A stretch of DNA of 64,000 nucleotides from an uncultured Verrucomicrobiae bacterium (GCA_963789335.1 CAWBKH010000005.1:273948-337947), one strand, 5' to 3'. Counted from the stretch's first letter, positions 1-64,000 are shown. Numbers and translations are program-made. Notes: generated by a model not told the origin, from the sequence alone.

Positions 1-1754
1 TTCTGGGCCCGAGCCATGATGAGGCGTTCACCGTGGAAGTGATTCGCGCCGGCGCGCAGGAGTATTTTTCCAAGGACCAATTCGGCGAACGCGCGCTGGA
101 ACCGGTGATTCGCTGCGCAATGGAACGTCAGCTCGAGCAGGCCGCCCTGCTCAAGGAGAAGGAAAATTACTACGGCCTGTTCGATCATCTCGTGGAAGGC
201 ATTTTCCGCACCACGCCCGACGGACATTATCAACTGGCGAACGTCGCGCTGGCGCGCATCTATGGTTACGAGTCGCCGGTGGAGTTGATGGCCAGCATCA
301 AGGACATCGGACGCAGCCTGTACGTCGAGCCGGGGCGACGCGAGGAGTTCATCCGGTTGATGCAAACCAACGACACCATCACCGGCTTCGAATCGCAGAT
401 TTACCGCAAGGACGGGTCCACCATCTGGATCTCGGAGAACTGCCGGGCCGTCCGCGACGCGCGCGGCAAATTGCTTTACTACGAAGGCTCGGTCGAGGAC
501 ATCACCCAAGGCCGGCAGACCGAGATGAACCTGCGGATCTCGGAATCCCTTTATCATTCACTGGTGGAGACGATGCCTCAAAACGTGTTCCGAAAAGATC
601 TGCGGGGCCGGTTTACGTTTGCCAATCAACAATACTGCAAGCATTATAAATGCAGTCTGCAAGACATCCTGGGCAAAACGGATTTCGATTTTTTCCCGAA
701 GGAACTGGCCGAGAAATACCAGAAGGATGACCGGCGCGTCATGGAAACCGGCCAGACGTATGAAATCATCGAGGAACATCACCCGCTGGGGCAGGAAAAG
801 ACCATCGTTCAGGTCGTCAAGACGCCGTTGTACAGCGCAGATGGAAGTATCATCGGATTGCAGGGAATTTTCTGGGACATCACGGCGCAAAAACTCGCGG
901 AGGAACAGATCCGTCGCGCGAACGCCGAACTGGCCCGCAGCCGCGAGGAGTTGCGCACCAAGAATCTGCTGATGGAGGAAAACCTCCACATGGCGCGCGA
1001 AATCCAGTTTGCCATGCTGCCGCAGCAATATCCGGTGTTTCCGCGCAATGTTCCGACCGAACAGGGCGCCTTCCAGTTTGTTCACCGCTATCAGCCGGCG
1101 GAAACCGTCAGCGGCGATTTTTTCAGTGTCTCCGCGCTGTCGGAGGACGAAGCCGGTGTTTTCATTTGCGACGTGACCGGGCACGGCGTGCGCGCGGCGC
1201 TCGTCACCGCCATGATCCGCGCGCTGGTGGAGGAATTGAAGCCCATCGCACAGGATCCGGGATTGTTTTTGCGCAAGGTCAATGCCGACCTGTTCACCAT
1301 CCTTAAAACCACCGGCTCGCCGATGCTCACGACCGCGTTTTACCTCGTCGCCAACTGGCGCACCGGCGTCATGCGCTTCGCCAACGCCGGCCATCCCAAA
1401 CCCCTGCTGGTGCGCCGGCCGGCCAAGCGCGTCGAACCGCTCGTCAACGTCTCGGGCAAGAGCCAGCCCGCCCTCGGCCTGTTCGAAGACCCGCCATATC
1501 AAACCACCGAAATCACCCTCGCCCCCGGCGATTTTGTGATGCTGTTCACCGACGGTCTCTACGAAGTACAGGGGCCGAATGAGGAATTGTATTCACAGGA
1601 ACGGCTGATCATGGACGTAAAATCCCGCCTGCAAAAGCCCGCCGCGCAATTGTTCGACGAACTGCTGGCAGCCATCGGCAACTTCTCCGTGGACAATGAA
1701 TTTGCCGACGACGTCTGCCTCGTCGGCATGGAATATACCGGGAAACCCGTCTGA
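1..1754 (+). CDS. Receiver(tail)-PAS-PAS-PP2C/SpoIIE phosphatase (RsbU-like response regulator), 5' partial
   Basis: The frame stays open upstream of the GTG at 33 back to base 3; LGPSHDEAFTVEVIRAGAQEYFSK looks like the end of a CheY-like receiver. Two PAS-like segments follow (YYGLFDHLVEGIFRTTPDG, YHSLVETMPQNVFRKDLRG), then SpoIIE/PP2C motifs (VSGDFF, CDVTGHGVRAAL, FTDGLYE). TGA stop. Confidence 0.8.
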   Translation, partial: LGPSHDEAFTVEVIRAGAQEYFSKDQFGERALEPVIRCAMERQLEQAALLKEKENYYGLFDHLVEGIFRTTPDGHYQLANVALARIYGYESPVELMASIKDIGRSLYVEPGRREEFIRLMQTNDTITGFESQIYRKDGSTIWISENCRAVRDARGKLLYYEGSVEDITQGRQTEMNLRISESLYHSLVETMPQNVFRKDLRGRFTFANQQYCKHYKCSLQDILGKTDFDFFPKELAEKYQKDDRRVMETGQTYEIIEEHHPLGQEKTIVQVVKTPLYSADGSIIGLQGIFWDITAQKLAEEQIRRANAELARSREELRTKNLLMEENLHMAREIQFAMLPQQYPVFPRNVPTEQGAFQFVHRYQPAETVSGDFFSVSALSEDEAGVFICDVTGHGVRAALVTAMIRALVEELKPIAQDPGLFLRKVNADLFTILKTTGSPMLTTAFYLVANWRTGVMRFANAGHPKPLLVRRPAKRVEPLVNVSGKSQPALGLFEDPPYQTTEITLAPGDFVMLFTDGLYEVQGPNEELYSQERLIMDVKSRLQKPAAQLFDELLAAIGNFSVDNEFADDVCLVGMEYTGKPV

Positions 1755-1780
1755 CAAAGCGGCGTAATTTCTGTAAACCG

Positions 1781-3616
<1,836 letters not shown>

Positions 3617-4014
3617 TTTCTTAATTTTTAAATTTTAAGCCTTAAGCTCTGAGTTGAATTTGTACCGCCGATTTTCTGGCAACTCAAAATCCAAAATTAT
3701 GTCGCACTGTGGGACAAAATTTGAATGAACCCAGCCGAACAGAATGCCTCCAAAATGGAAAAGGTCAAGCCACGAGTTATGTGAATTTGATCGTTATAGT
3801 TCGGTTCCCCGGTAGTTTGTCAGTTTGGACTGGCGCTTGAAGCCACGCCACTTCCAGGCAAACACGTGATCACCATCACGGCAAACCCGAAAAAGTGATT
3901 GCATCCCGCTCCAACCCAGGTGCGTAGCGCGCATTTTGGCATCCGTGTACTAACCGCGAAGGGAAAACGCTCCGGAATGTTCCGCAGCAACCGCTCGGTT
4001 GGTGGAAGGCGTTC

Positions 4015-4599
4015 TTACCATGTTTGCCGGCCCAATTCCGCGTGGCGGAAGCAGGTGACCACATGGTCGTTCACCATGCCGACGGCCTGCATGAAAGCGT
4101 AGCAGATGGTCGAGCCGACGAACCGGAATCCGCGCCGCTTCAAATCGCGGCTCATCGCGTTGGACCCGGGCGTGCGCGCGGGCACATTACGCAGCGCGCG
4201 GCGGCGGTTTTGAATCGGTGCGCCGACGACGAATTGCCAGAGGTAACGATCGAAGCTGCCGAATTCCTTGCGCACTTGGAGAAAGGCTTTTGCATTTCCA
4301 ATCGTGGCACGGATTTTCAGGCGATTGCGGACAATGTCGGCGTCAGCCATGAGTCGCGCAAAATCTTTTTCACTAAAGCGCGCGATTTTGACCGCGTCCC
4401 AATGGGCGAACGCGCGCCGGTAATTTTCCCGTTTACGCAGGATTGTGATCCAGCTCAGCCCGGCCTGCGCGCCTTCGAGGTTTAGCATTTCGAATAAATG
4501 CCGGTCGTCGTGCGAGGGCACACCCCACTCCTGATCGTGATACGCGATGTAGATCGGATCGTCACCGGCCCAGGAGCAGCGGCGTTTCATGGTGGGCAT
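4015..4599 (-). CDS. tag: DNA-3-methyladenine glycosylase I
   Basis: WAGDDPIYIAYHDQEWGVP, LEGAQAGLSWITIL and ICYAFMQAVGMVNDH are the Tag family pattern. The longest ORF (to 4860) adds an Arg-rich implausible extension overlapping the next gene, so the start is set at ATG 4597-4599 (alternative 4590). Confidence 0.85.
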   Translation of the reverse strand: MPTMKRRCSWAGDDPIYIAYHDQEWGVPSHDDRHLFEMLNLEGAQAGLSWITILRKRENYRRAFAHWDAVKIARFSEKDFARLMADADIVRNRLKIRATIGNAKAFLQVRKEFGSFDRYLWQFVVGAPIQNRRRALRNVPARTPGSNAMSRDLKRRGFRFVGSTICYAFMQAVGMVNDHVVTCFRHAELGRQTW

Positions 4600-4636
4600 A
4601 CGATTTCCGGAAACGGAACTGTCTTCAAGGCACATT

Positions 4637-5038
4637 TTAAGTCGGAGCGGTGCCGGGGAACCATTCGACGTGCTGGTTGCCCTGACGGCCAAAGTAGGTG
4701 ACCCGTTTCCCGCGCAGAAACGCGAAGTAACCTTGCGTGCCCGCCTCCATCGCGCGACGCGTGAAGTCGCGATATTTCTGCCCGTTGCGTTGGCTGTCCA
4801 GAATGTCGGCGCGGAGCGCGGCGGTGTCGAAATCGGCAGCGACCGGCGGCAAACCTTCATAGTTGATGGGCGTCACGACCATGTCGCCGTCCGCGCTGTA
4901 AAAGGTCTTGCGCATCCCGATATAGTCCACGTGATAATATTCCACGCCGGCGGCAAGCAATTGGCCGACGACTTCGGGAAACGACATCGTGCCGTCGAGA
5001 GTGGCACGAGCGGTTTTGGTGATGATTTCGGTGTTCAT
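4637..5038 (-). CDS. DUF1398-family protein (YbcV/phage envelope protein-like)
   Basis: MNTEIITK...MSFPEVVGQLLAAGVEYYHVDY...YFGRQG...FPG matches my recollection of the DUF1398 pattern. Start taken at the internal ATG (codon 21 of the ORF). Confidence 0.7.
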   Translation of the reverse strand: MNTEIITKTARATLDGTMSFPEVVGQLLAAGVEYYHVDYIGMRKTFYSADGDMVVTPINYEGLPPVAADFDTAALRADILDSQRNGQKYRDFTRRAMEAGTQGYFAFLRGKRVTYFGRQGNQHVEWFPGTAPT

Positions 5039-5082
5039 AATTGTCTTTTTGTTAATGATTTTGTCTGGCCCGTTTGTGGGCT

Positions 5083-5396
5083 TCAAGGATATAGACAACC
5101 ACCAAAAAAGTCACTGTGACAGTTCGTGAAAAAATTTAGTTCGCATCGAACAATGGCAGGAGCCGACTGGAGGAGACTCATACTTTGGTTGCCGCGAAGG
5201 GTGACTCCGACTCGCAGGGCACGGTGATGCGCTTCGGGAAGTGTCGAAAGCAAAGTTTGACCGAGTTGCGATTCAAACCGGTTAGCCGGGCGGCTTTGGT
5301 GGCTTCCGTATTCAGACAAAACAGCTGCGGCAACAGCCGAAATTTTCGCCCGGAAATTCGGGAAGGCCGGAAATGCCAATTTCGCCCTGTCATCAT
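5083..5396 (-). pseudogene. IS1595-family (ISXO2-like) transposase N-terminal remnant, frame-broken and truncated
   Basis: RLLPQLFCLNTEATKAARLTGLNRNSVKLCFRHF resembles the N-terminal HTH of IS1595 transposases. A different frame then gives ...DFFGG, resembling the DESYFGG motif. No DDE domain follows. Confidence 0.35.
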
Positions 5397-5581
5397 TGGC
5401 TTTATGCAGCTCTTTCATGGGCTTAACTGGTTTTGAACCGTGACAAAATAAATTTCGTCGCAGTCGAAGAAATATGATGGCCGCTTCTGGTATGAACGTC
5501 GCGCAACAGTCTTTGCCATGGAGAGACACAGTTTGGACAAAAGCGGGATCCTCGAGCCGCGATAACTGACCCCTACCAAGA

Positions 5582-7312
5582 TTATTTCACCGGTAGCGTA
5601 ATAATGATACTTGTGCCGTGTCTGAGACGGGATTTAATGCGAATGCTGCCACGATGGGTTTCGATAATGCGACCGACAATGGCCAGGCCAAGTCCGGTAC
5701 CCTTGGATTTTGTGGTGCTGAGCACGGCGGTGAATGCCTTTTTCTGCAATTCCTCACTCATGCCTTTGCCGGTGTCCTTGAATTCCACCGAGACATGCGA
5801 CGGCTGTTCACTCGCGCGCGGCAATCGGACGGCGCGGGATTTGATGGCGAGCGTGCCGCCTTCCAGCATTGCTTCGGCGGCGTTGAGAATCAGGTTCAAA
5901 AACGCCTGTTCCAGTTGCGGCGCGTCGCCCATGACCATCGGCAAATCCGGCGCCAATTCACCAACCAGTTTGACGTTTTGATTCGCGAGCTTGTGACGCA
6001 CGAGCAAGCCGAGTTCGTCAATCAACTCGTTCAAATTTACCGGTGCGAGCTGCGGTTCGGTGGTGCGGGCGAAGGCGAGAATCCGCTCCACAATTTTGTT
6101 CAGGTGCTCGATTTTCGCGCCGATCAGTCGCGCGTCCTTCGCGCGCGGGTCGCCGTCGAGAAACTTCAGGTTCAGCGAATGATAGAGCAGTTTCATCACC
6201 GTGAGCGGATTGCGGATTTCGTGCGCGACTTCGGCGGCCAGCAGACCCAGTGCAGATAGCTTTTCGTTTTGCCGCAATTGTTCCTCCACGTCCACGATGC
6301 GTTCATAGAGCCGGGCTTTTTCAATGGCGATTCCAGACAATTCCGCCAGCGCACCCAGGATGCGAATTTCCTCGTTGGAAAAGTTATAGGGCCGGCCGGT
6401 ATAAACGCTCAGCGTACCGATGGCCTGACCGGCGAACATCAGCGGAACACTCAACAACGAGACGAGTCCTTCGCGTCGCGCAACCTCGACATTTTGATAA
6501 CGGCTCGAAGTCTGGACATTTTCCAATTGCAACGGCTTTTTGCGGCGCACGACAACGCCAAGAACGCTTTCTTCAACGCTCAGCCGCGGCTTTTTGAGAT
6601 AGGCCTTGCCTGCGCCGTGGTTCGCGCGCAAATCAAGCCACTCGTGACTTTCATCAAGCATCATCAATGAACACATGCGCGCGCGCATCAGCACGCACGC
6701 CTCGCGCGTAATGACGCGCAACGCTTCGTCAAGATTCAACGTGGAATTGATGGTTCGGCTCACGCTCGCAAGCGATTCAAACAGGCGCGCTTTCAAGCGC
6801 AATTGTTCGTAGAGCCAGGTGTTTTGAATCACCTTGGCCGCCTGGACCGCCAGTTCCTGCAACAATTCCTGGTCGTCCGGGCTGAAGGCGTCCGTGCGGT
6901 CCGAATCCACATTCAGCACGCCGCGGGTTTCACCGTTTACCTCCAGCGGCACGGCCAGTTCCGAACGCACGCCGGGCCGGGCGGCGACGTAACGCGAGTC
7001 CTGCATCACATCACCCACGCACGCGGGTTTGCCGTGGCGCGCGACCCAGCCGGTAATGCCTTCGCCCAGCCGCAATTGCAGCCGCTTGGCACTGGACGGC
7101 AGCCCTTGTGCGGCGTGGATTTCCAGAAAACCCGAAGTGGGATTGATGAGCACCACCGAACCACTGGACGCACGCATGAGGCGCACCGCCTCGCTCACGA
7201 TCAACTGCAACACCTCCTCCGAATCCAACGTCGAGTGAATGACGTTGCTTACCTGATAGAGCAAATTCAGTCGCTCATAACGTGTTGCCAGTTTTGCCAG
7301 TTCTTCATTCAC
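5582..7312 (-). CDS. GAF-GAF sensor histidine kinase
   Basis: Two GAF-like segments, H-box AHEIRNPLTVMKLL, an N box (LNLILNAAEA) and a G2 box (GTGLGLAIVGRIIETHRG). Confidence 0.9.
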   Translation of the reverse strand: MNEELAKLATRYERLNLLYQVSNVIHSTLDSEEVLQLIVSEAVRLMRASSGSVVLINPTSGFLEIHAAQGLPSSAKRLQLRLGEGITGWVARHGKPACVGDVMQDSRYVAARPGVRSELAVPLEVNGETRGVLNVDSDRTDAFSPDDQELLQELAVQAAKVIQNTWLYEQLRLKARLFESLASVSRTINSTLNLDEALRVITREACVLMRARMCSLMMLDESHEWLDLRANHGAGKAYLKKPRLSVEESVLGVVVRRKKPLQLENVQTSSRYQNVEVARREGLVSLLSVPLMFAGQAIGTLSVYTGRPYNFSNEEIRILGALAELSGIAIEKARLYERIVDVEEQLRQNEKLSALGLLAAEVAHEIRNPLTVMKLLYHSLNLKFLDGDPRAKDARLIGAKIEHLNKIVERILAFARTTEPQLAPVNLNELIDELGLLVRHKLANQNVKLVGELAPDLPMVMGDAPQLEQAFLNLILNAAEAMLEGGTLAIKSRAVRLPRASEQPSHVSVEFKDTGKGMSEELQKKAFTAVLSTTKSKGTGLGLAIVGRIIETHRGSIRIKSRLRHGTSIIITLPVK

Positions 7313-7331
7313 AGGTCGTTGAAATTTAATT

Positions 7332-8438
7332 TCACCGCACGCGCGCGATCAGGAACAATCCGGTCGCGCCGAAAGCCATGTTTGGCATCCACGCCGCCAG
7401 CCACGCGGGCAAATAACCGCCCGTGCCCAGTGCCAGCCCGACTTGCTGAAGCACAAAGAACGTAAAACAGATGAAAACACTGCCCGCCACGCCGACGAAG
7501 AGGTTTCGCCGACCCGACGCCACGCCAAAAGGAATTGCGATGAGCACCACCACCAGGCACGTCCACGGTTCTGCCAGCCGCCCGTAGAATTTGGTCCACC
7601 ATTTTCCCGCCTCGGCGGACGGCAAATTGGGATGCCGTCGCAGGTACTCCCAAAGAACCGAAAGCGGAACGTTTAGTTTGCGCGAGTGCAGGCTTTCATA
7701 CTCGCTCATCTGGATTTCATTCTCGATTTCCGCCGGGGTTTCGTCAAATTTCGGCATGACCAGCACGTTGGTTTGAACGTGCAGGACCGGAGCCGTTTCA
7801 TTAGCCTGCTCAAACTCTGTCACGTTGAAGAACGTCCAGCCGTGGTTCGTGTAAACCGCCTGGTCAGCGTACAATTTTCGGATTGACCCGTCCGGCAAAG
7901 TCCAATTCACCACAATCGAGCCGGACATTTCGGCCGTTTTGGGATGATATTCATTGAAAATCCAAACCCGGTTCGCGTGGGTGTCGGTAAAACCATGAAA
8001 TTGATTTTGTGCGTTGTCCTCCTTGTGCACATAACGATGCAAAATACGGTCCGCCCACTCGGTGCTTTGGGGAACTCCGATTTCATTCAACACAAACAAG
8101 GCGATGCTGGCAACGAATCCCACCAGAAAATAGGGCACGCACAATCGCCACAGGCTTATGCCTGCTGCTCGCAGGGCGGTGATCTCATTGTGCCGCGCGT
8201 GATTGGTGAGTGTGTAAAGCAATGCCAGCAAAAGCGCCACCGGCAGCACGGTCACCAAAAATCCCGGCGTCATGGCCACAGAATATTCGATGACATCGAA
8301 CAAGTGCAGTTTGGCATCTTGGAACTTGTCCAGTTCGGTGAACAGATCGTAGGAAATCCAGAAAATCAGGAAGCCACCTAGGCAATACGCCAGCGGCGTG
8401 AGCAATTCGCGTAATAAATATCGGTCAAGCAACCGCAC
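7332..8438 (-). CDS. LptF/LptG-family (YjgP/YjgQ) permease
   Basis: (V)RLLDRYLLRELLTPLAYCLGGFLIFWI is a typical N-terminus, with 6 TM segments and a periplasmic insert. Start set at GTG 8436-8438; the longest ORF runs to 8597. Confidence 0.8.
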   Translation of the reverse strand: MRLLDRYLLRELLTPLAYCLGGFLIFWISYDLFTELDKFQDAKLHLFDVIEYSVAMTPGFLVTVLPVALLLALLYTLTNHARHNEITALRAAGISLWRLCVPYFLVGFVASIALFVLNEIGVPQSTEWADRILHRYVHKEDNAQNQFHGFTDTHANRVWIFNEYHPKTAEMSGSIVVNWTLPDGSIRKLYADQAVYTNHGWTFFNVTEFEQANETAPVLHVQTNVLVMPKFDETPAEIENEIQMSEYESLHSRKLNVPLSVLWEYLRRHPNLPSAEAGKWWTKFYGRLAEPWTCLVVVLIAIPFGVASGRRNLFVGVAGSVFICFTFFVLQQVGLALGTGGYLPAWLAAWMPNMAFGATGLFLIARVR

Positions 8439-8639
8439 CAAGGCAGGGTAAGCGGCGCGGGAAAATGAGCAAGTCTGGCCTGCCGTGCGCAGCCCGGCTA
8501 AATCGTCCGTCATCGCAAAGGCTGCTGTCACTGACGGCAGCCCTTTTCCGATCCGGGCAAGCTGGTTCGCTGGCCGAAAATATTCGCGTCCTGGCACCCT
8601 TGTGGTAATTGCTCGAATTTCCGCTGAGGGCCGGTTAGC

Positions 8640-9014
8640 GTGATTTCCATGTTACTGGTCACGTCGAACAAGTCGAAGCAGTTGCTGTGTATCCATTACA
8701 TTGGTGAGGTGCGACCGGAGGAGTTTCAGCGCAACCGGGCGGACTTGACCACCCAACTAGGGGGGTTGTCGCCGGGTTTTCATTTGCTGGCGGATTTCAG
8801 TCAGTTGGAGCATATGGGGCTGGATTGCGAACAGGGCCTTGGCCAGATGATGGATTTGATTGGGCGGGCAGGCATGAGCCTGGTGGTGCGGGTCATTCCC
8901 GATCCGAGCAAGGACATCGGGATGAACATCCTCACGGTTTTTCATTACCCCCAGCATCCGCGGGTCGTCACTTGCCAAAACCTGATCGCCGCCGCCAGAG
9001 CACTCAGGCTTTAG
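8640..9014 (+). CDS. Hypothetical protein, possibly STAS/SpoIIAA-like fold
   Basis: 124-aa ORF with good coding appearance in an intergenic slot. Only weak resemblance to STAS-like DUFs, so the family is not secure. Confidence 0.45.
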   Translation: MISMLLVTSNKSKQLLCIHYIGEVRPEEFQRNRADLTTQLGGLSPGFHLLADFSQLEHMGLDCEQGLGQMMDLIGRAGMSLVVRVIPDPSKDIGMNILTVFHYPQHPRVVTCQNLIAAARALRL

Positions 9015-9138
9015 CTTTTGGGCTGAAAAATTGGGAGGCGGCAACGGGCATGCGCACCATCGAGGGGGCAGTCGAAAAAACGGCTTGAAACCTGGCAAAC
9101 CCATATCCCAAGCGACTGGCACTTACAGTACATGGGCA

Positions 9139-10146
9139 TCATTTATCTCCAGCCAGCCACGACAAGATCGCCGGAGTGAGTTCAGAAAAATAGTAAGTGA
9201 GCGCCTCGTGGGTGGCATCCGGCACCACGATGAGTTTGCTGCCGGGCAACGCCAGCGAGCGCAAGTACTCCACTTCCTTTACCGGCGTAATTTTATCCTC
9301 GCCACCCGCCACAAACAGTGCCCTGACGGGCGTCTGCTTCAATACCGTCGTGGTGTTCAACTCCTGCGCCGGCACCTGGAGAACGGAGGGCAATTGCTTT
9401 AGGCCCGCTTTGACCATCACTTTCGGCAGCCAGTCGGCGTATTCCTGGCGGATGTTCATGACCGTGTTGGACAGATTTGCGTAGGGTGCGATGGCCACGA
9501 CCGAACGAACGCGCGGTTCGACAGCTTTCCAGCGCAGGGCCAAGACCGCCCCGTAGGACTCGCCGACCGCCGACACCGGCCCGGTCAATTCCTTGTCTCG
9601 TGCCAAAGCATCCAGCAGTTGGCTCATGTCCTCCGTCTCTTTGATCCCGAAGTAAATTTGCCGTCCGGTGGATCTGCCGTGACCGCGCAGGTCAACCAAC
9701 ACGCACCGCCAGCCCGCCTCCGCGAGGCGAAACGCCCAAGGCAACATCGAAAACTGCGCCACCCCGTAACCGTGCAGCAGAAAGACCGTGCCACGAGGTG
9801 ATGCCGTCCACAGGTTCGATCGGCCCGGCAATGAAGCCTTGAAACTGAACTCGTATTGTTTTTGGCGGTGTTCCCACCAATTGGTTGAGGAGATTGCCAG
9901 ATGATAATCAGCCGGTTCCACGATCCGATAGCATAACCAGGCTGCCGGCGGGCCAACCTCCACATAATGCGTGGCGAAATTGGTGAGCAGCATTGGGCTA
10001 AAGGCGAGCGTCACGGGAGCGTGGGGCGCAAACCACGAGGGATACCGATTAGGTGCTCTCGCAATCGAGTGGGCGATGAAGGTGCCGCACCCGGCGGTGC
10101 TCAACGCCATGACGAACATGGCCAACATTCTAACGACGTTCATCAT
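9139..10146 (-). CDS. Alpha/beta hydrolase lipoprotein
   Basis: Signal peptide plus lipobox (LSTAGC), HG oxyanion region (FLLHGYG), nucleophile elbow GESYG, and LRGHGRSTG. Confidence 0.8.
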   Translation of the reverse strand: MMNVVRMLAMFVMALSTAGCGTFIAHSIARAPNRYPSWFAPHAPVTLAFSPMLLTNFATHYVEVGPPAAWLCYRIVEPADYHLAISSTNWWEHRQKQYEFSFKASLPGRSNLWTASPRGTVFLLHGYGVAQFSMLPWAFRLAEAGWRCVLVDLRGHGRSTGRQIYFGIKETEDMSQLLDALARDKELTGPVSAVGESYGAVLALRWKAVEPRVRSVVAIAPYANLSNTVMNIRQEYADWLPKVMVKAGLKQLPSVLQVPAQELNTTTVLKQTPVRALFVAGGEDKITPVKEVEYLRSLALPGSKLIVVPDATHEALTYYFSELTPAILSWLAGDK

Positions 10147-10573
10147 GTTCTTTTATTTATCCGAGTTTGGACCAGCGGCCGTCAACGCTTTTTAAAGGCG
10201 GAGGCTCGGGAATTTTTTGTGAGCGAGGAGGCTTCCGGCGAGAGAAATGTTCACCTGCACCAGTCCAAGTCTTTAGCAAGTCCGCATGCAGACAACCGCA
10301 ACGGTGTTTCCAACGAAGGGTTTTTCTCGTGCCTTCACTTTCGTTAGCATGAAGGCAAAAGCGCATCCCTGCCAGCAGGTCTGACCATTTGTTAAAGGAT
10401 TTCGCACACGGGCGAAATTTCGTTGACAGGGTTTTGCTTGGATGGTTAATGCGGTCAGGTCGGTTTATGTGGATGCAAGTAACAGCCAGCCGCCCTTCTT
10501 ACCGCCCATTCGGTTGGGTTGTTTTGCGGCCGTCGCTATCACGCGATGCCGACCAACCCCGAAAGCATGTAAT

Positions 10574-10963
10574 ATGACAACACAACAATTTGTTTTATTC
10601 CTCTCCGGTCTGATCCTGCCCATGCTGTATCAACGGGTGAAGTTCACCCTTTACCGGCTCTCATTCCAGCGGACGCCGCTTCGCCAAAAGAGCGGTCTCA
10701 ATCTTCATCACGGCCACTGGGGATTCCTGCTGGCCTTCATCTCAATGAATCTCCTGGTTTTTGGGGTGTATAACGACTTAGCTATTGGCTTGGCGGGGTT
10801 CGGCTGGGGATTGATGCTCGATGAGATCATCCCGATGCTCAAGATGCCTTCACCGGGTCGGACACTGGAACTCGAGATCTACGATAGATCCAGGACGGCT
10901 ACGATCATTTTGATAGGCGTTGTGGTGCTGCTGGCGCTTGTCTTCTTCCTTGTCCGGCGTTAA
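10574..10963 (+). CDS. Small integral membrane protein (hypothetical)
   Basis: ATG at 10574 opens a 129-aa product with 3-4 hydrophobic helices. The upstream part of the track ORF looks non-coding. Confidence 0.5.
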   Translation: MTTQQFVLFLSGLILPMLYQRVKFTLYRLSFQRTPLRQKSGLNLHHGHWGFLLAFISMNLLVFGVYNDLAIGLAGFGWGLMLDEIIPMLKMPSPGRTLELEIYDRSRTATIILIGVVVLLALVFFLVRR

Positions 10964-11237
10964 GTGCCAGGGAAAACCAAGGAAACCGCCACGTTCGCCA
11001 GCGACGATGCTGAATCAGGATACGTCCCTTTGTGTTATTGGAACTTGTCAGCGTGATGAATTGCACGTCTTGGCCCGCCGCCCCAGCGTCCAGCCTAAAT
11101 AACCAAACCCCAGCAACAGGGTGTTCAAGATTTTGAGCGAACTGGCCTTCATGATTTTTTGCAGCATTTGGAACGCTCTCAGCATTCAGGACATTCCAAA
11201 TCCTCATTGCCCATAAACCACATGACACCGGCTTCTT

Positions 11238-12368
11238 TCAAACCAATTTCTTCAGCTTCGCGTCCTCGCCCAGTTTTCGGACCAGTTCCTTCACCTTCTG
11301 CGCCTGGCTTTTGTGCGCCAGCAACACCGCGTCGTCGGTCTGGACAAGAATTGAATCGCGCAAACCCACGACGGCAATCGGTGTCCGGTTTTTCGTCCGC
11401 GCGTCGTAGATGATGTTCCGCGCGCCGTCCACGTGGATGAAATCCGCCACGGCACAATTGCCTTCCGGGTCGGCCTTGAGATGACGCGCCAGCGCCGTCC
11501 AAGAACCAAGGTCGTCCCATTCAAACGCGCCGTCCGCCACGACCACGTTCTGTGCCTTTTCCATCAGCGCGTAATCAACCGAGATTTTTTTGATGTCGGG
11601 ATATTCCTTTGCGAGGACCTTCGCGAGCTTGGCCGGTTGGTTGGCCACCTTGAACCAGCGCTGGCACGCCGCGTACATCTCCGGCTGATGCTTCTGCAAA
11701 CCTTCCGTGACGGTTACGAACGACCACACAAACATCCCGGCGTTCCAGCGGTACTGGCCGCTGTTGACGTATTCTAGCGCGCGCTCGAAATGCGGCTTCT
11801 CGACAAACCGTTCCGCGCGATAAAAAGTTGTTTTCGTCCTTTTTGCGCCTTGGGCCGGCGGCAATTCCTGTCCGACTTGAATGTATCCATAACCCGTGTC
11901 CGGCCCGGCCGGCTTGATACCAATGGTGATGATGGCCTGGCCGCGACTGGCCAAATCGAATGCGTCACTCAGAACCTGCTGGAATTTTTTCTCATCGGGA
12001 ATCACGTGATCGGCGGGCAAAACGGCCATGACGCCGGTCGTCGAACGTGCGCCAACGAGTGCCGCACCAAGCGTGACAGCGGCGCAGGTGTCCCGGCCAA
12101 TCGGTTCGGCAATGAGATTGGCCTTGGGAATTTTCGGAAGTTGATTGCGGACCTCTGGCAATTGCACCTCGTTGGTAATGACGAAGATGTTTTTAGCCGG
12201 CACGAGCGGCAGGACGCGCTCGACGGTTTCCTGTAAAAAAGATTTCTTGCCGAGCAGACTGAGCAATTGTTTGGGCGTCTTTTCCCGGCTCACCGGCCAG
12301 AACCGTTCCCCACGCCCGCCGGCCATGATGATGACAAAACGGTTTTTAGTGTCGGGTTTGACTTTCAT
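11238..12368 (-). CDS. manC: Mannose-1-phosphate guanylyltransferase (no PMI domain)
   Basis: FVIIMAGGRGERFWPVSR signature; nucleotidyl transferase plus left-handed helix C-terminus; 376 aa. Confidence 0.85.
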   Translation of the reverse strand: MKVKPDTKNRFVIIMAGGRGERFWPVSREKTPKQLLSLLGKKSFLQETVERVLPLVPAKNIFVITNEVQLPEVRNQLPKIPKANLIAEPIGRDTCAAVTLGAALVGARSTTGVMAVLPADHVIPDEKKFQQVLSDAFDLASRGQAIITIGIKPAGPDTGYGYIQVGQELPPAQGAKRTKTTFYRAERFVEKPHFERALEYVNSGQYRWNAGMFVWSFVTVTEGLQKHQPEMYAACQRWFKVANQPAKLAKVLAKEYPDIKKISVDYALMEKAQNVVVADGAFEWDDLGSWTALARHLKADPEGNCAVADFIHVDGARNIIYDARTKNRTPIAVVGLRDSILVQTDDAVLLAHKSQAQKVKELVRKLGEDAKLKKLV

Positions 12369-12388
12369 AATTTTTTAGCCGCAGATTT

Positions 12389-13753
12389 TCACGGATGAAA
12401 CACAGATGCCTTCTCGCCCAAAATCTTTTTCGCTTCTGCAATGTCAATTTTTGCTTTGTGACCGTGCTTTTCGAGAAGATGCAATAAATTTGCGCCGTTC
12501 AATAAAACCAACGGCTTTCCTTTTGCGAATTCATACGCATCCGGGCCGTAATCGGCTGTCGTGACAAGAATTCCTTTCATCGCGCCTTCGTTGAGAACTG
12601 TTCCATACAATTCCCGCACCGCCGCGACGCCGACGGTGTTTGTGTATCGCTTCGCTTGAATGACAGTTTTCCCGCCGTGAATCGGGTCAGGATCAAAAAT
12701 GACGGCATCCACGCCACCGTCTCGGCTCGCTTGTGTCACTTTTACTTCACTGCCGGGCTTGCTGAATTCCTTTTCAAAAAGTTCCCGGATCAAATGCTCG
12801 AAATCTTCCCAATCCATCGCCGCCAGATTGGTTCGCTCGTCCAGTTGCCCGGCCACCGCGTAGGAAGCGACAAATCTTTTATCCTCGCGATTGATTGTCA
12901 GCACCGGTGCAATCGGCGTGAGGCTGTGCAACGTTGAACTGCCAATGCCTTTCAACGCCTTGAAACACGCCTTCGGGTCAACTCTGGCGAGATTGATTTT
13001 TTGAAACTCTTCCTTCTCCACATGAACCGACATCACGCAGCCTTTGGTGTCTTTACCCGTTGCTTTGTCAACCGATTCAACCCATCCGTTGAAAACAACA
13101 GCGCTCAACGCATCGGCTTCATCCGTCACAAAAAGTTCGTAGAGGGTTCGCAGGCAAATTTGGTATAGAACGTCGTCGTAAATCTGGTTCAACTCGCGCT
13201 CCGATAAAAGCACTGCGACGGCCTCATTGCGTGACTTAATATATTTTACGTCTTTGACACGAGGCAGATCATCGGGTGTAGGCAGCAAGTAATCAACAAT
13301 TAGGATTTTTGTTTCAGGAACATATTCGAGATTCAGTTCTCTCCTTATGTTGTCTGGAAAATCTGAAAGGAGTAGCACTCGTTCGCAACGATACGCCACA
13401 GCACCAGGCAACAATGATTCAGCTTCTAATCTGGCAACTTCCTTTTTCTCATATTCTATACGGCTGGCATTCCACCTTTCAAGAGCGGCTACGTGTTCGT
13501 TTTGACGACTTATGTTTTCGGCCTCCGCTTGCTGATTTGCCTCAAACCACTTGGCAATTGTGTGCCCATCTTCAGTTTGAGGCCAAGGCGGACCATCAAC
13601 GATCTCTGGAGAAGCTGGTTGGGGCATTGGATATTCGGCAACAAGTTTTTTCCAATTTATTATTGGCCTTGAGTTCAGCGCAGAGCGAAGAATGTTTCTG
13701 ATTTTCTCCAGTTCAACATTCGCCTCGAACATTTTTTCCAGTTCCTCGTTCAT
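12389..13753 (-). CDS. Mrr-like restriction endonuclease with an uncharacterised ~300-aa N-terminal region
   Basis: The C-terminus shows the Mrr_cat pattern: WEDFEHLIRELFEK...DGGVDAV...VIQAKRY...VRELYG...GILVTT. The N-terminal half has no motif I recognise. GC is visibly lower than in the neighbours. ATG at 13751-13753. Confidence 0.8.
   Translation of the reverse strand: MNEELEKMFEANVELEKIRNILRSALNSRPIINWKKLVAEYPMPQPASPEIVDGPPWPQTEDGHTIAKWFEANQQAEAENISRQNEHVAALERWNASRIEYEKKEVARLEAESLLPGAVAYRCERVLLLSDFPDNIRRELNLEYVPETKILIVDYLLPTPDDLPRVKDVKYIKSRNEAVAVLLSERELNQIYDDVLYQICLRTLYELFVTDEADALSAVVFNGWVESVDKATGKDTKGCVMSVHVEKEEFQKINLARVDPKACFKALKGIGSSTLHSLTPIAPVLTINREDKRFVASYAVAGQLDERTNLAAMDWEDFEHLIRELFEKEFSKPGSEVKVTQASRDGGVDAVIFDPDPIHGGKTVIQAKRYTNTVGVAAVRELYGTVLNEGAMKGILVTTADYGPDAYEFAKGKPLVLLNGANLLHLLEKHGHKAKIDIAEAKKILGEKASVFHP
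12390..12407. repeat. REP-like 18-mer, left arm of the inverted pair flanking the Mrr-like gene
   Basis: cacggatgaaacacagat; its reverse complement occurs at 13784-13801 with 17/18 identity. Confidence 0.8.
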
Positions 13754-13783
13754 TCGCAAATCACAAATTAATTTTGAAATAAA

Positions 13784-13801
13784 ATCCGTGTTTCATCCGT
13801 G
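13784..13801. repeat. REP-like 18-mer, right arm of the inverted pair
   Basis: atccgtgtttcatccgtg is the reverse complement of cacggatgaaacacggat. Confidence 0.8.
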
Positions 13802-13802
13802 G

Positions 13803-14603
13803 CTAAATAGATTTCACCGCAGTGGCCAGCGCTTTCACAAATTTGTCGACGCGCTTGACCAACTCTTTTGATTTGCCGTTTTCGGCGATTTGGTTCACCA
13901 CCGCGCTGCCAACGACGACGGCGTCTGCGTATTGCGCCACAAGCCTCGCCTGTTCCGGCGTCGAGATGCCAAATCCAACGGCGATGGGCAATTTGGTGTG
14001 CGCGCGGATTTTGCCGACCTGTTGAGCGAGGTTGGACGCGACTTGCTGTTGCATTCCCGTCACACCTTCGCGCGAAATGTAATAAATGAAGCCCGTGCCG
14101 CGTTTGACGATAAACTCCATCCGCTCCTCCGGCGTCGTCGGCGCCACCAGATAAATATGGCACAAACCAGCCTTGCGCATGAGCGCCTCGTAATTGTCCG
14201 ATTCCTCCGGCGGCAAATCGAGCACCAGCAAACCGTCCACCCCCGCTTTTGCCGCGTCTTTGATGAATTGCTCCAGGCCCACGCGATGGATGAGGTTAAA
14301 GTAAATGTAGAGAATAATCGGAATTTCCGAGTGCCGGCGGATGGCGGCGACGGTTTCCAAAACTTTCGGCGGCGTGGTGCCGGATTCCAGCCCGCGCTGC
14401 GCGGCAAGCTGGTTCACCAAACCATCGGCGAGCGGGTCGCTGAACGGCACGCCCAGTTCCAAAATATCCACGCTCACTTTGTCAAATGCGAGCGCGAGCT
14501 TGCGCGTGGCCTCCAGATTGGGATCGCCCGCGCCGATATAAACGATGAAACCTTTTTTGCCCACACGCTTGAGCCGCGCGAAGCATTCCGCGATACGATT
14601 CAT
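13803..14603 (-). CDS. trpA: Tryptophan synthase alpha chain
   Basis: MNRIAECF...YIGAGDP...ELGVPFSDPLADG...GFGIS. TAG stop. Confidence 0.93.
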   Translation of the reverse strand: MNRIAECFARLKRVGKKGFIVYIGAGDPNLEATRKLALAFDKVSVDILELGVPFSDPLADGLVNQLAAQRGLESGTTPPKVLETVAAIRRHSEIPIILYIYFNLIHRVGLEQFIKDAAKAGVDGLLVLDLPPEESDNYEALMRKAGLCHIYLVAPTTPEERMEFIVKRGTGFIYYISREGVTGMQQQVASNLAQQVGKIRAHTKLPIAVGFGISTPEQARLVAQYADAVVVGSAVVNQIAENGKSKELVKRVDKFVKALATAVKSI

Positions 14604-14610
14604 TGCGCAG

Positions 14611-14652
14611 AGTTTCAAGTTTCAGGTTTCAAGTTTCAAGCGGCAAGTTTTA
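14611..14652. repeat. Heptamer tandem array (AGTTTCA x6, degenerate) in the trpA leader
   Basis: agtttca agtttca ggtttca agtttca agcggca agtttta. It ends 7 nt from the trpA ATG on the minus strand. Confidence 0.85.
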
Positions 14653-14885
14653 GAAGAGACCGCGTCTGTCCTCATCTATTAGCGTAGCGGCGGCTGGATT
14701 GTTTCTTCTCCCGGTGCCTCTGGACTAATCGGCATGTGCTGAACCATTCGCATGATCGTCCGGCGCTTGAGGCCGGCACCGGTTTCGGACGCCGTCCACA
14801 TGTGTCTGAGGCTCGTTTGGTTACCAGAAGGCGGTTGCTCTGGCGGCGGGGCATCACAACTGACTGACGTCGTGTCTCGTCGCCA

Positions 14886-17282
14886 TTGGGCTTTACCCCC
14901 TGCATGAGCCGGTATATCCTAGGATTGTTTGCAAAGATGAAAACGCAGCAAATTCGGTCTCGAACCGACAGAATCCACTGGAAAAGCCACGTCATCTTTG
15001 GCCTGATTTGCGCCCTGGTAATTGCAATATTCGCGCGGAGCGCTGAATCGGGCTTTCTGGAGTTGGAAAATTCACGTGCGAAGGATGCGTATTATAATCT
15101 GCTAGTGCAGGGTTTTCGCGCGGGCCAGCTCAACGTGAAAAGAGAAGCACCGCCCGGATTGGCGCAACTCGCCGACCCTTATGATCCCGCTGCTAATAGT
15201 TCATACAGATGGGAAAAACGGCATGAAACTGTGGACTTGAGTTATTACAAAGGGAAGTTGTACCTGTATTTTGGAGTGACGCCCGCTTTGGTGCTTTTCT
15301 GGCCGTATGTGATCCTGACCGGCCACTATCTCCCGCATAAGGATGCGGTCGTGATTTTTTGTGCGTTGGGTTTCTTGGCGGGTGCGGGTTTATCGCGTGC
15401 GCTCTGGCGGCGTTACTTCCCCAAAGCGAGTATCTGGATGCTTGCGCTCGGTGTCCTTGCACTAGGTTTGGCTACAGGCGTGCTGGAACTTTTAGCGCGA
15501 TGTGATGTTTGGGAAGTTGCGATGAGTTGTGGGTTCGCGTTCGTCATGCTGACCCTCGGGGCGATCTGGTATGCCTTGCATGAGCCCAAGCGGCAAGTGA
15601 TGTGGCTGGCGTTGGCCAGTCTGGCTTATGGATTGGCGATTGGGGCGAGGCCATCGTTGTTGTTTGGCGGGATAATCCTTTTGATACCAGTGGCCCAGGC
15701 GTGGGGTTCGGCGACCGAACCCGGTTCACTTCGGCGGGTGGGATTGTTGCTGGTGGCGGCGGTTGGTCCGATAGTGCTTATTGGATTGGGGCTGATGCTT
15801 TACAATGTCCTGCGCTTCGACAATCCATTCGAATTTGGCTGGCACTATCAATTGGCAACCGACCGGCAGGTTGGTACCTAGGAATTCAGCCTGCATTACC
15901 TCTGGTTTAACTTCTGGTTCTATTTTTTTGAACCCATGCGATGGGGTGGTCATTTTCCGTTTTTACAGACTGTCCCGCTGCCGCCTTTGCCATTGGGTTA
16001 CTGGGGGCTGGCAGAACCTTACAGTGGAATACTGAGCGATTATCCGTTGGTGTGGCTGGCACTGGCCGTGCCGTTGATATGGAGGGGCCGGCCGGCGGCA
16101 GAGGTCTCCGTCTTACGCTGGTTTGCGGCGGCGGTATTTTTGCTTTTTGCAACTTGTGCGTTTACGCTCTGCATTTTTTTCTCAGCCGGCAGCCGCTATG
16201 AGTTGGATTTTCTGCCGGCGCTGATGCTGTTGGCCGTGATGGGCATTTTTGGTTTGGAGCGGACGCTGGCAAATTGACCGGTCTGGCGGCGTATCGTCCG
16301 TGGGGGTTGGTGCCTGCTGCTGGCATATACGGTTGCATTTAACCTGTTAGCGAGCGCTGAAGCCCATGCGTCGGCCAACTGTGCTACGGGCGATTCTCTT
16401 GTCAATCAGGGACAGGTGGACGAGGCGTTTGAACATTTTCAAGTGGCCCTGGCACTTTGGCCTGGATGTGCGAACGCTCACGAAGGTCTCGGCGACGTTT
16501 TTAGAAAAAAGGGGCGATTGAATGAGGCAATTGTAGAGTATCAAAAAACTGTGGCAATCGCGCCGGACTTCGTAGAGGCTCACAACAATCTTGGTCTTTG
16601 TCTTCTTCAGACAGGGCGGGTGAACGCGGCAATTCCTCAGCTCCAGAGGGCTTTGGAACTCAAATCGGACTATGTAGAAGCCCAAAACAATCTTGGTCTT
16701 TGTCTTCTCCAGATGGGGCGGGTGAACGCGGCAATTCCTCAGTTCCAAAGGGCCTTGGAAATCAAACCGGACTATTTTGAAGCCCACGGCAATCTTGGTT
16801 TTTGTCTTCTCCGGATAGGGCGGGTGGACGAGGCAATTGCTCAGTTCCAAAGATCTCTGGAAATTCAGCAAAATTACTCAACGTATTACGACCTAGGCCG
16901 AGCTTTTTGCCTAAAAAGGATGCCAAACGAAGCGATAGCCTCTTATCAAAGAGCCATTGAACTCCAACCCCGATTTTTACCTGCAAAAGTAAGCCTTGCT
17001 TGGGTGCTGGCGACTTGGCCGGAGCCGTCGGTTCGCGATGGAAAAAAGGCCATCGCCTTGGCCGAGCAGGCCAATCAGCTTTCCGAGGATAAAAACCCGG
17101 TGATTCTTCGTACTCTGGCTGCGGCTTATGCAGAAGTGGGCCGGTTTCCTGAAGCGGTATCGACAGCACAGCGGGCGTTGGCATCGGCGGTAGCTCAATC
17201 CAACACGGTGTTGATAAATGTATTGCAGAAGGAAATTAAACTTTACCAAGCTAATTCTCCCTGCCGATCCGTGAACGAATAA
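14886..17282 (+). pseudogene. Polytopic GT-C-like membrane domain fused to a TPR array; one frame interrupted only by TAG (15879-15881) and TGA (16275-16277)
   Basis: Track ORFs 14886-15881, 15936-16277 and 16416-17282 are all in the same frame. The stretches between them contain no other stop and look protein-like (TM helices, then TPR). Confidence 0.7.
16575..16880 (+). repeat. Three 102-bp tandem units encoding TPR repeats
   Basis: Units start at 16575, 16677 and 16779 with high DNA identity (AHNNLGLCLLQTGRVNAAIPQLQRALEL...). Confidence 0.85.
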
Positions 17283-17326
17283 AATAAGGTTCAAGACTAG
17301 TTAAGCAGGTTGTTTTTTAACTCATT

Positions 17327-17416
17327 TTACAGCAACCGATACAGGCTATCACGACGATGGTTGAAACGAAACTCGCATTCTTTGAGGTGCAGGCGGAGCG
17401 TGGCGCGGAACAGTTT
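17327..17416 (-). pseudogene. IS1595-family transposase C-terminal remnant (about 29 codons plus stop)
   Basis: The minus strand reads [29 protein letters not shown]. The [12 protein letters not shown] tail is characteristic of ISXO2-like transposases as I recall it. Confidence 0.55.
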
Positions 17417-17478
17417 TAATTTCAAACGCGCAAGCGGGATTTGACCAAACGCCCTTGCTTTCGCATCATCTCGACATG

Positions 17479-18555
17479 GCCAGCACCTTCGGGCAATTGT
17501 TCCGCATCACGACGTGGGGCGAATCCCACGGCGGTGGCGTGGGTGTGGTCGTGGATGGCTGCCCGCCGCGCCTCAAGCTTTCCGAAGCGGACATCCAGCC
17601 CGATTTGGACCGGCGCCGGCCCGGCCAATCCAAAATCGTCTCGCCGCGCAAGGAATCCGACACGGTGCAAATCCTTTCCGGCACATTCGACGGCAAAACC
17701 CTTGGCACGCCGATCTGCCTCTGGGTCAAAAACGAGGACGCCCGGCCCCATGCCTACCTGGAAATGAAAACGAAGTTCCGCCCGTCGCACGCGGACTTCA
17801 CCTACTTTGCCAAATACGGCATCCGCAACTGGCAGGGCGGCGGCCGCGCGAGCGCCCGCGAAACCGTCGGCCGCGTCGCCGCCGGCGCGATTGCAAAAAA
17901 AATTCTGCGCGCGCGGTTCGGCGTGGAAACGCTGGCCTATGTCAAACAAGTCCAGAAAATTATCGCGGACGTGAATCCGGACAAGGTGAAATTCAAGGAC
18001 GTGGAATCAAACATTGTCCGTTGTCCCGACCGAAAGACGGCGGAGAAAATGATCCAGCTCGTCGAGAAGATGCGGAAGGCCGGCGACACTGTCGGCGGCG
18101 TGGTTGAAGGGATCGCGCGCGGTGTGCCCGCCGGCTGGGGCGAACCGGTGTTTGACAAACTCGAAGCGGACTTGGCCAAGGCAATGCTGAGCCTGCCCGC
18201 GTCCAAGGCGTTTGAAATTGGCTCGGGTTTCGGCGGCATCCTGCTCACTGGACGGCAGCACAACGATCCGTTCCGCGCCAAAAAAGGGAAGGTGTTCACA
18301 ACCACGAATTTTTCCGGCGGCATTCAAGGCGGCATTTCCAACGGCCAGACGATTTTCTTCCGCGTCGCCTTCAAACCCGTCGCCACCGTCATGCACCCGC
18401 AAGACACGGTGGATGTGGAATTTCACAACACGACCCTCAAGGGCCGCGGCCGGCACGACCCGTGTGTGTTGCCACGCGCCGTGCCGATGGTCGAGGCGAT
18501 GACGGCGCTGGTGCTCGTAGATCATGCCCTCCGGCACCGGGCGCAATGCGGTTGA
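17479..18555 (+). CDS. aroC: Chorismate synthase
   Basis: [30 protein letters not shown]; full-length family pattern. Confidence 0.93.
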
Positions 18556-18584
18556 AATCGCGAAGGCTTCGGGATTGATTTTTT
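18556..18584 (+). terminator. Hairpin plus T-run after aroC
   Basis: aatcgcgaagGcttcgggatt followed by gatttttt. Confidence 0.4.
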
Positions 18585-18623
18585 AACCGGCAGAAGCAAT
18601 CTTAACCCAAAATCGCAAATCAC

Positions 18624-20021
18624 ATGGCAGAAAAAGACATCAGCCAAATTTCGCGGGACGCGCGGGTCTTGTTCAACAAGGCCAACGAAGCCGCCCAGCG
18701 GGACAACCTCGATTACGCCATCGCGCTCTACAATCAGGTGCTCGAGAAGGAGCCGGGATTTTTTGAGTGCCGCAAGACCCTGCGCGAACTGCAATTCCGG
18801 AAGGCCGGCGGCGGCGGCGGTTTCCTGAAAAAAATGTGGGGCAGCGCGAGTTCCTCGCCCCAGGTGGCCAAGGCCAAGATGGCCATGGGCAAAAATCCCG
18901 CGGAGGCCCTCGCCATTGCGGAACAAATCCTGAACAGCGACCCCAACAGCTCCGCCGCGCACCGGCTCGTTGTGGACGCGGCCCAGGCCCTGGAGCTGCC
19001 GCAAACCGCCGTCATGTCGCTCGACACCCTGGTGAAGAATTCGCCCAAGGACAAATATCTGGCGATTGAATTCGCCCATTCGGTGGGCACGGCTGGTGGC
19101 GATACCAGCCCGGCGGAAAAGATCCTCACCGAACTCTTGCGCCATTCACCAAACGACGGCGAGTTGAGCCAGGCGCTCAAGGATCTGTCCGCGCGCAAAA
19201 CGCTGGATCAGGGCGGCTACAATGCGCTCGAAGGCGGCAAAGGTTCCTACCGCGACATCCTGAAGGACAAAAAGGAAGCCGTCTCGCTGGAACAGGAAAA
19301 ACGCGTCGTGAAGACCGAGGATACCACCGAACGGCTCATCGGCGAATACGAAGCGCGCCTGCAAACCGAGCCGGCCAACCTCAAGCTCATCCGTTCCCTC
19401 GCGGAGCTTTACACGCAAAAAAATCAATTCGACCGTGCCCTGAAACTTTTTGACCGCGTCAAGAATTCCGAGATGGGCAACGACCCCTCACTCGAACGCT
19501 CGATGGCCAACACCATCGTGCGCCGGTTCGATTTTCAACTGGAGCAACTTGATCCTGCCGCGCCTGATTACGCGGAGCAGGCGGCCAAAATTCAGGCTGA
19601 GAAATTGAACTTTCAGCTCACCGAATGCCAGCAACGCGTGGAAAAGTATCCAACGGACCTGGTGATCCGGTTTGAGATGGGCCAGTTGTATTTTCAGGCG
19701 GGCAAGATCACCGAGGCGATTCTGGAATTTCAGAAGGCGCAGGGCAATCCGCACAAGCGCCTTGCGGCGATGGGTTATCTTGCACAATGCTATGCCAAGC
19801 GCAAGATGTACGATATGGCGGCGCGGCAACTGCAAAACGCCATCAAGGAGAAACCCGTGTTTGACGACGAAAAGAAAGACCTCGTTTACAACCTCGGCTG
19901 CGTGCTTGAAAGCATGGGCAAGAAACCGGAAGCCGTCGAACAGTTTAAGCTCATCTACGAAATGGACATCGGCTACAAGGACGTCGCCGCCAAAGTGGAC
20001 GCGTTTTACGCGGGACAGTGA
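18624..20021 (+). CDS. TPR-repeat protein
   Basis: 465 aa, helical repeat pattern throughout (LDYAIALYNQVLEKEP..., AILEFQKAQGNP...). Confidence 0.75.
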   Translation: MAEKDISQISRDARVLFNKANEAAQRDNLDYAIALYNQVLEKEPGFFECRKTLRELQFRKAGGGGGFLKKMWGSASSSPQVAKAKMAMGKNPAEALAIAEQILNSDPNSSAAHRLVVDAAQALELPQTAVMSLDTLVKNSPKDKYLAIEFAHSVGTAGGDTSPAEKILTELLRHSPNDGELSQALKDLSARKTLDQGGYNALEGGKGSYRDILKDKKEAVSLEQEKRVVKTEDTTERLIGEYEARLQTEPANLKLIRSLAELYTQKNQFDRALKLFDRVKNSEMGNDPSLERSMANTIVRRFDFQLEQLDPAAPDYAEQAAKIQAEKLNFQLTECQQRVEKYPTDLVIRFEMGQLYFQAGKITEAILEFQKAQGNPHKRLAAMGYLAQCYAKRKMYDMAARQLQNAIKEKPVFDDEKKDLVYNLGCVLESMGKKPEAVEQFKLIYEMDIGYKDVAAKVDAFYAGQ

Positions 20022-20278
20022 GTGTTTGGACCCGAGGCCATTCTCCGAAGTGCTTGCACTGTTCTTTTCTTGGATTGTTATTTCAGTTTAGAAAGAGTCA
20101 GAAATGGCTGGTTAAGGGGTTGGCCGGTTCGATATCAGCACAAGCCTTGGACGAAACCATTGCTTACCATCTTCGGCTGACGTCACCGTTCCGGCCTTGC
20201 GCCAAAAAATCATTTAGTGAGGCTGCTACGAGTCTGAACCTTCGACCTCGTACTGTCACCAAAGGGATGGCGGCTGGG

Positions 20279-20410
20279 GTGCATCTTGACACTGTCCTTG
20301 TTTGAAGTTCCGCCTTCAGGCGGTTCGGGCGAAATCCCGCAATTTGCCGCGTAAACGCGGAACTCCAAACCTTGGCAACCCCTTCATTAAGGACAGTGTC
20401 AAGATGCACC
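20279..20410. repeat. Nested palindromic MITE/REP-like element
   Basis: Perfect 21-bp inverted repeat: gtgcatcttgacactgtcctt at 20279-20299 and its complement at 20390-20410. It encloses an inner 13/14 inverted repeat (gtttgaagttccgc / gcggaactccaaac) and small GC hairpins (ccgccTTCAggcgg, ccgcgTAAAcgcgg). Confidence 0.8.
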
Positions 20411-20773
20411 TTGGCGGCTGCTGGTGTGTAAATATTTCTTGCCTAGTTGCGCGATTGGTGATATTTTTCACTACATTAAGCCGGATGCAGTTGCGCTTCT
20501 AACTCGATTCCCGACGGATTCGGTGAACGGCGATAGAACTCCAAGGTTGATGAGGATGGCACTGGTTGTGGGTGGCTTGAGTGTTTGAGCGTTTGGATTG
20601 ATAAGCGGGAAACCCTTCCCCGTTGAGACGGGTTGGCGGGTAACGTCACGCTGCGTTGGTACGTATTTCAAATAGATCAGTTATGTCATGCTATTAATTG
20701 CCAGGTTTTCAGTGTGCATGCCCGGATTGAATTTACATCTGCAACACAATTAGTTTGTATCGCTAAATAAAAT

Positions 20774-23314
20774 ATGAACACCCATTGGAGAGTTTTAATC
20801 TTGGCTGCCGTGTGCATTAGGCTATGCGGCAATGTGACACAGGCTCAAGTAATCAACTTCGACGTGCCCGGCGGCGTTGCTGGTGCTGCAAATTATTCCG
20901 GTCAAGGCGCTTATTCTGATCCGGGCAATAATTATTGGAACCCGGTTGTGGGGAACGGCACTACCGGCGCTACACTCTTATCTGATGGGATCACTGCGAG
21001 TCCCATAACACTGACGTCCCAGATGGGTGGCACCTATGGCACTCAGGGAACGCAAGGCACTCCGGCGGCGTTGCAGCAACCCTACCAGTACAACAATGCT
21101 GTTCTCAGGACAGACACGCTTAATAATGTTCCCGCTGGCACCTATAACCTGTATCTTTATGGTATAAATAATACCGGCACGCGGGGAACAACCTTTACGG
21201 TATCCACTCCGTCGATGTCTCTCCTCAACCTGAGCACCAGCAACACACCAGCGAGTTTAACTACCTTCATATTGGGTGCTGATTATGTCATCTTCAGCAA
21301 TGTGGTCGTGGGGACAGCGGGGGCGATTACCTTTACTTGGACGGCCAACCCCAATGTGACTGTCTCGGGAAACAACGAAGGCGACTTCAACGCCCTTCAA
21401 CTCGTGTTCGTTTCAACCAACACAGTGGTCACCAATCAGTCTGGTCCGAATTTTGGTCCGAACGTTTACTTGTTCAGTCCTTCCACGCCGACAACCACCA
21501 TCCAGAATACTCTCAACACCCTTTTTGGACAACAGAACAATGTGAACTCGAGCCAATTCGACGCCAACCGGTACGCCGTTCTTTTTGAACCCGGAACGTA
21601 TAACGTGACCATTAACATGGGCTACTACATGCAAATACTCGGGTTGGGCCAATCGCCCGATGGTGTCACCATCAACGGGGGGCTGCAATGTTTCAATTTT
21701 GGCGGTCAGTCCACCCAAAATTTTTGGATGTCCGCTGAGAATATGGCCGTGAATCCCAGCGGGAGCAGCGGCACTATGACATGGTCCGTTTCGCAGGGCA
21801 CCTCCCTTCGCCGTATGCATATCGAAGGCAAATTGAACGTGTCAGATGGAACCTATTGTAGCGGCGGTTTCCTGGCCGATTCCAAGGTGGATTCCACAAT
21901 CAGCTCCATTTCCCAGCAACAATGGCTCTCCAGAAATGACATTTGGGCAAACTGGTCCGGTCAGGTATGGAACATGGTGTTTGTGGGCGTTTCCAATCCG
22001 CCTTCCGGAACCTGGCCCGGTTCCAAATACACGATCATCACCAACACACCATTGATCCGGGAAAAGCCCTATTTGTACGTTGATAGCAGCACCAATTTCT
22101 TCGTCATGGTGCCGAATCTTGAAACCAATAGTTTGGGGACCAGTTGGGCCAGCGGACCAACTCCCGGAGTTTCAGTCCCCATCAGCCAGTTCTATCTGGC
22201 GCAACCGGGCGTGGACAATGCCGGAACCATTAATGCCGCGCTGAGTTCGGGGATGGACCTGATATTAACCCCGGGGATTTATCATCTGACCAACAGCATT
22301 CTCGTGACGCAGCCGGATACGATTGTGATGGGGCTGGGATTCCCTACGCTGGTGCCTGCCAATGGAAATCCCGCCATGGTGATCTCGGATGTTGATGGCG
22401 TGAAGGTGTCAGATATTTTATTTGATGCCGGAACCACCGCCTCACCTGCATTGTTGGAAGTGGGGCCTCCGGGCAGTTCGCTGGATCATTCCGCGGACCC
22501 CATTTGTCTGTATGACGTTCACAGCCGGGTGGGTGGACAGTTCGCTGGCACCACCACCACCTGCTTCACGATTAATGCCAACAATGTCATCGGTGACAAC
22601 ATCTGGTTGTGGCGGGCGGATCATGGCACCGGCGTCGGCTGGACTCAGAATGCATCCAACAACGGCCTGGTGGTGAATGGCAATAACGTGACCATCTACG
22701 GTCTTTTCGTCGAGCATCACGAGCAGTATCAGACGTTGTGGAATGGCAATTGGGGACGGGTTTATTTTTACCAGTCCGAATTGCCCTATGACGCGCCGAA
22801 TCAGAGCGCCTGGACGCACAACGGCGTGAACGGTTATGCGTCCTACAAAGTTGCGGACGGCGTCACCAGCCATCAAGCCTATGGGCTTGGCATTTATGGT
22901 GTGTTCCAAACTTCAAACGTAAAATGCTTTAATACCATCGAGACGCCAACCAATCAGCAAGTCAACGTGCATGATATGATAAATGTTCTTATAGAAGCGC
23001 AGACCGGCAGCGAAATGACTCATATCATCAACGGCACTGGCGCAACGCTCACTACCGGTGGCCAGGCAACGGCCAACTATCTGTGGCAGAATCCGGCCTT
23101 TGCCATCAGCGCGGGTCTGGATAACACCGGAACGAACATCGCCATTACCTTGCCCACCGAGTCGTGGCATACTTATCAACTACAGTACAAGAACGCAGTG
23201 ACCGATCCAAGCTGGTCGAATCTTGGCAGTCCTTTCGGAGGGAACGACACGTTGGAGACAGTCACTGATTCAACTACGGCAACCAACCGGTTTTACCGTG
23301 TCATGGCCCGGTAA
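20774..23314 (+). CDS. Secreted right-handed beta-helix glycosidase-like protein with shared C-terminal domain
   Basis: Signal peptide. FGPNVYLFSPS...RYAVLFEPGTYNV...ILGLGQSPDGVTING...IWLWRADHG...LFVEHH pattern. From memory this matches a family often annotated 'coagulation factor 5/8 domain protein' or 'adenylyl cyclase' with a pectate-lyase-like fold. Tail ends NRFYRVMAR. Confidence 0.65.
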   Translation: MNTHWRVLILAAVCIRLCGNVTQAQVINFDVPGGVAGAANYSGQGAYSDPGNNYWNPVVGNGTTGATLLSDGITASPITLTSQMGGTYGTQGTQGTPAALQQPYQYNNAVLRTDTLNNVPAGTYNLYLYGINNTGTRGTTFTVSTPSMSLLNLSTSNTPASLTTFILGADYVIFSNVVVGTAGAITFTWTANPNVTVSGNNEGDFNALQLVFVSTNTVVTNQSGPNFGPNVYLFSPSTPTTTIQNTLNTLFGQQNNVNSSQFDANRYAVLFEPGTYNVTINMGYYMQILGLGQSPDGVTINGGLQCFNFGGQSTQNFWMSAENMAVNPSGSSGTMTWSVSQGTSLRRMHIEGKLNVSDGTYCSGGFLADSKVDSTISSISQQQWLSRNDIWANWSGQVWNMVFVGVSNPPSGTWPGSKYTIITNTPLIREKPYLYVDSSTNFFVMVPNLETNSLGTSWASGPTPGVSVPISQFYLAQPGVDNAGTINAALSSGMDLILTPGIYHLTNSILVTQPDTIVMGLGFPTLVPANGNPAMVISDVDGVKVSDILFDAGTTASPALLEVGPPGSSLDHSADPICLYDVHSRVGGQFAGTTTTCFTINANNVIGDNIWLWRADHGTGVGWTQNASNNGLVVNGNNVTIYGLFVEHHEQYQTLWNGNWGRVYFYQSELPYDAPNQSAWTHNGVNGYASYKVADGVTSHQAYGLGIYGVFQTSNVKCFNTIETPTNQQVNVHDMINVLIEAQTGSEMTHIINGTGATLTTGGQATANYLWQNPAFAISAGLDNTGTNIAITLPTESWHTYQLQYKNAVTDPSWSNLGSPFGGNDTLETVTDSTTATNRFYRVMAR

Positions 23315-23700
23315 TCGCCGCTCCCGGCCTTCGTCCAGCCGGGATGGTAAAGGAGAATATTCGGGCGATTGGCCGCTGTCTTTAATGGTCGGCAGGTCCG
23401 CTTGAGCCGGCTGTGGCTGATTGTTTCGTTGCATCAAAAGGCGGGGAATTTTGTTCCAAGACGTTGCAACGGAACGATTTTGAAATTGGCTGGAACAGCA
23501 AGAATACTCAATGTTCGTAATATTTTGGATTATTTCGGATAAATTTGTAAAAAAATGTTGACAAAAATTGAAAAAGATAACAAAGTGATGAATAAACATT
23601 CACATAGTGAAGGGTGCTTTAATGGCCCGTTGTGCCTTTTGTCAATTGAAATGTCAGTGTTGAATTGTCAAATATAACCGAAAACAAACATATTGGTGTT

Positions 23701-26700
23701 ATGAAAACCCCCGAAACGTTCCCTCAACCTCGAAAACACTCAGTACTGGCTTGGTTCAGCAAAGCCGGTGTGAGATTTATTGCGACCGCGTGCGCCGCCA
23801 TCGCGGTCTGCTTCGCTTTGACCAGCCACGCAACAAATATCCTGGTCAATCCAGGCTTTGACGCAATCCCAGGCTTTACTGGTTGGTCGGCGCACACCAC
23901 GGAAACTTGGAACATCGCCACTCACACCGATCAGTATATCAGTGCGCCCAATGATTTGTGGATGCAGGGTTTGTATGGAAACGGCGGCGCGAGTCTAAGT
24001 TCTTACGTTACGTATGCCTATCAGACTTTTTCCACTACGCCGGGTAATACCTATACTGCGGATGCTCATTTCTCGCAGTATGTTCTGTTTTTTGGCGTCG
24101 CCGGCACGCCAACCGAGGGTGGTGATGACCTAACTGCCAATACCAGCCCAACCGGCGCTAGCGGTCTGTTTGGTAACAATGACGCCACGAGTGGTTACTA
24201 CGAAGATGGATGGGTTGAAGTTGCGTTCTTGGATGCATCCAGCAATATCCTGGCGGATTACAGATCAATCATCATCAATCCGGCATTCGTGCAGAGTCTC
24301 ACGAACAACCCAAGCGATATAACCTCGCAGGTAGTACCCTCTGTCAATACCAATTACCCCCCCCCGGCAATGGTTACCAATGTTTATCTGAATTGGATGG
24401 ATGTTCAGGTGACCAACCAATACAAGCCGAGCACACTCGTGCCAAATACCGATCCTGATCCGCTGAACCCGTACTTTCCAGGAACGGCACAGATTACCAA
24501 TACTCTGGGAGCCGGTCAGGTCATGGTGGCCCCGGCTGGTGCGGTAAAAATAATATTCGCCCTGTGTGTATGTCAGACGAGCTACGCGTCGGGCGCGCCT
24601 CACTGGGATGATTGCAGCTTGAACCAGGTGAGCGGATTCCAGCCAGATGTGATCAGCGGAGTTACGCCCAGCAGCGGGGTGATGTTAACCAACACCAGCC
24701 TTACGTTCAATGTCCAGTCGCCTGTCGGAACCACCACCGCGACCAATGGCATAAAAGTGGTGGTAAATACAACCCCTGCTAATAGTACCGGTTTGCCGAC
24801 AGGTGGCGTTGACGAATCGAGCAGCCTCGTATTCTCTGGAAACAGCGCCAACTGGAACGTGACTTTGCCGGGATTTACCACCCCCAACAACGTTTATACC
24901 ATCAGCATCTCGGCCACCAACAGCGCCGGCTTGGTTGCCACGGCCAGCAGTCGGTTCGATACCTTCTCCCCCACCAACTTTGTTGTCGAGTGTGAAGACT
25001 ACGACTACAATGGCGGCCAATACATTCAGAATCCGATTCCCACCAACAACACCGCGGCAACCAGCTACTGGGGAAGGTCTGGCATACCAGGCACTGACTA
25101 TGACATCTTTTCCGGCGGAGTTGCGGGTGGTGGCAATAACTTACAGCCCAATTATCCCAACCGCGGCACAAATACCGATGCGGCTTGGCAGATACCGAAT
25201 GACCCTGAACTGCCACTATACGTTGCGCAAAGCAATAACGCCATTTATAATGTAACCATAGCCTACAACAATCCGGGTAATTGGTACGAATACACCCGGA
25301 ATTATCCAACCGGCAATTATATTATATATGCGCGCATGTCCGCGGGTAACGGTGCGGGTTCACAAGAATATCTCAATCGGTTGACCGGCGGGAATGGTAC
25401 CCCAACTCAGACGACCACCAATGTCGGGACGTTTCTCTTCAATAATAACGATTATACCTCCTATTATTGGGTGCCGCTACAGGACGCTAATGGCAATACG
25501 CTCATCGTGAGCTTGCCGGGCGGCCCGCAAACCCTCCAATTGGTCAGCGGCACCCCCACCGCCGGTTGCAACGTGAGTTACTTCATGTTCGCCCCGTTGC
25601 CGCCCAATGGATTGCCCCCGGATATAAAAAATCTAAACCCGGCGCTTAACACAGGTGGGAACGTATTTGTGACTACTAACAAATTAACCTTCACGGTCAG
25701 TTCTTACAACAATACAATTGCGACCAGCGATATCCACACGTATTTGAACGGCACGGATGTCTCGGCCTCAGAAACCTTCACGGGTTATAACACGAATTGG
25801 GCGGTGAGTGTTCCGCTGTCATTGCCCGCCAATCAGGTGAATCAGACCTTCGGCATAAGCGCCAAGGACTCCAAGGGAAATACCAACGGTGTTTCTGGGT
25901 CCTTTGACACCTTCAGTCAGAACAACTACATGATTGAAGCGGAGGACTTTGACTTCAACGGCGGCCAGTTTATTGACAACCCGTTTCCAACCGCGCCGCT
26001 TTATGTTGCCGTCAACAGTTATGGCGTTGCACCCGCGGGTAATCAGGCCAATCTTTCCGTGCTGGGCGTGGATGTGACCACTACCAACGTTACCACTGCC
26101 GAGACGTATCTTTACCGGATATATGATAACAATGTTGGCACAGAAGTGACCTCGGACTACCTCCGTTCGAAGTTTTATAATATTTCGGGCGGAAACGGAG
26201 AGCCGGCTAACACGACCAATAGCGACTATGACGTAGGATGGTGGCCGCCGGGGACGTGGCTGAATTATACCCGCACCTTCCCCACCGGTACTTATAATGT
26301 CTGGGGCCGGCTGGCTAGTGGCGGAGCCTATACTAATGCCACGCTGAGTTTGGTGACTACCGGGCAGCAGTTGGGCACGTTCGCTGATCCAAACGCCAAC
26401 GGGTTCCAAAACTGGCATTGGGTGGAGATGATGAGCAATGGCGCTCCGGCAGTAGTCACGCTCGGCGGCGTTGAGAAATTAAAGGTGACCGCTCCCCCAG
26501 GGAACGCCACAGGAAGCCTCAATGCGAACTTCTACATGTTTGTGGCGACCGTGCCCGCCCCGGTTCTGACGGTTTCCAGGACCGCAAGCACTCTCTCCAT
26601 CACGTTCGCCACTTACACTGGAAACACTTATATCGTCCAATGGACTGGCAGCTTGAGCGGCACGCCCACGTGGACGACGTTGACCACCATTTCTGGTGAC

Positions 26701-26775
26701 GGCTCTAACCATACCGCCACGGACACGGTGGGCGCATCACCGCGGTTTTACCGGGTGGAAGTAACAACCCCGTAA
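23701..26775 (+). CDS. Large secreted non-catalytic carbohydrate-binding-type protein (CBM4_9-like N-terminus; two Ig-like plus CBM6/35-like units; shared C-terminal domain)
   Basis: Signal peptide. NILVNPGFD start typical of CBM4_9-like modules. Duplicated FVVECEDYDYNGGQYIQNP / YMIEAEDFDFNGGQFIDNP modules. Tail ends PRFYRVEVTTP. No hydrolase motif seen. Confidence 0.65.
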   Translation: MKTPETFPQPRKHSVLAWFSKAGVRFIATACAAIAVCFALTSHATNILVNPGFDAIPGFTGWSAHTTETWNIATHTDQYISAPNDLWMQGLYGNGGASLSSYVTYAYQTFSTTPGNTYTADAHFSQYVLFFGVAGTPTEGGDDLTANTSPTGASGLFGNNDATSGYYEDGWVEVAFLDASSNILADYRSIIINPAFVQSLTNNPSDITSQVVPSVNTNYPPPAMVTNVYLNWMDVQVTNQYKPSTLVPNTDPDPLNPYFPGTAQITNTLGAGQVMVAPAGAVKIIFALCVCQTSYASGAPHWDDCSLNQVSGFQPDVISGVTPSSGVMLTNTSLTFNVQSPVGTTTATNGIKVVVNTTPANSTGLPTGGVDESSSLVFSGNSANWNVTLPGFTTPNNVYTISISATNSAGLVATASSRFDTFSPTNFVVECEDYDYNGGQYIQNPIPTNNTAATSYWGRSGIPGTDYDIFSGGVAGGGNNLQPNYPNRGTNTDAAWQIPNDPELPLYVAQSNNAIYNVTIAYNNPGNWYEYTRNYPTGNYIIYARMSAGNGAGSQEYLNRLTGGNGTPTQTTTNVGTFLFNNNDYTSYYWVPLQDANGNTLIVSLPGGPQTLQLVSGTPTAGCNVSYFMFAPLPPNGLPPDIKNLNPALNTGGNVFVTTNKLTFTVSSYNNTIATSDIHTYLNGTDVSASETFTGYNTNWAVSVPLSLPANQVNQTFGISAKDSKGNTNGVSGSFDTFSQNNYMIEAEDFDFNGGQFIDNPFPTAPLYVAVNSYGVAPAGNQANLSVLGVDVTTTNVTTAETYLYRIYDNNVGTEVTSDYLRSKFYNISGGNGEPANTTNSDYDVGWWPPGTWLNYTRTFPTGTYNVWGRLASGGAYTNATLSLVTTGQQLGTFADPNANGFQNWHWVEMMSNGAPAVVTLGGVEKLKVTAPPGNATGSLNANFYMFVATVPAPVLTVSRTASTLSITFATYTGNTYIVQWTGSLSGTPTWTTLTTISGDGSNHTATDTVGASPRFYRVEVTTP

Positions 26776-26818
26776 GGGGACTGCTGGAATGTGAAGTGAT
26801 TTGAGAAAACAACCGGGT

Positions 26819-26843
26819 CGGCACCGAAGTAAAATCGGTGCCG
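26819..26843 (+). terminator. Hairpin after the binding-protein gene
   Basis: cggcaccga-agtaaaa-tcggtgccg, a 9-bp stem. No clear T-run. Confidence 0.3.
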
Positions 26844-26913
26844 GCCTGTTGGCCGGGTAAAAAGTTAATAAGAATAAGTTGAAAATTGAGCCGTTAATTG
26901 TAGATTTCAAGTA

Positions 26914-27852
26914 ATGAAGACAAATGAGCCAAAAATGAAGGCCGCTTTCCGACGTAATATGCAAGGCGATTGCGACGTGGAACAGAAACAAAGATTTCGT
27001 TCAGCCGGCTTTACCTTGATCGAGTTGCTGGTGGTGATAGCCATTATTGCCATCCTGGCGGCGATGCTGTTGCCGGCTCTGGCCAAGGCCAAACAAAAGG
27101 CCCAGACCATGCAATGCCTGTCCAATGAGAAGCAGTTGTCGCTGGCGTGGTTGATGTATGCCAGCGACAATAGCGACTATCTGGTGGGGAACCGGGGCCT
27201 TGACGGTCAGCCCCCTAATCTGAACGAAAACCCCCTGACCGACGTCAATCTCCAACCCGGAGGGATATATGCTCAATGGTGTCCCGGCAACATACAGATA
27301 TTGGGATGTGACATTAATCAAGACAAATGGATTGAGGCGGGGATGCTCTATCCCTATCTCAAGAGTCTTCTGGTTTACCACTGCCCGGCCGACAAGACGG
27401 TGGTTCCCCGTTCGGCGGCCGCGTTTGCGCAAAAACCCGCTCTGCGCACCTATTCATTGAATTGCTGGGTGGGTTCCGTGAATAATAATGGTGCTGCTCA
27501 AGCTTGGAATGGGATTCAAAACTACATCGTTTATACGAAGCTCGCGAATATGGTCAACCCCGGCCCCAGCAAGACTTTTGTTTTTATCGAGGAAAATCCT
27601 GCCAGCATTGACGACGGCTATTTTGCCGTGGATCCAACCAATCCGAACGAGTGGTATAACAGTCCGGCGTGTTTGCATGGCAATTCCAGTGTGCTGGCGT
27701 ATGCCGATGGACATGCGCAGGCGCGCCTGTGGACGGACAATAACATGATCCACGATGTGAATCCACAAATTCCACCCGGAGACAATGTTCCGGCTACCGC
27801 CGGCAATCAGGATTTGCCTTGGTTGATTTCAGTTACCACAGCTCATAAATAG
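26914..27852 (+). CDS. Prepilin-type N-terminal cleavage/methylation protein of the H-X9-DG class (DUF1559-like)
   Basis: G|[24 protein letters not shown] pilin leader and helix. C-terminal [13 protein letters not shown] is an exact H-X9-DG. Confidence 0.85.
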
Positions 27853-28135
27853 GCAAAATTCAGTCCACAGATTTTTTAGCTTCCAGGTTTATGATGTTTG
27901 TGGGTGATTTTGTTTGTACTGGAAGCTGTGGAATCGGTTCGGCTAGGGACCTGGCATTCTGCCGGTCGGTAGTTGGGGGCGGGATGAAAATGGTCAGCGT
28001 CCGTGGACTAAACACCCGGTGTGATTTGCAGATAACAAACCCGCGTTCCTTTGCAGAGGCTTCCGCGCCGTTTTATTTCCCTGAGCAGTCACCAACACGA
28101 TAACCAGTCCCGTTTAAATTCAATCCATAATTGTT

Positions 28136-29170
28136 ATGTTTCACAGACCTTGTTTATCTTCCGCTGGTCAGACCAAATGCGTGTCGCGACTGCTTGTTGT
28201 CCTGTCCGGTTTTACTATCCCAATGTTGTTGTGCCAGGTCGCGCTGGCCGACACGAACATCGTCTGGAGCGACGAATTCAATGGCACATCTGTAGATTTG
28301 ACCAAATGGACATTTGAAACCGGCAACAATAACGGCTGGGGTAATGGCGAGCTTGAGTATTATACCGCCCGCACAAACAACGCTTATGTCAGTAATGGTG
28401 TGCTGCACATCGTGGCGCAACAGGAATCCTACGGCGGTTACAGTTTTACTTCCGCTCGCATGAAGACCCAGAACCACTACAATACACCTGTGTACGGTCA
28501 ATTTGAATGGCGCGCCAGACTGCCCTCCGGCGTCGGCATGTGGCCGGCGCTCTGGCTGTTGGGGTCGGATTACCCATCGGTTGGCTGGCCTGCCTGTGGG
28601 GAGATTGATGTTGTGGAAAATAACGGAGCTTCTCCGACATGGGTGCAGGGAAGCCTGCATTGGGGAACCAGCGGTGAAGTCAGCAGAACGGCCACGTACT
28701 ATTTTACCAGCCCGGACTCAGTTACCAACTGGCACACTTATGATTTGATTTGGAGGCTCGGTTCATTCCAGTATTTTGTGGATGGCAATCTTTATCAAAC
28801 CCAAACCGGTTTGACTTCGCCTTTCAACGCGCCATTCTTTTTCATAATGAACCTGGCGGTGGGGGGCCAGTATGTTGGCAGTCCTAGCGTCGGTACAATC
28901 GAGGCTGGCACCTCTTTTCCGCAGGAGGTGCAGGTGGATTATGTGCGGGTTTATGAAGATACCGCGCCCATGGTGATTTCATTTGCGCCGCAGCCGGATG
29001 GAAGTTTGCAATTGAGCTGGCCGACCAATATCGTCTGCCATTTGCAGGCGCAGACCAATTCCGTGGTTGGCGGCAACTGGACTGATGTTGCCGGTGGCGC
29101 CGCCAGTCCGTATGTTGTAATTCCCGATCCCAATCAGAGTGCCGTCTATTACCGTCTGGAATCGCCTTAA
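28136..29170 (+). CDS. GH16 beta-1,3(-1,4)-glucanase-like enzyme with shared C-terminal domain
   Basis: WSDEFNG...WGNGELEYYT...GEIDVVE catalytic motif. Signal peptide. Tail ends AVYYRLESP. Confidence 0.85.
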   Translation: MFHRPCLSSAGQTKCVSRLLVVLSGFTIPMLLCQVALADTNIVWSDEFNGTSVDLTKWTFETGNNNGWGNGELEYYTARTNNAYVSNGVLHIVAQQESYGGYSFTSARMKTQNHYNTPVYGQFEWRARLPSGVGMWPALWLLGSDYPSVGWPACGEIDVVENNGASPTWVQGSLHWGTSGEVSRTATYYFTSPDSVTNWHTYDLIWRLGSFQYFVDGNLYQTQTGLTSPFNAPFFFIMNLAVGGQYVGSPSVGTIEAGTSFPQEVQVDYVRVYEDTAPMVISFAPQPDGSLQLSWPTNIVCHLQAQTNSVVGGNWTDVAGGAASPYVVIPDPNQSAVYYRLESP

Positions 29171-29273
29171 AGCAGCGACCGGGACGTATTTGCCCTTAAT
29201 AAATTCCAGCCCCACGCCAGGAAGTACCTTGCGCGAGGGATGGAAATTTGTATTTTGGGAAGCGTAGCCAATT

Positions 29274-30728
29274 ATGATATACCGACTTATTTCCACCATT
29301 ATGCTGGGCCTGTTCATGGGCGCAACTGCGCCGGCTGAAGAGGCGGGAGCGACTCAAACCCGGGCTGCCGATTTTGCCACGAGGCCGGTTGTCGTTTACG
29401 TAACTGCCAAAGCCACGGGACAGCGGCTTGCCCGGACTGGTGAACTGCATTTTATTGATTTGCCGCAACCCACCGAAAAGCAACAGTGTGTTTTCGTGGA
29501 TCCGTCCAAGAAATTTCAGACGGTGCTTGGCATTGGCGGCGCTTTGACGGATGCCGCGGCAGAGACTTTTTACAAGCTTCCGAAGGAAAAACAGGAACAG
29601 ATTCTAAAGGCGTATTACGATGTGCGGGACGGCATTGGCTATACATTGGGACGCACCTCCATCAACAGTTGCGATTTCTCCAGCGAGAGCTACACCTATG
29701 TCACCAACGACGACGCGACCCTGGCCAGTTTCAACATCAGTCACGATTTGAAATATCGCATCCCGTTCATCAAGGAGGTGCTGGCGACCGCCGGCCGGAA
29801 AAACTTCACCTTGTTTGCCAGCCCGTGGAGTCCTCCGGCTTGGATGAAGGATAACGACGACATGTTGCATGGAGGCTCCTTGAAGCCCGAGTTTTACGAC
29901 GCCTGGGCCAGGTATTACGTCAAGTTCATCAAAGCCTACCAGCAGGCGGGCGTTCCGATCTGGGGGGTGACGGTGCAAAATGAACCGATGGCGGTGCAAC
30001 CGTGGGAATCCTGTGTTTACACGGCCGGGGAGGAACGTGATTTCGTAAAGAATTACCTTGGACCTATCATGGCCAAAAGCGGCCTCAAAGATAAAAAAAT
30101 CCTGATTTGGGATCACAACCGAAGCATGATGTATCAAAGGGCCGAAGTGGTTCTGGATGATCCCAATGCGGCGCAATACGTGTGGGGCGTGGCCTTTCAT
30201 TGGTACGTGGGCGATCACTTCGAGAACGTGAAACGTGTTCAGGAGGCCTTTCCCAAAACTCACTTGTTGTTCACCGAAGGTTGCAATGGTCCCTTTGACC
30301 AGGCGCAGATCCATGACTGGCAGTGGGGTGAAATCTATGGCAGATCCATGATCCACGATTTCAACAATGGCGCCGTTGGCTGGACGGACTGGAACGTGTT
30401 GCTGGACCAGGAGGGCGGGCCGAATCATGTTCAAAATTATTGTTTCGCCCCGATTATCGCCGACACCAAGACGGGGGAACTGACTTACATGAACGCCTAC
30501 TATTACCTCGGCCATTTTTCCAAATTTGTTCGTCCGGGTGCGCGGCGCATTATCAGTTCTTCAACCGTTGACGGCCTGTTGACGACTGCGTTTGAAAACA
30601 AGAATGGGCGGATTGCGGTAGTTGTCATGAATTCATCAGATACCGAACAGCCGTTTTTTCTGTGGCTGAACGGCAAAGCCGCAAAAACCAGCAGCCCTCC
30701 GCACTCCATCATGACCTTGGTCATCTAA
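29274..30728 (+). CDS. GH30 family glycosidase (glucosylceramidase / beta-1,6-glucanase-like)
   Basis: GIGGALTDAAA, ASPWSPPAWMK, WGVTVQNEP (acid/base Glu) and LFTEGC (nucleophile Glu). Confidence 0.85.
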   Translation: MIYRLISTIMLGLFMGATAPAEEAGATQTRAADFATRPVVVYVTAKATGQRLARTGELHFIDLPQPTEKQQCVFVDPSKKFQTVLGIGGALTDAAAETFYKLPKEKQEQILKAYYDVRDGIGYTLGRTSINSCDFSSESYTYVTNDDATLASFNISHDLKYRIPFIKEVLATAGRKNFTLFASPWSPPAWMKDNDDMLHGGSLKPEFYDAWARYYVKFIKAYQQAGVPIWGVTVQNEPMAVQPWESCVYTAGEERDFVKNYLGPIMAKSGLKDKKILIWDHNRSMMYQRAEVVLDDPNAAQYVWGVAFHWYVGDHFENVKRVQEAFPKTHLLFTEGCNGPFDQAQIHDWQWGEIYGRSMIHDFNNGAVGWTDWNVLLDQEGGPNHVQNYCFAPIIADTKTGELTYMNAYYYLGHFSKFVRPGARRIISSSTVDGLLTTAFENKNGRIAVVVMNSSDTEQPFFLWLNGKAAKTSSPPHSIMTLVI

Positions 30729-30775
30729 ACCCATATTAAGTGATGCGAGTTGATGTTGAGAATGTTTGCGCCACC

Positions 30776-31636
30776 ATGAAAACAGCCTGGCAACAAACCG
30801 TGTTGACTCAGATTAAACGATTGCGTTCCTTGACTGGCACCGCGATGACCGTATTGGGATTGCTCGGCGGTGGAACGCTCACGGCCTGCGGCGGCTGGAC
30901 GCTCGTATGGAGCGACGAGTTTAACGGCGCCGCGGTTGACACGAATCATTGGAGGTTTGAGACAGGAAATCATCACGGCTGGGGCAACCACGAACTCGAG
31001 TATTACACCGGACGTTCCGAAAATGCCTACGTCAGCAACGGGTTGCTCCACATTGTGGCCCGAAGGGAATCAACCAACGGGTTTTCCTACACCTCGGCCC
31101 GGATGAAAACCGAGGGATTCTTTGCCAAAAAGTATGGGCGGTTTGAGTTCCGCGCCAAACTTCCCGCGGGTCAGGGCTTTTGGCCGGCCATCTGGCTGAT
31201 GCCCGAAAACTCCCATTATGGTCGCTGGCCGAACTCTGGTGAAATTGATATCGTGGAAAACAGAGGCTCCCATCCCGGACAAGAAGGAGGAACCATTCAT
31301 TTTAGCGGCCCCGATGGGAATCACGTTTACCATGGAAAGACCTACCACTTTCCAAGCGGGGAATCGGTCACGGGTTTTCACATCTATGACCTGATTTGGT
31401 CAACCAATTCAATCCAGTGGTTCGTGGATGGCAAGCTTTACGAAACGCAGTCCCACTGGTCCACGGCGAGAGCTCCCTATCCTGCGCCTTTTGACCAACC
31501 TTTCTATATCATCATGAATCTGGCCGTTGGCGGGGACTACGGAGGTGATCCGGACCAGCACACGGTTTTCCCCGGCGAAATGGATGTGGATTACATTCGT
31601 GTCTATGACCACGTCGCGCCCGATTCAGTTCGGTGA
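30776..31636 (+). CDS. GH16 glucanase-like lipoprotein
   Basis: Lipobox-like LTAC; WSDEFNG...WGNHELEYYT...GEIDIVE. Start set at ATG 30776 (the track ORF starts at 30740). Confidence 0.85.
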   Translation: MKTAWQQTVLTQIKRLRSLTGTAMTVLGLLGGGTLTACGGWTLVWSDEFNGAAVDTNHWRFETGNHHGWGNHELEYYTGRSENAYVSNGLLHIVARRESTNGFSYTSARMKTEGFFAKKYGRFEFRAKLPAGQGFWPAIWLMPENSHYGRWPNSGEIDIVENRGSHPGQEGGTIHFSGPDGNHVYHGKTYHFPSGESVTGFHIYDLIWSTNSIQWFVDGKLYETQSHWSTARAPYPAPFDQPFYIIMNLAVGGDYGGDPDQHTVFPGEMDVDYIRVYDHVAPDSVR

Positions 31637-31870
31637 TTTGAAGTCGCTTCTGGATCGCAACCGAACGCAAATCCTCCCGAATTGGATCGGTCGCTTTGGA
31701 AAATTATTTTCAAAACATGAAGAGCATCTGGCTAAATCAAATAGCCTTTTGATTATACTCAAGATAATTGTTTATCTTCAAGCTTCCTGTGCCACCGGCT
31801 GCGTCTGTCGCCGCGCGGGAAATATTAGAAACCCGATTTGTGTGCTATTTTTCTTTACATTTATTCCGTT

Positions 31871-31890
31871 GTGTGATTGAATAGTCACAC
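31871..31890. promoter_or_regulatory. Palindrome GTGTGA-N8-TCACAC upstream of the GH3 gene
   Basis: gtgtgattgaatagtcacac, about 85 nt before ATG 31975, in an AT-rich leader. Candidate operator; no regulator gene is seen nearby. Confidence 0.25.
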
Positions 31891-31974
31891 ACTGGAAAGA
31901 ATCCGCCCTATGGGGCTAAATCTTCTTATGAAATTATGAAAAATTGTCTAGCAGAACGCCGGTCGGTTGATTTT

Positions 31975-34900
31975 ATGCATCGTCTTCGCCCTTGGATTCC
32001 GCTGAACGTCATTGTCGCGGTTTGTTTCGTCGGGTTTTTTTGCGCCATGCCACTCCATCTCCAAGCGCAGGCTTGGACGAACACAACCCTTTCAGCGAGC
32101 CAGCGCGCCACTCTGTTGCTTGCCCAAATGACTTTCAGTGAGAAAGCGGCCATGGTTTACGGCACGGCAGGCCCGACTGGTAGTAACTATGTGGGCAACA
32201 TTGCCAACAACACCCGGCTCGGCATTCCCTGGTTGTTTTTGAACGACGGACCTGCCGGACTTCGTCTTTCAGACACCAGCACCACAGCCTTTCCCGCGCC
32301 CATTGACATCGCGGCGAGTTGGGACACGGCGCTGGCGCGGCAATACGGCAGCCAAATAGGCGCCCAATGCCGCGGCAAAGGCGTTGAAGTTCTATTGGGG
32401 CCGATGATGAACATGGCGCGGGTGTATGAGGACGGGCGGGCTTTTGAAGGCTACGGCGAAGATCCATACCTTTCGGGGGCGATGGCGGCGGCGGAAATTC
32501 CCGGCATCCAAAGCCAGGGCGTCATCGCCACGGCAAAACATTTTGTGTGCAATGATCAGGAGATCAACCGCACAACGATCAGCGCCGACGTGGACCCACG
32601 CACCCTCCAGGAAATCTATGAGGTGCCATTTCGCGCCTCCGTGCGGGCCGGGGTTGGCGCGGTCATGGCCTCTTACAATCTGGTGAATAGCGTTCATGCG
32701 TGCGAGTTGCCGGCGCTCAATACCGACTTGAAAAAGGAGTATGGATTCAAGGGCTGGATCATGAGCGATTGGGGGGCGGCTTTCACCACCGTGGGTGGCA
32801 TGAATAATGGCCTCGATATGGATATGTATAGTGGCCCATTTGCAGCCAATAACATCACCACCGCCATTCAATCGGGCAATGTTCCGGCTTCGGAATTGGA
32901 CGGCATGGTGCTGCGGATTCTCACCACCATGTTTCAATTCGGTTTCTTCGACAATCCTCCCACCGGAAATCTAAATTCGACGGTGACGAGTTCGGCCAAT
33001 AATCTGTTTGCGCGCAGCGCCGCTGCGGAGGGAATGGTCTTGTTGCAAAACAATGGCGGCGTGCTGCCGCTGAATTCATCGTTGCATTCAATTGCCGTAA
33101 TTGGTTCCGTGGCGAGCGCGAATGCGTTTTCAGTGGGCGCCGGTTCCGCGAGCGTGAACCTGCCTTACAACATCACGCCACTGGCGGGAATCACCAGCCG
33201 CGCGGGAGGCGGCGTCACCATCAATTACGCCCAGGGTGACGGCGCCAGCCTCGCCGCCGCAGTCCAGGCAGCCAGCAATTCCGCCGTCGCGATCGTATGT
33301 GTTGGCCAGCAAACCAGCGAAGGTTCCGATCGCTCCAGTCTTTCATTGCCCAACGGCCAGGATGCGCTCATCAGTGCCGTGGCCGCTGTGAACACCAACA
33401 CGATTGTCGTTATGTACGAGTCCTCCGCCACGTTGATGCCTTGGGCCAATCAGGTTGCGGGAATTGTGATGGCGTGGTATCCGGGGCAGGAAAATGGCAA
33501 CGCTCTGGCGCAGGTCCTGTTCGGGGACATTAACCCTTCAGGAAAACTGCCGGTAAGCATTCCTCCCTCTGCAAGCCAGGTGCCCACGAGCACCACCGCC
33601 CAATGGCCTGGCATCAACCTGCACGCGGCTTACTCCGAAGGGCTGGAAATCGGTTATCGCTGGTATGACGCGAACAACGTGACTCCGTTGTTCCCGTTTG
33701 GTTTCGGTTTGTCCTACACGACGTTCGGTTACAGCAACCTCACTGTCAGCGCCGTCAGTCCTTCGGGGCAGGTGCAAATCGGCTTCGATCTGACCAACAC
33801 GGGCAATCTCACCGGCGCTGAAGTGCCCCAGCTCTATCTGGGCTTTCCCGCCGCCGCCGGTGAGCCGCCGAAATTGCTCAAAGGCTTTCAAAAAATCTCC
33901 TTGTCGCCGGGTCAGACACAGCACGTCACGTTCAATCTGGATTGGGAAGATCTGGCCGATTGGGACGCCACCGCGCGCGGCTGGATTGTGACGCCGGGCA
34001 GTTTTCAAGTGATGGTCGGCGCTTCCTCGCGGGACATCCGTTTGACCGGGGCGTTCACGGTTGCGTCGGTGCCTTCCAGTGATCTGGCAAACGCGGCGCT
34101 CCAACAACCGGTCACCGTTTCCTCCACGCTTTCCACGAACACTCCGGGTGCGGCCGCCGTGGACGGAGATCCCACCTCAGCTTGGACCTCGCTGGCCAGC
34201 GACCCACAATGGATTAAGGTGGATCTCGGTTTAATTAAAGACCTGTTCCGGGTCCGGCTGCATTGGAACACCAATTATGCGAGCAGCTACAACATTCAAA
34301 TTTCGCCAGACGGAACCAATTGGACGACGCTGTTCACGACCAACAATGACACGGGCGGCACGGAGGACATTCTGGTTTCGGGCCGTGGCCGGTACGTGCA
34401 GATTAACGGAACGCAGCAAGGTTTGCCGGGCGCGGGTTATTCGCTGTCGGAGTTGGAAGTTTATTCGCAGCCGCAAGAGCCTTTTGGGGGGACCGTTCCC
34501 ACCATGTCGGGAGGCACGAACATCATCCAGGCGGAGAACTACGATACGGGCGGCGAGAGTGTGGCCTACTATAACACCACGGTAGGCAATCCGGGCGGGG
34601 TTTACCGGTCGGATGACGTGGGGATTGAACCCACCTCGGACACGGGCGGCGGCTACGATGTGAACTCGCTCAACACCGGCGAATGGCTGGAATACACGGT
34701 CAACCTGCCGTATCCCACGGCCAACTACACCATCAGCCTCCGTGTGGCGGCACCTGCGGCCGGCGGTCAACTGCGGGTGCGGCTCAACGGCACCGTGCTG
34801 GGCACGGTCGCCATTCCCAACACAGGTGGCGCTCAAAGCTGGCAGACGGTCACCTTGCCGACGGTTTCCCTGACGGGTAACATCGGGAGTCAGGCACTGC

Positions 34901-36171
34901 GGTTGGAAGTGATTACTAATGGATTTAGTATCAACTGGATTGGCTTGAGTACGCCGATGCCTACGGTTCCGGCCGCCCCAACGGGATTGACAGCAGGCAC
35001 CGGCACCGCGGCAGTTTATCTGAGTTGGAACGCTTCCGCCGGTGCAACCGCTTACAATGTAAAACGCGCGCTGGTCAGCGGTGGACCATACACTACCATC
35101 GCCAGTTCCACCGCGAACAGCTACGTTGACCCCGCCGTTTCCACTTGCTCCAGTTACTACTATGTGGTTTCAGCCACGAACTCTCTTGGCGAAAGCCCCA
35201 ACTCGAGTGAGGCAGCCGCGACACTGGGCGCCTTTGCATTGGCCGTGAACTCGGGTGGCAGCGCGGCGAACCAGTTCATCACGGACGGATATTATTCGGG
35301 CGGCACCGCCGCCTCGACCACGGCGGCAATCGACACCAGCGCCGTGACCTCTCCCGCACCCCAGGCGGTTTATCAAACCGAACGCTACGGCAACTTCACC
35401 TACACTTTCACCAACTTGACGCAGGGCGTGAACTACCTGGTGCGCCTTCACTTTGCAGAAATTTATTGGACTGGCACAAACGATCGGATCTTCAACGTTT
35501 TCATCAACGGCAATGAAGTCCTGACGAACTTTGACGTTTTCGCCGTGTCCGGCGGCGAGGACATTGCGAACATCCAACAGTTTATGGTGGCTCCTAACAC
35601 CACGAATGCGATTGTCATCCAGTACGTCACCGTCAAGGACAACGCCAAATCCAGCGGCATCGAAATCCTCCTCCCGCCGCCGGCCGCGGCGGTGGGTTTG
35701 ACGGCGACCGCAAGCAACTCGCTGGTGGCCTTGAGTTGGAACACCGTAAGCGGAGCCACCAGCTACAACGTGGAACGCTCGGGGGTCAGCGGTGGGCCGT
35801 ACACCCTGTTGTTCAGCAGACTGACCGTTACCAACTACACTGATTCCGTGGTGACGAATGGGACGACATATTACTATGTGGTTTTGGCGGTCAATAACGG
35901 CTGTGCTGGCCCCAACTCCCTCCAGGTTAGTGCCACGCCCAATCGGCTAATCGTGCCTGCCCTCTATGGCGCTTCCATCACCAACGGCCAGTTTGGATTT
36001 TGGATCAACACCAATAGTACAGGGACGAACTACACGCTCATGGCTTCCACCAATTTGACTTCCTGGATTCCAATATTCACATCCAATTTGCCGTTGTTGC
36101 CATTCTTTTGGGTGGATACCAATTCCCCGGCCTATCCGGTTCGTTTCTACCGTACCGTCCTGGGGCCATGA
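31975..36171 (+). CDS. Multidomain GH3 beta-glucosidase: GH3 N+C, discoidin (F5/8 type C), CBM6-like, Fn3, malectin-like, Fn3, shared C-terminal domain
   Basis: KGWIMSDWGA nucleophile region. AAVDGDPTSAWTS...YSLSELEVY (discoidin). IQAENYDTGGESVAYYN (CBM6-like). YQTERYGNFTYTF...HFAEIYW (malectin-like). Tail ends VRFYRTVLGP. Confidence 0.85.
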   Translation: MHRLRPWIPLNVIVAVCFVGFFCAMPLHLQAQAWTNTTLSASQRATLLLAQMTFSEKAAMVYGTAGPTGSNYVGNIANNTRLGIPWLFLNDGPAGLRLSDTSTTAFPAPIDIAASWDTALARQYGSQIGAQCRGKGVEVLLGPMMNMARVYEDGRAFEGYGEDPYLSGAMAAAEIPGIQSQGVIATAKHFVCNDQEINRTTISADVDPRTLQEIYEVPFRASVRAGVGAVMASYNLVNSVHACELPALNTDLKKEYGFKGWIMSDWGAAFTTVGGMNNGLDMDMYSGPFAANNITTAIQSGNVPASELDGMVLRILTTMFQFGFFDNPPTGNLNSTVTSSANNLFARSAAAEGMVLLQNNGGVLPLNSSLHSIAVIGSVASANAFSVGAGSASVNLPYNITPLAGITSRAGGGVTINYAQGDGASLAAAVQAASNSAVAIVCVGQQTSEGSDRSSLSLPNGQDALISAVAAVNTNTIVVMYESSATLMPWANQVAGIVMAWYPGQENGNALAQVLFGDINPSGKLPVSIPPSASQVPTSTTAQWPGINLHAAYSEGLEIGYRWYDANNVTPLFPFGFGLSYTTFGYSNLTVSAVSPSGQVQIGFDLTNTGNLTGAEVPQLYLGFPAAAGEPPKLLKGFQKISLSPGQTQHVTFNLDWEDLADWDATARGWIVTPGSFQVMVGASSRDIRLTGAFTVASVPSSDLANAALQQPVTVSSTLSTNTPGAAAVDGDPTSAWTSLASDPQWIKVDLGLIKDLFRVRLHWNTNYASSYNIQISPDGTNWTTLFTTNNDTGGTEDILVSGRGRYVQINGTQQGLPGAGYSLSELEVYSQPQEPFGGTVPTMSGGTNIIQAENYDTGGESVAYYNTTVGNPGGVYRSDDVGIEPTSDTGGGYDVNSLNTGEWLEYTVNLPYPTANYTISLRVAAPAAGGQLRVRLNGTVLGTVAIPNTGGAQSWQTVTLPTVSLTGNIGSQALRLEVITNGFSINWIGLSTPMPTVPAAPTGLTAGTGTAAVYLSWNASAGATAYNVKRALVSGGPYTTIASSTANSYVDPAVSTCSSYYYVVSATNSLGESPNSSEAAATLGAFALAVNSGGSAANQFITDGYYSGGTAASTTAAIDTSAVTSPAPQAVYQTERYGNFTYTFTNLTQGVNYLVRLHFAEIYWTGTNDRIFNVFINGNEVLTNFDVFAVSGGEDIANIQQFMVAPNTTNAIVIQYVTVKDNAKSSGIEILLPPPAAAVGLTATASNSLVALSWNTVSGATSYNVERSGVSGGPYTLLFSRLTVTNYTDSVVTNGTTYYYVVLAVNNGCAGPNSLQVSATPNRLIVPALYGASITNGQFGFWINTNSTGTNYTLMASTNLTSWIPIFTSNLPLLPFFWVDTNSPAYPVRFYRTVLGP

Positions 36172-36255
36172 CCATCTGAGGGCTTTGGCACGCCAGCCAT
36201 GAAACCGGATTGACCGAAAAATAGTGGCTGGCGTCTTGCTTGTTGGTCGGATTGG

Positions 36256-36534
36256 ATGCCAGATGTTTCCTCCAAATATTCGCTCTACGAATTTGAAGTT
36301 TATCCCGCCCTCGCGCCGTCGCTGTCCATCGCCCTCAGCGGGACAAACGTCGTCATTACCTGGCCGACGTCGGCGACCAGTTGGCCGCTACAGACAGCGC
36401 CAGTGTTGGGATTGCCCGGCAACTGGAACAACCTGACGACCGCTCCCTTGTTCCTGAATTCAGCTTACGTTGTCACCAATTCGGTCGGTTCTACGGAGCA
36501 ATGTTACCGCTTCGAACAGAACCCCTGGAGATGA
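36256..36534 (+). pseudogene. Orphan 3' remnant: end of a discoidin domain plus the shared C-terminal domain
   Basis: YSLYEFEVY (compare YSLSELEVY in the GH3) followed by ...VVITWPTSATSWPLQ...EQCYRFEQNP. No signal peptide or catalytic part upstream. Confidence 0.5.
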
Positions 36535-36648
36535 CCTTCGCGCGCTAAAATCTTTTTTTAGACAGCGGTCGGACCTCTGGGGCGCAGCGCGGTGTAGGTC
36601 AAAAAGGCCGGCGGGCCGATCGCAGCGCAGATCGCAGCGCGATCCAAC

Positions 36649-36678
36649 TTGTCAACGTGCCGCGGTTTTAGCTATAGA
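36649..36678 (+). promoter_or_regulatory. Candidate sigma70-like promoter in a block duplicated at 38767
   Basis: TTGTCA-N18-TATAGA inside a roughly 55-bp block conserved upstream of both tandem paralogs. Confidence 0.3.
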
Positions 36679-36734
36679 AATGGACGTGGCCAAACTCCCG
36701 ACCCGCTGCGGCTGAGTAGCAATTGCCAGATATT

Positions 36735-38525
36735 ATGCGCCGACCTGCGACCCAATCCAGACCCGCCCGGATAAGCGCAGCCACTCCGGCCATGCCCCGG
36801 TCGCGTTTTCCGGTGTGGCTGATGGCCGCCTTGCTGGGATTGGTAACCCTGGCCCTTTACTGGCCGGCGATGCAGTGTAATTTCATCAACTTTGATGATC
36901 CGGAGTATGTCACTGCGAATCCTCATGTTCAGGGTGGTTTGAACTGGGAGGGGGTGAAATGGGCGTTTTGCAACACGCAACAAGCCGCCTATTGGGCGCC
37001 GGTCCTGTGGTTGTCTCACATGCTGGCTTGGCAATTCTTCGGGTCAAATCCTTGGGGGCATCACCTGATTAATGTGCTGCTTCACGCAGCGAACACGGCC
37101 CTGATTTTTCTCGTTTTTCAACGAATGTCGCGGGCGACTTGGCGAAGCTTTGTGTTGGCGGCATTATTCGGGTGGCATCCGCTCCGGGTGGAATCGGTCG
37201 CTTGGGTCACGGAACGCAAGGATGTGTTGAGCACACTCTTCTGGATGCTGACCCTGTGGGCCTACGCGAAATATGTTGAATCAATCCGAGTTCGGGATTC
37301 AAGATCCAAAGTCTGGTATGGCGCGGCCCTCGTGATGTTTGCGTTTGGATTAATGAGCAAGGCGATGCTGGTGACGGTACCCTGCGTTTTACTGCTGCTG
37401 GACTATTGGCCGCTCCAAAGAGTGACGAGTGACAAGTGGCAGGTGGCAAGCATTTGGCGATTGGTCCGGGAGAAAATCCCGTTCTTTGGCCTGGCAGCAG
37501 TGGCGAGCGTCGTGACTTTCGCGGTGCAGAAGCAGGCAGGCGCTGTGGAGACGGTTAAAAGTCTGCCAGTTGGAGCACGCGTAGGGAACGCCTTGATTTC
37601 CTACTGCCGCTATCTGGGGAAGCTGTTCTGGCCGACGGACCTGGCCGTCTTGTATCCGCACCCCGGGTATTGGCCGATGGAGCAGGTGCTCCTGGCGGGT
37701 ATGTTTTTGTGTAGCATTTCGGTGCTGCTATGGGTGAAGCGGTGGCGTTATCCCTTTTTGCTAATGGGGTGGCTCTGGTTTATCGGGACGCTGGTGCCCG
37801 TAATTCAACTTGTGCAGTCAGGCGTACAGGCGATGGCCGACCGTTTCACTTATGTGCCGTCACTTGGGATATTGATCCTCACAATCTGGGGTATGTATGA
37901 ACTAACCAGGCGGTGGCGTTACCATCAGATTGGATTGGCGGTAGCAGGATTGGCGGCGATTATCTTGTGCATGGCGTTAACGCGGCAACAACTTGGCTAT
38001 TGGAAGGACAGTGAAACACTATTTCGGCATGCGCTTGCTGTCACGGAGAACAATTCGATGGCACGCCTCGACCTCGGCATGGCCCTTGAGACGAAAGGCC
38101 AGTTCGACGAAGCGATCCGCCAATATCAGGAAGCCATCCGCCTGAATCCGGATTACGCCGATGCCCACTTCAACCTCGGCACCGCTTTCGGTCTGAAAGG
38201 CCAACTCGACGCGGCGATCGGCCAATTCCAGGAAGCCATCCGCCTGAATCCGGATTACGCGGACGCCTACTTCAACCTCGGTGCCGCCCTCGACAGGAAA
38301 GGCCAAATTGACGAGGCGATTATCCAATTCCAAGAAGCCATTCGCCTGAAGCCGGATGACGCGGACGCCCACTTCATCCTCGGCGAACTCCTCTTCAACC
38401 AAGGCCAACTCAACGAGGCGATTATCCAATTTCAAGAAGCCATTCGCCTGAAGCCGGATTTCGCCCAGGCACAAACCAGCCTCGCGCGGGCACTGGAAAA
38501 GAAGAATGTTCCATCAGGCCGTTGA
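36735..38525 (+). CDS. TMTC/PMT_2-like GT-C membrane protein with C-terminal TPR array
   Basis: FINFDDPEYVTANPHV...NPWGHHLINVLLHAANT...GWHPLRVESVAWVTERKDVL mirrors the TMTC (DUF1736) pattern. About 10 TM segments, then TPRs. Intact. Confidence 0.8.
   Translation: MRRPATQSRPARISAATPAMPRSRFPVWLMAALLGLVTLALYWPAMQCNFINFDDPEYVTANPHVQGGLNWEGVKWAFCNTQQAAYWAPVLWLSHMLAWQFFGSNPWGHHLINVLLHAANTALIFLVFQRMSRATWRSFVLAALFGWHPLRVESVAWVTERKDVLSTLFWMLTLWAYAKYVESIRVRDSRSKVWYGAALVMFAFGLMSKAMLVTVPCVLLLLDYWPLQRVTSDKWQVASIWRLVREKIPFFGLAAVASVVTFAVQKQAGAVETVKSLPVGARVGNALISYCRYLGKLFWPTDLAVLYPHPGYWPMEQVLLAGMFLCSISVLLWVKRWRYPFLLMGWLWFIGTLVPVIQLVQSGVQAMADRFTYVPSLGILILTIWGMYELTRRWRYHQIGLAVAGLAAIILCMALTRQQLGYWKDSETLFRHALAVTENNSMARLDLGMALETKGQFDEAIRQYQEAIRLNPDYADAHFNLGTAFGLKGQLDAAIGQFQEAIRLNPDYADAYFNLGAALDRKGQIDEAIIQFQEAIRLKPDDADAHFILGELLFNQGQLNEAIIQFQEAIRLKPDFAQAQTSLARALEKKNVPSGR
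38130..38470 (+). repeat. 102-bp tandem units (about 3.3) encoding TPRs
   Basis: Units start at 38130, 38232, 38334 and 38436 (gaagccatccgcctgaa...). Confidence 0.85.
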
Positions 38526-38766
38526 GCCATGGGTGGGGCAGTTGGAAAAGCCAGGCACCTTTTTCGCCGGACCGCTTGCTCTGACAGAGCAAATCTTCAA
38601 TGGAGCGAAGCTCGCGGAAACATTTTGCCAATGAGTTCCTCCAATATTTTGCGGATGACTCGACCCATTCTTTGCCACGCAGGATCTAGTTACAAAGTTG
38701 TACGCTGACTGCAAGCGCAGCGGGTGTGGCGCAGAAAGGACGGCGTGCCCCTGGCAGCGATTCACC

Positions 38767-38796
38767 TTGTCAACGTGGCGCGGTTCCGGCTACAAA
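38767..38796 (+). promoter_or_regulatory. Candidate promoter, paralogous copy
   Basis: TTGTCA-N18-TACAAA in the duplicated upstream block. Confidence 0.25.
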
Positions 38797-38853
38797 AATG
38801 GACGTGGCCAGGTTTTCGACCTCCCGAAGTTGAGCAGTAATTGATGGAATGTT

Positions 38854-41096
38854 ATGCGCCCACCTGCGGTCCAATCCAAACCCACCCCGACGAGCCGAGC
38901 CACCACGGCCTCGGCCCGGCCGCGGTTTCCGGTATGGCTGATGGCCGCCTTGCTGGGGTTGGCGACCCTGGCCCTTTACTGGCCGACGATGCGCCATGGG
39001 TTCATCAATTACGATGACGATATCTATGTCACCGCGAATCTTCACGTCCAACAGGGATTGACGTGGGAAAACCTGAAATGGGCATTTGTCACCCCGGTCA
39101 GTGATAATTGGCATCCGTTGACGATGTTGTCGCACATGCTGGACTGCCAGTTGTTTGGTTTAAAGCCGTGGGGACACCATCTGAGCAACGTATTGCTGCA
39201 CGCGCTTAACACCGTTTTGGTTTTCCTGTTTCTGCGCGGTCTGACTGGTGCGTTCTGGCGGAGCGCGCTGGTGGCGGCATTGTTTGGGTGGCACCCGCTG
39301 CATGTGGAATCGGTCGCTTGGGTGGCGGAACGAAAGGATATGTTGAGCGGCTTCTTTGGTCTGCTCACACTCATTTTTTACAGCCGGTACGCGCAAAAGC
39401 GGTTGAGGAGGGAGTGGCGCGAGCCAACCGCAAAAGCGGCTCGAGTTCCGCCCTTTGGCCCTTGACGATTGACTACGGGCTGGCCCTGATTTTCTTCGCG
39501 CTGGGTTTGATGAGCAAGCCGATGCTGGTGACGTGGCCGTTTGTTCTGTTGTTGCTGGATTACTGGCCGTTGGGCCGTTTTGAACTTTCAACCCGCAATC
39601 CGCAGCTCTCAACCCTTTGGCGATTGGTGCGGGAGAAGATTCCGTTCTTTATTCTCGCGGGGCTGTCGAGCGTCGTGACCTATGTGGTGCAGCAACAGGG
39701 TGGTGCCGTGGTGTCGGGTGAAAACCTGCCACTGGCTGCGCGCGTCGGGAACGCCTTGATTTCCTACTGCCGCTATCTGGGGAAGCTGTGCTGGCCGACG
39801 GATCTGGCGGTGTTCTATCCTCCCTACACCGGGTATTGGCCGCTGGGGGAGGTGCTGCTGGCGGCTGCTTTGCTGGCGGGTCTGTCAGTGTTTTTTTTGG
39901 GGCAGCGGCGGTATCCGTTTTTGCTGATGGGATGGTTGTGGTTTATCGGAACGCTGGTTCCCGTAATCGGTTTGGTTCAGGTTGGCGAACAAGCGATGGC
40001 GGATCGGTACAGTTATCTTCCGTCGCTGGGGGTGCTGATCCTGGCAGTCTGGGGCGCGTACGAACTGACCCGGGGCTGGCGGTATCAGGTGATGGCGTTG
40101 TCGGTGGCGGGTGGGGCGGCGATTATCTTGTGTATGGCATTGACGCGGCAACAATTGGAGTATTGGCAGGACAGTGAGACCCTTTTTCGACATGCACTCG
40201 CAGTCACACAAAACAATCTTCTCGCGCACCTCAACCTCGGCTTCGCCCTTGAGGAGAAAGGGCAAACGGACGAGGCCATCCGCCAGTTCCAGGAAACCAT
40301 CCGCCTGAAACCGGATTCCGCCACAGCCCACTTCAACCTCGGCGTCATCCTCGGAAAGGAAGGACAAACGGACGAGGCGATTGGCCAATACCAGGAAGCC
40401 GTCCGCCTGAACCCGGGTTTCGCCGACGCGCACAACAACCTTGGCAACGTCCTCTTCAAGCAAGGCCAGCTCGCCGCGGCGCTTGGCCAATTCCAGGAAG
40501 CCGTCCGCCTGAACCCGGGTTTCGCCGACGCGCACAACAACCTTGGCAACGTCCTCTTCAAGCAAGGCCAGCTTTCCGCGGCGATTGGCCAATACCAGGA
40601 AGCCGTCCGCCTGAACCCGGGTTTCGCCGAGGCACACAACAATCTTGGCCAAGCTTTCTTCAACCAAGGCCAATTCGACCGGGCCATCGGCCAATTCCAG
40701 GAGACCATCCGCCTGAATCCGGATTTGGCCGAGGCGCACAACAACCTCGGCAATGCCCTCTTCAGCCAGGGCCAGTTCGACGAAGCCATCGGCCAATTTC
40801 AGGAGGCCATCCGCCTCAATCCAGATTACGCCGAGGCCTATTGCAGCTTGGGTCTCGCCCGTTTCAACCAAGGCCGGCTCGACGAGGCCATTAGCCAATT
40901 TCAAGAGGCTGTGCGTCTTAAACCCGATTACGCTGAGGCGCACAACAACCTCGGCAGCGCCCTCGGAAGGGAAGGGCACACGGACGAGGCGATCCGCCAA
41001 TTTCAGGAAGCGATCCGCTTGGAACCGGATTTCGCTGAGGCGCGCAATAACCTCAATCGCGCCCTGAGAATACAGAACGCTGCGGCGGGACACTGA
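38854..41096 (+). pseudogene. TMTC/PMT_2-like membrane-TPR paralog with one frame change (frame 1 to frame 0) between ~39395 and ~39465
   Basis: ORF 38854-39465 matches the paralog N-terminus up to ERKDMLSGFF. ORF 39288-41096 resumes homology at DYGLALIFFALGLMSKPMLVT. Could be real or an assembly indel. Confidence 0.7.
40293..41058 (+). repeat. 102-bp tandem array (about 7.5 units) encoding TPRs; units 40395-40496 and 40497-40598 are nearly identical
   Basis: Period verified at 40293, 40395, 40497, 40599 and 40701. Confidence 0.85.
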
Positions 41097-41418
41097 TCCA
41101 TGGGCGGGGTAGCAGGAGAAGCCATACACCCTTTCCGCCGGAACGCATAGGAGCCGTATGCAGGTTGGCTCGGCGACGCGACTTTGCCTTTGAACCAATT
41201 GTTGTGGATTGATAGCGTAAATTTAATCGTCTTTGCCGGGAGGCTTTTCATCCTGATTGAGTTTGATTTAATTTGTGAGAAACGCCATTTTCACGAGTGA
41301 TTTCGATTGGTTGGGCCGTCGGTTGTCGGAACGCTCCGCTGGGATCGTTGCGAGAAAATCACCGCGGAATTAAACACATGGAACCGGTTCAAACCTGGCA
41401 CCCCGATTGGAGGTAATC

Positions 41419-41871
41419 ATGGAACACGAACAACTCATTTCCTTAATCCAGAAAATCATCGCCGCGGTTGAAAAGCGCATCCCGGAATATATGGCTGAAG
41501 CGGCAGATCGGCGGATCGCCGACGGGAACACCGCCGTCTGCCTGATTGACGCCGGCGGTGAAGTGCATGGGAAAATGTTTGGCACCGACAAAATCCGGCA
41601 ACGCAATTCCTTCCGGATTGCCTGGCTCAAGGCCAGCTAGGTATGGATTACCGGCCTGAAGACCGGCGAATACGAGAAGCAGGTTTTCGCTGGCACCATT
41701 GATGAGCACAAATACGGCATTATCCGTCCGGAGTTTATCGGTTGGGAAGGCGGGCAACCAATCATGGTTGACGGCCAGACGAAATTATCGGCGGGGTTCA
41801 GCGGCTTCCGGGGGATCAGCGATCTGAGAATAGTCCAAGATGCCGTCGCTGAGGTTGTCCCGAAAAGATGA
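41419..41871 (+). pseudogene. GlcG/HbpS-like (DUF336) protein with an in-frame TAG at 41638-41640
   Basis: GGAGG lies 6 nt before ATG 41419. The N-terminal half ends ...RIAWLKAS*. The same frame continues VWITGLKTG...GWEGGQPIMVDG...AGFSGFRGISDLRIV to TGA 41871, which together makes one DUF336-like domain. Confidence 0.55.
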
Positions 41872-41964
41872 AAGGCGACAGTGTCAGTGTGGGGATTGCC
41901 CTCCCTTGGTCGTGCCATCAACAGCTGCGGATTCCACGCGTGCCAACTCTTCCTGAGCCGTAAA

Positions 41965-41995
41965 GCAAAAAAACCACCCGATTTTTCACCGGGTG
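41965..41995 (-). terminator. Rho-independent terminator after the PEP-CTERM gene
   Basis: The minus strand reads ccacccg-gtgaaaaat-cgggtgg followed by tttttttt. Confidence 0.65.
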
Positions 41996-42027
41996 GCTTG
42001 ATGTTAAGAACCAAAAAACCAATCAAT

Positions 42028-42682
42028 TTATTTCCGCCGACGGATGAAGAAGAGCGGCAAACCCAGAGCCAAGAGCGCCAAGCTGGCTGGCTCGGGCACT
42101 GCTTGAGCAATGGAAACACCATCAAAATAAAATGCTAACGGAGCCGGGTTACCATTATCCTGCGCCATGGTATACACTACGGCGTCTGTGTATCCTGCGG
42201 GCGCGGTCGCCGAAACAGAATATTGGGTCCACACACCGAGTGCCCCATTTATCGTTATCCCAACGGTATTGCCCGGGTTCTCCACGGTGCTCGCACCACC
42301 TAAAGCGGCCGTTTCAAAGCCAAGCTGAAGAAGCCCACCCGCCGTTGTGGCAGCCGCTGTCTGGTAAACCCACGCACTGACCGTATACTTTAGGCCCGGA
42401 GTGACGCCGCTGTCTATTTGATAGGCGCCTGGAGTGGCCCAGCCATCGTTGGCAGCCAAGGCCAAGCCCAAGGAAGTCGGAGTCTCCATTGTACGTGGGC
42501 GATGTTGCAATCAGTCCCGCACTGAACGGTGCCCAACCTTGGTTGACGCCCGCGACGGTTATCGGGTTTGCCGTATAGGGACCGCTAAAATTTGGATCCA
42601 CAATGACCTGGGCCTGTGCGCTGAGTGCGAGTGCTGCAGTCACGCCAACAACACCGGTGATGACTTTAGGGAACATTTTCAT
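42028..42682 (-). pseudogene. PEP-CTERM protein, apparent frameshift near 42480-42510
   Basis: The signal peptide (MKMFPKVITGVVGVTAALALSAQA) is in one frame. The body and the C-terminal VPEPASLALLALGLPLFFIRRRK are in another. Confidence 0.7.
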
Positions 42683-42944
42683 AATAAGTTTTACATTTGT
42701 TTGGTTGCTCTGTTTACAGCTTGCGCTGAATTGTGATGCATTTTTACTACATTGAGTTGATTTTGTCAAGACTTTTTGATAAAAAAAGGTGTTTGGCATG
42801 TCCCGGAGTTTGGCTTAAAATGGGGTGGTTTTTACTGGATTAACTCACATCTTGTTTGGCTATAGGTAGTTACAATTATATTATCATTCTTCGATGAATG
42901 ACCGGTAGGCTGTAAAGTCCAATTTATCTGCCCCAACCAACTTT

Positions 42945-45281
42945 ATGACCGCCACAAATCCGATTTCCAAGCGTCGCCTGTGGGGGATGCGGATTTTTGC
43001 AATGGTTTTCGTTCCCCTGCTCATTTTAGGCGGCCTTGAGCTTGGCTTGCGTTTGGGGGGATACGGTTACGACACCGGTTTTTTTCGGCGAATTCAGATA
43101 CGCGGGCGGGACTATTACGTGCCAAATGAAAAATTCAGCGACCGATTCTTCCCACCCGCCATCGCCCGCACGCCGGCAGTGTTTCGATTTCCCGTCGAGA
43201 AAGCCACCAATTCGTACCGGATTTTCCTGTTGGGCGAATCGGCGGCGGAAGGAGACCCGGATTCCAGTTATGGGGTCGGCCGATATTTACAAGTGCTGTT
43301 GCGCGAGCGTTATCCCGGAACCCATTTTGAAGTCGTATGCGTGGCCATTACGGCGATTGATTCGAACGTGATTCTGCCGATTGCGCGGGATTGCGCCCGG
43401 CATCAGGGCGATTTGTGGGTCATTTACATGGGCAACAACGAGATGGTCGGTCCGTTTGGCGCCGAAACCAGCTATGGATTGCCGGCGCCGAGCCGGGCCG
43501 AAATCCGAACGCTGCTGGCCGTCAAGGCGACCCGGCTGGGACAGTTGCTGGATGCGACCATCCGACGCCTGGCCAGGAACTCTTCAACTCCCAAGGCTTG
43601 GGGTGGCATGGAGATGTTTGCGAAAAATCGCCTTGGTTATGATGCCCCCGCCCGGCTGCGGGCTTATGCCAATTTCAAAGGAAATCTGGCGGACATTTTG
43701 CGAACGGCGCGGCAAGCCGGCGTGCCCGTCATTTTGAGCACGGTGGCGGTCAACCTGAAAGATTGCGCGCCATTTGCTTCAATGCACCGGCCCGGTTTAA
43801 GCGCAAACCAATTATCCGCCTGGAACCAAAATTTTGATGACGGCATTACGAATGAGGCCGCCGGTTCTTATGAAACTGCTTTGGCGCTGTACCGCAAGGC
43901 GGCTGAGATTGACCCGCAGTACGCCGAACTGCAGTTTCGCATGGGGGATTGTGATTTGGCGCTGACAAATTACCCGCACGCACTGCAGGATTTTAAACTG
44001 GCGCGAGACTACGACGCTCTCGATTTCCGGGCAGATTCGCGGATCAATGCAGCCATCCGACAGGCGGCGGAACGGCACGCCCAAAGGGGCGTTTATCTGG
44101 TGGACGCAGCCGATACGCTGGCGAAGGACTCCCCCGACGGCATTCCCGGATTGAACTTTTTTTATGAGCACGTGCATTTGAATTTCGCCGGCAATTACTT
44201 GTTGGCGCTTCACTTTGCCGAAAAAATCCAAGGGCTGCTTCCAAGTACCATTACCACCCGCGACACCGGAAACTGGGCATCGCAGAAGTTGTGTGAACGT
44301 CGGCTCGCCGTGACCGTGTGGGACCGGCAGCGGATCTGGCAACCCATTTTTGCCCGCATCACCGCGCCGCCGTTTACGGGGCAGTTCAATCACGCCGCCT
44401 TTGTCCAGCAATGCCAGGCCCAATGGGACGCGACCAAAGCGCAAATGGATACCCAAACGCCTCAGCAGGCCCGGCAGGAGTATGAGCAGGCCCTGGCCCT
44501 GGCCCCGGACGACAATTCTTTGCATGTGAATTTTGAGGGGTTTCTGGAGGCGGCGGGGGACCTGGCTGGAGCCGTCCGGGAGGCCAAACGCTCTTGCGAA
44601 CTGACGCCGCAGAGCGCAGGAACGTTTTGGTACACTGGCACATTGTTGGTTCGCGCAGGGAAAATCAGTGAAGCCGCCGATTATTTTACCCGCGCCTTGG
44701 CCATCCGCAGCGATTATGCGGAAGCCCAGGACGCGATGGGAGAAATTCTGGCGAATCAACAAAAAAACGCCGAGGCCATGTCTTGGTTCAAGCAAGCAAT
44801 CCGCTCAAATCCCGACTATGTGGCCACTTATCTGAACCGGGGATTTCTCGAGCAAAATCAGGGGGCAACGGATGCCGCCATGGCGGATTATCAAAAAGCC
44901 GCGAATCTACAGCCGGAGGGTCCGGCCGATTATTTCAATCGCGCCAACATTGCCGCGGCTGCCTATCAGTGGGAGGAGGTCATGGCCGACTTGCGCGGTG
45001 TGGTTAAAGCCCAACCTGACTTCTGGCAGGCGCATTACCAGTTGGGAATCGAATTGGCGGCCAACGAGAAAACTGAGGAGGCTCAAAAAGAATTTGCGGC
45101 GGCAGTCCATTATCGTCCGGACTTTGCGCCGGCTCATTTATATCTGGGAATCGCCCTGGCCGCACAAAAGAAGCCCGACCAAGCACTGGCCGAGTTTCGT
45201 GCCGTTTTGCAACTAGACCCCGCAAACCGGACGGCCCAGCAAGAGATTCAAGCCATTCAATCCGCAGCCAAACGCAACTGA
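42945..45281 (+). CDS. Membrane-anchored SGNH/GDSL-like hydrolase domain fused to a TPR array
   Basis: N-terminal TM segment. FLLGESAAEG (block I-like), IYMGNNE (GxND-like), YEHVHLNFAGNY (block V-like). C-terminal TPRs. Confidence 0.65.
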   Translation: MTATNPISKRRLWGMRIFAMVFVPLLILGGLELGLRLGGYGYDTGFFRRIQIRGRDYYVPNEKFSDRFFPPAIARTPAVFRFPVEKATNSYRIFLLGESAAEGDPDSSYGVGRYLQVLLRERYPGTHFEVVCVAITAIDSNVILPIARDCARHQGDLWVIYMGNNEMVGPFGAETSYGLPAPSRAEIRTLLAVKATRLGQLLDATIRRLARNSSTPKAWGGMEMFAKNRLGYDAPARLRAYANFKGNLADILRTARQAGVPVILSTVAVNLKDCAPFASMHRPGLSANQLSAWNQNFDDGITNEAAGSYETALALYRKAAEIDPQYAELQFRMGDCDLALTNYPHALQDFKLARDYDALDFRADSRINAAIRQAAERHAQRGVYLVDAADTLAKDSPDGIPGLNFFYEHVHLNFAGNYLLALHFAEKIQGLLPSTITTRDTGNWASQKLCERRLAVTVWDRQRIWQPIFARITAPPFTGQFNHAAFVQQCQAQWDATKAQMDTQTPQQARQEYEQALALAPDDNSLHVNFEGFLEAAGDLAGAVREAKRSCELTPQSAGTFWYTGTLLVRAGKISEAADYFTRALAIRSDYAEAQDAMGEILANQQKNAEAMSWFKQAIRSNPDYVATYLNRGFLEQNQGATDAAMADYQKAANLQPEGPADYFNRANIAAAAYQWEEVMADLRGVVKAQPDFWQAHYQLGIELAANEKTEEAQKEFAAAVHYRPDFAPAHLYLGIALAAQKKPDQALAEFRAVLQLDPANRTAQQEIQAIQSAAKRN

Positions 45282-45340
45282 TAATCCGAATCGGGACTGC
45301 CCTCGCATGGTTGGTGGCACAAATGAAAACGGGGCGCAAT

Positions 45341-45368
45341 CTAAAAGGACTGCGCCCCGGTATTTGGT
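45341..45368. terminator. Hairpin between convergent genes
   Basis: ggggcgca-atctaaaaggac-tgcgcccc. A U-rich tract follows on the minus strand (gttttcattt). Confidence 0.5.
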
Positions 45369-45377
45369 TGAAAGCAA

Positions 45378-45978
45378 TTATTTCCGGCGCCGGGAAACTA
45401 TCAGCGCGGCAATGCCAAGCCCGGCCAACGCCAGCGTCGCAGGTTCGGGCACCGCTTGGATGTCATAGACAAACCCGCCGACTTGGCCCTCAGTAGCGCT
45501 GCCAACTCCGCCGGCTCCGTTTAATGATCCCTGCACGGTGCCGCTGCCATCCGCCGTCGCGGTACCGATTAATGTTGCCATAAACAATGACTCCGCCCCG
45601 TCCATTCCCGTCCCAAGCCGCGCAGGCATAAAGCGCCACAGTTTCGCCTGGGGTCAAACCGCTGAAGGTAAAGTTGTGATCATTCGCGTTGTTGCCAAAA
45701 GTGTAGAAGCCGGATTGGGTCAACGGCTCAAGGGTGTTGCCGTTATCATAGACACCAACATTATCAATGGAAAAATCGTAACCCTGCCCGTTGATGTTGT
45801 TGATGCTTGCCGTCGGGGTGTTGGCCAAAAAATTGCCAGTCAGGCCGACCCATCCGGCGGGGACGACATTACCAGTATTGTTGAAGTCGAGTTGGACGTA
45901 AACGTCTGCCCTGGCGCTGCTTGCGGCGAGAAGTCCCATGATTGCTGCGGCCAGGAAAAAATTCATTTTTGTTTTCAT
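45378..45978 (-). pseudogene. PEP-CTERM protein, apparent frameshift near 45560-45600
   Basis: The signal peptide and body (MKTKMNFFLAAAIMGLLAASSARA...AAWDGNG) are in one frame. The tail ...AVPEPATLALAGLGIAALIVSRRRK is in another. Confidence 0.7.
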
Positions 45979-46107
45979 TTGAAAATTAAGGTGACAGCTA
46001 ATTTGTGCTGTTTTTACTACAAACACGGGTGAATGTCAAGGCTTTTTTATCGTTGATCCGAGAATAATGATGCAAATCGTACTGAAAGCACCCACAAGCA
46101 ACTCTAT

Positions 46108-46851
46108 CTACGCGATTCCGCCATTTACGCGGATGTTTTGGCCGGTGACCCACCCGGCCGCTTCACTTGCCAGGAAGGCGACCACTTCGGCGATTTCCAT
46201 CGGTTGACCGAGCCGGCCAAAAGCGGCCATTTGCGCAAATTGCTGAATCTGCTCCGGCGTCTTGCCGTTCTTAAACAACTCGGTTTCCGTAGGGCCGGGC
46301 GAAACGACGTTGACCGTGATGCCCCGCGGTCCCAATTCCTTGGCCAGCGAACGTGTGAGTTGCTCCACCGCCCCCTTCGTGGCGACATAAGCTCCGTAGT
46401 TCGGCATCACTCTCGCCGTGGTCGAGCTGGACAGGTTGACGATGCGCCCGCCTTCGCTCAACCGGATCGCTGCCTGTTGGCACGCGAAATAGGTGCCCTT
46501 GACGTTCACGGCGAAAATCCGGTCGAACTCTTCTTCCGTGACGGCGCTGACAGGATTAACGGACATGATGCCGGCGTTGTTTACCAAAATGTCGAGCTTG
46601 CCGAGCCGCGCGATGGTCTCGTCAAACAACCGGACAATTTCCCGCACGCGCCCGACATCCGCTTGAATGGCCAGCGCCTTTCCGCGGGACGATTCAATTT
46701 GGGCCACAACTTTTCGCGCTTCGGTGTCGTTACTGGCGTAATTAACAACGATCGCCGCGCCCTCGCGGCTGAGGCGTTCGGCAATGGCGCGCCCGATCCC
46801 GCGCGACGCGCCGGTCACGAGCGCGACTTTCCCTTTCAAAGAGTTGCTCAT
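46108..46851 (-). CDS. Short-chain dehydrogenase/reductase (FabG-like)
   Basis: TGASRGIGRAIA, NNAG and YVATKGAV (YxxxK). Start at ATG 46849-46851. Confidence 0.85.
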   Translation of the reverse strand: MSNSLKGKVALVTGASRGIGRAIAERLSREGAAIVVNYASNDTEARKVVAQIESSRGKALAIQADVGRVREIVRLFDETIARLGKLDILVNNAGIMSVNPVSAVTEEEFDRIFAVNVKGTYFACQQAAIRLSEGGRIVNLSSSTTARVMPNYGAYVATKGAVEQLTRSLAKELGPRGITVNVVSPGPTETELFKNGKTPEQIQQFAQMAAFGRLGQPMEIAEVVAFLASEAAGWVTGQNIRVNGGIA

Positions 46852-46960
46852 GTCCTTGATGATGCCAAAGTTGCGGAGCAAACGAAACGAAGAAGTCAAA
46901 TCAGTTGCCTGAAGGCATTTCAAGCGGGACCAAGTTGGACCGGATTCGCGCTGGCGGGGC

Positions 46961-48604
46961 TTACGGCGGCTGCAGGCGGAAGAACTGGCTGGTGTTGGTC
47001 GCGGCGACCACAACCTGGTTTTGGCCGTTCATCACCACCGGCACCGGATTATTCGTGCTCCAAACGACAGGCGAAGTCAGATTGGTCGCCGAGGCCAGCA
47101 CAAACCCATCCGGGTAAATTGGCCATGAGAGCAACAGGTTGCCGCCGGAGGGCGCGAGTTTCAGGAATGTTGAGGAAAATTCCCAGGCCAGGGCGTAGGT
47201 TTCCGAATAGCTGACAATGGTTGCGTTGGGAATGCCACCGGCCTTCCAGACCTGCAAGTCGTAGCGGCCGGGCGCGAGTTTCGGAACAAAAATGTGCTCA
47301 ACGTTGTCCACGAGGCTGGTGCTGCTCGCAACGAGGTTGCTGTTGGCGGCGTTGTATAAAAACAGATTGAGATTGTTGATGTTTGTCTGGTTCTGCTGGC
47401 GGTTCCAAACCAGTGTCGCCGTGGCGGTGAAGGCGGCGTTGTTGAAGCCGTTGGTGACGTTGAAATAATAATGATTTATCTCGTCGGAAGCGCTGCTGCT
47501 GGAATTGGTGTTAAAATCCCAGCCGCTCAACTCGCTGATGGTGCCGCTCGCGCCGGCAGGCGGATGCGGATTGCCGGTGGGAACGCTGGTGGCAACGATA
47601 TAACCGTGCTTGCCGCCGGCGAGTTGTTCGTAGGAATTCAAGACATTTAGTATGCCCGCCCCATAACGCGTGTCGAGTGGCGATGGAGGAACGTTCGTCC
47701 ACCCCACGGGTTTGACGGCACCGTTGAGGAGCAATGCTTTCACCGTTCGGATGTCAGCGGCGGAATTGGTCGCGGCGCCACCATCCCCGCGCAATCCCGC
47801 CTGGATCAGAAGCGCCGCCGAGCCGCTGACTTCCGGCGTGGACCAACTCGTGGCGTTTTGGGGCGTGGTGATGTCTGGTTTGGCCCGGCCATTGTCTAAT
47901 GTCGGCCCGTAACTCGACCCGCCGCCGTAATCACCGACGCCGATGCCGTTGTAACACGTCGCCGGCGGACACACGCGCGCCGGAGTGGCCGGAATGTTGT
48001 TGCCCGCGCCCGAAACAAAAAGCGTGTTGTATTGAGCAGCGTAGTTATCGTACGCAGTGTCAATTGCCTCTTGAATGTTCGTTGAGACGCTATTGGTGGC
48101 ATCGGCAAAAACGAAACTCTGATTCACAACGGAATCTTCAATATTGGAAGAAGGCAGTGAAGCGGTATAATTTGTCACGCCGGGAAGAGGCACAGAATAA
48201 AAAATCTGAATGAAATAGTTCGCATCATAATTGTCAACGTGCGCCACATTGGTGGCTACGCCGGATGGCAATCCATAAAAATTCGAGGCTACGTCGTCCG
48301 CGTGTTGTGATTCATCGCCCAAGGCGTTAGGATAATAATTCGTGGAGCCGCTGCTGGTGATGTAGGTAAAAAGATTTGTCGGTTGCTCGACGGTATTGGT
48401 TCCAGGATTTACTTCAAAATACGGCGCGCCTGCTTCCGTTTGCGCGACACGAATGCCGGCGCCATTCAGGTTTGTGGTTACCGTCCGTAATAGCGTGACG
48501 CCGATGCTGTCGAGATAGGACGCGCGGGCAGTCGAGCCTATTTGTATCCCTCCCGAGAGAACAAGCAAAACCCGGATCATTCGCAAACAACGCGCTACTT
48601 TCAT
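46961..48604 (-). CDS. Secreted subtilase-like (S8) protein with shared C-terminal domain
   Basis: Signal peptide. HADDVAS (His region), SGAGNN (oxyanion Asn), ATSWSTPEVSGSAALL (Ser motif). The expected Asp motif reads IRVAQTEAG. Tail ends QFFRLQPP. Confidence 0.65.
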   Translation of the reverse strand: MKVARCLRMIRVLLVLSGGIQIGSTARASYLDSIGVTLLRTVTTNLNGAGIRVAQTEAGAPYFEVNPGTNTVEQPTNLFTYITSSGSTNYYPNALGDESQHADDVASNFYGLPSGVATNVAHVDNYDANYFIQIFYSVPLPGVTNYTASLPSSNIEDSVVNQSFVFADATNSVSTNIQEAIDTAYDNYAAQYNTLFVSGAGNNIPATPARVCPPATCYNGIGVGDYGGGSSYGPTLDNGRAKPDITTPQNATSWSTPEVSGSAALLIQAGLRGDGGAATNSAADIRTVKALLLNGAVKPVGWTNVPPSPLDTRYGAGILNVLNSYEQLAGGKHGYIVATSVPTGNPHPPAGASGTISELSGWDFNTNSSSSASDEINHYYFNVTNGFNNAAFTATATLVWNRQQNQTNINNLNLFLYNAANSNLVASSTSLVDNVEHIFVPKLAPGRYDLQVWKAGGIPNATIVSYSETYALAWEFSSTFLKLAPSGGNLLLSWPIYPDGFVLASATNLTSPVVWSTNNPVPVVMNGQNQVVVAATNTSQFFRLQPP

Positions 48605-48675
48605 CGGTTTTCAAACACCATATGAGCACGTTTCATGCTCAAAAGTCCAGCTTTTTAATCTGAATCCCGATTTTC

Positions 48676-48712
48676 GCCGGGTTCTATGAGTCTGGCTGAA
48701 AAATAAAACTGG
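48676..48712 (+). promoter_or_regulatory. Candidate preQ1-I riboswitch aptamer upstream of queE
   Basis: GCCGG-GUUCUAUGAGU-CUGGC stem-loop followed by the A-rich tail UGAAAAAUAAAACUGG. It resembles the B. subtilis-type AGAGGUUCUAGCUACACCCUCUAUAAAAAACUAA as I recall it. A weak hairpin plus U-run follows at 48706-48730. Confidence 0.35.
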
Positions 48713-48755
48713 CGGCACAGTTTCCTTTTTACACCAACGCATTACACTTCAAACG

Positions 48756-49499
48756 ATGTCCGACACGCTCGTTATCAACGAAATCTATCTGAGCCTGCAG
48801 GGGGAGAGCACCTTTGCCGGCTTGCCCTGCATTTTCATCCGGCTCACCGCCTGCAATCTGCGCTGCTCCTATTGCGATACCGCCTACGCCTTCACTGAAG
48901 GTAAAAAAATGTTGCCGACGGAAGTCCTGACGAAAGTCCGCGAATTGGCCGAGCCATTCAAAAACTCGTCACTCGTCACTCGTCACTCGTCACTGCCTTT
49001 GGTCGAACTGACCGGCGGCGAGCCGTTGCTCCAAAAAAATTGTTTACCGTTGATGCGGCAACTTTGTGACGACGGCTTTGCCGTGCTGCTTGAAACCAGC
49101 GGCGCGCACGATATTTCTCAAGTGGACCCGCGCGTCCGTCGCATCATGGATTTGAAATGCCCCAGCAGCGGCGAAGTGGAACGCAACCATTGGGAAAATC
49201 TCAAGCATCTCAAAGCCACCGACGAGATCAAATTCGTCATCGGCACGCAGCGGGATTACGATTGGACGAAACAGGTAATTGCCGAGCATAAACTGGCTGC
49301 GATTTGTCCGTTGCTGATTTCGTGGGTGCATCCGCTGTCGCCGGAGCAGCAGGACCAATCGTTGAAAAGAGTTCCGGCGGGACAAACGCCGATTTCGCGG
49401 CGCGAGTTGGCGGAAAAAATCATTGCCGACGCCTTGCCGGTGCGTTTTCAAATTCAGATGCACAAAGTAATTTGGCCGCCGGAACAACGCGGGGTTTAG
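48756..49499 (+). CDS. queE: 7-carboxy-7-deazaguanine synthase (radical SAM)
   Basis: INEIYLSLQGES...CNLRCSYCDT...LTGGEPLLQ. Confidence 0.9.
   Translation: MSDTLVINEIYLSLQGESTFAGLPCIFIRLTACNLRCSYCDTAYAFTEGKKMLPTEVLTKVRELAEPFKNSSLVTRHSSLPLVELTGGEPLLQKNCLPLMRQLCDDGFAVLLETSGAHDISQVDPRVRRIMDLKCPSSGEVERNHWENLKHLKATDEIKFVIGTQRDYDWTKQVIAEHKLAAICPLLISWVHPLSPEQQDQSLKRVPAGQTPISRRELAEKIIADALPVRFQIQMHKVIWPPEQRGV
48964..48995 (+). repeat. Heptamer array ACTCGTC x4 (plus a partial) inside queE
   Basis: actcgtc x4 perfect, encoding SLVTRHSSL in frame. Confidence 0.9.
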
Positions 49500-49501
49500 A
49501 A

Positions 49502-49576
49502 ATTTACGATTTACCATTCACGATTTACGATTGACCGACACGGCAGCGCGTGAACCGTAAATCGCAAATCATAAAT
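49502..49576. repeat. Inverted heptamer arrays (ATTTACG x5, 19-nt spacer, CGTAAAT x3) between queE and the aminotransferase gene
   Basis: atttacg atttacc attcacg atttacg attgacc ... cgtaaat cgcaaat cataaat, then tc GTG. Confidence 0.85.
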
Positions 49577-49578
49577 TC

Positions 49579-50892
49579 GTGACCGAAACCAAACAAATTC
49601 TGCGACGGCTGCAAGACTTTGAGTCGCGTAATGTCGTTTTCATCGAGCAGGACGGCACTTGGCCAATCGTTTGGGACCGCGCCAGGGGTGCGCACGTTTG
49701 GGACGCCGACGGGAAAAAGTACCTTGATTTGACTGGGGCGTTTGGCGTGACCGCCGCCGGTCACGCCAATCCGCGCGTGGTGAAAGCCGGGCAAAGACAA
49801 CTGGCCCGGCTGCCGCACGCGATGGGCGACGTGCATCCCCACCCGCGCAAGGCCGAACTCGCGCGCGAATTGAGCCGCCTCACTTTCGAACGGTGGACAA
49901 AATCCCCGAATGCCGGACGCCGGACGACAAACTTGATTCGTGGCAAAACCATTTTCAGCAATTCGGGCTTCGAAGCCGTCGAATCCGCCCTCAAAACCGC
50001 CGTGCTGGCCACGCGCAAGCAAGGCATCATCGCTTTCACCGGCGCGTATCACGGACTCGGCTACGGCGCGCTCAACGTGACGCATCGCGATTTTTTCCGC
50101 GGCCCGTTCCATAACCAGCTTCGCGAGTTTGGGCGTTTTGTCCAGTTTCCGTCAAAGACCGGCGAACTTGCCGCTGTCGAAAGGGCGATCCGACGCGTTT
50201 TGCGACGCGAACGAACCGGCGCGATTCTGGTCGAACCGGTGCAGGCCCGGGGCGGCATCAACGTTCCGCCGAAGGAATTTCTGCCGATGCTCCGAAGGCT
50301 TTGTGACGACCACAACGCACTGCTGATTCTCGACGAAATTTACACTGGCTTCGGCCGGACCGGCAAAGGGTTTGCCTGCGAACACAGCGGCGTGGTGCCC
50401 GACCTCATCTGCCTGGGCAAGGCGTTGACCGGCGGCTTTCCGCTGTCGGCGTGCGTCGGGCGCGCGGACCTCATGGACGCCGCCTGGCCGGAATCGCGCG
50501 GTGAAGCGATTCATACCAGCACGTTTCTGGGCAATCCAGTCGGCTGCGCGATGGCGCTGGCGCAAATCAAGGAAATTGAGCGGCTTGACCTTTGCCAACG
50601 TAGCGCGCAACTCGGGGAGTTTTTACTCGGCGAATTGTCCAAAGTCCAAAGTCCAAAGTTCAAGGTTGAAGCGCGCGGTTTGGGTCTGATGGCCGGCCTC
50701 GAATTGCGGTTGCCCAACGGCAAACCGGCGACCGAAGCCGCGATGCAGGCCGTCAAAAACATGTTGCATCGCGGTTTCATTCTTTTGCCGGAAGGCGAAC
50801 ACGCTAACGTCATCAGCTTCACGCCACCGTTGACCATCACCAAGACACAATTGCAACTAACCGTAAAAACGTTGGCCGACGTGTTAATATGA
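49579..50892 (+). CDS. Class III (acetylornithine/GABA-type) PLP aminotransferase
   Basis: [24 protein letters not shown] (PLP Lys), [15 protein letters not shown] start. Confidence 0.85.
50641..50668 (+). repeat. Heptamer array AAAGTCC x2 plus two degenerate units inside the aminotransferase CDS
   Basis: aaagtcc aaagtcc aaagttc aaggttg, encoding KVQSPKFKV. Confidence 0.85.
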
Positions 50893-50911
50893 ACCGTGAA
50901 TATTGTTGGGT

Positions 50912-50994
50912 AGCGCCCGCGTCTCGCGGGCTGATTTCGGCGTCGCGCCGAAATCGTTTTGGACGGCAAAATGGTTCAGGCGGGACGCCTGAAC
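50912..50994. repeat. Cluster of three REP-like GC hairpins
   Basis: agcgcccgcg-tct-cgcgggct; gatttcggcg-tcg-cgccgaaatc; ggttcaggcg-gga-cgcctgaacc. Confidence 0.75.
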
Positions 50995-51031
50995 CCACCC
51001 GCCGGAGGCAGGTGCCACCTCAAATCCTTTG

Positions 51032-51895
51032 ATGAAACTGTCCGAGATGCGGGAGCTGCTGGCGACGCGCGGGATTCAACTGACGAAATCCCTCGGCCAG
51101 AATTTTCTGCACGACGGCAATCAGTTGCGGCGGATCATTGAGGCCGCGGCATTGACCGAAAACGACAAGGTTCTTGAAATCGGGCCGGGGTTGGGACCGC
51201 TGACCGAACTGCTTCTGGAAAGCGCGGGCGAAGTTCTCGCTATTGAGAAAGACGCGCGGATCGTGGAGTTTTTGCGCGAACGATTTGGTTCGGAGTCCCG
51301 GCTTCAGCCGGCCAGACCGCCTGAAGGCGGAACTCGAAACTTGAATTTGCTTCACGCCGACGCGCTGGAATTTCTAAAACGCGAGCCACGGGACTGGAGC
51401 GGCTGGAGACTCGTTGCTAACCTGCCGTATTCCGTCGCTTCGCCGATTTTGGTGGAACTGGCACAAGGCGGTCGCGCGCCGGAAAAAATTATTGCGACGT
51501 TGCAGCTCGAAGTCGCCCGGCGGCTCATGGTTAAAGCCGGCGACAAAGATTACGGCGTGCTGACGCTGTTGATTCAACTCGATTACGAGCCGCGCGACTG
51601 CTTCAAAATCCCAAAGAGTTGCTTCTTCCCTGAACCGGAAGTGGATTCGGCTTGCGTGGTTTTGGAACACCGTGCTGCACCGCTTTTGCCGAATAACCAA
51701 CGCGATATTTTTGTGAAAATTGTGAAGCGCGCTTTTTCACAACGGCGGAAAATGATGCTTAAATTACTCCGCGAAGATTGGCCGACGGAGAAATTGGAGC
51801 GGGCGTTTGAAGAATTGAAGATCTCGCCGCAGGAACGCGCAGAGAAATTCAGTTTGGAACAATTTGTTAAATTGGTAAAAAACCTGGCGGACTAA
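51032..51895 (+). CDS. rsmA: 16S rRNA (adenine1518/1519-N6)-dimethyltransferase
   Basis: LGQNFL, EIGPGLGPLT, ANLPYSVASP. Contains an extra hairpin-encoded segment (see the repeat at 51302). Confidence 0.9.
   Translation: MKLSEMRELLATRGIQLTKSLGQNFLHDGNQLRRIIEAAALTENDKVLEIGPGLGPLTELLLESAGEVLAIEKDARIVEFLRERFGSESRLQPARPPEGGTRNLNLLHADALEFLKREPRDWSGWRLVANLPYSVASPILVELAQGGRAPEKIIATLQLEVARRLMVKAGDKDYGVLTLLIQLDYEPRDCFKIPKSCFFPEPEVDSACVVLEHRAAPLLPNNQRDIFVKIVKRAFSQRRKMMLKLLREDWPTEKLERAFEELKISPQERAEKFSLEQFVKLVKNLAD
51302..51344. repeat. REP module (twin hairpins) inside the rsmA CDS
   Basis: ccggcTTCAgccgg ccaga ccgccTGAAggcgg aactcgaaac. The last 24 nt match the reverse complement of 20300-20323 at 22/24. 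Confidence 0.8.
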
Positions 51896-51902
51896 AACAC
51901 CC

Positions 51903-51961
51903 GGGAGGGTTGCGGTGTCGGCGACCCTGATTTTTGGGGACGGCGACACGCCGTCCCTCCC
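51903..51961. repeat. REP-like hairpin element between rsmA and the Nudix gene
   Basis: gggacggcg-aca-cgccgtccc (51937-51957), bracketed by gggaggg / ccctccc. Confidence 0.7.
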
Positions 51962-51966
51962 AAAAA

Positions 51967-52476
51967 ATGAGCGAAGAAATTTTCGATGTCGTCAACGAGC
52001 GCGATGAGGTAATTGATGCCAAGCCGCGCAGCGAGGTCCATCGGCTGGGCTTGTTACACCGCGCCATTCATGTGCTCGTGTTCAATTCGCGCGGCCAAAC
52101 CTTTCTTCAGAAACGTTCGATGAGTAAGGACCGCGAGGCGGGCAAATGGGATTCCGCGTCATCCGGGCACGTGGATTCCAGCGAGGATTACGACGCCTGC
52201 GCCGTGCGCGAATTGCGCGAGGAAATCGGCCTGCGGCTCGTGCGTCCGCCGGAACGTCTGTTCAAAATAGATGCGTGCGCGGAGACGGATCAGGAATTTG
52301 TCTGGGTTTATCGCTGCAAAGCAGAAGGGCCGTTTCGGTTGCATCCGGGCGAAATCGAGCGCGGCGGATGGTTTGCGCCGGAAAACGTGACGCGCTGGAT
52401 TGCCGAACGCCCGGAGGATTTCGCCGGCGCGTTCCGGTTCATCTGGCAAAAGTATTCAGTCACGGATGGAAAATAA
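51967..52476 (+). CDS. Nudix hydrolase
   Basis: Nudix box GHVDSSEDYDACAVRELREEIGL. Start at ATG 51967, downstream of the REP. Confidence 0.85.
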   Translation: MSEEIFDVVNERDEVIDAKPRSEVHRLGLLHRAIHVLVFNSRGQTFLQKRSMSKDREAGKWDSASSGHVDSSEDYDACAVRELREEIGLRLVRPPERLFKIDACAETDQEFVWVYRCKAEGPFRLHPGEIERGGWFAPENVTRWIAERPEDFAGAFRFIWQKYSVTDGK

Positions 52477-52562
52477 ATTTCTTAGGGAATCTCTCAGGTC
52501 TCTGCGCTTTGGCGTGAGGTTTGCTTCTTTACTTGCGGTGAAAATGGAGTAGTTATAGTGCC

Positions 52563-53192
52563 ATGCAAAATTTTTTAGTTCCAATTGTGGTCGAGCAGAC
52601 CGGACGCGGCGAGCGGACGTGGGACATTTACTCGCGCCTGCTGGTGGACCGCATTATTTTTCTCGGCACGGCGGTGGATGACACGGTGTCCAACATCATT
52701 ATTGCCCAGTTGCTTTTTCTTCAGATGTCCGATGCCAAGAAAGACATCCATATTTACATCAATTCGCCAGGCGGCAGTGTCACCGCCGGGCTGGCGATTT
52801 ACGACACCATGCAATATCTGACCTGCGACGTGAACACCTACTGCGTCGGGCAGGCGGCGAGCATGGGGGCGGTGCTGCTGGCGGCGGGTGCCAAGGGCAA
52901 ACGCTATGCGCTGCCCAACGCGCGCATCCTCATTCATCAGCCGTGGGGCGGCGTGCAAGGCCAGGCCAGCGACATCAGCATTCAGGCGAAGGAGATTTTA
53001 AGGCTCAAGGACCGGCTCAACGAAATTCTCGGCAAGCATTGCGGGCGCAAAGTTGAGGAACTCGCGCGCGACACCGACCGAGACCGCTTCATGTCCGCCG
53101 AGGAGGCGAAGGAATACGGCCTGGTGGATCACGTGGTGCAATCGCAAAAGGAAATTCCCGGCGCGGTGGAAAAAACTTCGGTGGGCACATGA
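52563..53192 (+). CDS. clpP: ATP-dependent Clp protease proteolytic subunit
   Basis: RIIFLGT..., [11 protein letters not shown] and IHQP catalytic context. Confidence 0.95.
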
Positions 53193-53274
53193 GGGATAAA
53201 ATTATTTTGGAGTTTAATTCCGCCGGGTGGGATGGTTCATCGCGGAACACGTTAAACGTGAACTTTTGCGAATA

Positions 53275-53307
53275 TCGCCAATCATAAATCGTAAATCGTA
53301 AATTCAC
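53275..53307. repeat. Heptamer array (TCGTAAA family) abutting the clpX start
   Basis: tcgccaa tcataaa tcgtaaa tcgtaaa ttcac ATG. Confidence 0.85.
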
Positions 53308-54588
53308 ATGGCTCGCCCAAACAACCTCACGATGTGCAGTTTCTGCGGCAAGTCGCACGCGGAAGTTCGCAAGCTCATCGCCGGGCCGGGCGTTTACATC
53401 TGCGACAACTGCATCATCCTTTGCAAGAACGTCCTCGACCGCGAACTCGAGCTTCAGAACCAGAAAAAACAGCCGAAATTCACCATTCCCAAACCCGCTG
53501 AAATCAAACGGTTGCTGGACCTGCATTGTGTTGGCCAGGAACACGCAAAAAAAACCCTGGCCGTCGCGGTTCACAATCATTTCAAACGCATTCAGCAGGA
53601 CCCGGAGGCGGGATCTGCCGCAGGCAAGAGCAAGCATTCCGGTGTGGAAATTGAGAAGAGCAATATTTTGATGATCGGCCCGACCGGCTCCGGCAAGACA
53701 TTGCTGGCACGCACGCTCGCCAAAATTCTCGACGTGCCGTTCGCCATCGCCGACGCCACGACGCTCACCGAGGCCGGGTACGTGGGCGAGGACGTGGAGA
53801 ACATCATTTTGCGATTGCTGCAAAACTCGGATTACGACGTGAAGCGCGCCCAGCGCGGCATCGTTTACATTGACGAGATTGACAAGATTGCGCGCAAGGC
53901 CGACGGCCCGTCCATCACGCGCGACGTTTCCGGCGAAGGCGTGCAGCAGGCGCTGCTGAAAATCCTCGAAGGCACGGTTTGCAACGTGCCGCCCCAGGGC
54001 GGCCGCAAACATCCACAACAGGAATACATCCGCGTGGATACGACGGACATTTTGTTCATCTGCGGGGGGGCGTTTGTCGGTCTGGAAAAAGTCATTCACC
54101 GGCGGCTGGGCCGGCACGTCATGGGTTTTGGCGCCATTGGTGAGATGCAAAAGAACGGCCACGCCGCCGCGCGCGATCAAATTTTGCAGCACGCCGAGCC
54201 GGAGGATTTGCTGGACTACGGTTTCATTCCCGAATTCATCGGACGGCTGCCGGTGGTGACCACGCTGACCGAGTTGTCCGAAGATCAACTGGTTTCCATT
54301 CTCACCGAGACCAAGAACGCGCTGACCAAGCAATTCGCCAAGCTCATGGCGATGGAAGGCGTGGAATTGGAATTCACACCCGACGCGCTGCGCGAACTGG
54401 CGGTGCTGGCGCTTAAAAAGGGCACCGGCGCGCGCGCGCTGCGCGGTTTGATTGAGCGGCTGATGCTTGATGTGATGTACGACGCGCCCGGAAGCGGCGA
54501 CGTAGTTCACGTGAAAATCACGCGGTCTGTCGTGCTCGGTGAAACTCAGCCCATTGTGCGACGCAAGCCGGATCTGGAAGCGGCGTAA
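53308..54588 (+). CDS. clpX: ATP-dependent Clp protease ATP-binding subunit ClpX
   Basis: CSFCGK...CDNC zinc finger, GPTGSGKT, and the full AAA+ pattern. Confidence 0.95.
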
Positions 54589-54760
54589 TCGAGTCGCATA
54601 AAAAGCCGGGGCGCTTTTTTCTTGCCGGTCGAAACAATTTCGGGAGTTCTTAAGGTCACTCGAATGAATTTGCCGTGTACTACCTTGGCTTCGAAGAATG
54701 TGCCGCTCACGGAAAGTCCGCTGCGTGATTTGGAGGCGATCATCCGTTCGCGCACACCGC

Positions 54761-55081
54761 TCATCGCGATGGAAAGCAATGAGGAATCTCGTCGGGCTGA
54801 CGGCGACTGACGCGCGGCGGCTGGCGTGCAAAGCCATTAGTTTCTCGCGCACGTTCTTCGGCTTGATTGGGATTAGAACAAAGAACGGACTCTAAAAAAT
54901 CGTGTGCCGCATTGATACGTTTGAGTTTTTCCTCATATTCCCGTTGTATTTGGGGAGCGCCAGGAAATAAATCGGGGTGCAATTTCTTCGCTAACAGGCG
55001 GCAAGCTTTTTTAACTTGGTGAAACGTAGAACTTAACGGCAAACCGAGAATTTCGTAGCAAGTTGCCGAATCAAAGTTCAT
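54761..55081 (-). CDS. J-domain (DnaJ-like) small protein
   Basis: CYEILGLPLSSTFHQVKKACRLLAKKLHPD...INAAHDFL. The C-terminal extent is uncertain. Confidence 0.6.
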   Translation of the reverse strand: MNFDSATCYEILGLPLSSTFHQVKKACRLLAKKLHPDLFPGAPQIQREYEEKLKRINAAHDFLESVLCSNPNQAEERARETNGFARQPPRVSRRQPDEIPHCFPSR

Positions 55082-55174
55082 TTCCGGAATGCCCGTTTTT
55101 ATGGCCGCATCTTTTTTGAAGGCGACCAAAACGCGAAAACCGCAAAATTATTTCGAACACCATTTCGGATTTCG

Positions 55175-55903
55175 TTACTCCGCTCCGGCCAGCGCCATGT
55201 CGCGGGTGTAATACAAAATCCGTCCGCAGTTGATGCAGGCCACGATTTCCCTCTGTCCCTGGCAGGTGACAAGAACCTGCGGAGGCAATCTCATGTGGCA
55301 GCCGCCGCAAACGCCGTGTTGCACGCCGACGACAACGTTGTCGCCCTTGCTTTTGAGCAGCCGTTCGTAGCGCGCACGCGCCACTTCCTCCACCCCTGCC
55401 GCCAGTTCCGCGCGCCCGCTTTGTAATTCGGCGAGTTCCTTCTTTAAATTATCCTCGCGCTGATCCAGTTGTGCGACTTGATTTTCTGCCAGCTTCTTCG
55501 TCTCGCCGGCTTCCAGGGTCGCGCGGGCAACTTCCTTTTGTGCCGCCTCGCCCTGTTCCATCAAAGCGATTTCCTGATCCTCAATTTTGACGATGGCTTC
55601 CTTGCAAAGCTCGATTTCGTGGGCGAGCGCGCGATACTCCTCGTTCTTGCGCGTTTGCAGTTGCTGGTTGGCGTATTTCTCGATCTGCGATTTCTTCTCC
55701 TCAACGTCAAGTTCGAGCCGCTTGCGTTCGGTCTCGATTTGTTTGACATGAAGTTTGGCGGCGTCCATTTGCGTTTGCGCCGTGGCGGCCTTGGCGCGGA
55801 GAGTTTCGCGTTCCGGCCCGATGTGGCCCAGCTCCTCCTCGACGCGGCGGATTTTCCGGTCGCGATCCTGCAGAATCAGAAGTTTCTCAATCGCATCGAG
55901 CAT
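55175..55903 (-). CDS. Coiled-coil C4 zinc-ribbon protein (COG1579-like)
   Basis: Long coiled coil, then CGGCHMRLPPQ...CINCGRILY. Confidence 0.75.
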   Translation of the reverse strand: MLDAIEKLLILQDRDRKIRRVEEELGHIGPERETLRAKAATAQTQMDAAKLHVKQIETERKRLELDVEEKKSQIEKYANQQLQTRKNEEYRALAHEIELCKEAIVKIEDQEIALMEQGEAAQKEVARATLEAGETKKLAENQVAQLDQREDNLKKELAELQSGRAELAAGVEEVARARYERLLKSKGDNVVVGVQHGVCGGCHMRLPPQVLVTCQGQREIVACINCGRILYYTRDMALAGAE

Positions 55904-55965
55904 TGAACTGTAAAGACTAACAACCGCAGGCGTTCAAGTCAATGCGGGCAAAAGGCGATGGTGGG

Positions 55966-56640
55966 CTACTTTGGACGGCAGAAACCGAAGAACAAACCGC
56001 CCAAAGCAAACAAACCCAAAACGCTTGGTTCGGGAACTGACGAAGGAGAAAATTGGATGTCATCTATGTTCCAAAAATCATTGCCTCCGTCCTTTGGTGC
56101 AGAAAACGTCACTTGTTCACTTTGGCCAGCGAAAGCTGAAGGAATATTGCCACCATACAAAGTATAATTTGCTCCAGTAGAGAGCGCAAAGAACGGTATG
56201 TTTTGCCCACCCAAAGAGACTAAAAGTGGCCCCCCTAACGCCCCGCCTTCATTTTGCGCCTTAAACAGTATGGATTGTGTGGAAACAGGTACTATGCCAG
56301 TTTGGCTGATGGAAGCGGCGGCGGCGGTGCCCCCTCCATATAGATAAAGACTAAATGCTCCATCCAGAGCGGGGGGATTTCCATTTATGTCAAGAATGGA
56401 TACGCTGGTAGAACCGAGAGAGGCGGAATTGTATAAAACATCGGTCGGTCCAATAAAGCCGGTGGCCGTCCATCCGGGGATGGCATCACTGGCATAAACA
56501 GCGTATGGATAGTAGGGACTTGAAGGATCTGGAACGATAGTGGCATCCTCGAAATCGAGATTTACAAAACTCTGCCCCGATGCACTTCGCAAGAAAGCGA
56601 ACGAAACTACAAATATCCAAACAATCGAACGAATTTTCAT
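55966..56640 (-). CDS. PEP-CTERM protein (intact)
   Basis: Signal peptide MKIRSIVWIFVVSFAFLRSASG. C-terminal VPEPSVLGLFALGGLFFGFCRPK. Confidence 0.8.
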   Translation of the reverse strand: MKIRSIVWIFVVSFAFLRSASGQSFVNLDFEDATIVPDPSSPYYPYAVYASDAIPGWTATGFIGPTDVLYNSASLGSTSVSILDINGNPPALDGAFSLYLYGGGTAAAASISQTGIVPVSTQSILFKAQNEGGALGGPLLVSLGGQNIPFFALSTGANYTLYGGNIPSAFAGQSEQVTFSAPKDGGNDFWNIDDIQFSPSSVPEPSVLGLFALGGLFFGFCRPK

Positions 56641-56857
56641 GGGGCATGCAGTACTGACCCGTACCCATATCCTCAGGTATAACCGAATCAAAATCAAGCC
56701 TTGAGTTGCACAATTTCTCCTAGACTCAAAATGTGGCCAATGAAACCCGCGCTGATCGCCTTGGACTTTAGACGTTGGATTCATCAATTTCTGAGCGTGG
56801 AATTTTCGTGTGGCAAATTCATTTTGCAGTTTCCGGTTTCGCGGCTAACCTGTTGCC

Positions 56858-57910
56858 ATGCGTTTCATAGGTAACGTCATCGAGAAGTTGCAGCGGCATC
56901 CCAAGCGGGTGGTTTTTCCCGAGGGCGAGGAGCCGCGCGTCCTGCAGGCGGCCCGGCAGTTTTACGCCCTGCGGCTGGGCGCCCCCATTGTGCTCGGTGA
57001 CACGGAAAAGGTGAAAGCCATCGCGGCCGGATTAAACATTCCTCTCGAAGGCATCCGGGTGATCAATCCGCCGGTGAGCGAAGACCTGGAAAACTTTGCC
57101 AACCGCTTTTTCCGGTTGCGCCGGGAAAAGGGCGTGAAAGCGCCGGAAGCGCGCGAGGCCATGCTGCAACCGAATTATTTCGGCACGATGATGCTGGCAA
57201 TGCATCAGGCCGACGGCCTGATTTCCGGCGCCTCACACATCACCAGCAGCCTGCTGCGGCCGCTGTTTCAAATCATCAAGCCCGCGCCGAGCATGACCAC
57301 GGTGTCGTCCTGCATGGTGATGGAAGTCGAGGACACGCGCGTCGGCGAGGAAGGGGTGTTGTTCATGGCCGATTGCGGCGTCATTCCCGATCCGACTGTG
57401 GACCAACTGGCTGACATCGCCGTTTCCACCGCGCAGCTCGCCCGCCACATGCTCGGCGTGCGTCCGCGTGTGGCGTTGCTTTCCTTCTCCACCAAGGGCA
57501 GCGCGGCGCATCCGTCCGTCGGCAAGGTTCAGGCGGCCACCGCCATGGCCCGGCGCAAGGCCGAGCAATTGTTTTTGGAGGCCGACTTCGACGGCGAACT
57601 GCAGGTGGACGCCGCGCTCGTGCCGGAAATCGCCGAACGCAAACTGCACGAGAGCAAAGTGGCCGGGCGGGCGAACGTGCTGATTTTCCCCGACCTCAAT
57701 TCGGGCAACATTGCCAGCAAACTCGTCCGGCTGGTCGGCCACGCCAACGCCTACGGCCAGATTTTGCTGGGTTTGAACCGGCCCGCCGCTGACGTTTCAC
57801 GCGGTTCGAGCGCGCACGACATTCTTGGCGTCGCCGCGATTGTTGGCGTCCAGGCGATAGATTACCAAAAACTTTATCCGGGCGCGGATGCAAAATTGCC
57901 GGGTGAGTGA
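56858..57910 (+). CDS. pta: Phosphate acetyltransferase catalytic (PTA_PTB) domain protein
   Basis: VVFPEGEEPRVLQAA, ADGLISGASHITSS, IFPDLNSGNIASKL. Confidence 0.85.
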   Translation: MRFIGNVIEKLQRHPKRVVFPEGEEPRVLQAARQFYALRLGAPIVLGDTEKVKAIAAGLNIPLEGIRVINPPVSEDLENFANRFFRLRREKGVKAPEAREAMLQPNYFGTMMLAMHQADGLISGASHITSSLLRPLFQIIKPAPSMTTVSSCMVMEVEDTRVGEEGVLFMADCGVIPDPTVDQLADIAVSTAQLARHMLGVRPRVALLSFSTKGSAAHPSVGKVQAATAMARRKAEQLFLEADFDGELQVDAALVPEIAERKLHESKVAGRANVLIFPDLNSGNIASKLVRLVGHANAYGQILLGLNRPAADVSRGSSAHDILGVAAIVGVQAIDYQKLYPGADAKLPGE

Positions 57911-57912
57911 TT

Positions 57913-57988
57913 CGTTGAAGGGTTGAAGCGAAACGGGTCGAACGCTTCAACGCTTCAACGCTTTAACGAATGAACACTTCAACGCCCA
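57913..57988. repeat. Inverted GTTGAAG units, then an 8-nt array (AACGCTTC x6, degenerate) running across the next start codon
   Basis: gttgaagg gttgaagc ... aacgcttc aacgcttc aacgcttt aacgaATG aacacttc aacgccca. A 9-bp hairpin gttgaagcg/cgcttcaac is possible. Confidence 0.8.
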
Positions 57989-59069
57989 GAGTTTTCATCG
58001 CCGCCACGCGCCAGAACGACGGCAAAACCACCGTGTCGCTCGGCCTGATCGCCGCGTTGCAGGATCACTTTCCGCGCATCGGCTACATCAAGCCCGTCGG
58101 CCAGCGCTTCGTCGAAATCGAGGAGCAGAAGATTGACGAGGACACCGTGCTCATGGACGCGGTGTATCAGATGAACTGCCCGCTGGTGGACATGAGCCCG
58201 ATTGCCGTCGAGCCGGATTTCACGCGCAAATATCTTCAAGCAGCAAACAACGAGGCGCTGGTCAAAAAAATCCAGAAGGCCTTCGACCGCGTCGCCTGGG
58301 AAAAGGATTTTGTGTTGTGCGAAGGTTCAGCGGGCACGCCGGCGTCGGCTCGGTGTTTGATTTGTCCAACGCGCGCGTGGCAAAACTGCTCGGCGCAAAA
58401 GTCATCATCGTCACGCCAGGGCGGCATTGGCAAACCAATTGACGAAATCGCGCTGAACCAGGCGCTGTTTGAAAAGGAAGGCGTCGAAATCATCGGCGTC
58501 ATCCTCAACAAGGTGCTGGGTGAAAAGGTGGATTACGTCACGGATTTTGCCCGGCGCGGCCTCAAGCGCAAAGGGATTGGATTTGCTCGGCGTGTTGCCG
58601 TACGAACAAATTCTTTGCGATCCAACCGTGGATTCGATTCAGCGAGGAATTGCGCGCCGAATTGCTCAATCAACCGCCCACGCTGAACACGCCGGTGGAC
58701 GATGTGATCGTGGGCGCGATGGGCGCGCATAACGCCATGCAATTTTTCCGGCGCGGCGTGTTGCTCATCACGCCCGGCGACCGCGAGGACATCCTGCTGG
58801 CCGCTGGTGCGACCATAAACCCGCAAAGCGATGACAGAATGGCGGGCATTGTCTTGACCGGTGGTCTTCGGCCATCCGAGAACGTGGTGAAGGCTCTTCA
58901 ATCCATGCCCGTTCCCGTGCTTCTGGCCAAGGCCGACAGTTACAAAGTCGCATCCAAAGTACACAATCTTACTGTTAAAACGCGACCGACCGACGCGGGG
59001 AAAATCTCGCTCATTCGCAACATCGTCGCTCAAAACGTGAACGTGCGGAAAATCATCAGCGCGCTGTGA
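57970..59069 (+). pseudogene. Pta N-terminal-type module (BioD-like AAA_26 + DRTGG) as a separate gene, with at least 4 indels
   Basis: Homology runs in frame 1 (RVFIAATRQNDGKTTVSLGL), frame 0 (GHAGVGSVFDLSNARVAKLLGAKVIIVTPG), frame 1 (GIGKPIDEIALNQ...), frame 2 (LDLLGVLPYEQILCDPTVDSIQ), then frame 0 (EELRAELLNQ...LITPGDREDILLAA...). Confidence 0.7.
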
Positions 59070-59088
59070 AATTTTTAGTTTTGATTTT
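59069..59088. repeat. AT-rich inverted repeat, left arm flanking the four-helix-bundle gene
   Basis: aaatttttagttttgatttt against the reverse complement of 59481-59499 (aaatttttaattttggatt). Confidence 0.6.
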
Positions 59089-59115
59089 TTGATTTTTAAT
59101 TGCAGCATCCCCAGC

Positions 59116-59493
59116 ATGAAATCCAATCTTGTCAGAGACAAAAGTTATGCTTTTGCCTTGCGAACCATTGGATTGGCAAAGTGGTTGAAACGACAAAAGG
59201 AATTTGAAATCGCCGGGCAAATTTTGCGGTCAGGAACGGCCATCGGTTCAAATGTTGAGGAAGCTCTGGCTGGCATTAGTCGCGCGGATTTTATTGCCAA
59301 AATGTCCATTGCCTCCAAAGAAGCGCGAGAAACCCACTACTGGCTTCGTCTGCTGCGTGATTCTAAAATTGTGGACGGCTCAAGAATTTCGCCTTTGGAA
59401 AATGAAAACTTGGAGTTGATTAGAGTTTTGACGGCAATCGTTAAAACGTCGCAAACGACAGCGGTTAATTCAAAATTAAGAATCCAAAATTAA
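59116..59493 (+). CDS. Four-helix-bundle protein (23S rRNA intervening-sequence protein / Avd-like family)
   Basis: SYAFALRTI...SGTAIGSNVEEA...FIAKMSIASKEARETHYWLRLL is the characteristic pattern. Low GC. Confidence 0.8.
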   Translation: MKSNLVRDKSYAFALRTIGLAKWLKRQKEFEIAGQILRSGTAIGSNVEEALAGISRADFIAKMSIASKEARETHYWLRLLRDSKIVDGSRISPLENENLELIRVLTAIVKTSQTTAVNSKLRIQN

Positions 59494-59499
59494 AAATTT
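59481..59499. repeat. AT-rich inverted repeat, right arm
   Basis: aatccaaaattaaaaattt, immediately before the hisC GTG. Confidence 0.6.
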
Positions 59500-60594
59500 G
59501 TGCTGCCACTTTCTCCATTTCTTAAAACACTTCCGACGTACCAGCCGGGGCGGCCGATTGAGGAGGTGGCGCGTGAACTCGGGTTGCCCGCCGCGGACAT
59601 CATCAAGCTCGCGTCGAACGAAAACCCGTTCGGTCCGTCGCCGCTGGCCGTTGCCGCGATGCAAAATGCCGTCGCGGGTGTGAATCTTTATCCCGATGGC
59701 AACGCGTTTTATCTCAAACAAAAACTTGCTGCCAAGCTTGGCGTTGAGCCAGCGAATTTGGTTCTCGGCAACGGCTCGAATGAAATCATCGAATTTGTCG
59801 GGCACGCACTGCTGACGCCTGGCGCTGAGGTGGTCGTTTCGCAATACTGCTTTGCCGTTTATCCCATTGTTACCAAATTATTCGGTGCGAATCTGATCAT
59901 CGTTCTGGCAAAGAATTACGGCCACGACTTGTCCGCGATGCTCCGCGCCATCACGCCGCGCACGCGCATCGTTTTCGTGGCAAACCCGAACAATCCCACC
60001 GGCACACTGGCGCCGCGCGAGGAAGTCATCCGGTTCGTCAACGAGGTTCCCGACGACGTGCTGCTGGTGATGGACGAGGCTTACATTGAATTCATGCAGG
60101 ACCCGCTGGATTTGGTTTCGCTCGTCCGTCTGGGCACGAGACCGAACCTGTTTTTGATGCGGACGTTCTCGAAGATTTACGGGCTGGCTGGACTGCGCAT
60201 CGGCTATGGCATCGGGAATCCTGAATTCATTGCCGCACTGGAAAAAATCCGGCAGCCGTTCAACCTCAACCTGCTCGCCCAAACCGCTGCGCTGGCCGCA
60301 CTGGACGACACGGAGCATGTCCGCAAAACCCGCGCGAACAATTTTGCCGGATTGGATTTTTTTGCAAAAGCCTTCCGCGAACTGGAGCACGAATTCATTC
60401 CGTCCCACGCTAATTTCATTCTGGTCCGCGTCGGCAACGGCCAGCGCGTGTTTGAGGTACTGCAAAAACAGGGCGTGATTGTGCGCCCGATGGGCGGCTA
60501 TCAATTGCCGGAGTGGATCCGGATTTCCATCGGCACGCCACCGGAAAACGAGCGCTGCCTCGCGGCGTTGAAATCCGTTTTGGGCCAGAAATAA
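59500..60594 (+). CDS. hisC: Histidinol-phosphate aminotransferase
   Basis: LASNENPFGPSP, NPNNPTG, RTFSKIYGLAGLRIGY. Confidence 0.9.
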   Translation: MLPLSPFLKTLPTYQPGRPIEEVARELGLPAADIIKLASNENPFGPSPLAVAAMQNAVAGVNLYPDGNAFYLKQKLAAKLGVEPANLVLGNGSNEIIEFVGHALLTPGAEVVVSQYCFAVYPIVTKLFGANLIIVLAKNYGHDLSAMLRAITPRTRIVFVANPNNPTGTLAPREEVIRFVNEVPDDVLLVMDEAYIEFMQDPLDLVSLVRLGTRPNLFLMRTFSKIYGLAGLRIGYGIGNPEFIAALEKIRQPFNLNLLAQTAALAALDDTEHVRKTRANNFAGLDFFAKAFRELEHEFIPSHANFILVRVGNGQRVFEVLQKQGVIVRPMGGYQLPEWIRISIGTPPENERCLAALKSVLGQK

Positions 60595-60656
60595 TTATTT
60601 GATTCCGGCCGAAAACCGAATACTTGTTTGCGTTGTGATTGAATGATTAGCCAAAC

Positions 60657-61937
60657 GTGAAACCGACCGACCTGCGGGGCATCCTGCAATATATTCCGCA
60701 ATTCCGTGACAAGACGTTCATTCTTGCGATTGATGGCGCGATTGTCACCGACGAGAACTTTGCCACGCTGTTGCTGGACGTGGCGGTGTTGCGGTCGTTG
60801 AACATCCGCGTCGTGCTTGTGCATGGCGCGTCGGCGCAAATCAAGGCGCTCGCCGAGGAGCAAAACGTCCAGCCGTCCAATCTCGACGGCTCCGGCATTA
60901 CGGACGCCGCCACGCTCAAGCTCGCGCTTACCGCCGCCAACCGGCTCACGCACGAAATTCTTGAAGGCCTTTCCGCCAACGACCTCCGCGCCGCCAGCAC
61001 AAACGTCATCATCGCGCATCCGATGGGCATCCTCCAGGGCGTGGATCATCTGTTCACCGGCAAGGTCGAGCGAGTGGATGCGGCACTGTTGCAAACGTTG
61101 CTGGCGCAGGACGTTATTCCTGTCATTCCACCACTTGGTTTCGATGGCGACGGCAAGACGTATCGGGTGAATTCGGACGGCGTGGCGGTTGCCGTGGCCG
61201 AGGCGCTCAAGGCCATCAAGTTGATTTTCATCACTTCGCAGGACGGTTTGCGCTACAACAGCCAGCTCATCCGCCAGATGCTCGTGTCGGAGTTGCAAAA
61301 CCTGTTGCAACAAAACAGCTTGGGGTTCGTGCCGGAAATCCTGTCCAAGGCGCAGCACGCGGCCATCGCCTGCCGCGCCGGAGTGCCGCGCGTTCACATC
61401 ATCAACGGCCGCGTGGATGAGGGGCTGCTCGCCGAGGTGTTTTCCAACGACGGCATCGGCACGCTCATTTATGCGAACGAATACCAGCAAATCCGGCCCG
61501 CCAGAAAGAAGGACGTGCGGGCGATTCAACTGCTGACCAAGAAGGCGGTGGAGACGGATGAATTGGTCAAGCGCAGCCGGGCGGCCATTGAAAAAAATCT
61601 CGGCGACTATTTCATTTTTGAAATTGATAAAAATCCGGTTGCGTGCGTGGCGCTGCACGTTTATCCCGAACAGAAAAAAGGCGAACTGGCGTGCCTCTAC
61701 GTGGACTCGTCGCACGAAAACCAGGGCATCGGGCGGAAGCTGATCCAGTTTATCGAAAACAAGGCGCGCGAAATGGGGTTGAACGAACTCATCACGCTCT
61801 CGACGCAGGCGTTTACCTATTTCCAATCCAAGGGCGGCTTTGCCGAAGGAACGCCCGACGATTTGCCGCCCGCGCGCCGCGAAAAATACGAGCAAAGCGG
61901 AAGAAATTCAAAGGTGCTGGTGAAGAAATTAAAATGA
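60657..61937 (+). CDS. argA: Amino-acid N-acetyltransferase (N-acetylglutamate synthase-like: AAK + GNAT)
   Basis: FILAIDGA...VVLVHGA kinase-fold N-terminus. GNAT QGIGRKLI C-terminus. GTG start. Confidence 0.75.
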   Translation: MKPTDLRGILQYIPQFRDKTFILAIDGAIVTDENFATLLLDVAVLRSLNIRVVLVHGASAQIKALAEEQNVQPSNLDGSGITDAATLKLALTAANRLTHEILEGLSANDLRAASTNVIIAHPMGILQGVDHLFTGKVERVDAALLQTLLAQDVIPVIPPLGFDGDGKTYRVNSDGVAVAVAEALKAIKLIFITSQDGLRYNSQLIRQMLVSELQNLLQQNSLGFVPEILSKAQHAAIACRAGVPRVHIINGRVDEGLLAEVFSNDGIGTLIYANEYQQIRPARKKDVRAIQLLTKKAVETDELVKRSRAAIEKNLGDYFIFEIDKNPVACVALHVYPEQKKGELACLYVDSSHENQGIGRKLIQFIENKAREMGLNELITLSTQAFTYFQSKGGFAEGTPDDLPPARREKYEQSGRNSKVLVKKLK

Positions 61938-61964
61938 CACGGGCACCTTGCCCGCAATTATCCG

Positions 61965-62501
61965 ATGTTGCACCCGCTGAAAACATTTTTGCTCGCTTGC
62001 GAAAGGCAAGGCGTGATGCCGACGCGATTTGCGCTTGTCGTCAACCTTGCGAACCAGACGCTTTCACTTTTTGAAAAATTCTCCCGGTCCTGGCATTTTG
62101 GCAGCCAAGTGTCCTGCTCCACTTCGCGTTTTGGCATTGGACAGAGGCAAGGCTCAAATTGCACGCCGCTGGGATTGCACCGCATCGTGGAAAAAATTGG
62201 CGGCGGCTGGCCGGCCGGAACGGTCTTCAAGGGCCGCAAGCCGATTGGCTATAGCTGGCAGGGAATGCCGGATGCAAAAATCACCACGCGCATTTTGTGG
62301 CTGGAAGGACTCGAACCCGGATTCAATCGCGGCGGGAATGTGGATTCACACACGCGCTACATTTACATTCACGGCACGGCCGACCAATTATCCATTGGCA
62401 AACCCACGTCCTGCGGCTGCATTCATCTCGCCGATGCGGATTTGATTCCACTTTTTGATTTGTTGCCCGGTGGCACGTTGGTGTGGATTGCCGCCTCGTG
62501 A
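61965..62501 (+). CDS. L,D-transpeptidase (YkuD) domain protein
   Basis: IYIHGTADQLSIGKPTSCGCIHL catalytic His/Cys motif. Confidence 0.8.
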   Translation: MLHPLKTFLLACERQGVMPTRFALVVNLANQTLSLFEKFSRSWHFGSQVSCSTSRFGIGQRQGSNCTPLGLHRIVEKIGGGWPAGTVFKGRKPIGYSWQGMPDAKITTRILWLEGLEPGFNRGGNVDSHTRYIYIHGTADQLSIGKPTSCGCIHLADADLIPLFDLLPGGTLVWIAAS

Positions 62502-62573
62502 ATCATTGAATTGTTTTAAGTGGTTTAATCGTTTCTTGCTTGCGACGGCGCAAATTGGGGTTACGCTTCGTAT

Positions 62574-62954
62574 GTGTTGAAATGGGTTGGCAACCTTTTC
62601 CTGATCGTCGCGGTGGTCGCGGCAACGGACGCGCAATGGATTGTACTGCAATCGGTCGCGTGGGCGGGCATGATTGTCAGCTATTCGGAAAAGGCACCGC
62701 TCAAAATCGGGCTGACCAAAACGTTCGACGGCAAACATCCGTGTTGTTTGTGCAAAGCCATCGCCGCCGCCAAGAAGTCGGAAAAGAAAAATGAATTCAC
62801 GCTCGCATTGAAGAAACTGGAGTTTCCGCCCGCGCCGGAAAATCTTGTGCTCGTTGCGCCATCCCATTTTGAGCTTTTGCCGATGGCAAATGCTTTCGCT
62901 GAATCCATCAGCCAACGACCGTTGATACCTCCTCCCCGCGACTGCTTCGTTTGA
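62574..62954 (+). CDS. Small membrane/secreted protein with HPCCLC motif (hypothetical)
   Basis: N-terminal hydrophobic helix, then GKHPCCLCKAIAAAKK. Lies directly upstream of the barrel protein. Confidence 0.5.
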   Translation: MLKWVGNLFLIVAVVAATDAQWIVLQSVAWAGMIVSYSEKAPLKIGLTKTFDGKHPCCLCKAIAAAKKSEKKNEFTLALKKLEFPPAPENLVLVAPSHFELLPMANAFAESISQRPLIPPPRDCFV

Positions 62955-62968
62955 TTCTGTTGATTGGC

Positions 62969-63068
62969 AGAGACACCGCGCCGCGGTGTCCGGTCGGCGT
63001 AGCGCGCCGACCCCGCCTGATTTTCCGACAATAATTTTAACCTTGGGATCCGCCGTGTGGCGGTGTCT
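62969..63068. repeat. REP-like hairpin cluster
   Basis: gacaccgcg/cgcggtgtc; ggtcggcg-tagcg-cgccgacc; ccgcc-gtgt-ggcgg. Outer arms are gagacaccgc ... gcggtgtctc. Confidence 0.7.
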
Positions 63069-63089
63069 CGCAACTTTTGAAATTTGAAA

Positions 63090-64000
63090 ATGAAGAAGAA
63101 TAAAAAGAATTCGCAGATGATAAAAATTAGCAGTGGTTTGCTGGCAGGTGTTCTGGCGCCGGGTGTCGTCCATGCTTGCGCGTGCGGCTGCGGTGTTTTC
63201 GATGTCGGCGGCACTTCGATGCTTCCGACCGGCCCGGGCGGAATGGCTTTTCTCCAATACGATTATATGGACCAAAATCGGAACTGGAGCGGCTATTCGC
63301 AGGCGTCGGCGGCGAACAATGGCGACAAGGAGATTGTCACGCATTTCCTCACCGGCGGTCTCCAATATATGTTTAACAACAGTTGGGGTGTCAGGACGGA
63401 GATACCTTATGATTATCGTTCCTTCAAGACAACCAGTTCCGCTCCTGGCAATCCCATAACCACGATCAATTGGTGGGCGCTCGGCGACATCCGGCTGGAA
63501 GGTGTTTATTCCGGTTTTTTCCCGGATATGTCCGCCGGTGTCATCTTCGGTTTGAAGCTGCCGACCGGCGATTGGACCCACCAAAATGCCTTTGGCGACG
63601 TGGATCGCGACAGCCAAATTGGGACCGGCAGCACGGACCTTTTGCTCGGCGGATATTATCGCGGCAATATCACGGAAGATGGAAAATGGGGCTGGTTTGG
63701 GCAGTTGATGCTGGATGTGCCGACGTTGACGCAAGCCGGCTATCGTCCGGGCGTCGAACTAGATTCCGACGCCGGCATTGCTTATCAGGGATTCTCGCTC
63801 GGCAACGTGCAGATTTCGCCGCTGGCGCAGGCGATTTTTTCCGAACGGACCAGCGACAGCGGGTCAAACGCATCAAATCCGGTGAGTTCCGGCTATCAGC
63901 GGCTCATGCTTTCGCCGGGATTCGAAATCCACATTCATCCGGTGATCATTTATGCGGACGCGGAATTTCCCGTGCTTCAACATTTCACCGGCAACCAACT
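63090..64000 (+). CDS. Outer-membrane beta-barrel protein (MetA-pathway/transporter-like), 3' partial
   Basis: I translated this manually with no stop to the window end. Signal peptide, then HACACGCGVFDVG. Alternating beta-strand pattern and aromatic-rich strands. The 448-aa minus-strand track ORF here is an antisense shadow. Confidence 0.65.
   Translation, partial: MKKNKKNSQMIKISSGLLAGVLAPGVVHACACGCGVFDVGGTSMLPTGPGGMAFLQYDYMDQNRNWSGYSQASAANNGDKEIVTHFLTGGLQYMFNNSWGVRTEIPYDYRSFKTTSSAPGNPITTINWWALGDIRLEGVYSGFFPDMSAGVIFGLKLPTGDWTHQNAFGDVDRDSQIGTGSTDLLLGGYYRGNITEDGKWGWFGQLMLDVPTLTQAGYRPGVELDSDAGIAYQGFSLGNVQISPLAQAIFSERTSDSGSNASNPVSSGYQRLMLSPGFEIHIHPVIIYADAEFPVLQHFTGNQ

Follow-up and report, generated by a model that had tools for sequence, protein, structure and literature searches.

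Which feature, if any, tells an exported verrucomicrobial protein where to go once it has left the cytoplasm? To our knowledge, surface delivery of glycoside hydrolases, proteases and adhesins in Verrucomicrobiota is poorly understood, and no C-terminal tag other than PEP-CTERM has been catalogued in their genomes. The question is raised by a window of 64,000 nucleotides from an uncultured Verrucomicrobiae bacterium (GCA_963789335.1 CAWBKH010000005.1:273948-337947), in which a sequence-only reading had proposed that six products, five with signal peptides and one a 3' remnant, share a small C-terminal domain acting as a sorting or anchoring tag.

Six C-Terminal Tails in One Window

Translation of the window places all six tails where they had been described, each stopping two to six residues short of the stop codon. 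Four belong to a beta-glucan-type enzyme cluster on the plus strand (20774..36171), recognized with Pfam. Tail 1 (23102..23311, ending NRFYRVMAR) is the C-terminal domain of an 846-residue signal-peptide protein (20774-23314) without a Pfam match, and its orthologous tails in metagenomes are 60-85% identical. Tail 2 (26563..26772, PRFYRVEVTTP) closes a protein with a signal peptide at 23701-26775; the ORF spans 23665-26775 and probably starts at ATG 23701, giving 1024 residues, and the protein is identical to representative P0126 (1024 aa), with the family match at residues 951-1022. Tail 3 (28970..29167, AVYYRLESP) terminates a GH16 beta-glucanase (28136-29170) whose Pfam GH16 match is confined to residues 79-249, and tail 4 (35947..36168, VRFYRTVLGP) terminates a 1411-residue multidomain GH3 protein (31936-36171) that also has PF14310 and PF00041, the latter matching upstream residues 1253-1333. 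Neighbors within the cluster that have no tail were assigned from Pfam and their N-termini: the product of 26914-27852 is a prepilin-type N-methyl protein, the GH30 enzyme at 29274-30728 starts with an ordinary signal peptide, and 30740-31636 encodes a GH16 lipoprotein whose lipobox is LTAC.

Tail 5 (36310..36531, plus strand, QCYRFEQNPWR) lies in a 92-residue ORF without a signal peptide (36256-36534), which is the 3' remnant; its opening residues, YSLYEFEVY, represent the final strand of an F5/8-type-C domain that has otherwise been lost. Tail 6 (46964..47167, minus strand, QFFRLQPP) ends an S8 subtilase (46961-48604, minus strand) in which Pfam Peptidase_S8 covers residues 158-317 only. N-terminal signal peptides were read from the translations of all five full-length tail-bearing proteins, in agreement with the earlier count of five exported proteins and one remnant. 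The window also encodes PEP-CTERM proteins, as had been noted: a motif scan matched three minus-strand ORFs, none of them tail-bearing, at 42028-42510, at 45381-46026, where the gene appears frameshifted, and at 55966..56787, where Pfam PF07589 also scores 22.3 bits (cut-off 20.7).

A Large Uncatalogued Domain Family

Among the window tails alone, leave-one-out profiles recovered tails 1 and 5 at E ~1e-8, matched tails 2, 3, and 6 weakly (E 0.2-0.8) and did not recover tail 4. We rely on an independent profile built from 56 sequences from elsewhere, none of which reaches 40% identity with any of the window tails, searched against the six-frame translation of the window. It recovered five of the six tails (E 1e-18 to 4e-6): tail 5 as the best match (E 1e-18; an identical protein is recorded as P0001), tail 6 (E 2.5e-18), tail 1 (E 2.3e-13, residues 785-845 of the stop-to-stop frame), tail 2 (E 3.5e-12) and tail 3 (E 4.4e-6), with no other ORF below E 0.01. 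The match to tail 4 was not significant (E 0.6); this tail belongs to a divergent subfamily, whose alignment (A7), compared profile to profile with the family (A3), reached 95.9% probability (E 5.3e-9). Its AF2 model, of low confidence (pLDDT 65), has six strands in the same order as the family. The resemblance first noticed from the sequence alone is real for all six tails.

Beyond the window, the family comprises 12,822 representatives of clusters at 50% identity (E<=1e-3). No Pfam or NCBIfam model covers the tail domain in the six window proteins at E<=1, or in proteins with several tail copies, and we found no published description of the family. All six tails thus fall into one extensive family of domains, so far uncatalogued, that belongs to Verrucomicrobiota and there mainly to Limisphaerales/Pedosphaerales (subdivision 3).

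A Predicted Beta-Sandwich Related to fn3

The tail is predicted to be a beta-sandwich of ~65-70 residues, as the sequence-only reading had supposed, and AF2 models tail 6 with six strands at pLDDT 88. In hhalign, the tail family (A3) aligned with bacterial fn3 (A6) at 94.5% probability (E 7.4e-8, 67 columns), across fn3 columns 2-72 of 92, i.e., strands A-F, and stopping just past the F strand; the classical fn3 HMM matches tail 5 at E 3.7e-5, restricted to fn3 positions 4-71, and searches of the tail profile against the PDB gave titin fn3 (1.3e-7, summed) and FN3con (0.005). These comparisons indicate that the tail is a remote fn3 homologue with strands A-F kept and strand G absent. The conserved [FY][FY]R-L is the fn3 F strand, which becomes the last strand of the protein. 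Like fn3 (PF00041), the tail has a core Trp in strand B, Tyr in C, Trp in C' and "YYRV" or "FYRL" in F, and its conserved residues (W, Y, L, W, FYR) are fn3 core positions. Strand F would be left as a free edge strand where G is missing, to judge from the AF2 model, the fn3 alignment and standard fn3 topology.

The tail differs from fn3 in lacking the F-G loop and G strand, with six strands instead of seven (A-B-C-C'-E-F-G), in its own motifs SWP, G[FY]xLQ, and xNL, and in falling below every Pfam fn3 threshold, with no fn3-clan Pfam model matching the tails at E<=1. A Foldseek search of the tail model against the PDB returned no match at E<=1e-3 and no close structure. The remote homology with fn3, a characterised fold that has non-sorting roles, counts in part against the sorting tag first proposed.

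Position, Cargo and Conservation

Position was evaluated in GTDB Verrucomicrobiota genomes chosen by a DNA pattern that required nothing after FYRL, position itself not being a criterion. In this sample, 126 of 130 ORFs stop within 10 residues past the tail domain and 129 of the 130 carry a single copy; terminal placement in 97% contrasts with that of classical fn3 domains with a G strand, terminal in one of 11 in the same DNA. A minority of proteins have tandem arrays of 2-13 tail copies, the internal ones retaining FYRL, and the last copy is the C-terminus in 141 of 149. Owing to these arrays, the domain is not strictly terminal: the earlier claim of an invariable C-terminal location describes nearly all sampled ORFs and gives way at internal copies, which occur only as upstream members of C-terminal arrays. 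The chain ends three to five residues past FYR, typically as L-[RK]-[KRQ]-P-COOH. The endings of terminal copies are basic (net charge +0.65 vs. +0.06 in internal copies), and 64 of 124 finish with Pro, whereas the window tails are mostly without the basic ending (RVMAR, RVEVTTP, RLESP, RTVLGP, RLQPP). A PEP-CTERM follows the tail in none of the 130 sampled ORFs and nowhere in the window, even though the window encodes PEP-CTERM proteins and a lipoprotein paralogue of its GH16 enzyme.

The hosts are as unrelated as had been suggested, with 71 partner Pfam families across 58 proteins, and a crude rule finds a signal peptide at the start of at least 61 of 75 complete ORFs outside the window. The cargo includes glycoside hydrolases, proteases, LamG, Ig, PATR, beta-propellers (RCC1, NHL) and multicopper oxidases, and extends to tiny non-enzymatic proteins of ~150 residues that contain little besides the tail. 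Two "choice-of-anchor" passenger families (a term defined in bioRxiv 10.1101/2023.03.06.531300), GloVer TIGR03803 and CoaZ, sit before the tail, and 17 of the 120 fragments listed are named TIGR03803. Conservation was followed in the GH16 enzyme bearing tail 3, where all 120 nearest homologues retain the C-terminal tail. Across 38 orthologues, tail identity (70.7%) is close to that of the catalytic domain (73.2%) and the protein ends in S-P without exception, a degree of conservation that shows the tail, at the level of sequence, to be under purifying selection.

Near 120 related loci there was no recurring partner gene for a protease, sortase or outer-membrane protein; the sole repeats were very abundant DUF1559 prepilin-like genes (eight loci) and kinases. 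A single GldK/PorK-like match was rejected as evidence of a type IX secretion system (T9SS) and read as FGE-sulfatase-fold homology, because the same protein set has a single FGE-sulfatase Pfam match and L077 has the C-terminal GFRCVRGL.

A Candidate Localisation Handle and Its Alternatives

Its almost exclusive placement at the very end of signal-peptide proteins of widely differing kinds suggests that the tail could be a shared localisation handle for exported proteins, a reading that we consider evenly balanced between right and wrong. Host proteins are exported by Sec signal peptides and have the tail as their last element; after folding of the cargo in the periplasm, a common envelope partner would recognise the tail and either move the cargo across the outer membrane or retain it on the cell surface, a logic akin to that of the T9SS C-terminal domain. 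It is protein architecture from which we infer recognition, translocation, cleavage or anchoring by the tail; the sorting or anchoring role first proposed fits that architecture and finds no counterpart in the gene content of the related loci. Counting against a sorting handle are the tandem arrays with FYRL-bearing internal copies, the folded sorting domains known to us being single copy, and the lack of a basic ending in most window tails; since the conserved residues form the fn3 core, no recognition surface is evident. The data may fit a translocation signal and non-covalent surface retention alike. In a bolder form, which we regard as rather unlikely, Verrucomicrobiota subdivision 3 would possess an undiscovered pathway for outer-membrane secretion or surface attachment that reads the tail as its cargo signal. 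Such a pathway would be a second system built on a folded C-terminal domain, evolved independently of T9SS, in which the terminal copy, ending FYRL-[RK]-K-P, is recognised and upstream copies are spacers.

The C-terminal arrays of 2-13 copies, so often ending the protein, could instead add avidity to a non-covalent surface-retention or self-association module, in which the tail binds a lineage-specific envelope polymer (LPS, capsule, S-layer) or itself and carries no translocation signal, keeping enzymes and adhesins on the surface as SLH, CWB2, and GW modules do. The basic ending of terminal copies could touch anionic lipid or glycan, the putative free edge of strand F and the restriction of the family to one lineage would also suit such a module, but typical wall-binding modules are multi-copy and the tail is nearly always single, outside the fn3 core the tail shows neither an aromatic nor a charged surface that is conserved, and no SLH, CWB2, LysM, GW, or dockerin model of Pfam or NCBIfam matches; we judge this explanation unlikely. 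It overlaps the anchoring half of the localisation-handle explanation.

A purely structural role, to which we likewise assign a low probability, would make the tail a truncated fn3 that stabilizes exported multidomain proteins at their end, or shields that end, without targeting or binding. Its terminal position would then follow from the missing strand G, which leaves the chain end at the same pole as the N-terminus, with no way on into a domain of a different kind. The conserved core positions, the absence of machinery near the 120 related loci and the frequency of fn3-like domains as accessories of glycoside hydrolases, including PF14310 and PF00041 in the GH3 protein of tail 4, speak for such a cap, but a passive cap is unlikely to match a catalytic domain in conservation and to have invariant last residues. 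Nor would one expect it on ~150-residue proteins of little else, its confinement to one lineage when the domains of its cargo occur universally, or its absence from paralogues that carry a lipobox in its place. That the tail is a CBM-like substrate-binding module directing enzymes to polysaccharide is very improbable: four tails sit on enzymes of the beta-glucan-type cluster, ~50 residues of the 72-position profile partially and weakly match a CBM32/discoidin fragment of a Paenibacillus glucanase (E 2.5e-4), and CBM21 and CBM56 are among the many weak sandwich matches listed by Foldseek (TM 0.45-0.5), but the cargo also takes in proteases, adhesin-like proteins with Ig and LamG, RCC1/NHL propellers, multicopper oxidases and very small proteins that are not enzymes. 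CBMs, moreover, are not restricted to the end of the chain, and the two conserved Trp are fn3 core residues and probably no binding platform.

With >12,000 protein clusters, no database model, a strict positional rule and catalytic-level conservation, the tail offers a testable handle on surface delivery in Verrucomicrobiota. It defines a candidate cargo set, permits a phylogenetic-profiling search for partner machinery and would make it easier to localise carbohydrate-degrading enzymes correctly in metagenomes from soil and freshwater. Even if it proves to be a structural cap only, it merits its own model in Pfam or NCBIfam, as an fn3 variant without strand G.

Comparison With Known Systems

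T9SS is described for Bacteroidota and the tail occurs in Verrucomicrobiota, where we know of no SprA, PorV, or PorU counterpart for it. The tail resembles the T9SS C-terminal domain as a folded beta-sandwich of ~70-100 residues at the extreme C-terminus of diverse Sec signal-peptide proteins, in the low sequence identity among copies in one genome and in the coexistence of lipoproteins as an alternative localisation route. It differs in having six predicted strands instead of seven, in its fn3 descent and in its tandem arrays; the models TIGR04183/PF18962 (type A) and TIGR04131 (type B) do not match the six window proteins or the array proteins at E<=1, and no T9SS C-terminal domain is among the 50 matches listed by Foldseek for the tail model against the PDB. 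As in the tail, conserved residues of the T9SS domain set the fold and not contacts, except for one basic residue near the C-terminus (PMC10994853).

SLH, CWB2, GW, LysM, and dockerin modules are also terminal modules on unrelated enzymes and adhesins, some in tandem arrays, but they share no sequence or model similarity with the tail, which is usually single copy. The host here is diderm, and export across the outer membrane still needs explaining.

Compared with PEP-CTERM, the tail takes the same C-terminal slot on exported proteins in the same genomes, the two being mutually exclusive. PEP-CTERM is a ~25-residue motif followed by a transmembrane helix and a basic cluster, cleaved by exosortase, whereas the tail is a soluble folded domain without a hydrophobic helix. 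GloVer (TIGR03803) proteins, following the TIGRFAMs description, end in PEP-CTERM in Chthoniobacter and Verrucomicrobium; here, GloVer repeat proteins end in the tail.

A Shared C-Terminal Domain in Six Window Proteins

Translation of the window ORFs bore out the claim of the sequence-only reading that six products, five of them long ORFs and one short, close on a similar terminal domain of about 65-70 residues ending [FY][FY]R (hereafter the tail). Tail 1 (23102-23311) ends an 846-residue protein without a Pfam match (ORF 20774-23314; RFYRVMAR), tail 2 (26563-26772) a product of 1024 residues counted from the probable ATG start at 23701 (ORF 23665-26775; RFYRVEVTTP), tail 3 (28970-29167) a GH16 (28136-29170; VYYRLESP), tail 4 (35947-36168) a GH3 with F5/8-C, CBM6/35, malectin and fn3 modules (31936-36171; RFYRTVLGP), tail 5 (36310-36531) a 92-residue ORF (36256-36534; CYRFEQNPWR) and tail 6 (46964-47167, minus strand) an S8 subtilase (46961-48604, minus strand; QFFRLQPP). 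The five long proteins all carry N-terminal signal peptides, as had been proposed; the short ORF lacks one and opens on YSLYEFEVY, the final strand of an F5/8-type-C domain, and is therefore a 3' remnant, again as proposed. A second reading frame ('...STNLKFIPPS...') overlaps this remnant at 36172-36534, and two short proteins from related genomes (cluster representatives P0005 and P0008) start in that frame and then run into the tail, so several relatives seem to have the same gene end in a frameshifted or degraded state.

Judged from the window alone, the resemblance among the tails would be only partly convincing: leave-one-out profiles recovered tails 1 and 5 at E ~1e-8 and tails 2, 3 and 6 only at E 0.2-0.8, and tail 4 was not recovered by the profile of the other window tails. 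An exhaustive HMMER search of 1.84 billion cluster representatives with the six-tail profile found 12,822 proteins at E<=1e-3, with 418 of them also passing E<=1e-10. An independent profile, built from 56 external domain instances each less than 40% identical to every window tail, matched the six-frame window translation at tail 5 (1e-18), tail 6 (2.5e-18), tail 1 (2e-13), tail 2 (3.5e-12) and tail 3 (4e-6), with no further ORF under E 0.01. Tail 4 is a member of a tight subfamily (FGFWINGNTGPDY...LTSW...FWVDTNS...FYRVLLGP), the alignment of which matched the family profile with 95.9% probability (E 5e-9) in a profile-profile comparison reaching the C-terminus. The external-profile matches and the tail-4 match together place all six tails in one superfamily.

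In the tail proteins, Pfam and NCBIfam models recognize the enzyme parts, and none of them reaches the six window tails. More widely, no Pfam (models to 2025) or NCBIfam (release 20) model covers the domain, eight-copy arrays included, and full-text literature searches found no description of it. PF26113, present in the precomputed Pfam lists of GH16 homologues, was discarded as a candidate for the tail; it is not listed for the other tail-bearing fragments searched.

Fold and Ancestry

The suggestion of a beta-sandwich agrees with an AlphaFold2 model of tail 6 (alignment of 55 sequences; pLDDT 88), which has six beta-strands; the model of tail 4 was of low confidence (pLDDT 65) and added little to the profile-profile result. 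A Foldseek search of the tail model against the PDB gave no match at E<=1e-3, the best being generic Ig, fn3 and CBM sandwiches at TM 0.4-0.5. Compared with PDB chains, sequence profiles matched titin fn3 and consensus FN3 designs, and there was a partial match to a CBM32 fragment. The last of these (2rv9_A, 4zxe_A; a Paenibacillus glucanase/chitosanase CBM32/discoidin module) spans tail profile positions 11-60 at E 2.5e-4 and runs through the common pattern 'V.L.W......Y.IQ.S.....W..V', reflecting either homology or beta-sandwich convergence.

When compared profile to profile with bacterial fn3 domains, among them the two classical ones in the window GH3, the tail family scored 94.5% probability (E 7e-8). 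The tail covers fn3 columns 2-72 of 92 and ends at the F strand, where 'YYYRV' of fn3 corresponds to 'RFYRL', and is thus an fn3 derivative in which strand G and the F-G loop are missing. Going by the usual topology of fn3, strand F would then be a free edge strand and the chain end would lie at the same pole as the domain N-terminus. The fold itself is known, and the tail domain is a new, large variant of it with a constrained position.

Position and Terminal Residues

The best 150 of the 12,822 representatives are mostly tandem arrays because copy scores add up; among the 149 of these analyzed, 134 have 2-13 copies and 141 have the last copy within 10 residues of the C-terminus. FYRL closes the internal array copies too, and a short linker rich in Pro comes after it. 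For a sample unbiased by copy number, one genome per GTDB species was scanned with a degenerate DNA pattern (WP-x4-G[FY]xL[QE]...FYRL) that required nothing downstream, yielding at least 120 loci, with a profile-confirmed domain in 115 of the 120 listed. Among the listed loci, the domain lies within 10 residues of the end in 126 of 130 stop-containing ORFs, 129 of which hold a single copy, and a classical fn3 with its G strand is terminal in only 1 of 11 cases in the same DNA. The extreme C-terminal placement noted earlier therefore holds; that it is "always" so does not, given the upstream copies of arrays and two rare exceptions, L077:887-6169 (289 residues after a confirmed tail) and L041:477-3752 (771 residues after). 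We take the L077 extension to be an FGE-sulfatase domain, since it ends ...GFRCVRGL.

Terminal copies continue 3-5 residues beyond FYR, typically as L-[RK]-[KRQ]-P; Pro is the last residue of 64 among 124. Net charge at these positions is +0.65 in terminal copies vs. +0.06 in internal ones, where the residues are neutral.

The tail also stands at the extreme C-terminus of all 120 nearest listed homologues of the window GH16 (58-80% identity; 117 by HMM, three by eye), and the longer ones (about 540 residues), compared by BLAST, add a CBM_4_9 N-terminally and not ahead of the tail. Across 38 orthologues of like length, identity to the window GH16 is 70.7% in the tail and 73.2% in the catalytic domain, and neither the loop N-I-V-C-H nor the closing residue pair S-P varies. 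The GH16 tail is not a drifting linker, and purifying selection on it is strong.

Carriers, Cargo and Neighboring Genes

About 97 of the 115 confirmed listed loci are labeled Verrucomicrobiota, Limisphaerales, Pedosphaera or subdivision 3; the other 18 bear mixed labels, here as recorded, mostly from bulk third-party MAG sets. The five unconfirmed loci, including Proteobacteria and Bacteroidota records, are chance pattern matches. Whether every carrier has a signal peptide had been proposed as a check: 61 of 75 locus-complete ORFs pass a crude rule and several others look signal-peptide-like by eye; a lipobox-like motif occurs in only 5 of the 75.

As anticipated, the passengers are unrelated, with 71 different Pfam families in 58 longer tail proteins, including Ig, LamG, PATR, RCC1 and NHL propellers, GH95, GH31, GH52, LRR and FGE-sulfatase. 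Two further passenger families, both of the 'choice-of-anchor' kind, come from NCBIfam: GloVer TIGR03803 and CoaZ. JGI gives the TIGR03803-family name to 17 tail fragments among the 120 listed. Choice-of-anchor domains precede alternative C-terminal anchors, namely LPXTG, PEP-CTERM or T9SS (bioRxiv 10.1101/2023.03.06.531300), and here the tail occupies this anchor slot behind them.

The cargo that recurs most often in the sample is a secreted protein of about 150 residues, with a signal peptide, a conserved segment 'Y[ST]IDWFT[IL]DGGGG.S.GG.Y.L.GTIGQPDAG...GG.Y.L.GGFW', then a linker and a single tail that closes on FYRL.KP (L027, L029, L030, L050, L067 at 5839-6285 on the plus strand, L081, L083, L095, L098, L109 and L118). 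The L050 member has no Pfam match and two others have only sub-threshold NCBIfam matches; in cluster representative P0069, the N-terminal segment is followed by six tails.

In the window, tails 1-4 are housed in a beta-glucan-type enzyme cluster together with three genes without a tail: one encodes a prepilin-type protein, one a GH30 whose signal peptide is plain, and one a second GH16, made as a lipoprotein (LTAC); adjoining paralogous enzymes thus use different terminal devices. The GH16 paralogues, 1.6 kb apart, pair a plain signal peptide with a C-terminal tail (28136-29170) and a lipoprotein signal (LTAC) with no tail (30740-31636). Farther along, two adjacent paralogous membrane proteins (36723-38525 and 38854-41096) each join a multi-helix N-terminal region to TPR repeats at the C-terminus. 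The first is matched over its N-terminal part by ORF 38854-39465 and over its C-terminal part by ORF 39288-41096; the second copy is thus in two pieces, apparently through a frameshift or as a pseudogene.

Three PEP-CTERM proteins do coexist elsewhere in the window (motif scan, with Pfam PF07589 above its cut-off for 55966-56787), with no passenger domain in common with the window tail proteins, and among the listed loci no PEP-CTERM follows a tail. One PEP-CTERM gene (45381-46026, minus strand) is apparently frameshifted: ORF 45490-46026 holds the signal peptide and passenger, and the PEP-CTERM end (VPEPATLALAGLGIAALIVSRRRK) lies at 45381-45653 in a different frame.

Function and Comparison With Known Systems

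The architecture of the tail is that of a localisation module: its position is strictly terminal, its carriers are exported by Sec, its cargo is promiscuous, it is restricted to one lineage, it and PEP-CTERM exclude each other, purifying selection on it is strong, and terminal copies have an ending of their own. We judge it an even call that the tail is a shared localisation handle, serving as a translocation signal or in surface retention. Against a pure signal stand the tandem arrays and the failure to find a partner gene near the 120 listed loci, where nothing recurred in all-against-all clustering of ORFs, tails masked, except DUF1559 prepilin-like proteins (8 loci) and histidine and Ser/Thr kinases. 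Prepilin-type N-methylation/DUF1559-like genes adjoin tail genes in the window (26914-27852, amid the glycoside-hydrolase cluster) and in those 8 of 120 loci (e.g., L024:3491-4762), perhaps by chance because such genes are very abundant in the phylum. A 204-residue neighbor family beside small tail proteins was rejected as the antisense shadow of the tail gene itself.

A module specifically for retention or self-association seems unlikely, and we regard a passive structural cap as similarly doubtful; a substrate-binding module is improbable. Returning to the localisation handle, the tail may mark a new sorting pathway. It was rejected as a PEP-CTERM, SLH or dockerin, and it is not recognisable as a CBM. 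In function, the T9SS CTD comes nearest to it; there the conserved residues set the fold and not translocon contacts, bar a basic residue near the C-terminus (PMC10994853), so core-like conservation of the tail is no argument against a signal. Identity with the T9SS CTD was rejected: the tail differs in matching no T9SS CTD model, in having six strands vs. seven, in its fn3 descent and in belonging to another phylum.

Follow-up and report, generated by a model that had tools for sequence, protein, structure and literature searches.

A predicted beta-1,3-glucan digestion locus of a Verrucomicrobium encodes a putative glycan-binding protein and its conserved prepilin-type partner

A cluster of seven genes in a Verrucomicrobium probably directs the extracytoplasmic breakdown of beta-1,3(/1,6)-glucan, with a candidate binding protein (g2) and a dedicated pseudopilin (g3) serving, as we infer for the pair, as a surface capture unit. 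The enzyme content of the locus is ordinary, and the argument below is chiefly about the pair. ORF calls on the window (the whole 64-kb stretch of DNA that was analysed) placed the seven genes, g1 to g7, on the + strand at 20774-36171.

g1, 20774..23314, + strand, 846 aa: predicted GH55 exo-beta-1,3-glucanase
g2, 23701..26775, + strand, 1,024 aa: putative secreted multi-domain protein with two CBM6-like modules
g3, 26914..27852, + strand: predicted H-X9-DG protein of prepilin type (class III signal), conserved partner of g2
g4, 28136..29170, + strand: predicted GH16 endo-beta-1,3-glucanase (laminarinase-like)
g5, 29274..30728, + strand: probable exo beta-1,6-glucosidase or beta-glucosidase of GH30 (GH30_1-like)
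g6, 30740..31636, + strand: predicted GH16 endo-beta-1,3-glucanase, a probable lipoprotein
g7, 31936..36171, + strand, 1,411 aa: predicted multi-module GH3 beta-glucosidase

The original prediction described the same seven same-strand ORFs, all of which were recovered on the + strand; the block end that it gave, 36534, lies 363 nt past the stop of the GH3 gene (36171). The g2 ORF can be opened from a TTG (23665-26775, 1,036 aa), and we consider the ATG at 23701 (1,024 aa), which matches the sequence collection's own gene call, the more likely start. The lower-GC block that had been noted is real though modest, and it does not include the GH3 gene: GC is 0.518 over 20774-31935, compared with 0.579 for the GH3 gene and 0.554 for the remaining window, and GC3 is 0.59-0.65 in the block against 0.64-0.77 in the comparison. 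The leaders are AT-rich, as described, with an intergenic GC of 0.41-0.50. A motif search found the catalytic motifs intact in all enzymes of the locus. Reading of the N-termini predicts an export signal on all seven proteins; the GH30 subfamily was likewise predicted, by comparison with the PDB. A 'FYRV'-type C-terminal domain is common to g2 and many of the enzymes.

From its N-terminus, g2 consists of a signal peptide, an orphan beta domain (residues ~42-318), an Ig-like domain, a CBM6-like module (~422-634), a second Ig-like domain, a second CBM6-like module (~738-950) and a C-terminal 'RFYRV' domain. The full-length protein has no sequence match in Pfam, NCBIfam or the PDB, and homology searches detected no relative of the N-terminal domain. 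When a profile of the repeated module was compared with the PDB, distant similarity was found to 1W9S (E=0.003) and 5FUI (E=0.006), both beta-1,3-glucan-binding (laminarin-binding) CBM6s, and to 1UXZ (0.12). In an hhalign comparison the module matched the CBM6/35 of g7 with 96.7% probability (E=4e-10). Pfam CBM_6 was not significant for g2, and one of 28 family members reached E=0.022. These similarities suggest that g2 carries two divergent CBM6-like modules, described here for the first time. The AF2 model is all-beta and multidomain, at moderate confidence (pLDDT 62). The family comprises 536 representative clusters at E<=1e-30, every member of which is named 'hypothetical'.

The partner, g3, has a Pfam N_methyl match (E=9.5e-9) and shares with GspG-K pseudopilins and type IV minor pilins a class III signal (G|FTLIE, at residue 32), Glu +5 and a long hydrophobic N-terminal helix. 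This signal and the H-X9-DG motif at residue 255 are both invariant in the family alignment. We rejected an assignment to GspG, as TIGR01710 scored 41.4 bits against a cut-off of 88.85 with just the N-terminal helix aligning (profile positions 2-68). Unlike the Gsp and Pil pilins, of which it is equivalog to none, g3 has a much larger globular domain (~250 aa), with H-X9-DG and with invariant acidic, His and Cys residues; it is encoded beside a putative cargo instead of in a secretion or pilus operon, and its family has tens of paralogues per genome. The globular domain has no structural match in the PDB and none to binding proteins, and the AF2 model is again moderate (pLDDT 62). The Pfam DUF1559 match is weak (19.6 bits against a cut-off of 23.3) and covers profile positions 2-43 only. 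Searches returned at least 8,000 homologues, which carry prepilin-type or H-X9-DG names in JGI. We classify g3, by its motifs and homologues, as a likely prepilin-type H-X9-DG protein, related to DUF1559, of the PVC superphylum.

To place the two genes in context we compared 77 loci related through g2. All 77 derive from MAGs, and the records are mostly labelled Verrucomicrobiia, Limisphaerales, Pedosphaera or subdivision 3; the host is predicted to be a soil-type Verrucomicrobium of subdivision 3 (Limisphaerales/Pedosphaerales-type). Approximately 80% of the g2 relatives adjoin a prepilin-type gene. In 47 of 68 cases this gene lies directly downstream on the same strand, at a distance of 46-422 nt, where ~0.6 would be expected given a chance expectation for a prepilin motif gene of 0.009 per 800-nt window; in a further 7-8 cases it lies upstream. 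The pairing is kept to ~30% identity, and it is seen with GH16, GH30, GH3, GH55 and GH5 contexts as well as in paralogous copies within one genome. Thus, the binding protein and the pseudopilin, which the original prediction had listed as separate genes, are both present and form a conserved two-gene cassette. The N-terminal domain of the window-type g2 tracks with GH16 genes, which accompany it in 16 of 30 loci as compared with 5 of 47 (p=6.5e-5).

The two proteins also diverge together. Pairwise identities of g2 and g3 co-vary (r=0.52, a value reached by 0 of 500 permutations). Between the window and L080, the closest syntenic relative, dN is 0.25-0.28 for g2 and g3 and 0.05-0.09 for the enzymes at similar dS, so that the proteins of the pair evolve 3-5 times faster than the neighbouring enzymes. 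The faster dN was replicated in three other genome pairs; dS in these three is near saturation, and their dN/dS values are therefore rough. Adjacency and co-variation partly reflect phylogenetic inertia.

These observations bear on a simpler explanation, in which the locus is a plain cluster of hydrolases that are released and degrade beta-glucan outside the cell, g2 is one more secreted CBM protein and g3 a redundant H-X9-DG paralogue placed there by chance, with no specific tie to g2 or to glycan capture. The huge size of the g3 family, with its 8,000 or more matches, would fit such an arrangement, as would the tens of H-X9-DG genes in each Verrucomicrobiota genome (67 in Verruconatronum alginivorum), the ~20% of g2 relatives that have no adjacent pilin-like gene, and a window devoid of machinery, transporter and regulator. 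We regard this explanation as unlikely, given that same-strand adjacency is ~80-fold over chance, that the pairing survives deep divergence, varied enzyme neighbourhoods and paralogous copies, and that g2 and g3 co-diverge with raised dN in both. Moreover, the window contains a single prepilin motif in its 64 kb, and it occurs directly 3' of g2.

The lack of SusC/D, regulator and transporter reported for the block extends to the whole window: among ORFs of >=150 aa, Pfam identified no TonB-dependent receptor, plug, SusD, ABC/MFS importer or locus-associated sensor in the 64 kb. Type II secretion and pilus machinery genes are likewise absent from the window, and neither TonB-dependent receptors nor SusD recur across the 77 related loci. 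The original prediction presented the absence of SusC/D as a puzzle. It is in fact expected, because the organism is a Verrucomicrobium and this phylum is reported to be without SusCD, with the mechanism of capture and uptake open (PMC8857213, PMC11980603).

Of 79 loci, 52 have a homologue of the HisKA_3 kinase no more than 10 kb away and 35 have a LuxR response regulator. The kinase and regulator that flank the loci of relatives have no tblastn match in the window, and L080 also lacks both. The CAZymes are coherent for beta-1,3(/1,6)-glucan, and a sensor or regulator adjoins the locus in most relatives and is missing from the window. The questions of capture and control that the original prediction raised are partly answered by the comparison with relatives. 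The original prediction had also called for a comparison of synteny, and L080 retains six of the seven genes in the same order. Two further genes of the window recur in related loci.

42031..42682, - strand: apparently frameshifted PEP-CTERM protein carrying a CBM4_9/LamG-like domain
42945..45281, + strand: TPR and GDSL/SGNH-hydrolase protein (Pfam TPR, Lipase_GDSL_2)

The PEP-CTERM gene is matched in two frames by its orthologue in one relative, L006 (tblastn), and the frame change is visible in translation; its 3' piece carries Pfam CBM_4_9, Laminin_G_3 and PEP-CTERM. Its orthologue keeps synteny with g2 in the closest relatives (in L004, L006, L007, L022 and L081 it separates g2 from the GH16 genes), and the gene may therefore be an accessory member of the locus. 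The TPR and GDSL protein is 67% identical to L006:7194-9698. Members of its family recur beside g2 relatives and occur in 21 of the loci retrieved through g2; the protein is possibly an accessory esterase or scaffold.

An alternative role for g3 would be that of an inner-membrane-anchored periplasmic binder of oligosaccharides released by the enzymes, which would feed a transporter or the periplasmic sensor domain of the HisKA_3 kinase; g3 would then assist signalling or uptake instead of presentation, with g2 acting independently at the surface. Unassembled pseudopilins of type II secretion systems reside in the inner membrane, a location that suits this role. The co-localisation of kinase (52/79) and regulator (35/79) with g2-g3 also favours it; the invariant acidic, His and Cys residues of the globular domain could form a ligand site, and the DUF1559-related family is called SBP_bac_10 in Pfam. 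We nevertheless find this role improbable. The partner of g3 is g2 and not the kinase, since both the window and L080 keep g2-g3 in the absence of kinase and regulator. The DUF1559 match is confined to the first positions of the profile, the structural comparison returned no binding protein, and the speed at which g2 and g3 evolve together better suits exposed, interacting proteins, as in the surface capture unit that we favour.

The enzymes define the predicted substrate. The beta-helix hydrolase-like protein of the original prediction can be sharpened to GH55: in a phmmer search against the PDB, residues 223-758 of g1 matched SacteLam55A (4PEW/4PEX), the GH55 exo-beta-1,3-glucanase of Streptomyces sp. 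SirexAA-E, at E=8e-145, and the catalytic double beta-helix aligns end to end. Residues aligned with Q174/S198/E480/E502 of SacteLam55A are conserved as Gln, Ser, Glu and Glu (numbered as chain index + 44, an inferred offset), as are the active-site stretches VSQG, CSGG, FVEH and FYQSE. The Pfam copy scanned gave no match for g1; the L080 orthologue bears PF27525 (LAM55_pectate-like). In addition to a signal peptide, g1 has two domains that SacteLam55A lacks: one of ~200 aa and unknown type at the N-terminus, which the L080 orthologue does not have either, and a 'RFYRV' domain of ~70 aa at the C-terminus. Based on this alignment, g1 is predicted to be a bona fide GH55 exo-beta-1,3-glucanase. 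To our knowledge, the GH55 family is known solely for beta-1,3-glucanase activity.

The remaining enzymes had been assigned to GH16, GH30, GH16 and a modular GH3, and Pfam bears out these families. Both GH16 proteins, g4 (E=2.7e-17) and g6 (E=3e-22), contain the ExDxxE motif, as EIDVVE at residue 156 and EIDIVE at residue 168, respectively, and their top PDB matches are all laminarinases or endo-1,3-beta-glucanases (3AZX at 5e-54 and 2HYK at 2e-53 for g4; the laminarinase 3AZX at 1e-63 for g6). In g4 there is a signal peptide, and the C-terminus is formed by a 'YYRL' domain; the N-terminus of g6 reads as a lipobox (LTAC). The best NCBIfam models for both are endo-1,3-1,4-beta-glycanases, at scores far under cut-off, and we predict laminarinase-type (GH16_3-like) enzymes. 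The GH3 protein, g7, shows Pfam GH3, Fn3-like, F5/8 type C, CBM6/CBM35, malectin and weak fn3 modules and ends in a C-terminal 'RFYRT' domain. Its GH3 N- and C-terminal domains are both present, with an SDW nucleophile motif at residue 277, and its best PDB matches are beta-glucosidases (3ZYZ, 4e-126), the activity predicted for it.

The GH30 protein, g5, starts with a signal peptide and lacks a C-terminal tail domain; it matches PF02055 (GH30, E=9e-81) and PF17189 (GH30C, E=4e-15), with the NEP acid/base motif at residue 236. The original prediction implied a GH30_3 endo-beta-1,6-glucanase. We rejected this BT3312-type assignment, as NCBIfam NF053856 gave 264 bits against a cut-off of 700. 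In the PDB, the GH30_1-type SrfJ (9e-87) and human GBA (glucocerebrosidase, 7e-81) are closer than the homologue of BT3312, 5NGK (6e-56). Because g5 is nearer to GH30_1-type enzymes, an exo beta-1,6-glucosidase or debranching role is more likely, as in marine laminarin PULs, where GH30_1 enzymes are beta-1,6-glucosidases (PMC13188888).

The beta-1,3;1,6-glucan toolkit originally proposed is strengthened by the GH55, the laminarinase-like GH16s and the beta-glucosidase-like GH3, and the locus is predicted to digest beta-1,3-glucan, either laminarin or fungal-wall glucan. A different target, either mixed-linkage beta-1,3;1,4-glucan or substrates of the glycolipid/glucosylceramide type, is very unlikely: GH16 enzymes can be lichenases, the sub-threshold NCBIfam models point that way and, among solved GH30 structures, SrfJ and human glucocerebrosidase come nearest to g5, but a GH55 with conserved active-site residues is present, both GH16s are nearest to solved laminarinases (E=1e-54 to 1e-63), the CBM6-like modules of g2 are nearest to beta-1,3-glucan-binding CBM6s, and the GH30_1 enzymes of laminarin PULs are beta-1,6-glucosidases (PMC13188888).

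Bacteroidota laminarin and beta-glucan PULs (SusC/SusD, GH16_3, GH17, GH30_1, GH3 and surface glycan-binding proteins whose CBMs bind laminarin) resemble the locus in combining an endo-beta-1,3-glucanase, a debranching GH30_1-like enzyme and a GH3 on one strand, and in encoding a non-catalytic multi-CBM binding protein, the part predicted here for g2. A dedicated sensor-regulator adjoins them, as it does the loci of relatives. In contrast, our locus has no SusC-like TonB-dependent transporter and no SusD, it has GH55 where those PULs have GH17, and its binding protein is paired with a prepilin-type protein instead of an outer-membrane transporter. The regulator of relatives is HisKA_3 plus LuxR, not a hybrid two-component system or SusR.

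The uptake mechanism is also open for other SusCD-less clusters of Verrucomicrobiota and Planctomycetota (Lentimonas, other marine Verrucomicrobiota, Thalassobacterium, Verruconatronum alginivorum) (PMC8857213, PMC11980603). The alginate operon of V. alginivorum includes a gene for a PulG-like pseudopilin that ranks among the proteins most strongly induced by alginate; the genome encodes 67 paralogues of it, and the gene adjoins those of secreted hypothetical proteins (PMC13274419). In those reports the pseudopilin is a generic part of type II secretion with no conserved partner protein described, whereas a partner, the g2 family with two CBM6-like modules, and a tight two-gene cassette are defined here, in another order (soil/peat subdivision 3) and for beta-glucan instead of alginate or fucoidan.

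All seven products appear to be exported, and the polymer would accordingly be degraded outside the cytoplasm, to glucose or short oligosaccharides. With these as end products no importer would be needed in the locus, and a general sugar transporter encoded elsewhere could bring them in. The glycan would be bound by g2, through its two CBM6-like modules and the N-terminal domain that tracks with GH16 genes. Processed by prepilin peptidase, g3 would act as a unit with g2, exporting it and/or holding it at the cell surface via type II secretion or type IV pilus-like machinery, a putative link made by family membership. There is established precedent in such systems, among them minor pilins with PilY1 and the pilin-like cellulose-binding proteins of Fibrobacter and Ruminococcus, for the presentation or export of large adhesins or cargo by a pilin-type protein. 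The pair would then fill the substrate-capture role of SusD and the surface glycan-binding proteins of Bacteroidota. Control in relatives would be exerted by the adjoining HisKA_3 sensor kinase and LuxR-type response regulator; as this pair is not adjacent to the locus here or in L080, regulation would come from elsewhere in both.

A more far-reaching reading, which we offer tentatively and with considerable doubt, is that the cassette is the subdivision 3 counterpart of the SusC/D marker pair. The locus-specific pilin would build or tip a short pseudopilus or pilus-like fibre, and the multi-CBM protein carried on it would capture polysaccharide chains and perhaps draw them in. Each paralogous cassette of a genome would be matched to a single glycan through exchange of the g2 N-terminal domain, and the shared C-terminal 'FYRV' domain would be a tag that routes or docks g2 and the enzymes bearing it to the same surface apparatus. 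If true, the presence of the cassette could serve to predict PULs across PVC bacteria, and the cassette would offer a concrete molecular candidate in the long-standing matter of polymer uptake without SusCD.

Verrucomicrobiota abound as degraders of polysaccharides in soils, peat and oceans. The g2-g3 module is recurrent and experimentally tractable, and in many loci it adjoins glycoside hydrolases and a two-component system. The two proteins evolve like a surface-exposed, interacting pair and may be a means of glycan capture, and the cassette might serve as a genomic marker of PUL-like loci in the lineage. The pairing also offers a clue to the function of the enormous H-X9-DG/DUF1559 family in PVC bacteria.

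An ORF check of the window bore out the original prediction of seven same-strand genes of a beta-glucan utilisation type. The genes are:
20774-23314, + strand: g1, without a match in Pfam or NCBIfam
23701-26775, + strand: g2, without a match in Pfam or NCBIfam
26914-27852, + strand: g3, Pfam prepilin N-methylation motif and a weak DUF1559 match
28136-29170, + strand: g4, GH16 (Pfam)
29274-30728, + strand: g5, GH30 with a C-terminal sandwich (Pfam)
30740-31636, + strand: g6, GH16 (Pfam)
31936-36171, + strand: g7, GH3 N- and C-domains, Fn3-like, F5/8 type C, CBM6/CBM35, malectin and weak fn3 domains (Pfam)

The end of the block had been placed at 36534, which is 363 nt past the stop codon of the GH3 gene. 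The proposed lower-GC block exists, but the dip is small (0.518 for 20774-31935 versus 0.554 for the rest of the window) and leaves out the GH3 gene (0.579); the AT-rich leaders are present (0.41-0.50 GC between genes). Recent horizontal acquisition, at which lower GC might hint, is not favoured because the difference is small, the GH3 gene is excluded and the locus is syntenic in relatives. Promoter and terminator scans gave results at or under shuffle expectation, an Rfam search of the window returned no match, and the intergenic leaders have no operator-like motif in common.

The locus is flanked by housekeeping genes (chorismate synthase, trpA, clpP/clpX) and several TPR proteins. TPR-repeat proteins are unusually dense around it (16416-17282, 18624-20021, 36723-38525, 39288-41096 and 42945-45281). 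Between trpA and a mannose-1-phosphate guanylyltransferase-like gene, in the window's lowest-GC kilobase (0.468), lies a gene for a 456-aa protein (12389-13759, - strand) with a C-terminal Mrr-type restriction endonuclease domain, possibly a small defence gene inserted here. Upstream of g1, ~360 nt from its start, is a near-perfect hairpin of 146 nt (20272-20417; minimum free energy -85.5 kcal/mol, z=-10), with 22-nt arms that are 100% complementary (20278-20299 and 20389-20410) and a second, nested stem. It occurs once in the window, matches no Rfam family and falls outside the part that aligns with the upstream region of L080, the closest syntenic relative. Possible identities for the hairpin are a MITE/REP-like insertion and a structured RNA.

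The enzymes have recognisable families and intact catalytic motifs. Residues 223-758 of g1 match solved structures of Streptomyces SacteLam55A (4PEW and others, E=8e-145), with conserved Gln, Ser and two Glu residues that map to Q174, S198, E480 and E502 when the numbering offset is inferred from construct length. By this similarity g1 is a GH55 protein and a predicted exo-beta-1,3-glucanase. Its missing Pfam match is a library-age artefact, because the L080 orthologue carries the newer PF27525 (LAM55_pectate-like) in the contig collection's precomputed annotations; the Pfam-A version searched has no GH55 model. An extra Asn/Thr/Gly-rich N-terminal domain of ~200 aa on g1 (20846-21440, residues ~25-222) is missing in both SacteLam55A and the 644-aa L080 orthologue, and its DNA does not align with L080. 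This domain may be a binding module gained through domain fusion.

Both GH16 proteins (g4 and g6) contain the ExDxxE motif and have laminarinases as their best solved relatives (E=1e-54 to 1e-63). The GH30 protein, g5, has the NEP acid/base motif and matches GH30_1-type proteins (SrfJ, 9e-87; human glucocerebrosidase, 7e-81) better than it does a Bacteroides endo-1,6-beta-glucanase (6e-56; NCBIfam 264 bits against a cut-off of 700). Because of this, and because GH30_1 enzymes in marine laminarin PULs are beta-1,6-glucosidases (PMC13188888), side-chain removal or beta-glucosidase activity is more likely than endo-1,6-glucanase activity. The closest solved relatives of the GH3 protein are beta-glucosidases (4e-126). 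By inspection of N-termini, all seven products carry export signals: Sec-type on g1, g2, g4, g5 and g7, a prepilin signal on g3 and, on g6, the lipobox LTAC. Signal peptides were thus read by eye, and CAZy subfamilies were judged by similarity to solved structures and NCBIfam models. As read from these assignments, the products together are predicted to form a coherent extracytoplasmic route from beta-1,3(/1,6)-glucan to glucose.

Searches of one-genome-per-species collections for relatives of g2 found 334 stretches, of which 77 loci were retained. All 77 are from MAGs, with records mostly naming Verrucomicrobiia, Limisphaerales, Pedosphaera or subdivision 3, and they stem in large part from projects on soil and peat. 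Synteny was found in L080, a JGI metagenome contig with GH55, g2, g3, GH30, GH16 and GH3 genes in the window's order and only g4 missing. The g4 gene (28136-29170) is thus specific to the window in this comparison, inserted directly after the pair of g2 and g3. Six somewhat more distant loci (L004, L006, L007, L022, L037 and L081) have the same genes rearranged: GH30, GH16, GH16; a 972-aa pectate-lyase-fold/SGL protein and a PEP-CTERM CBM4_9 protein, both encoded on the other strand; a TPR + GDSL protein; and g2, g3, GH3 and GH16. Two of these neighbours also occur downstream of the locus in the window:
42945-45281: TPR + GDSL gene, 67% identical to its counterpart in L006 and a recurrent neighbour of g2 relatives (21 loci)
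42031-42682, - strand: PEP-CTERM CBM4_9-like gene, split over two reading frames; it neighbours g2 in the closest relatives
The split gene is either a pseudogene or the result of an assembly indel.

The rearranged loci also include a PAS/HisKA_3 sensor kinase and a LuxR-type response regulator. A kinase homologue is found no more than 10 kb from a g2 relative in 52 of 79 loci, and a regulator homologue in 35 of 79; neither has a homologue in the window or in L080. The kinases beside g2 relatives (in L004, L006, L007, L022 and L081, for example L006:19165-22451, and in the 52 of 79 loci) have an N-terminal region of ~500 aa without a Pfam domain ahead of PAS/HisKA_3, presumably a periplasmic glycan sensor. 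Transporters are rare neighbours, with an MFS sugar transporter near g2 relatives in four loci, and no family of TonB-dependent receptors recurs among the related loci.

The probable start of g2 is the ATG at 23701, giving 1,024 aa, the same as the collection's own gene call. Its family has more than 190 near-full-length matches, every one labelled "hypothetical", and comprises 536 clusters at E≤1e-30 and 1,362 at E≤1e-10 among 1.84 billion representatives. Neither the full-length protein nor its N-terminal domain matched Pfam, NCBIfam or PDB sequences. An AF2 model of moderate confidence (pLDDT 62) is all-beta and multidomain; Foldseek matched it only to generic tandem beta-sandwich proteins (a xanthanase CBM region, adhesins, Sas6; TM ~0.1), an outcome that fits the architecture but is not diagnostic. 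The protein contains an internal duplication of a unit made of an Ig-like domain and a ~210-aa module. A profile of this module matches 1W9S, the beta-1,3-glucan-binding CBM6 of Bacillus halodurans (E=0.003), and 5FUI, the CBM6 of a Zobellia GH16 laminarinase (E=0.006), and hhalign aligns it with the CBM6/35 of g7 (probability 96.7%, E=4e-10).

The N-terminal ~280-aa domain of g2 has no detectable relative in sequence searches or hhalign. Assignment to CBM4/9 is unsupported, as hhalign against the neighbouring PEP-CTERM CBM4_9 protein aligned only the first ~20 residues (NxLVNPGF; probability 10%). Many g2 paralogues have residues ~300-1021 in common and a different N-terminus. GH16 genes accompany the window-type N-domain in 16 of 30 loci, compared with 5 of 47 for the others (Fisher p=6.5e-5, for loci that are phylogenetically non-independent). 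This co-occurrence suggests that the N-domain is the substrate-specific part.

A gene with the prepilin cleavage/methylation motif follows the g2-type gene on the same strand, at 46-422 nt, in 47 of the 68 g2-type genes with room for it, a cassette for which background motif density predicts 0.009 per 800-nt window, or ~0.6 in total; ORFs of the related loci were called heuristically, and the relatedness of these loci means that the counts overstate independence. A further 7-8 cases have the pilin-like gene just upstream. The window contains one such motif in 64 kb, directly 3' of g2. The pairing is kept down to ~30% identity, in paralogous copies of one genome (e.g., four loci in MAG SPRUCE 435) and next to varied enzymes (GH16, GH30, GH3, GH55 and GH5), and the pairwise identities of g2 and g3 co-vary (r=0.52, reached by 0 of 500 permutations). 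We consider it unlikely that g2 and g3 have no functional link.

The g3 protein combines the site G|FTLIE (Glu+5) with a long N-terminal helix and an H-X9-DG motif; it is not a GspG equivalog (41 bits versus 88.85), and its family has at least 8,000 members in the collection. Foldseek of a moderate-confidence model found no solved-fold match for the globular domain (E≤0.001). A role for g3 as a periplasmic binding or sensing protein is likewise improbable. Literature searches on DUF1559, H-X9-DG proteins and prepilins with CAZymes turned up no description of the cassette: neither of the g2 family and the CBM6-like modules in it, nor of its seemingly obligate association with an H-X9-DG pseudopilin, nor of the joint rapid evolution of both.

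Divergence across the locus is mosaic. Between the window and L080, DNA identity is ~88% for the enzyme genes and only 72% for g2-g3 (window 23523-27844, L080 3290-7679). In the same comparison g2 and g3 have a dN of 0.25-0.28 and the enzymes one of 0.05-0.09, at comparable dS (0.51-0.61 and 0.24-0.44). The dN ranking was repeated in three further genome pairs, in which dS is near saturation. Within the locus the g2-g3 pair evolves fastest, as would be expected of surface proteins that are exposed and interact.

A C-terminal beta-rich domain of ~70 aa, ending in (R)[FY][FY]R[VLT]x0-10 and here called "FYRV", is present on four of the products and on an unrelated subtilase (46961-48604, - strand); GH30, the lipoprotein GH16 and g3 do not have it. 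The copies are:
23075-23311, + strand: on GH55 (g1)
26545-26772, + strand: on g2
28955-29167, + strand: on GH16 (g4)
35935-36168, + strand: on GH3 (g7)
46964-47185, - strand: on the subtilase
Many ORFs in L003-L079 also have it: in the related loci, 120 of 945 ORFs end in an FYRV-type motif, with 1.7 expected by chance. The domain is not in Pfam or NCBIfam, and its profile retrieved only short fragments without names from a large protein collection. It resembles a sorting or anchoring tag shared across the lineage, with a position comparable to that of T9SS C-terminal domains.

Scanning of ORFs of at least 150 aa across the whole window found no TonB-dependent receptor, SusD or ABC/MFS importer, and also no secretion machinery or locus-associated regulator. 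The original prediction had presented this absence as a puzzle; the absence stands, but it is largely ordinary, because Verrucomicrobiota are reported to be without SusCD, with the uptake route an open question (PMC8857213, PMC11980603). The locus would work like a laminarin PUL; without the defining SusC/D feature, it falls outside the SusC/D PUL class and belongs with the SusCD-less CAZyme clusters already recognised as a class in PVC bacteria.

The enzyme families with their intact motifs, the conserved cassette, the two-component system in relatives and the lack of an importer and regulator in the window are established, and alongside them we propose a mechanism of glycan capture. In this mechanism g2 would bind beta-1,3-glucan, and g3, once processed by prepilin peptidase, would export and/or anchor g2 through type II secretion or type IV pilus-like machinery, which would keep the polymer at the surface. 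GH55 and GH16, perhaps with GH3, would act on it there, GH30 and the lipoprotein GH16 would act on oligosaccharides, and glucose would be imported through a transporter encoded elsewhere. That the substrate is a different beta-glucan is less likely still than either alternative for g3. A proteomic precedent comes from Verruconatronum alginivorum, in which a PulG-like pseudopilin, whose gene lies in an alginate operon beside genes for secreted hypothetical proteins, ranks with the proteins most strongly induced by alginate (PMC13274419). The cassette is a testable candidate for glycan capture in Verrucomicrobiota, and it provides a functional lead for the H-X9-DG/DUF1559 family.
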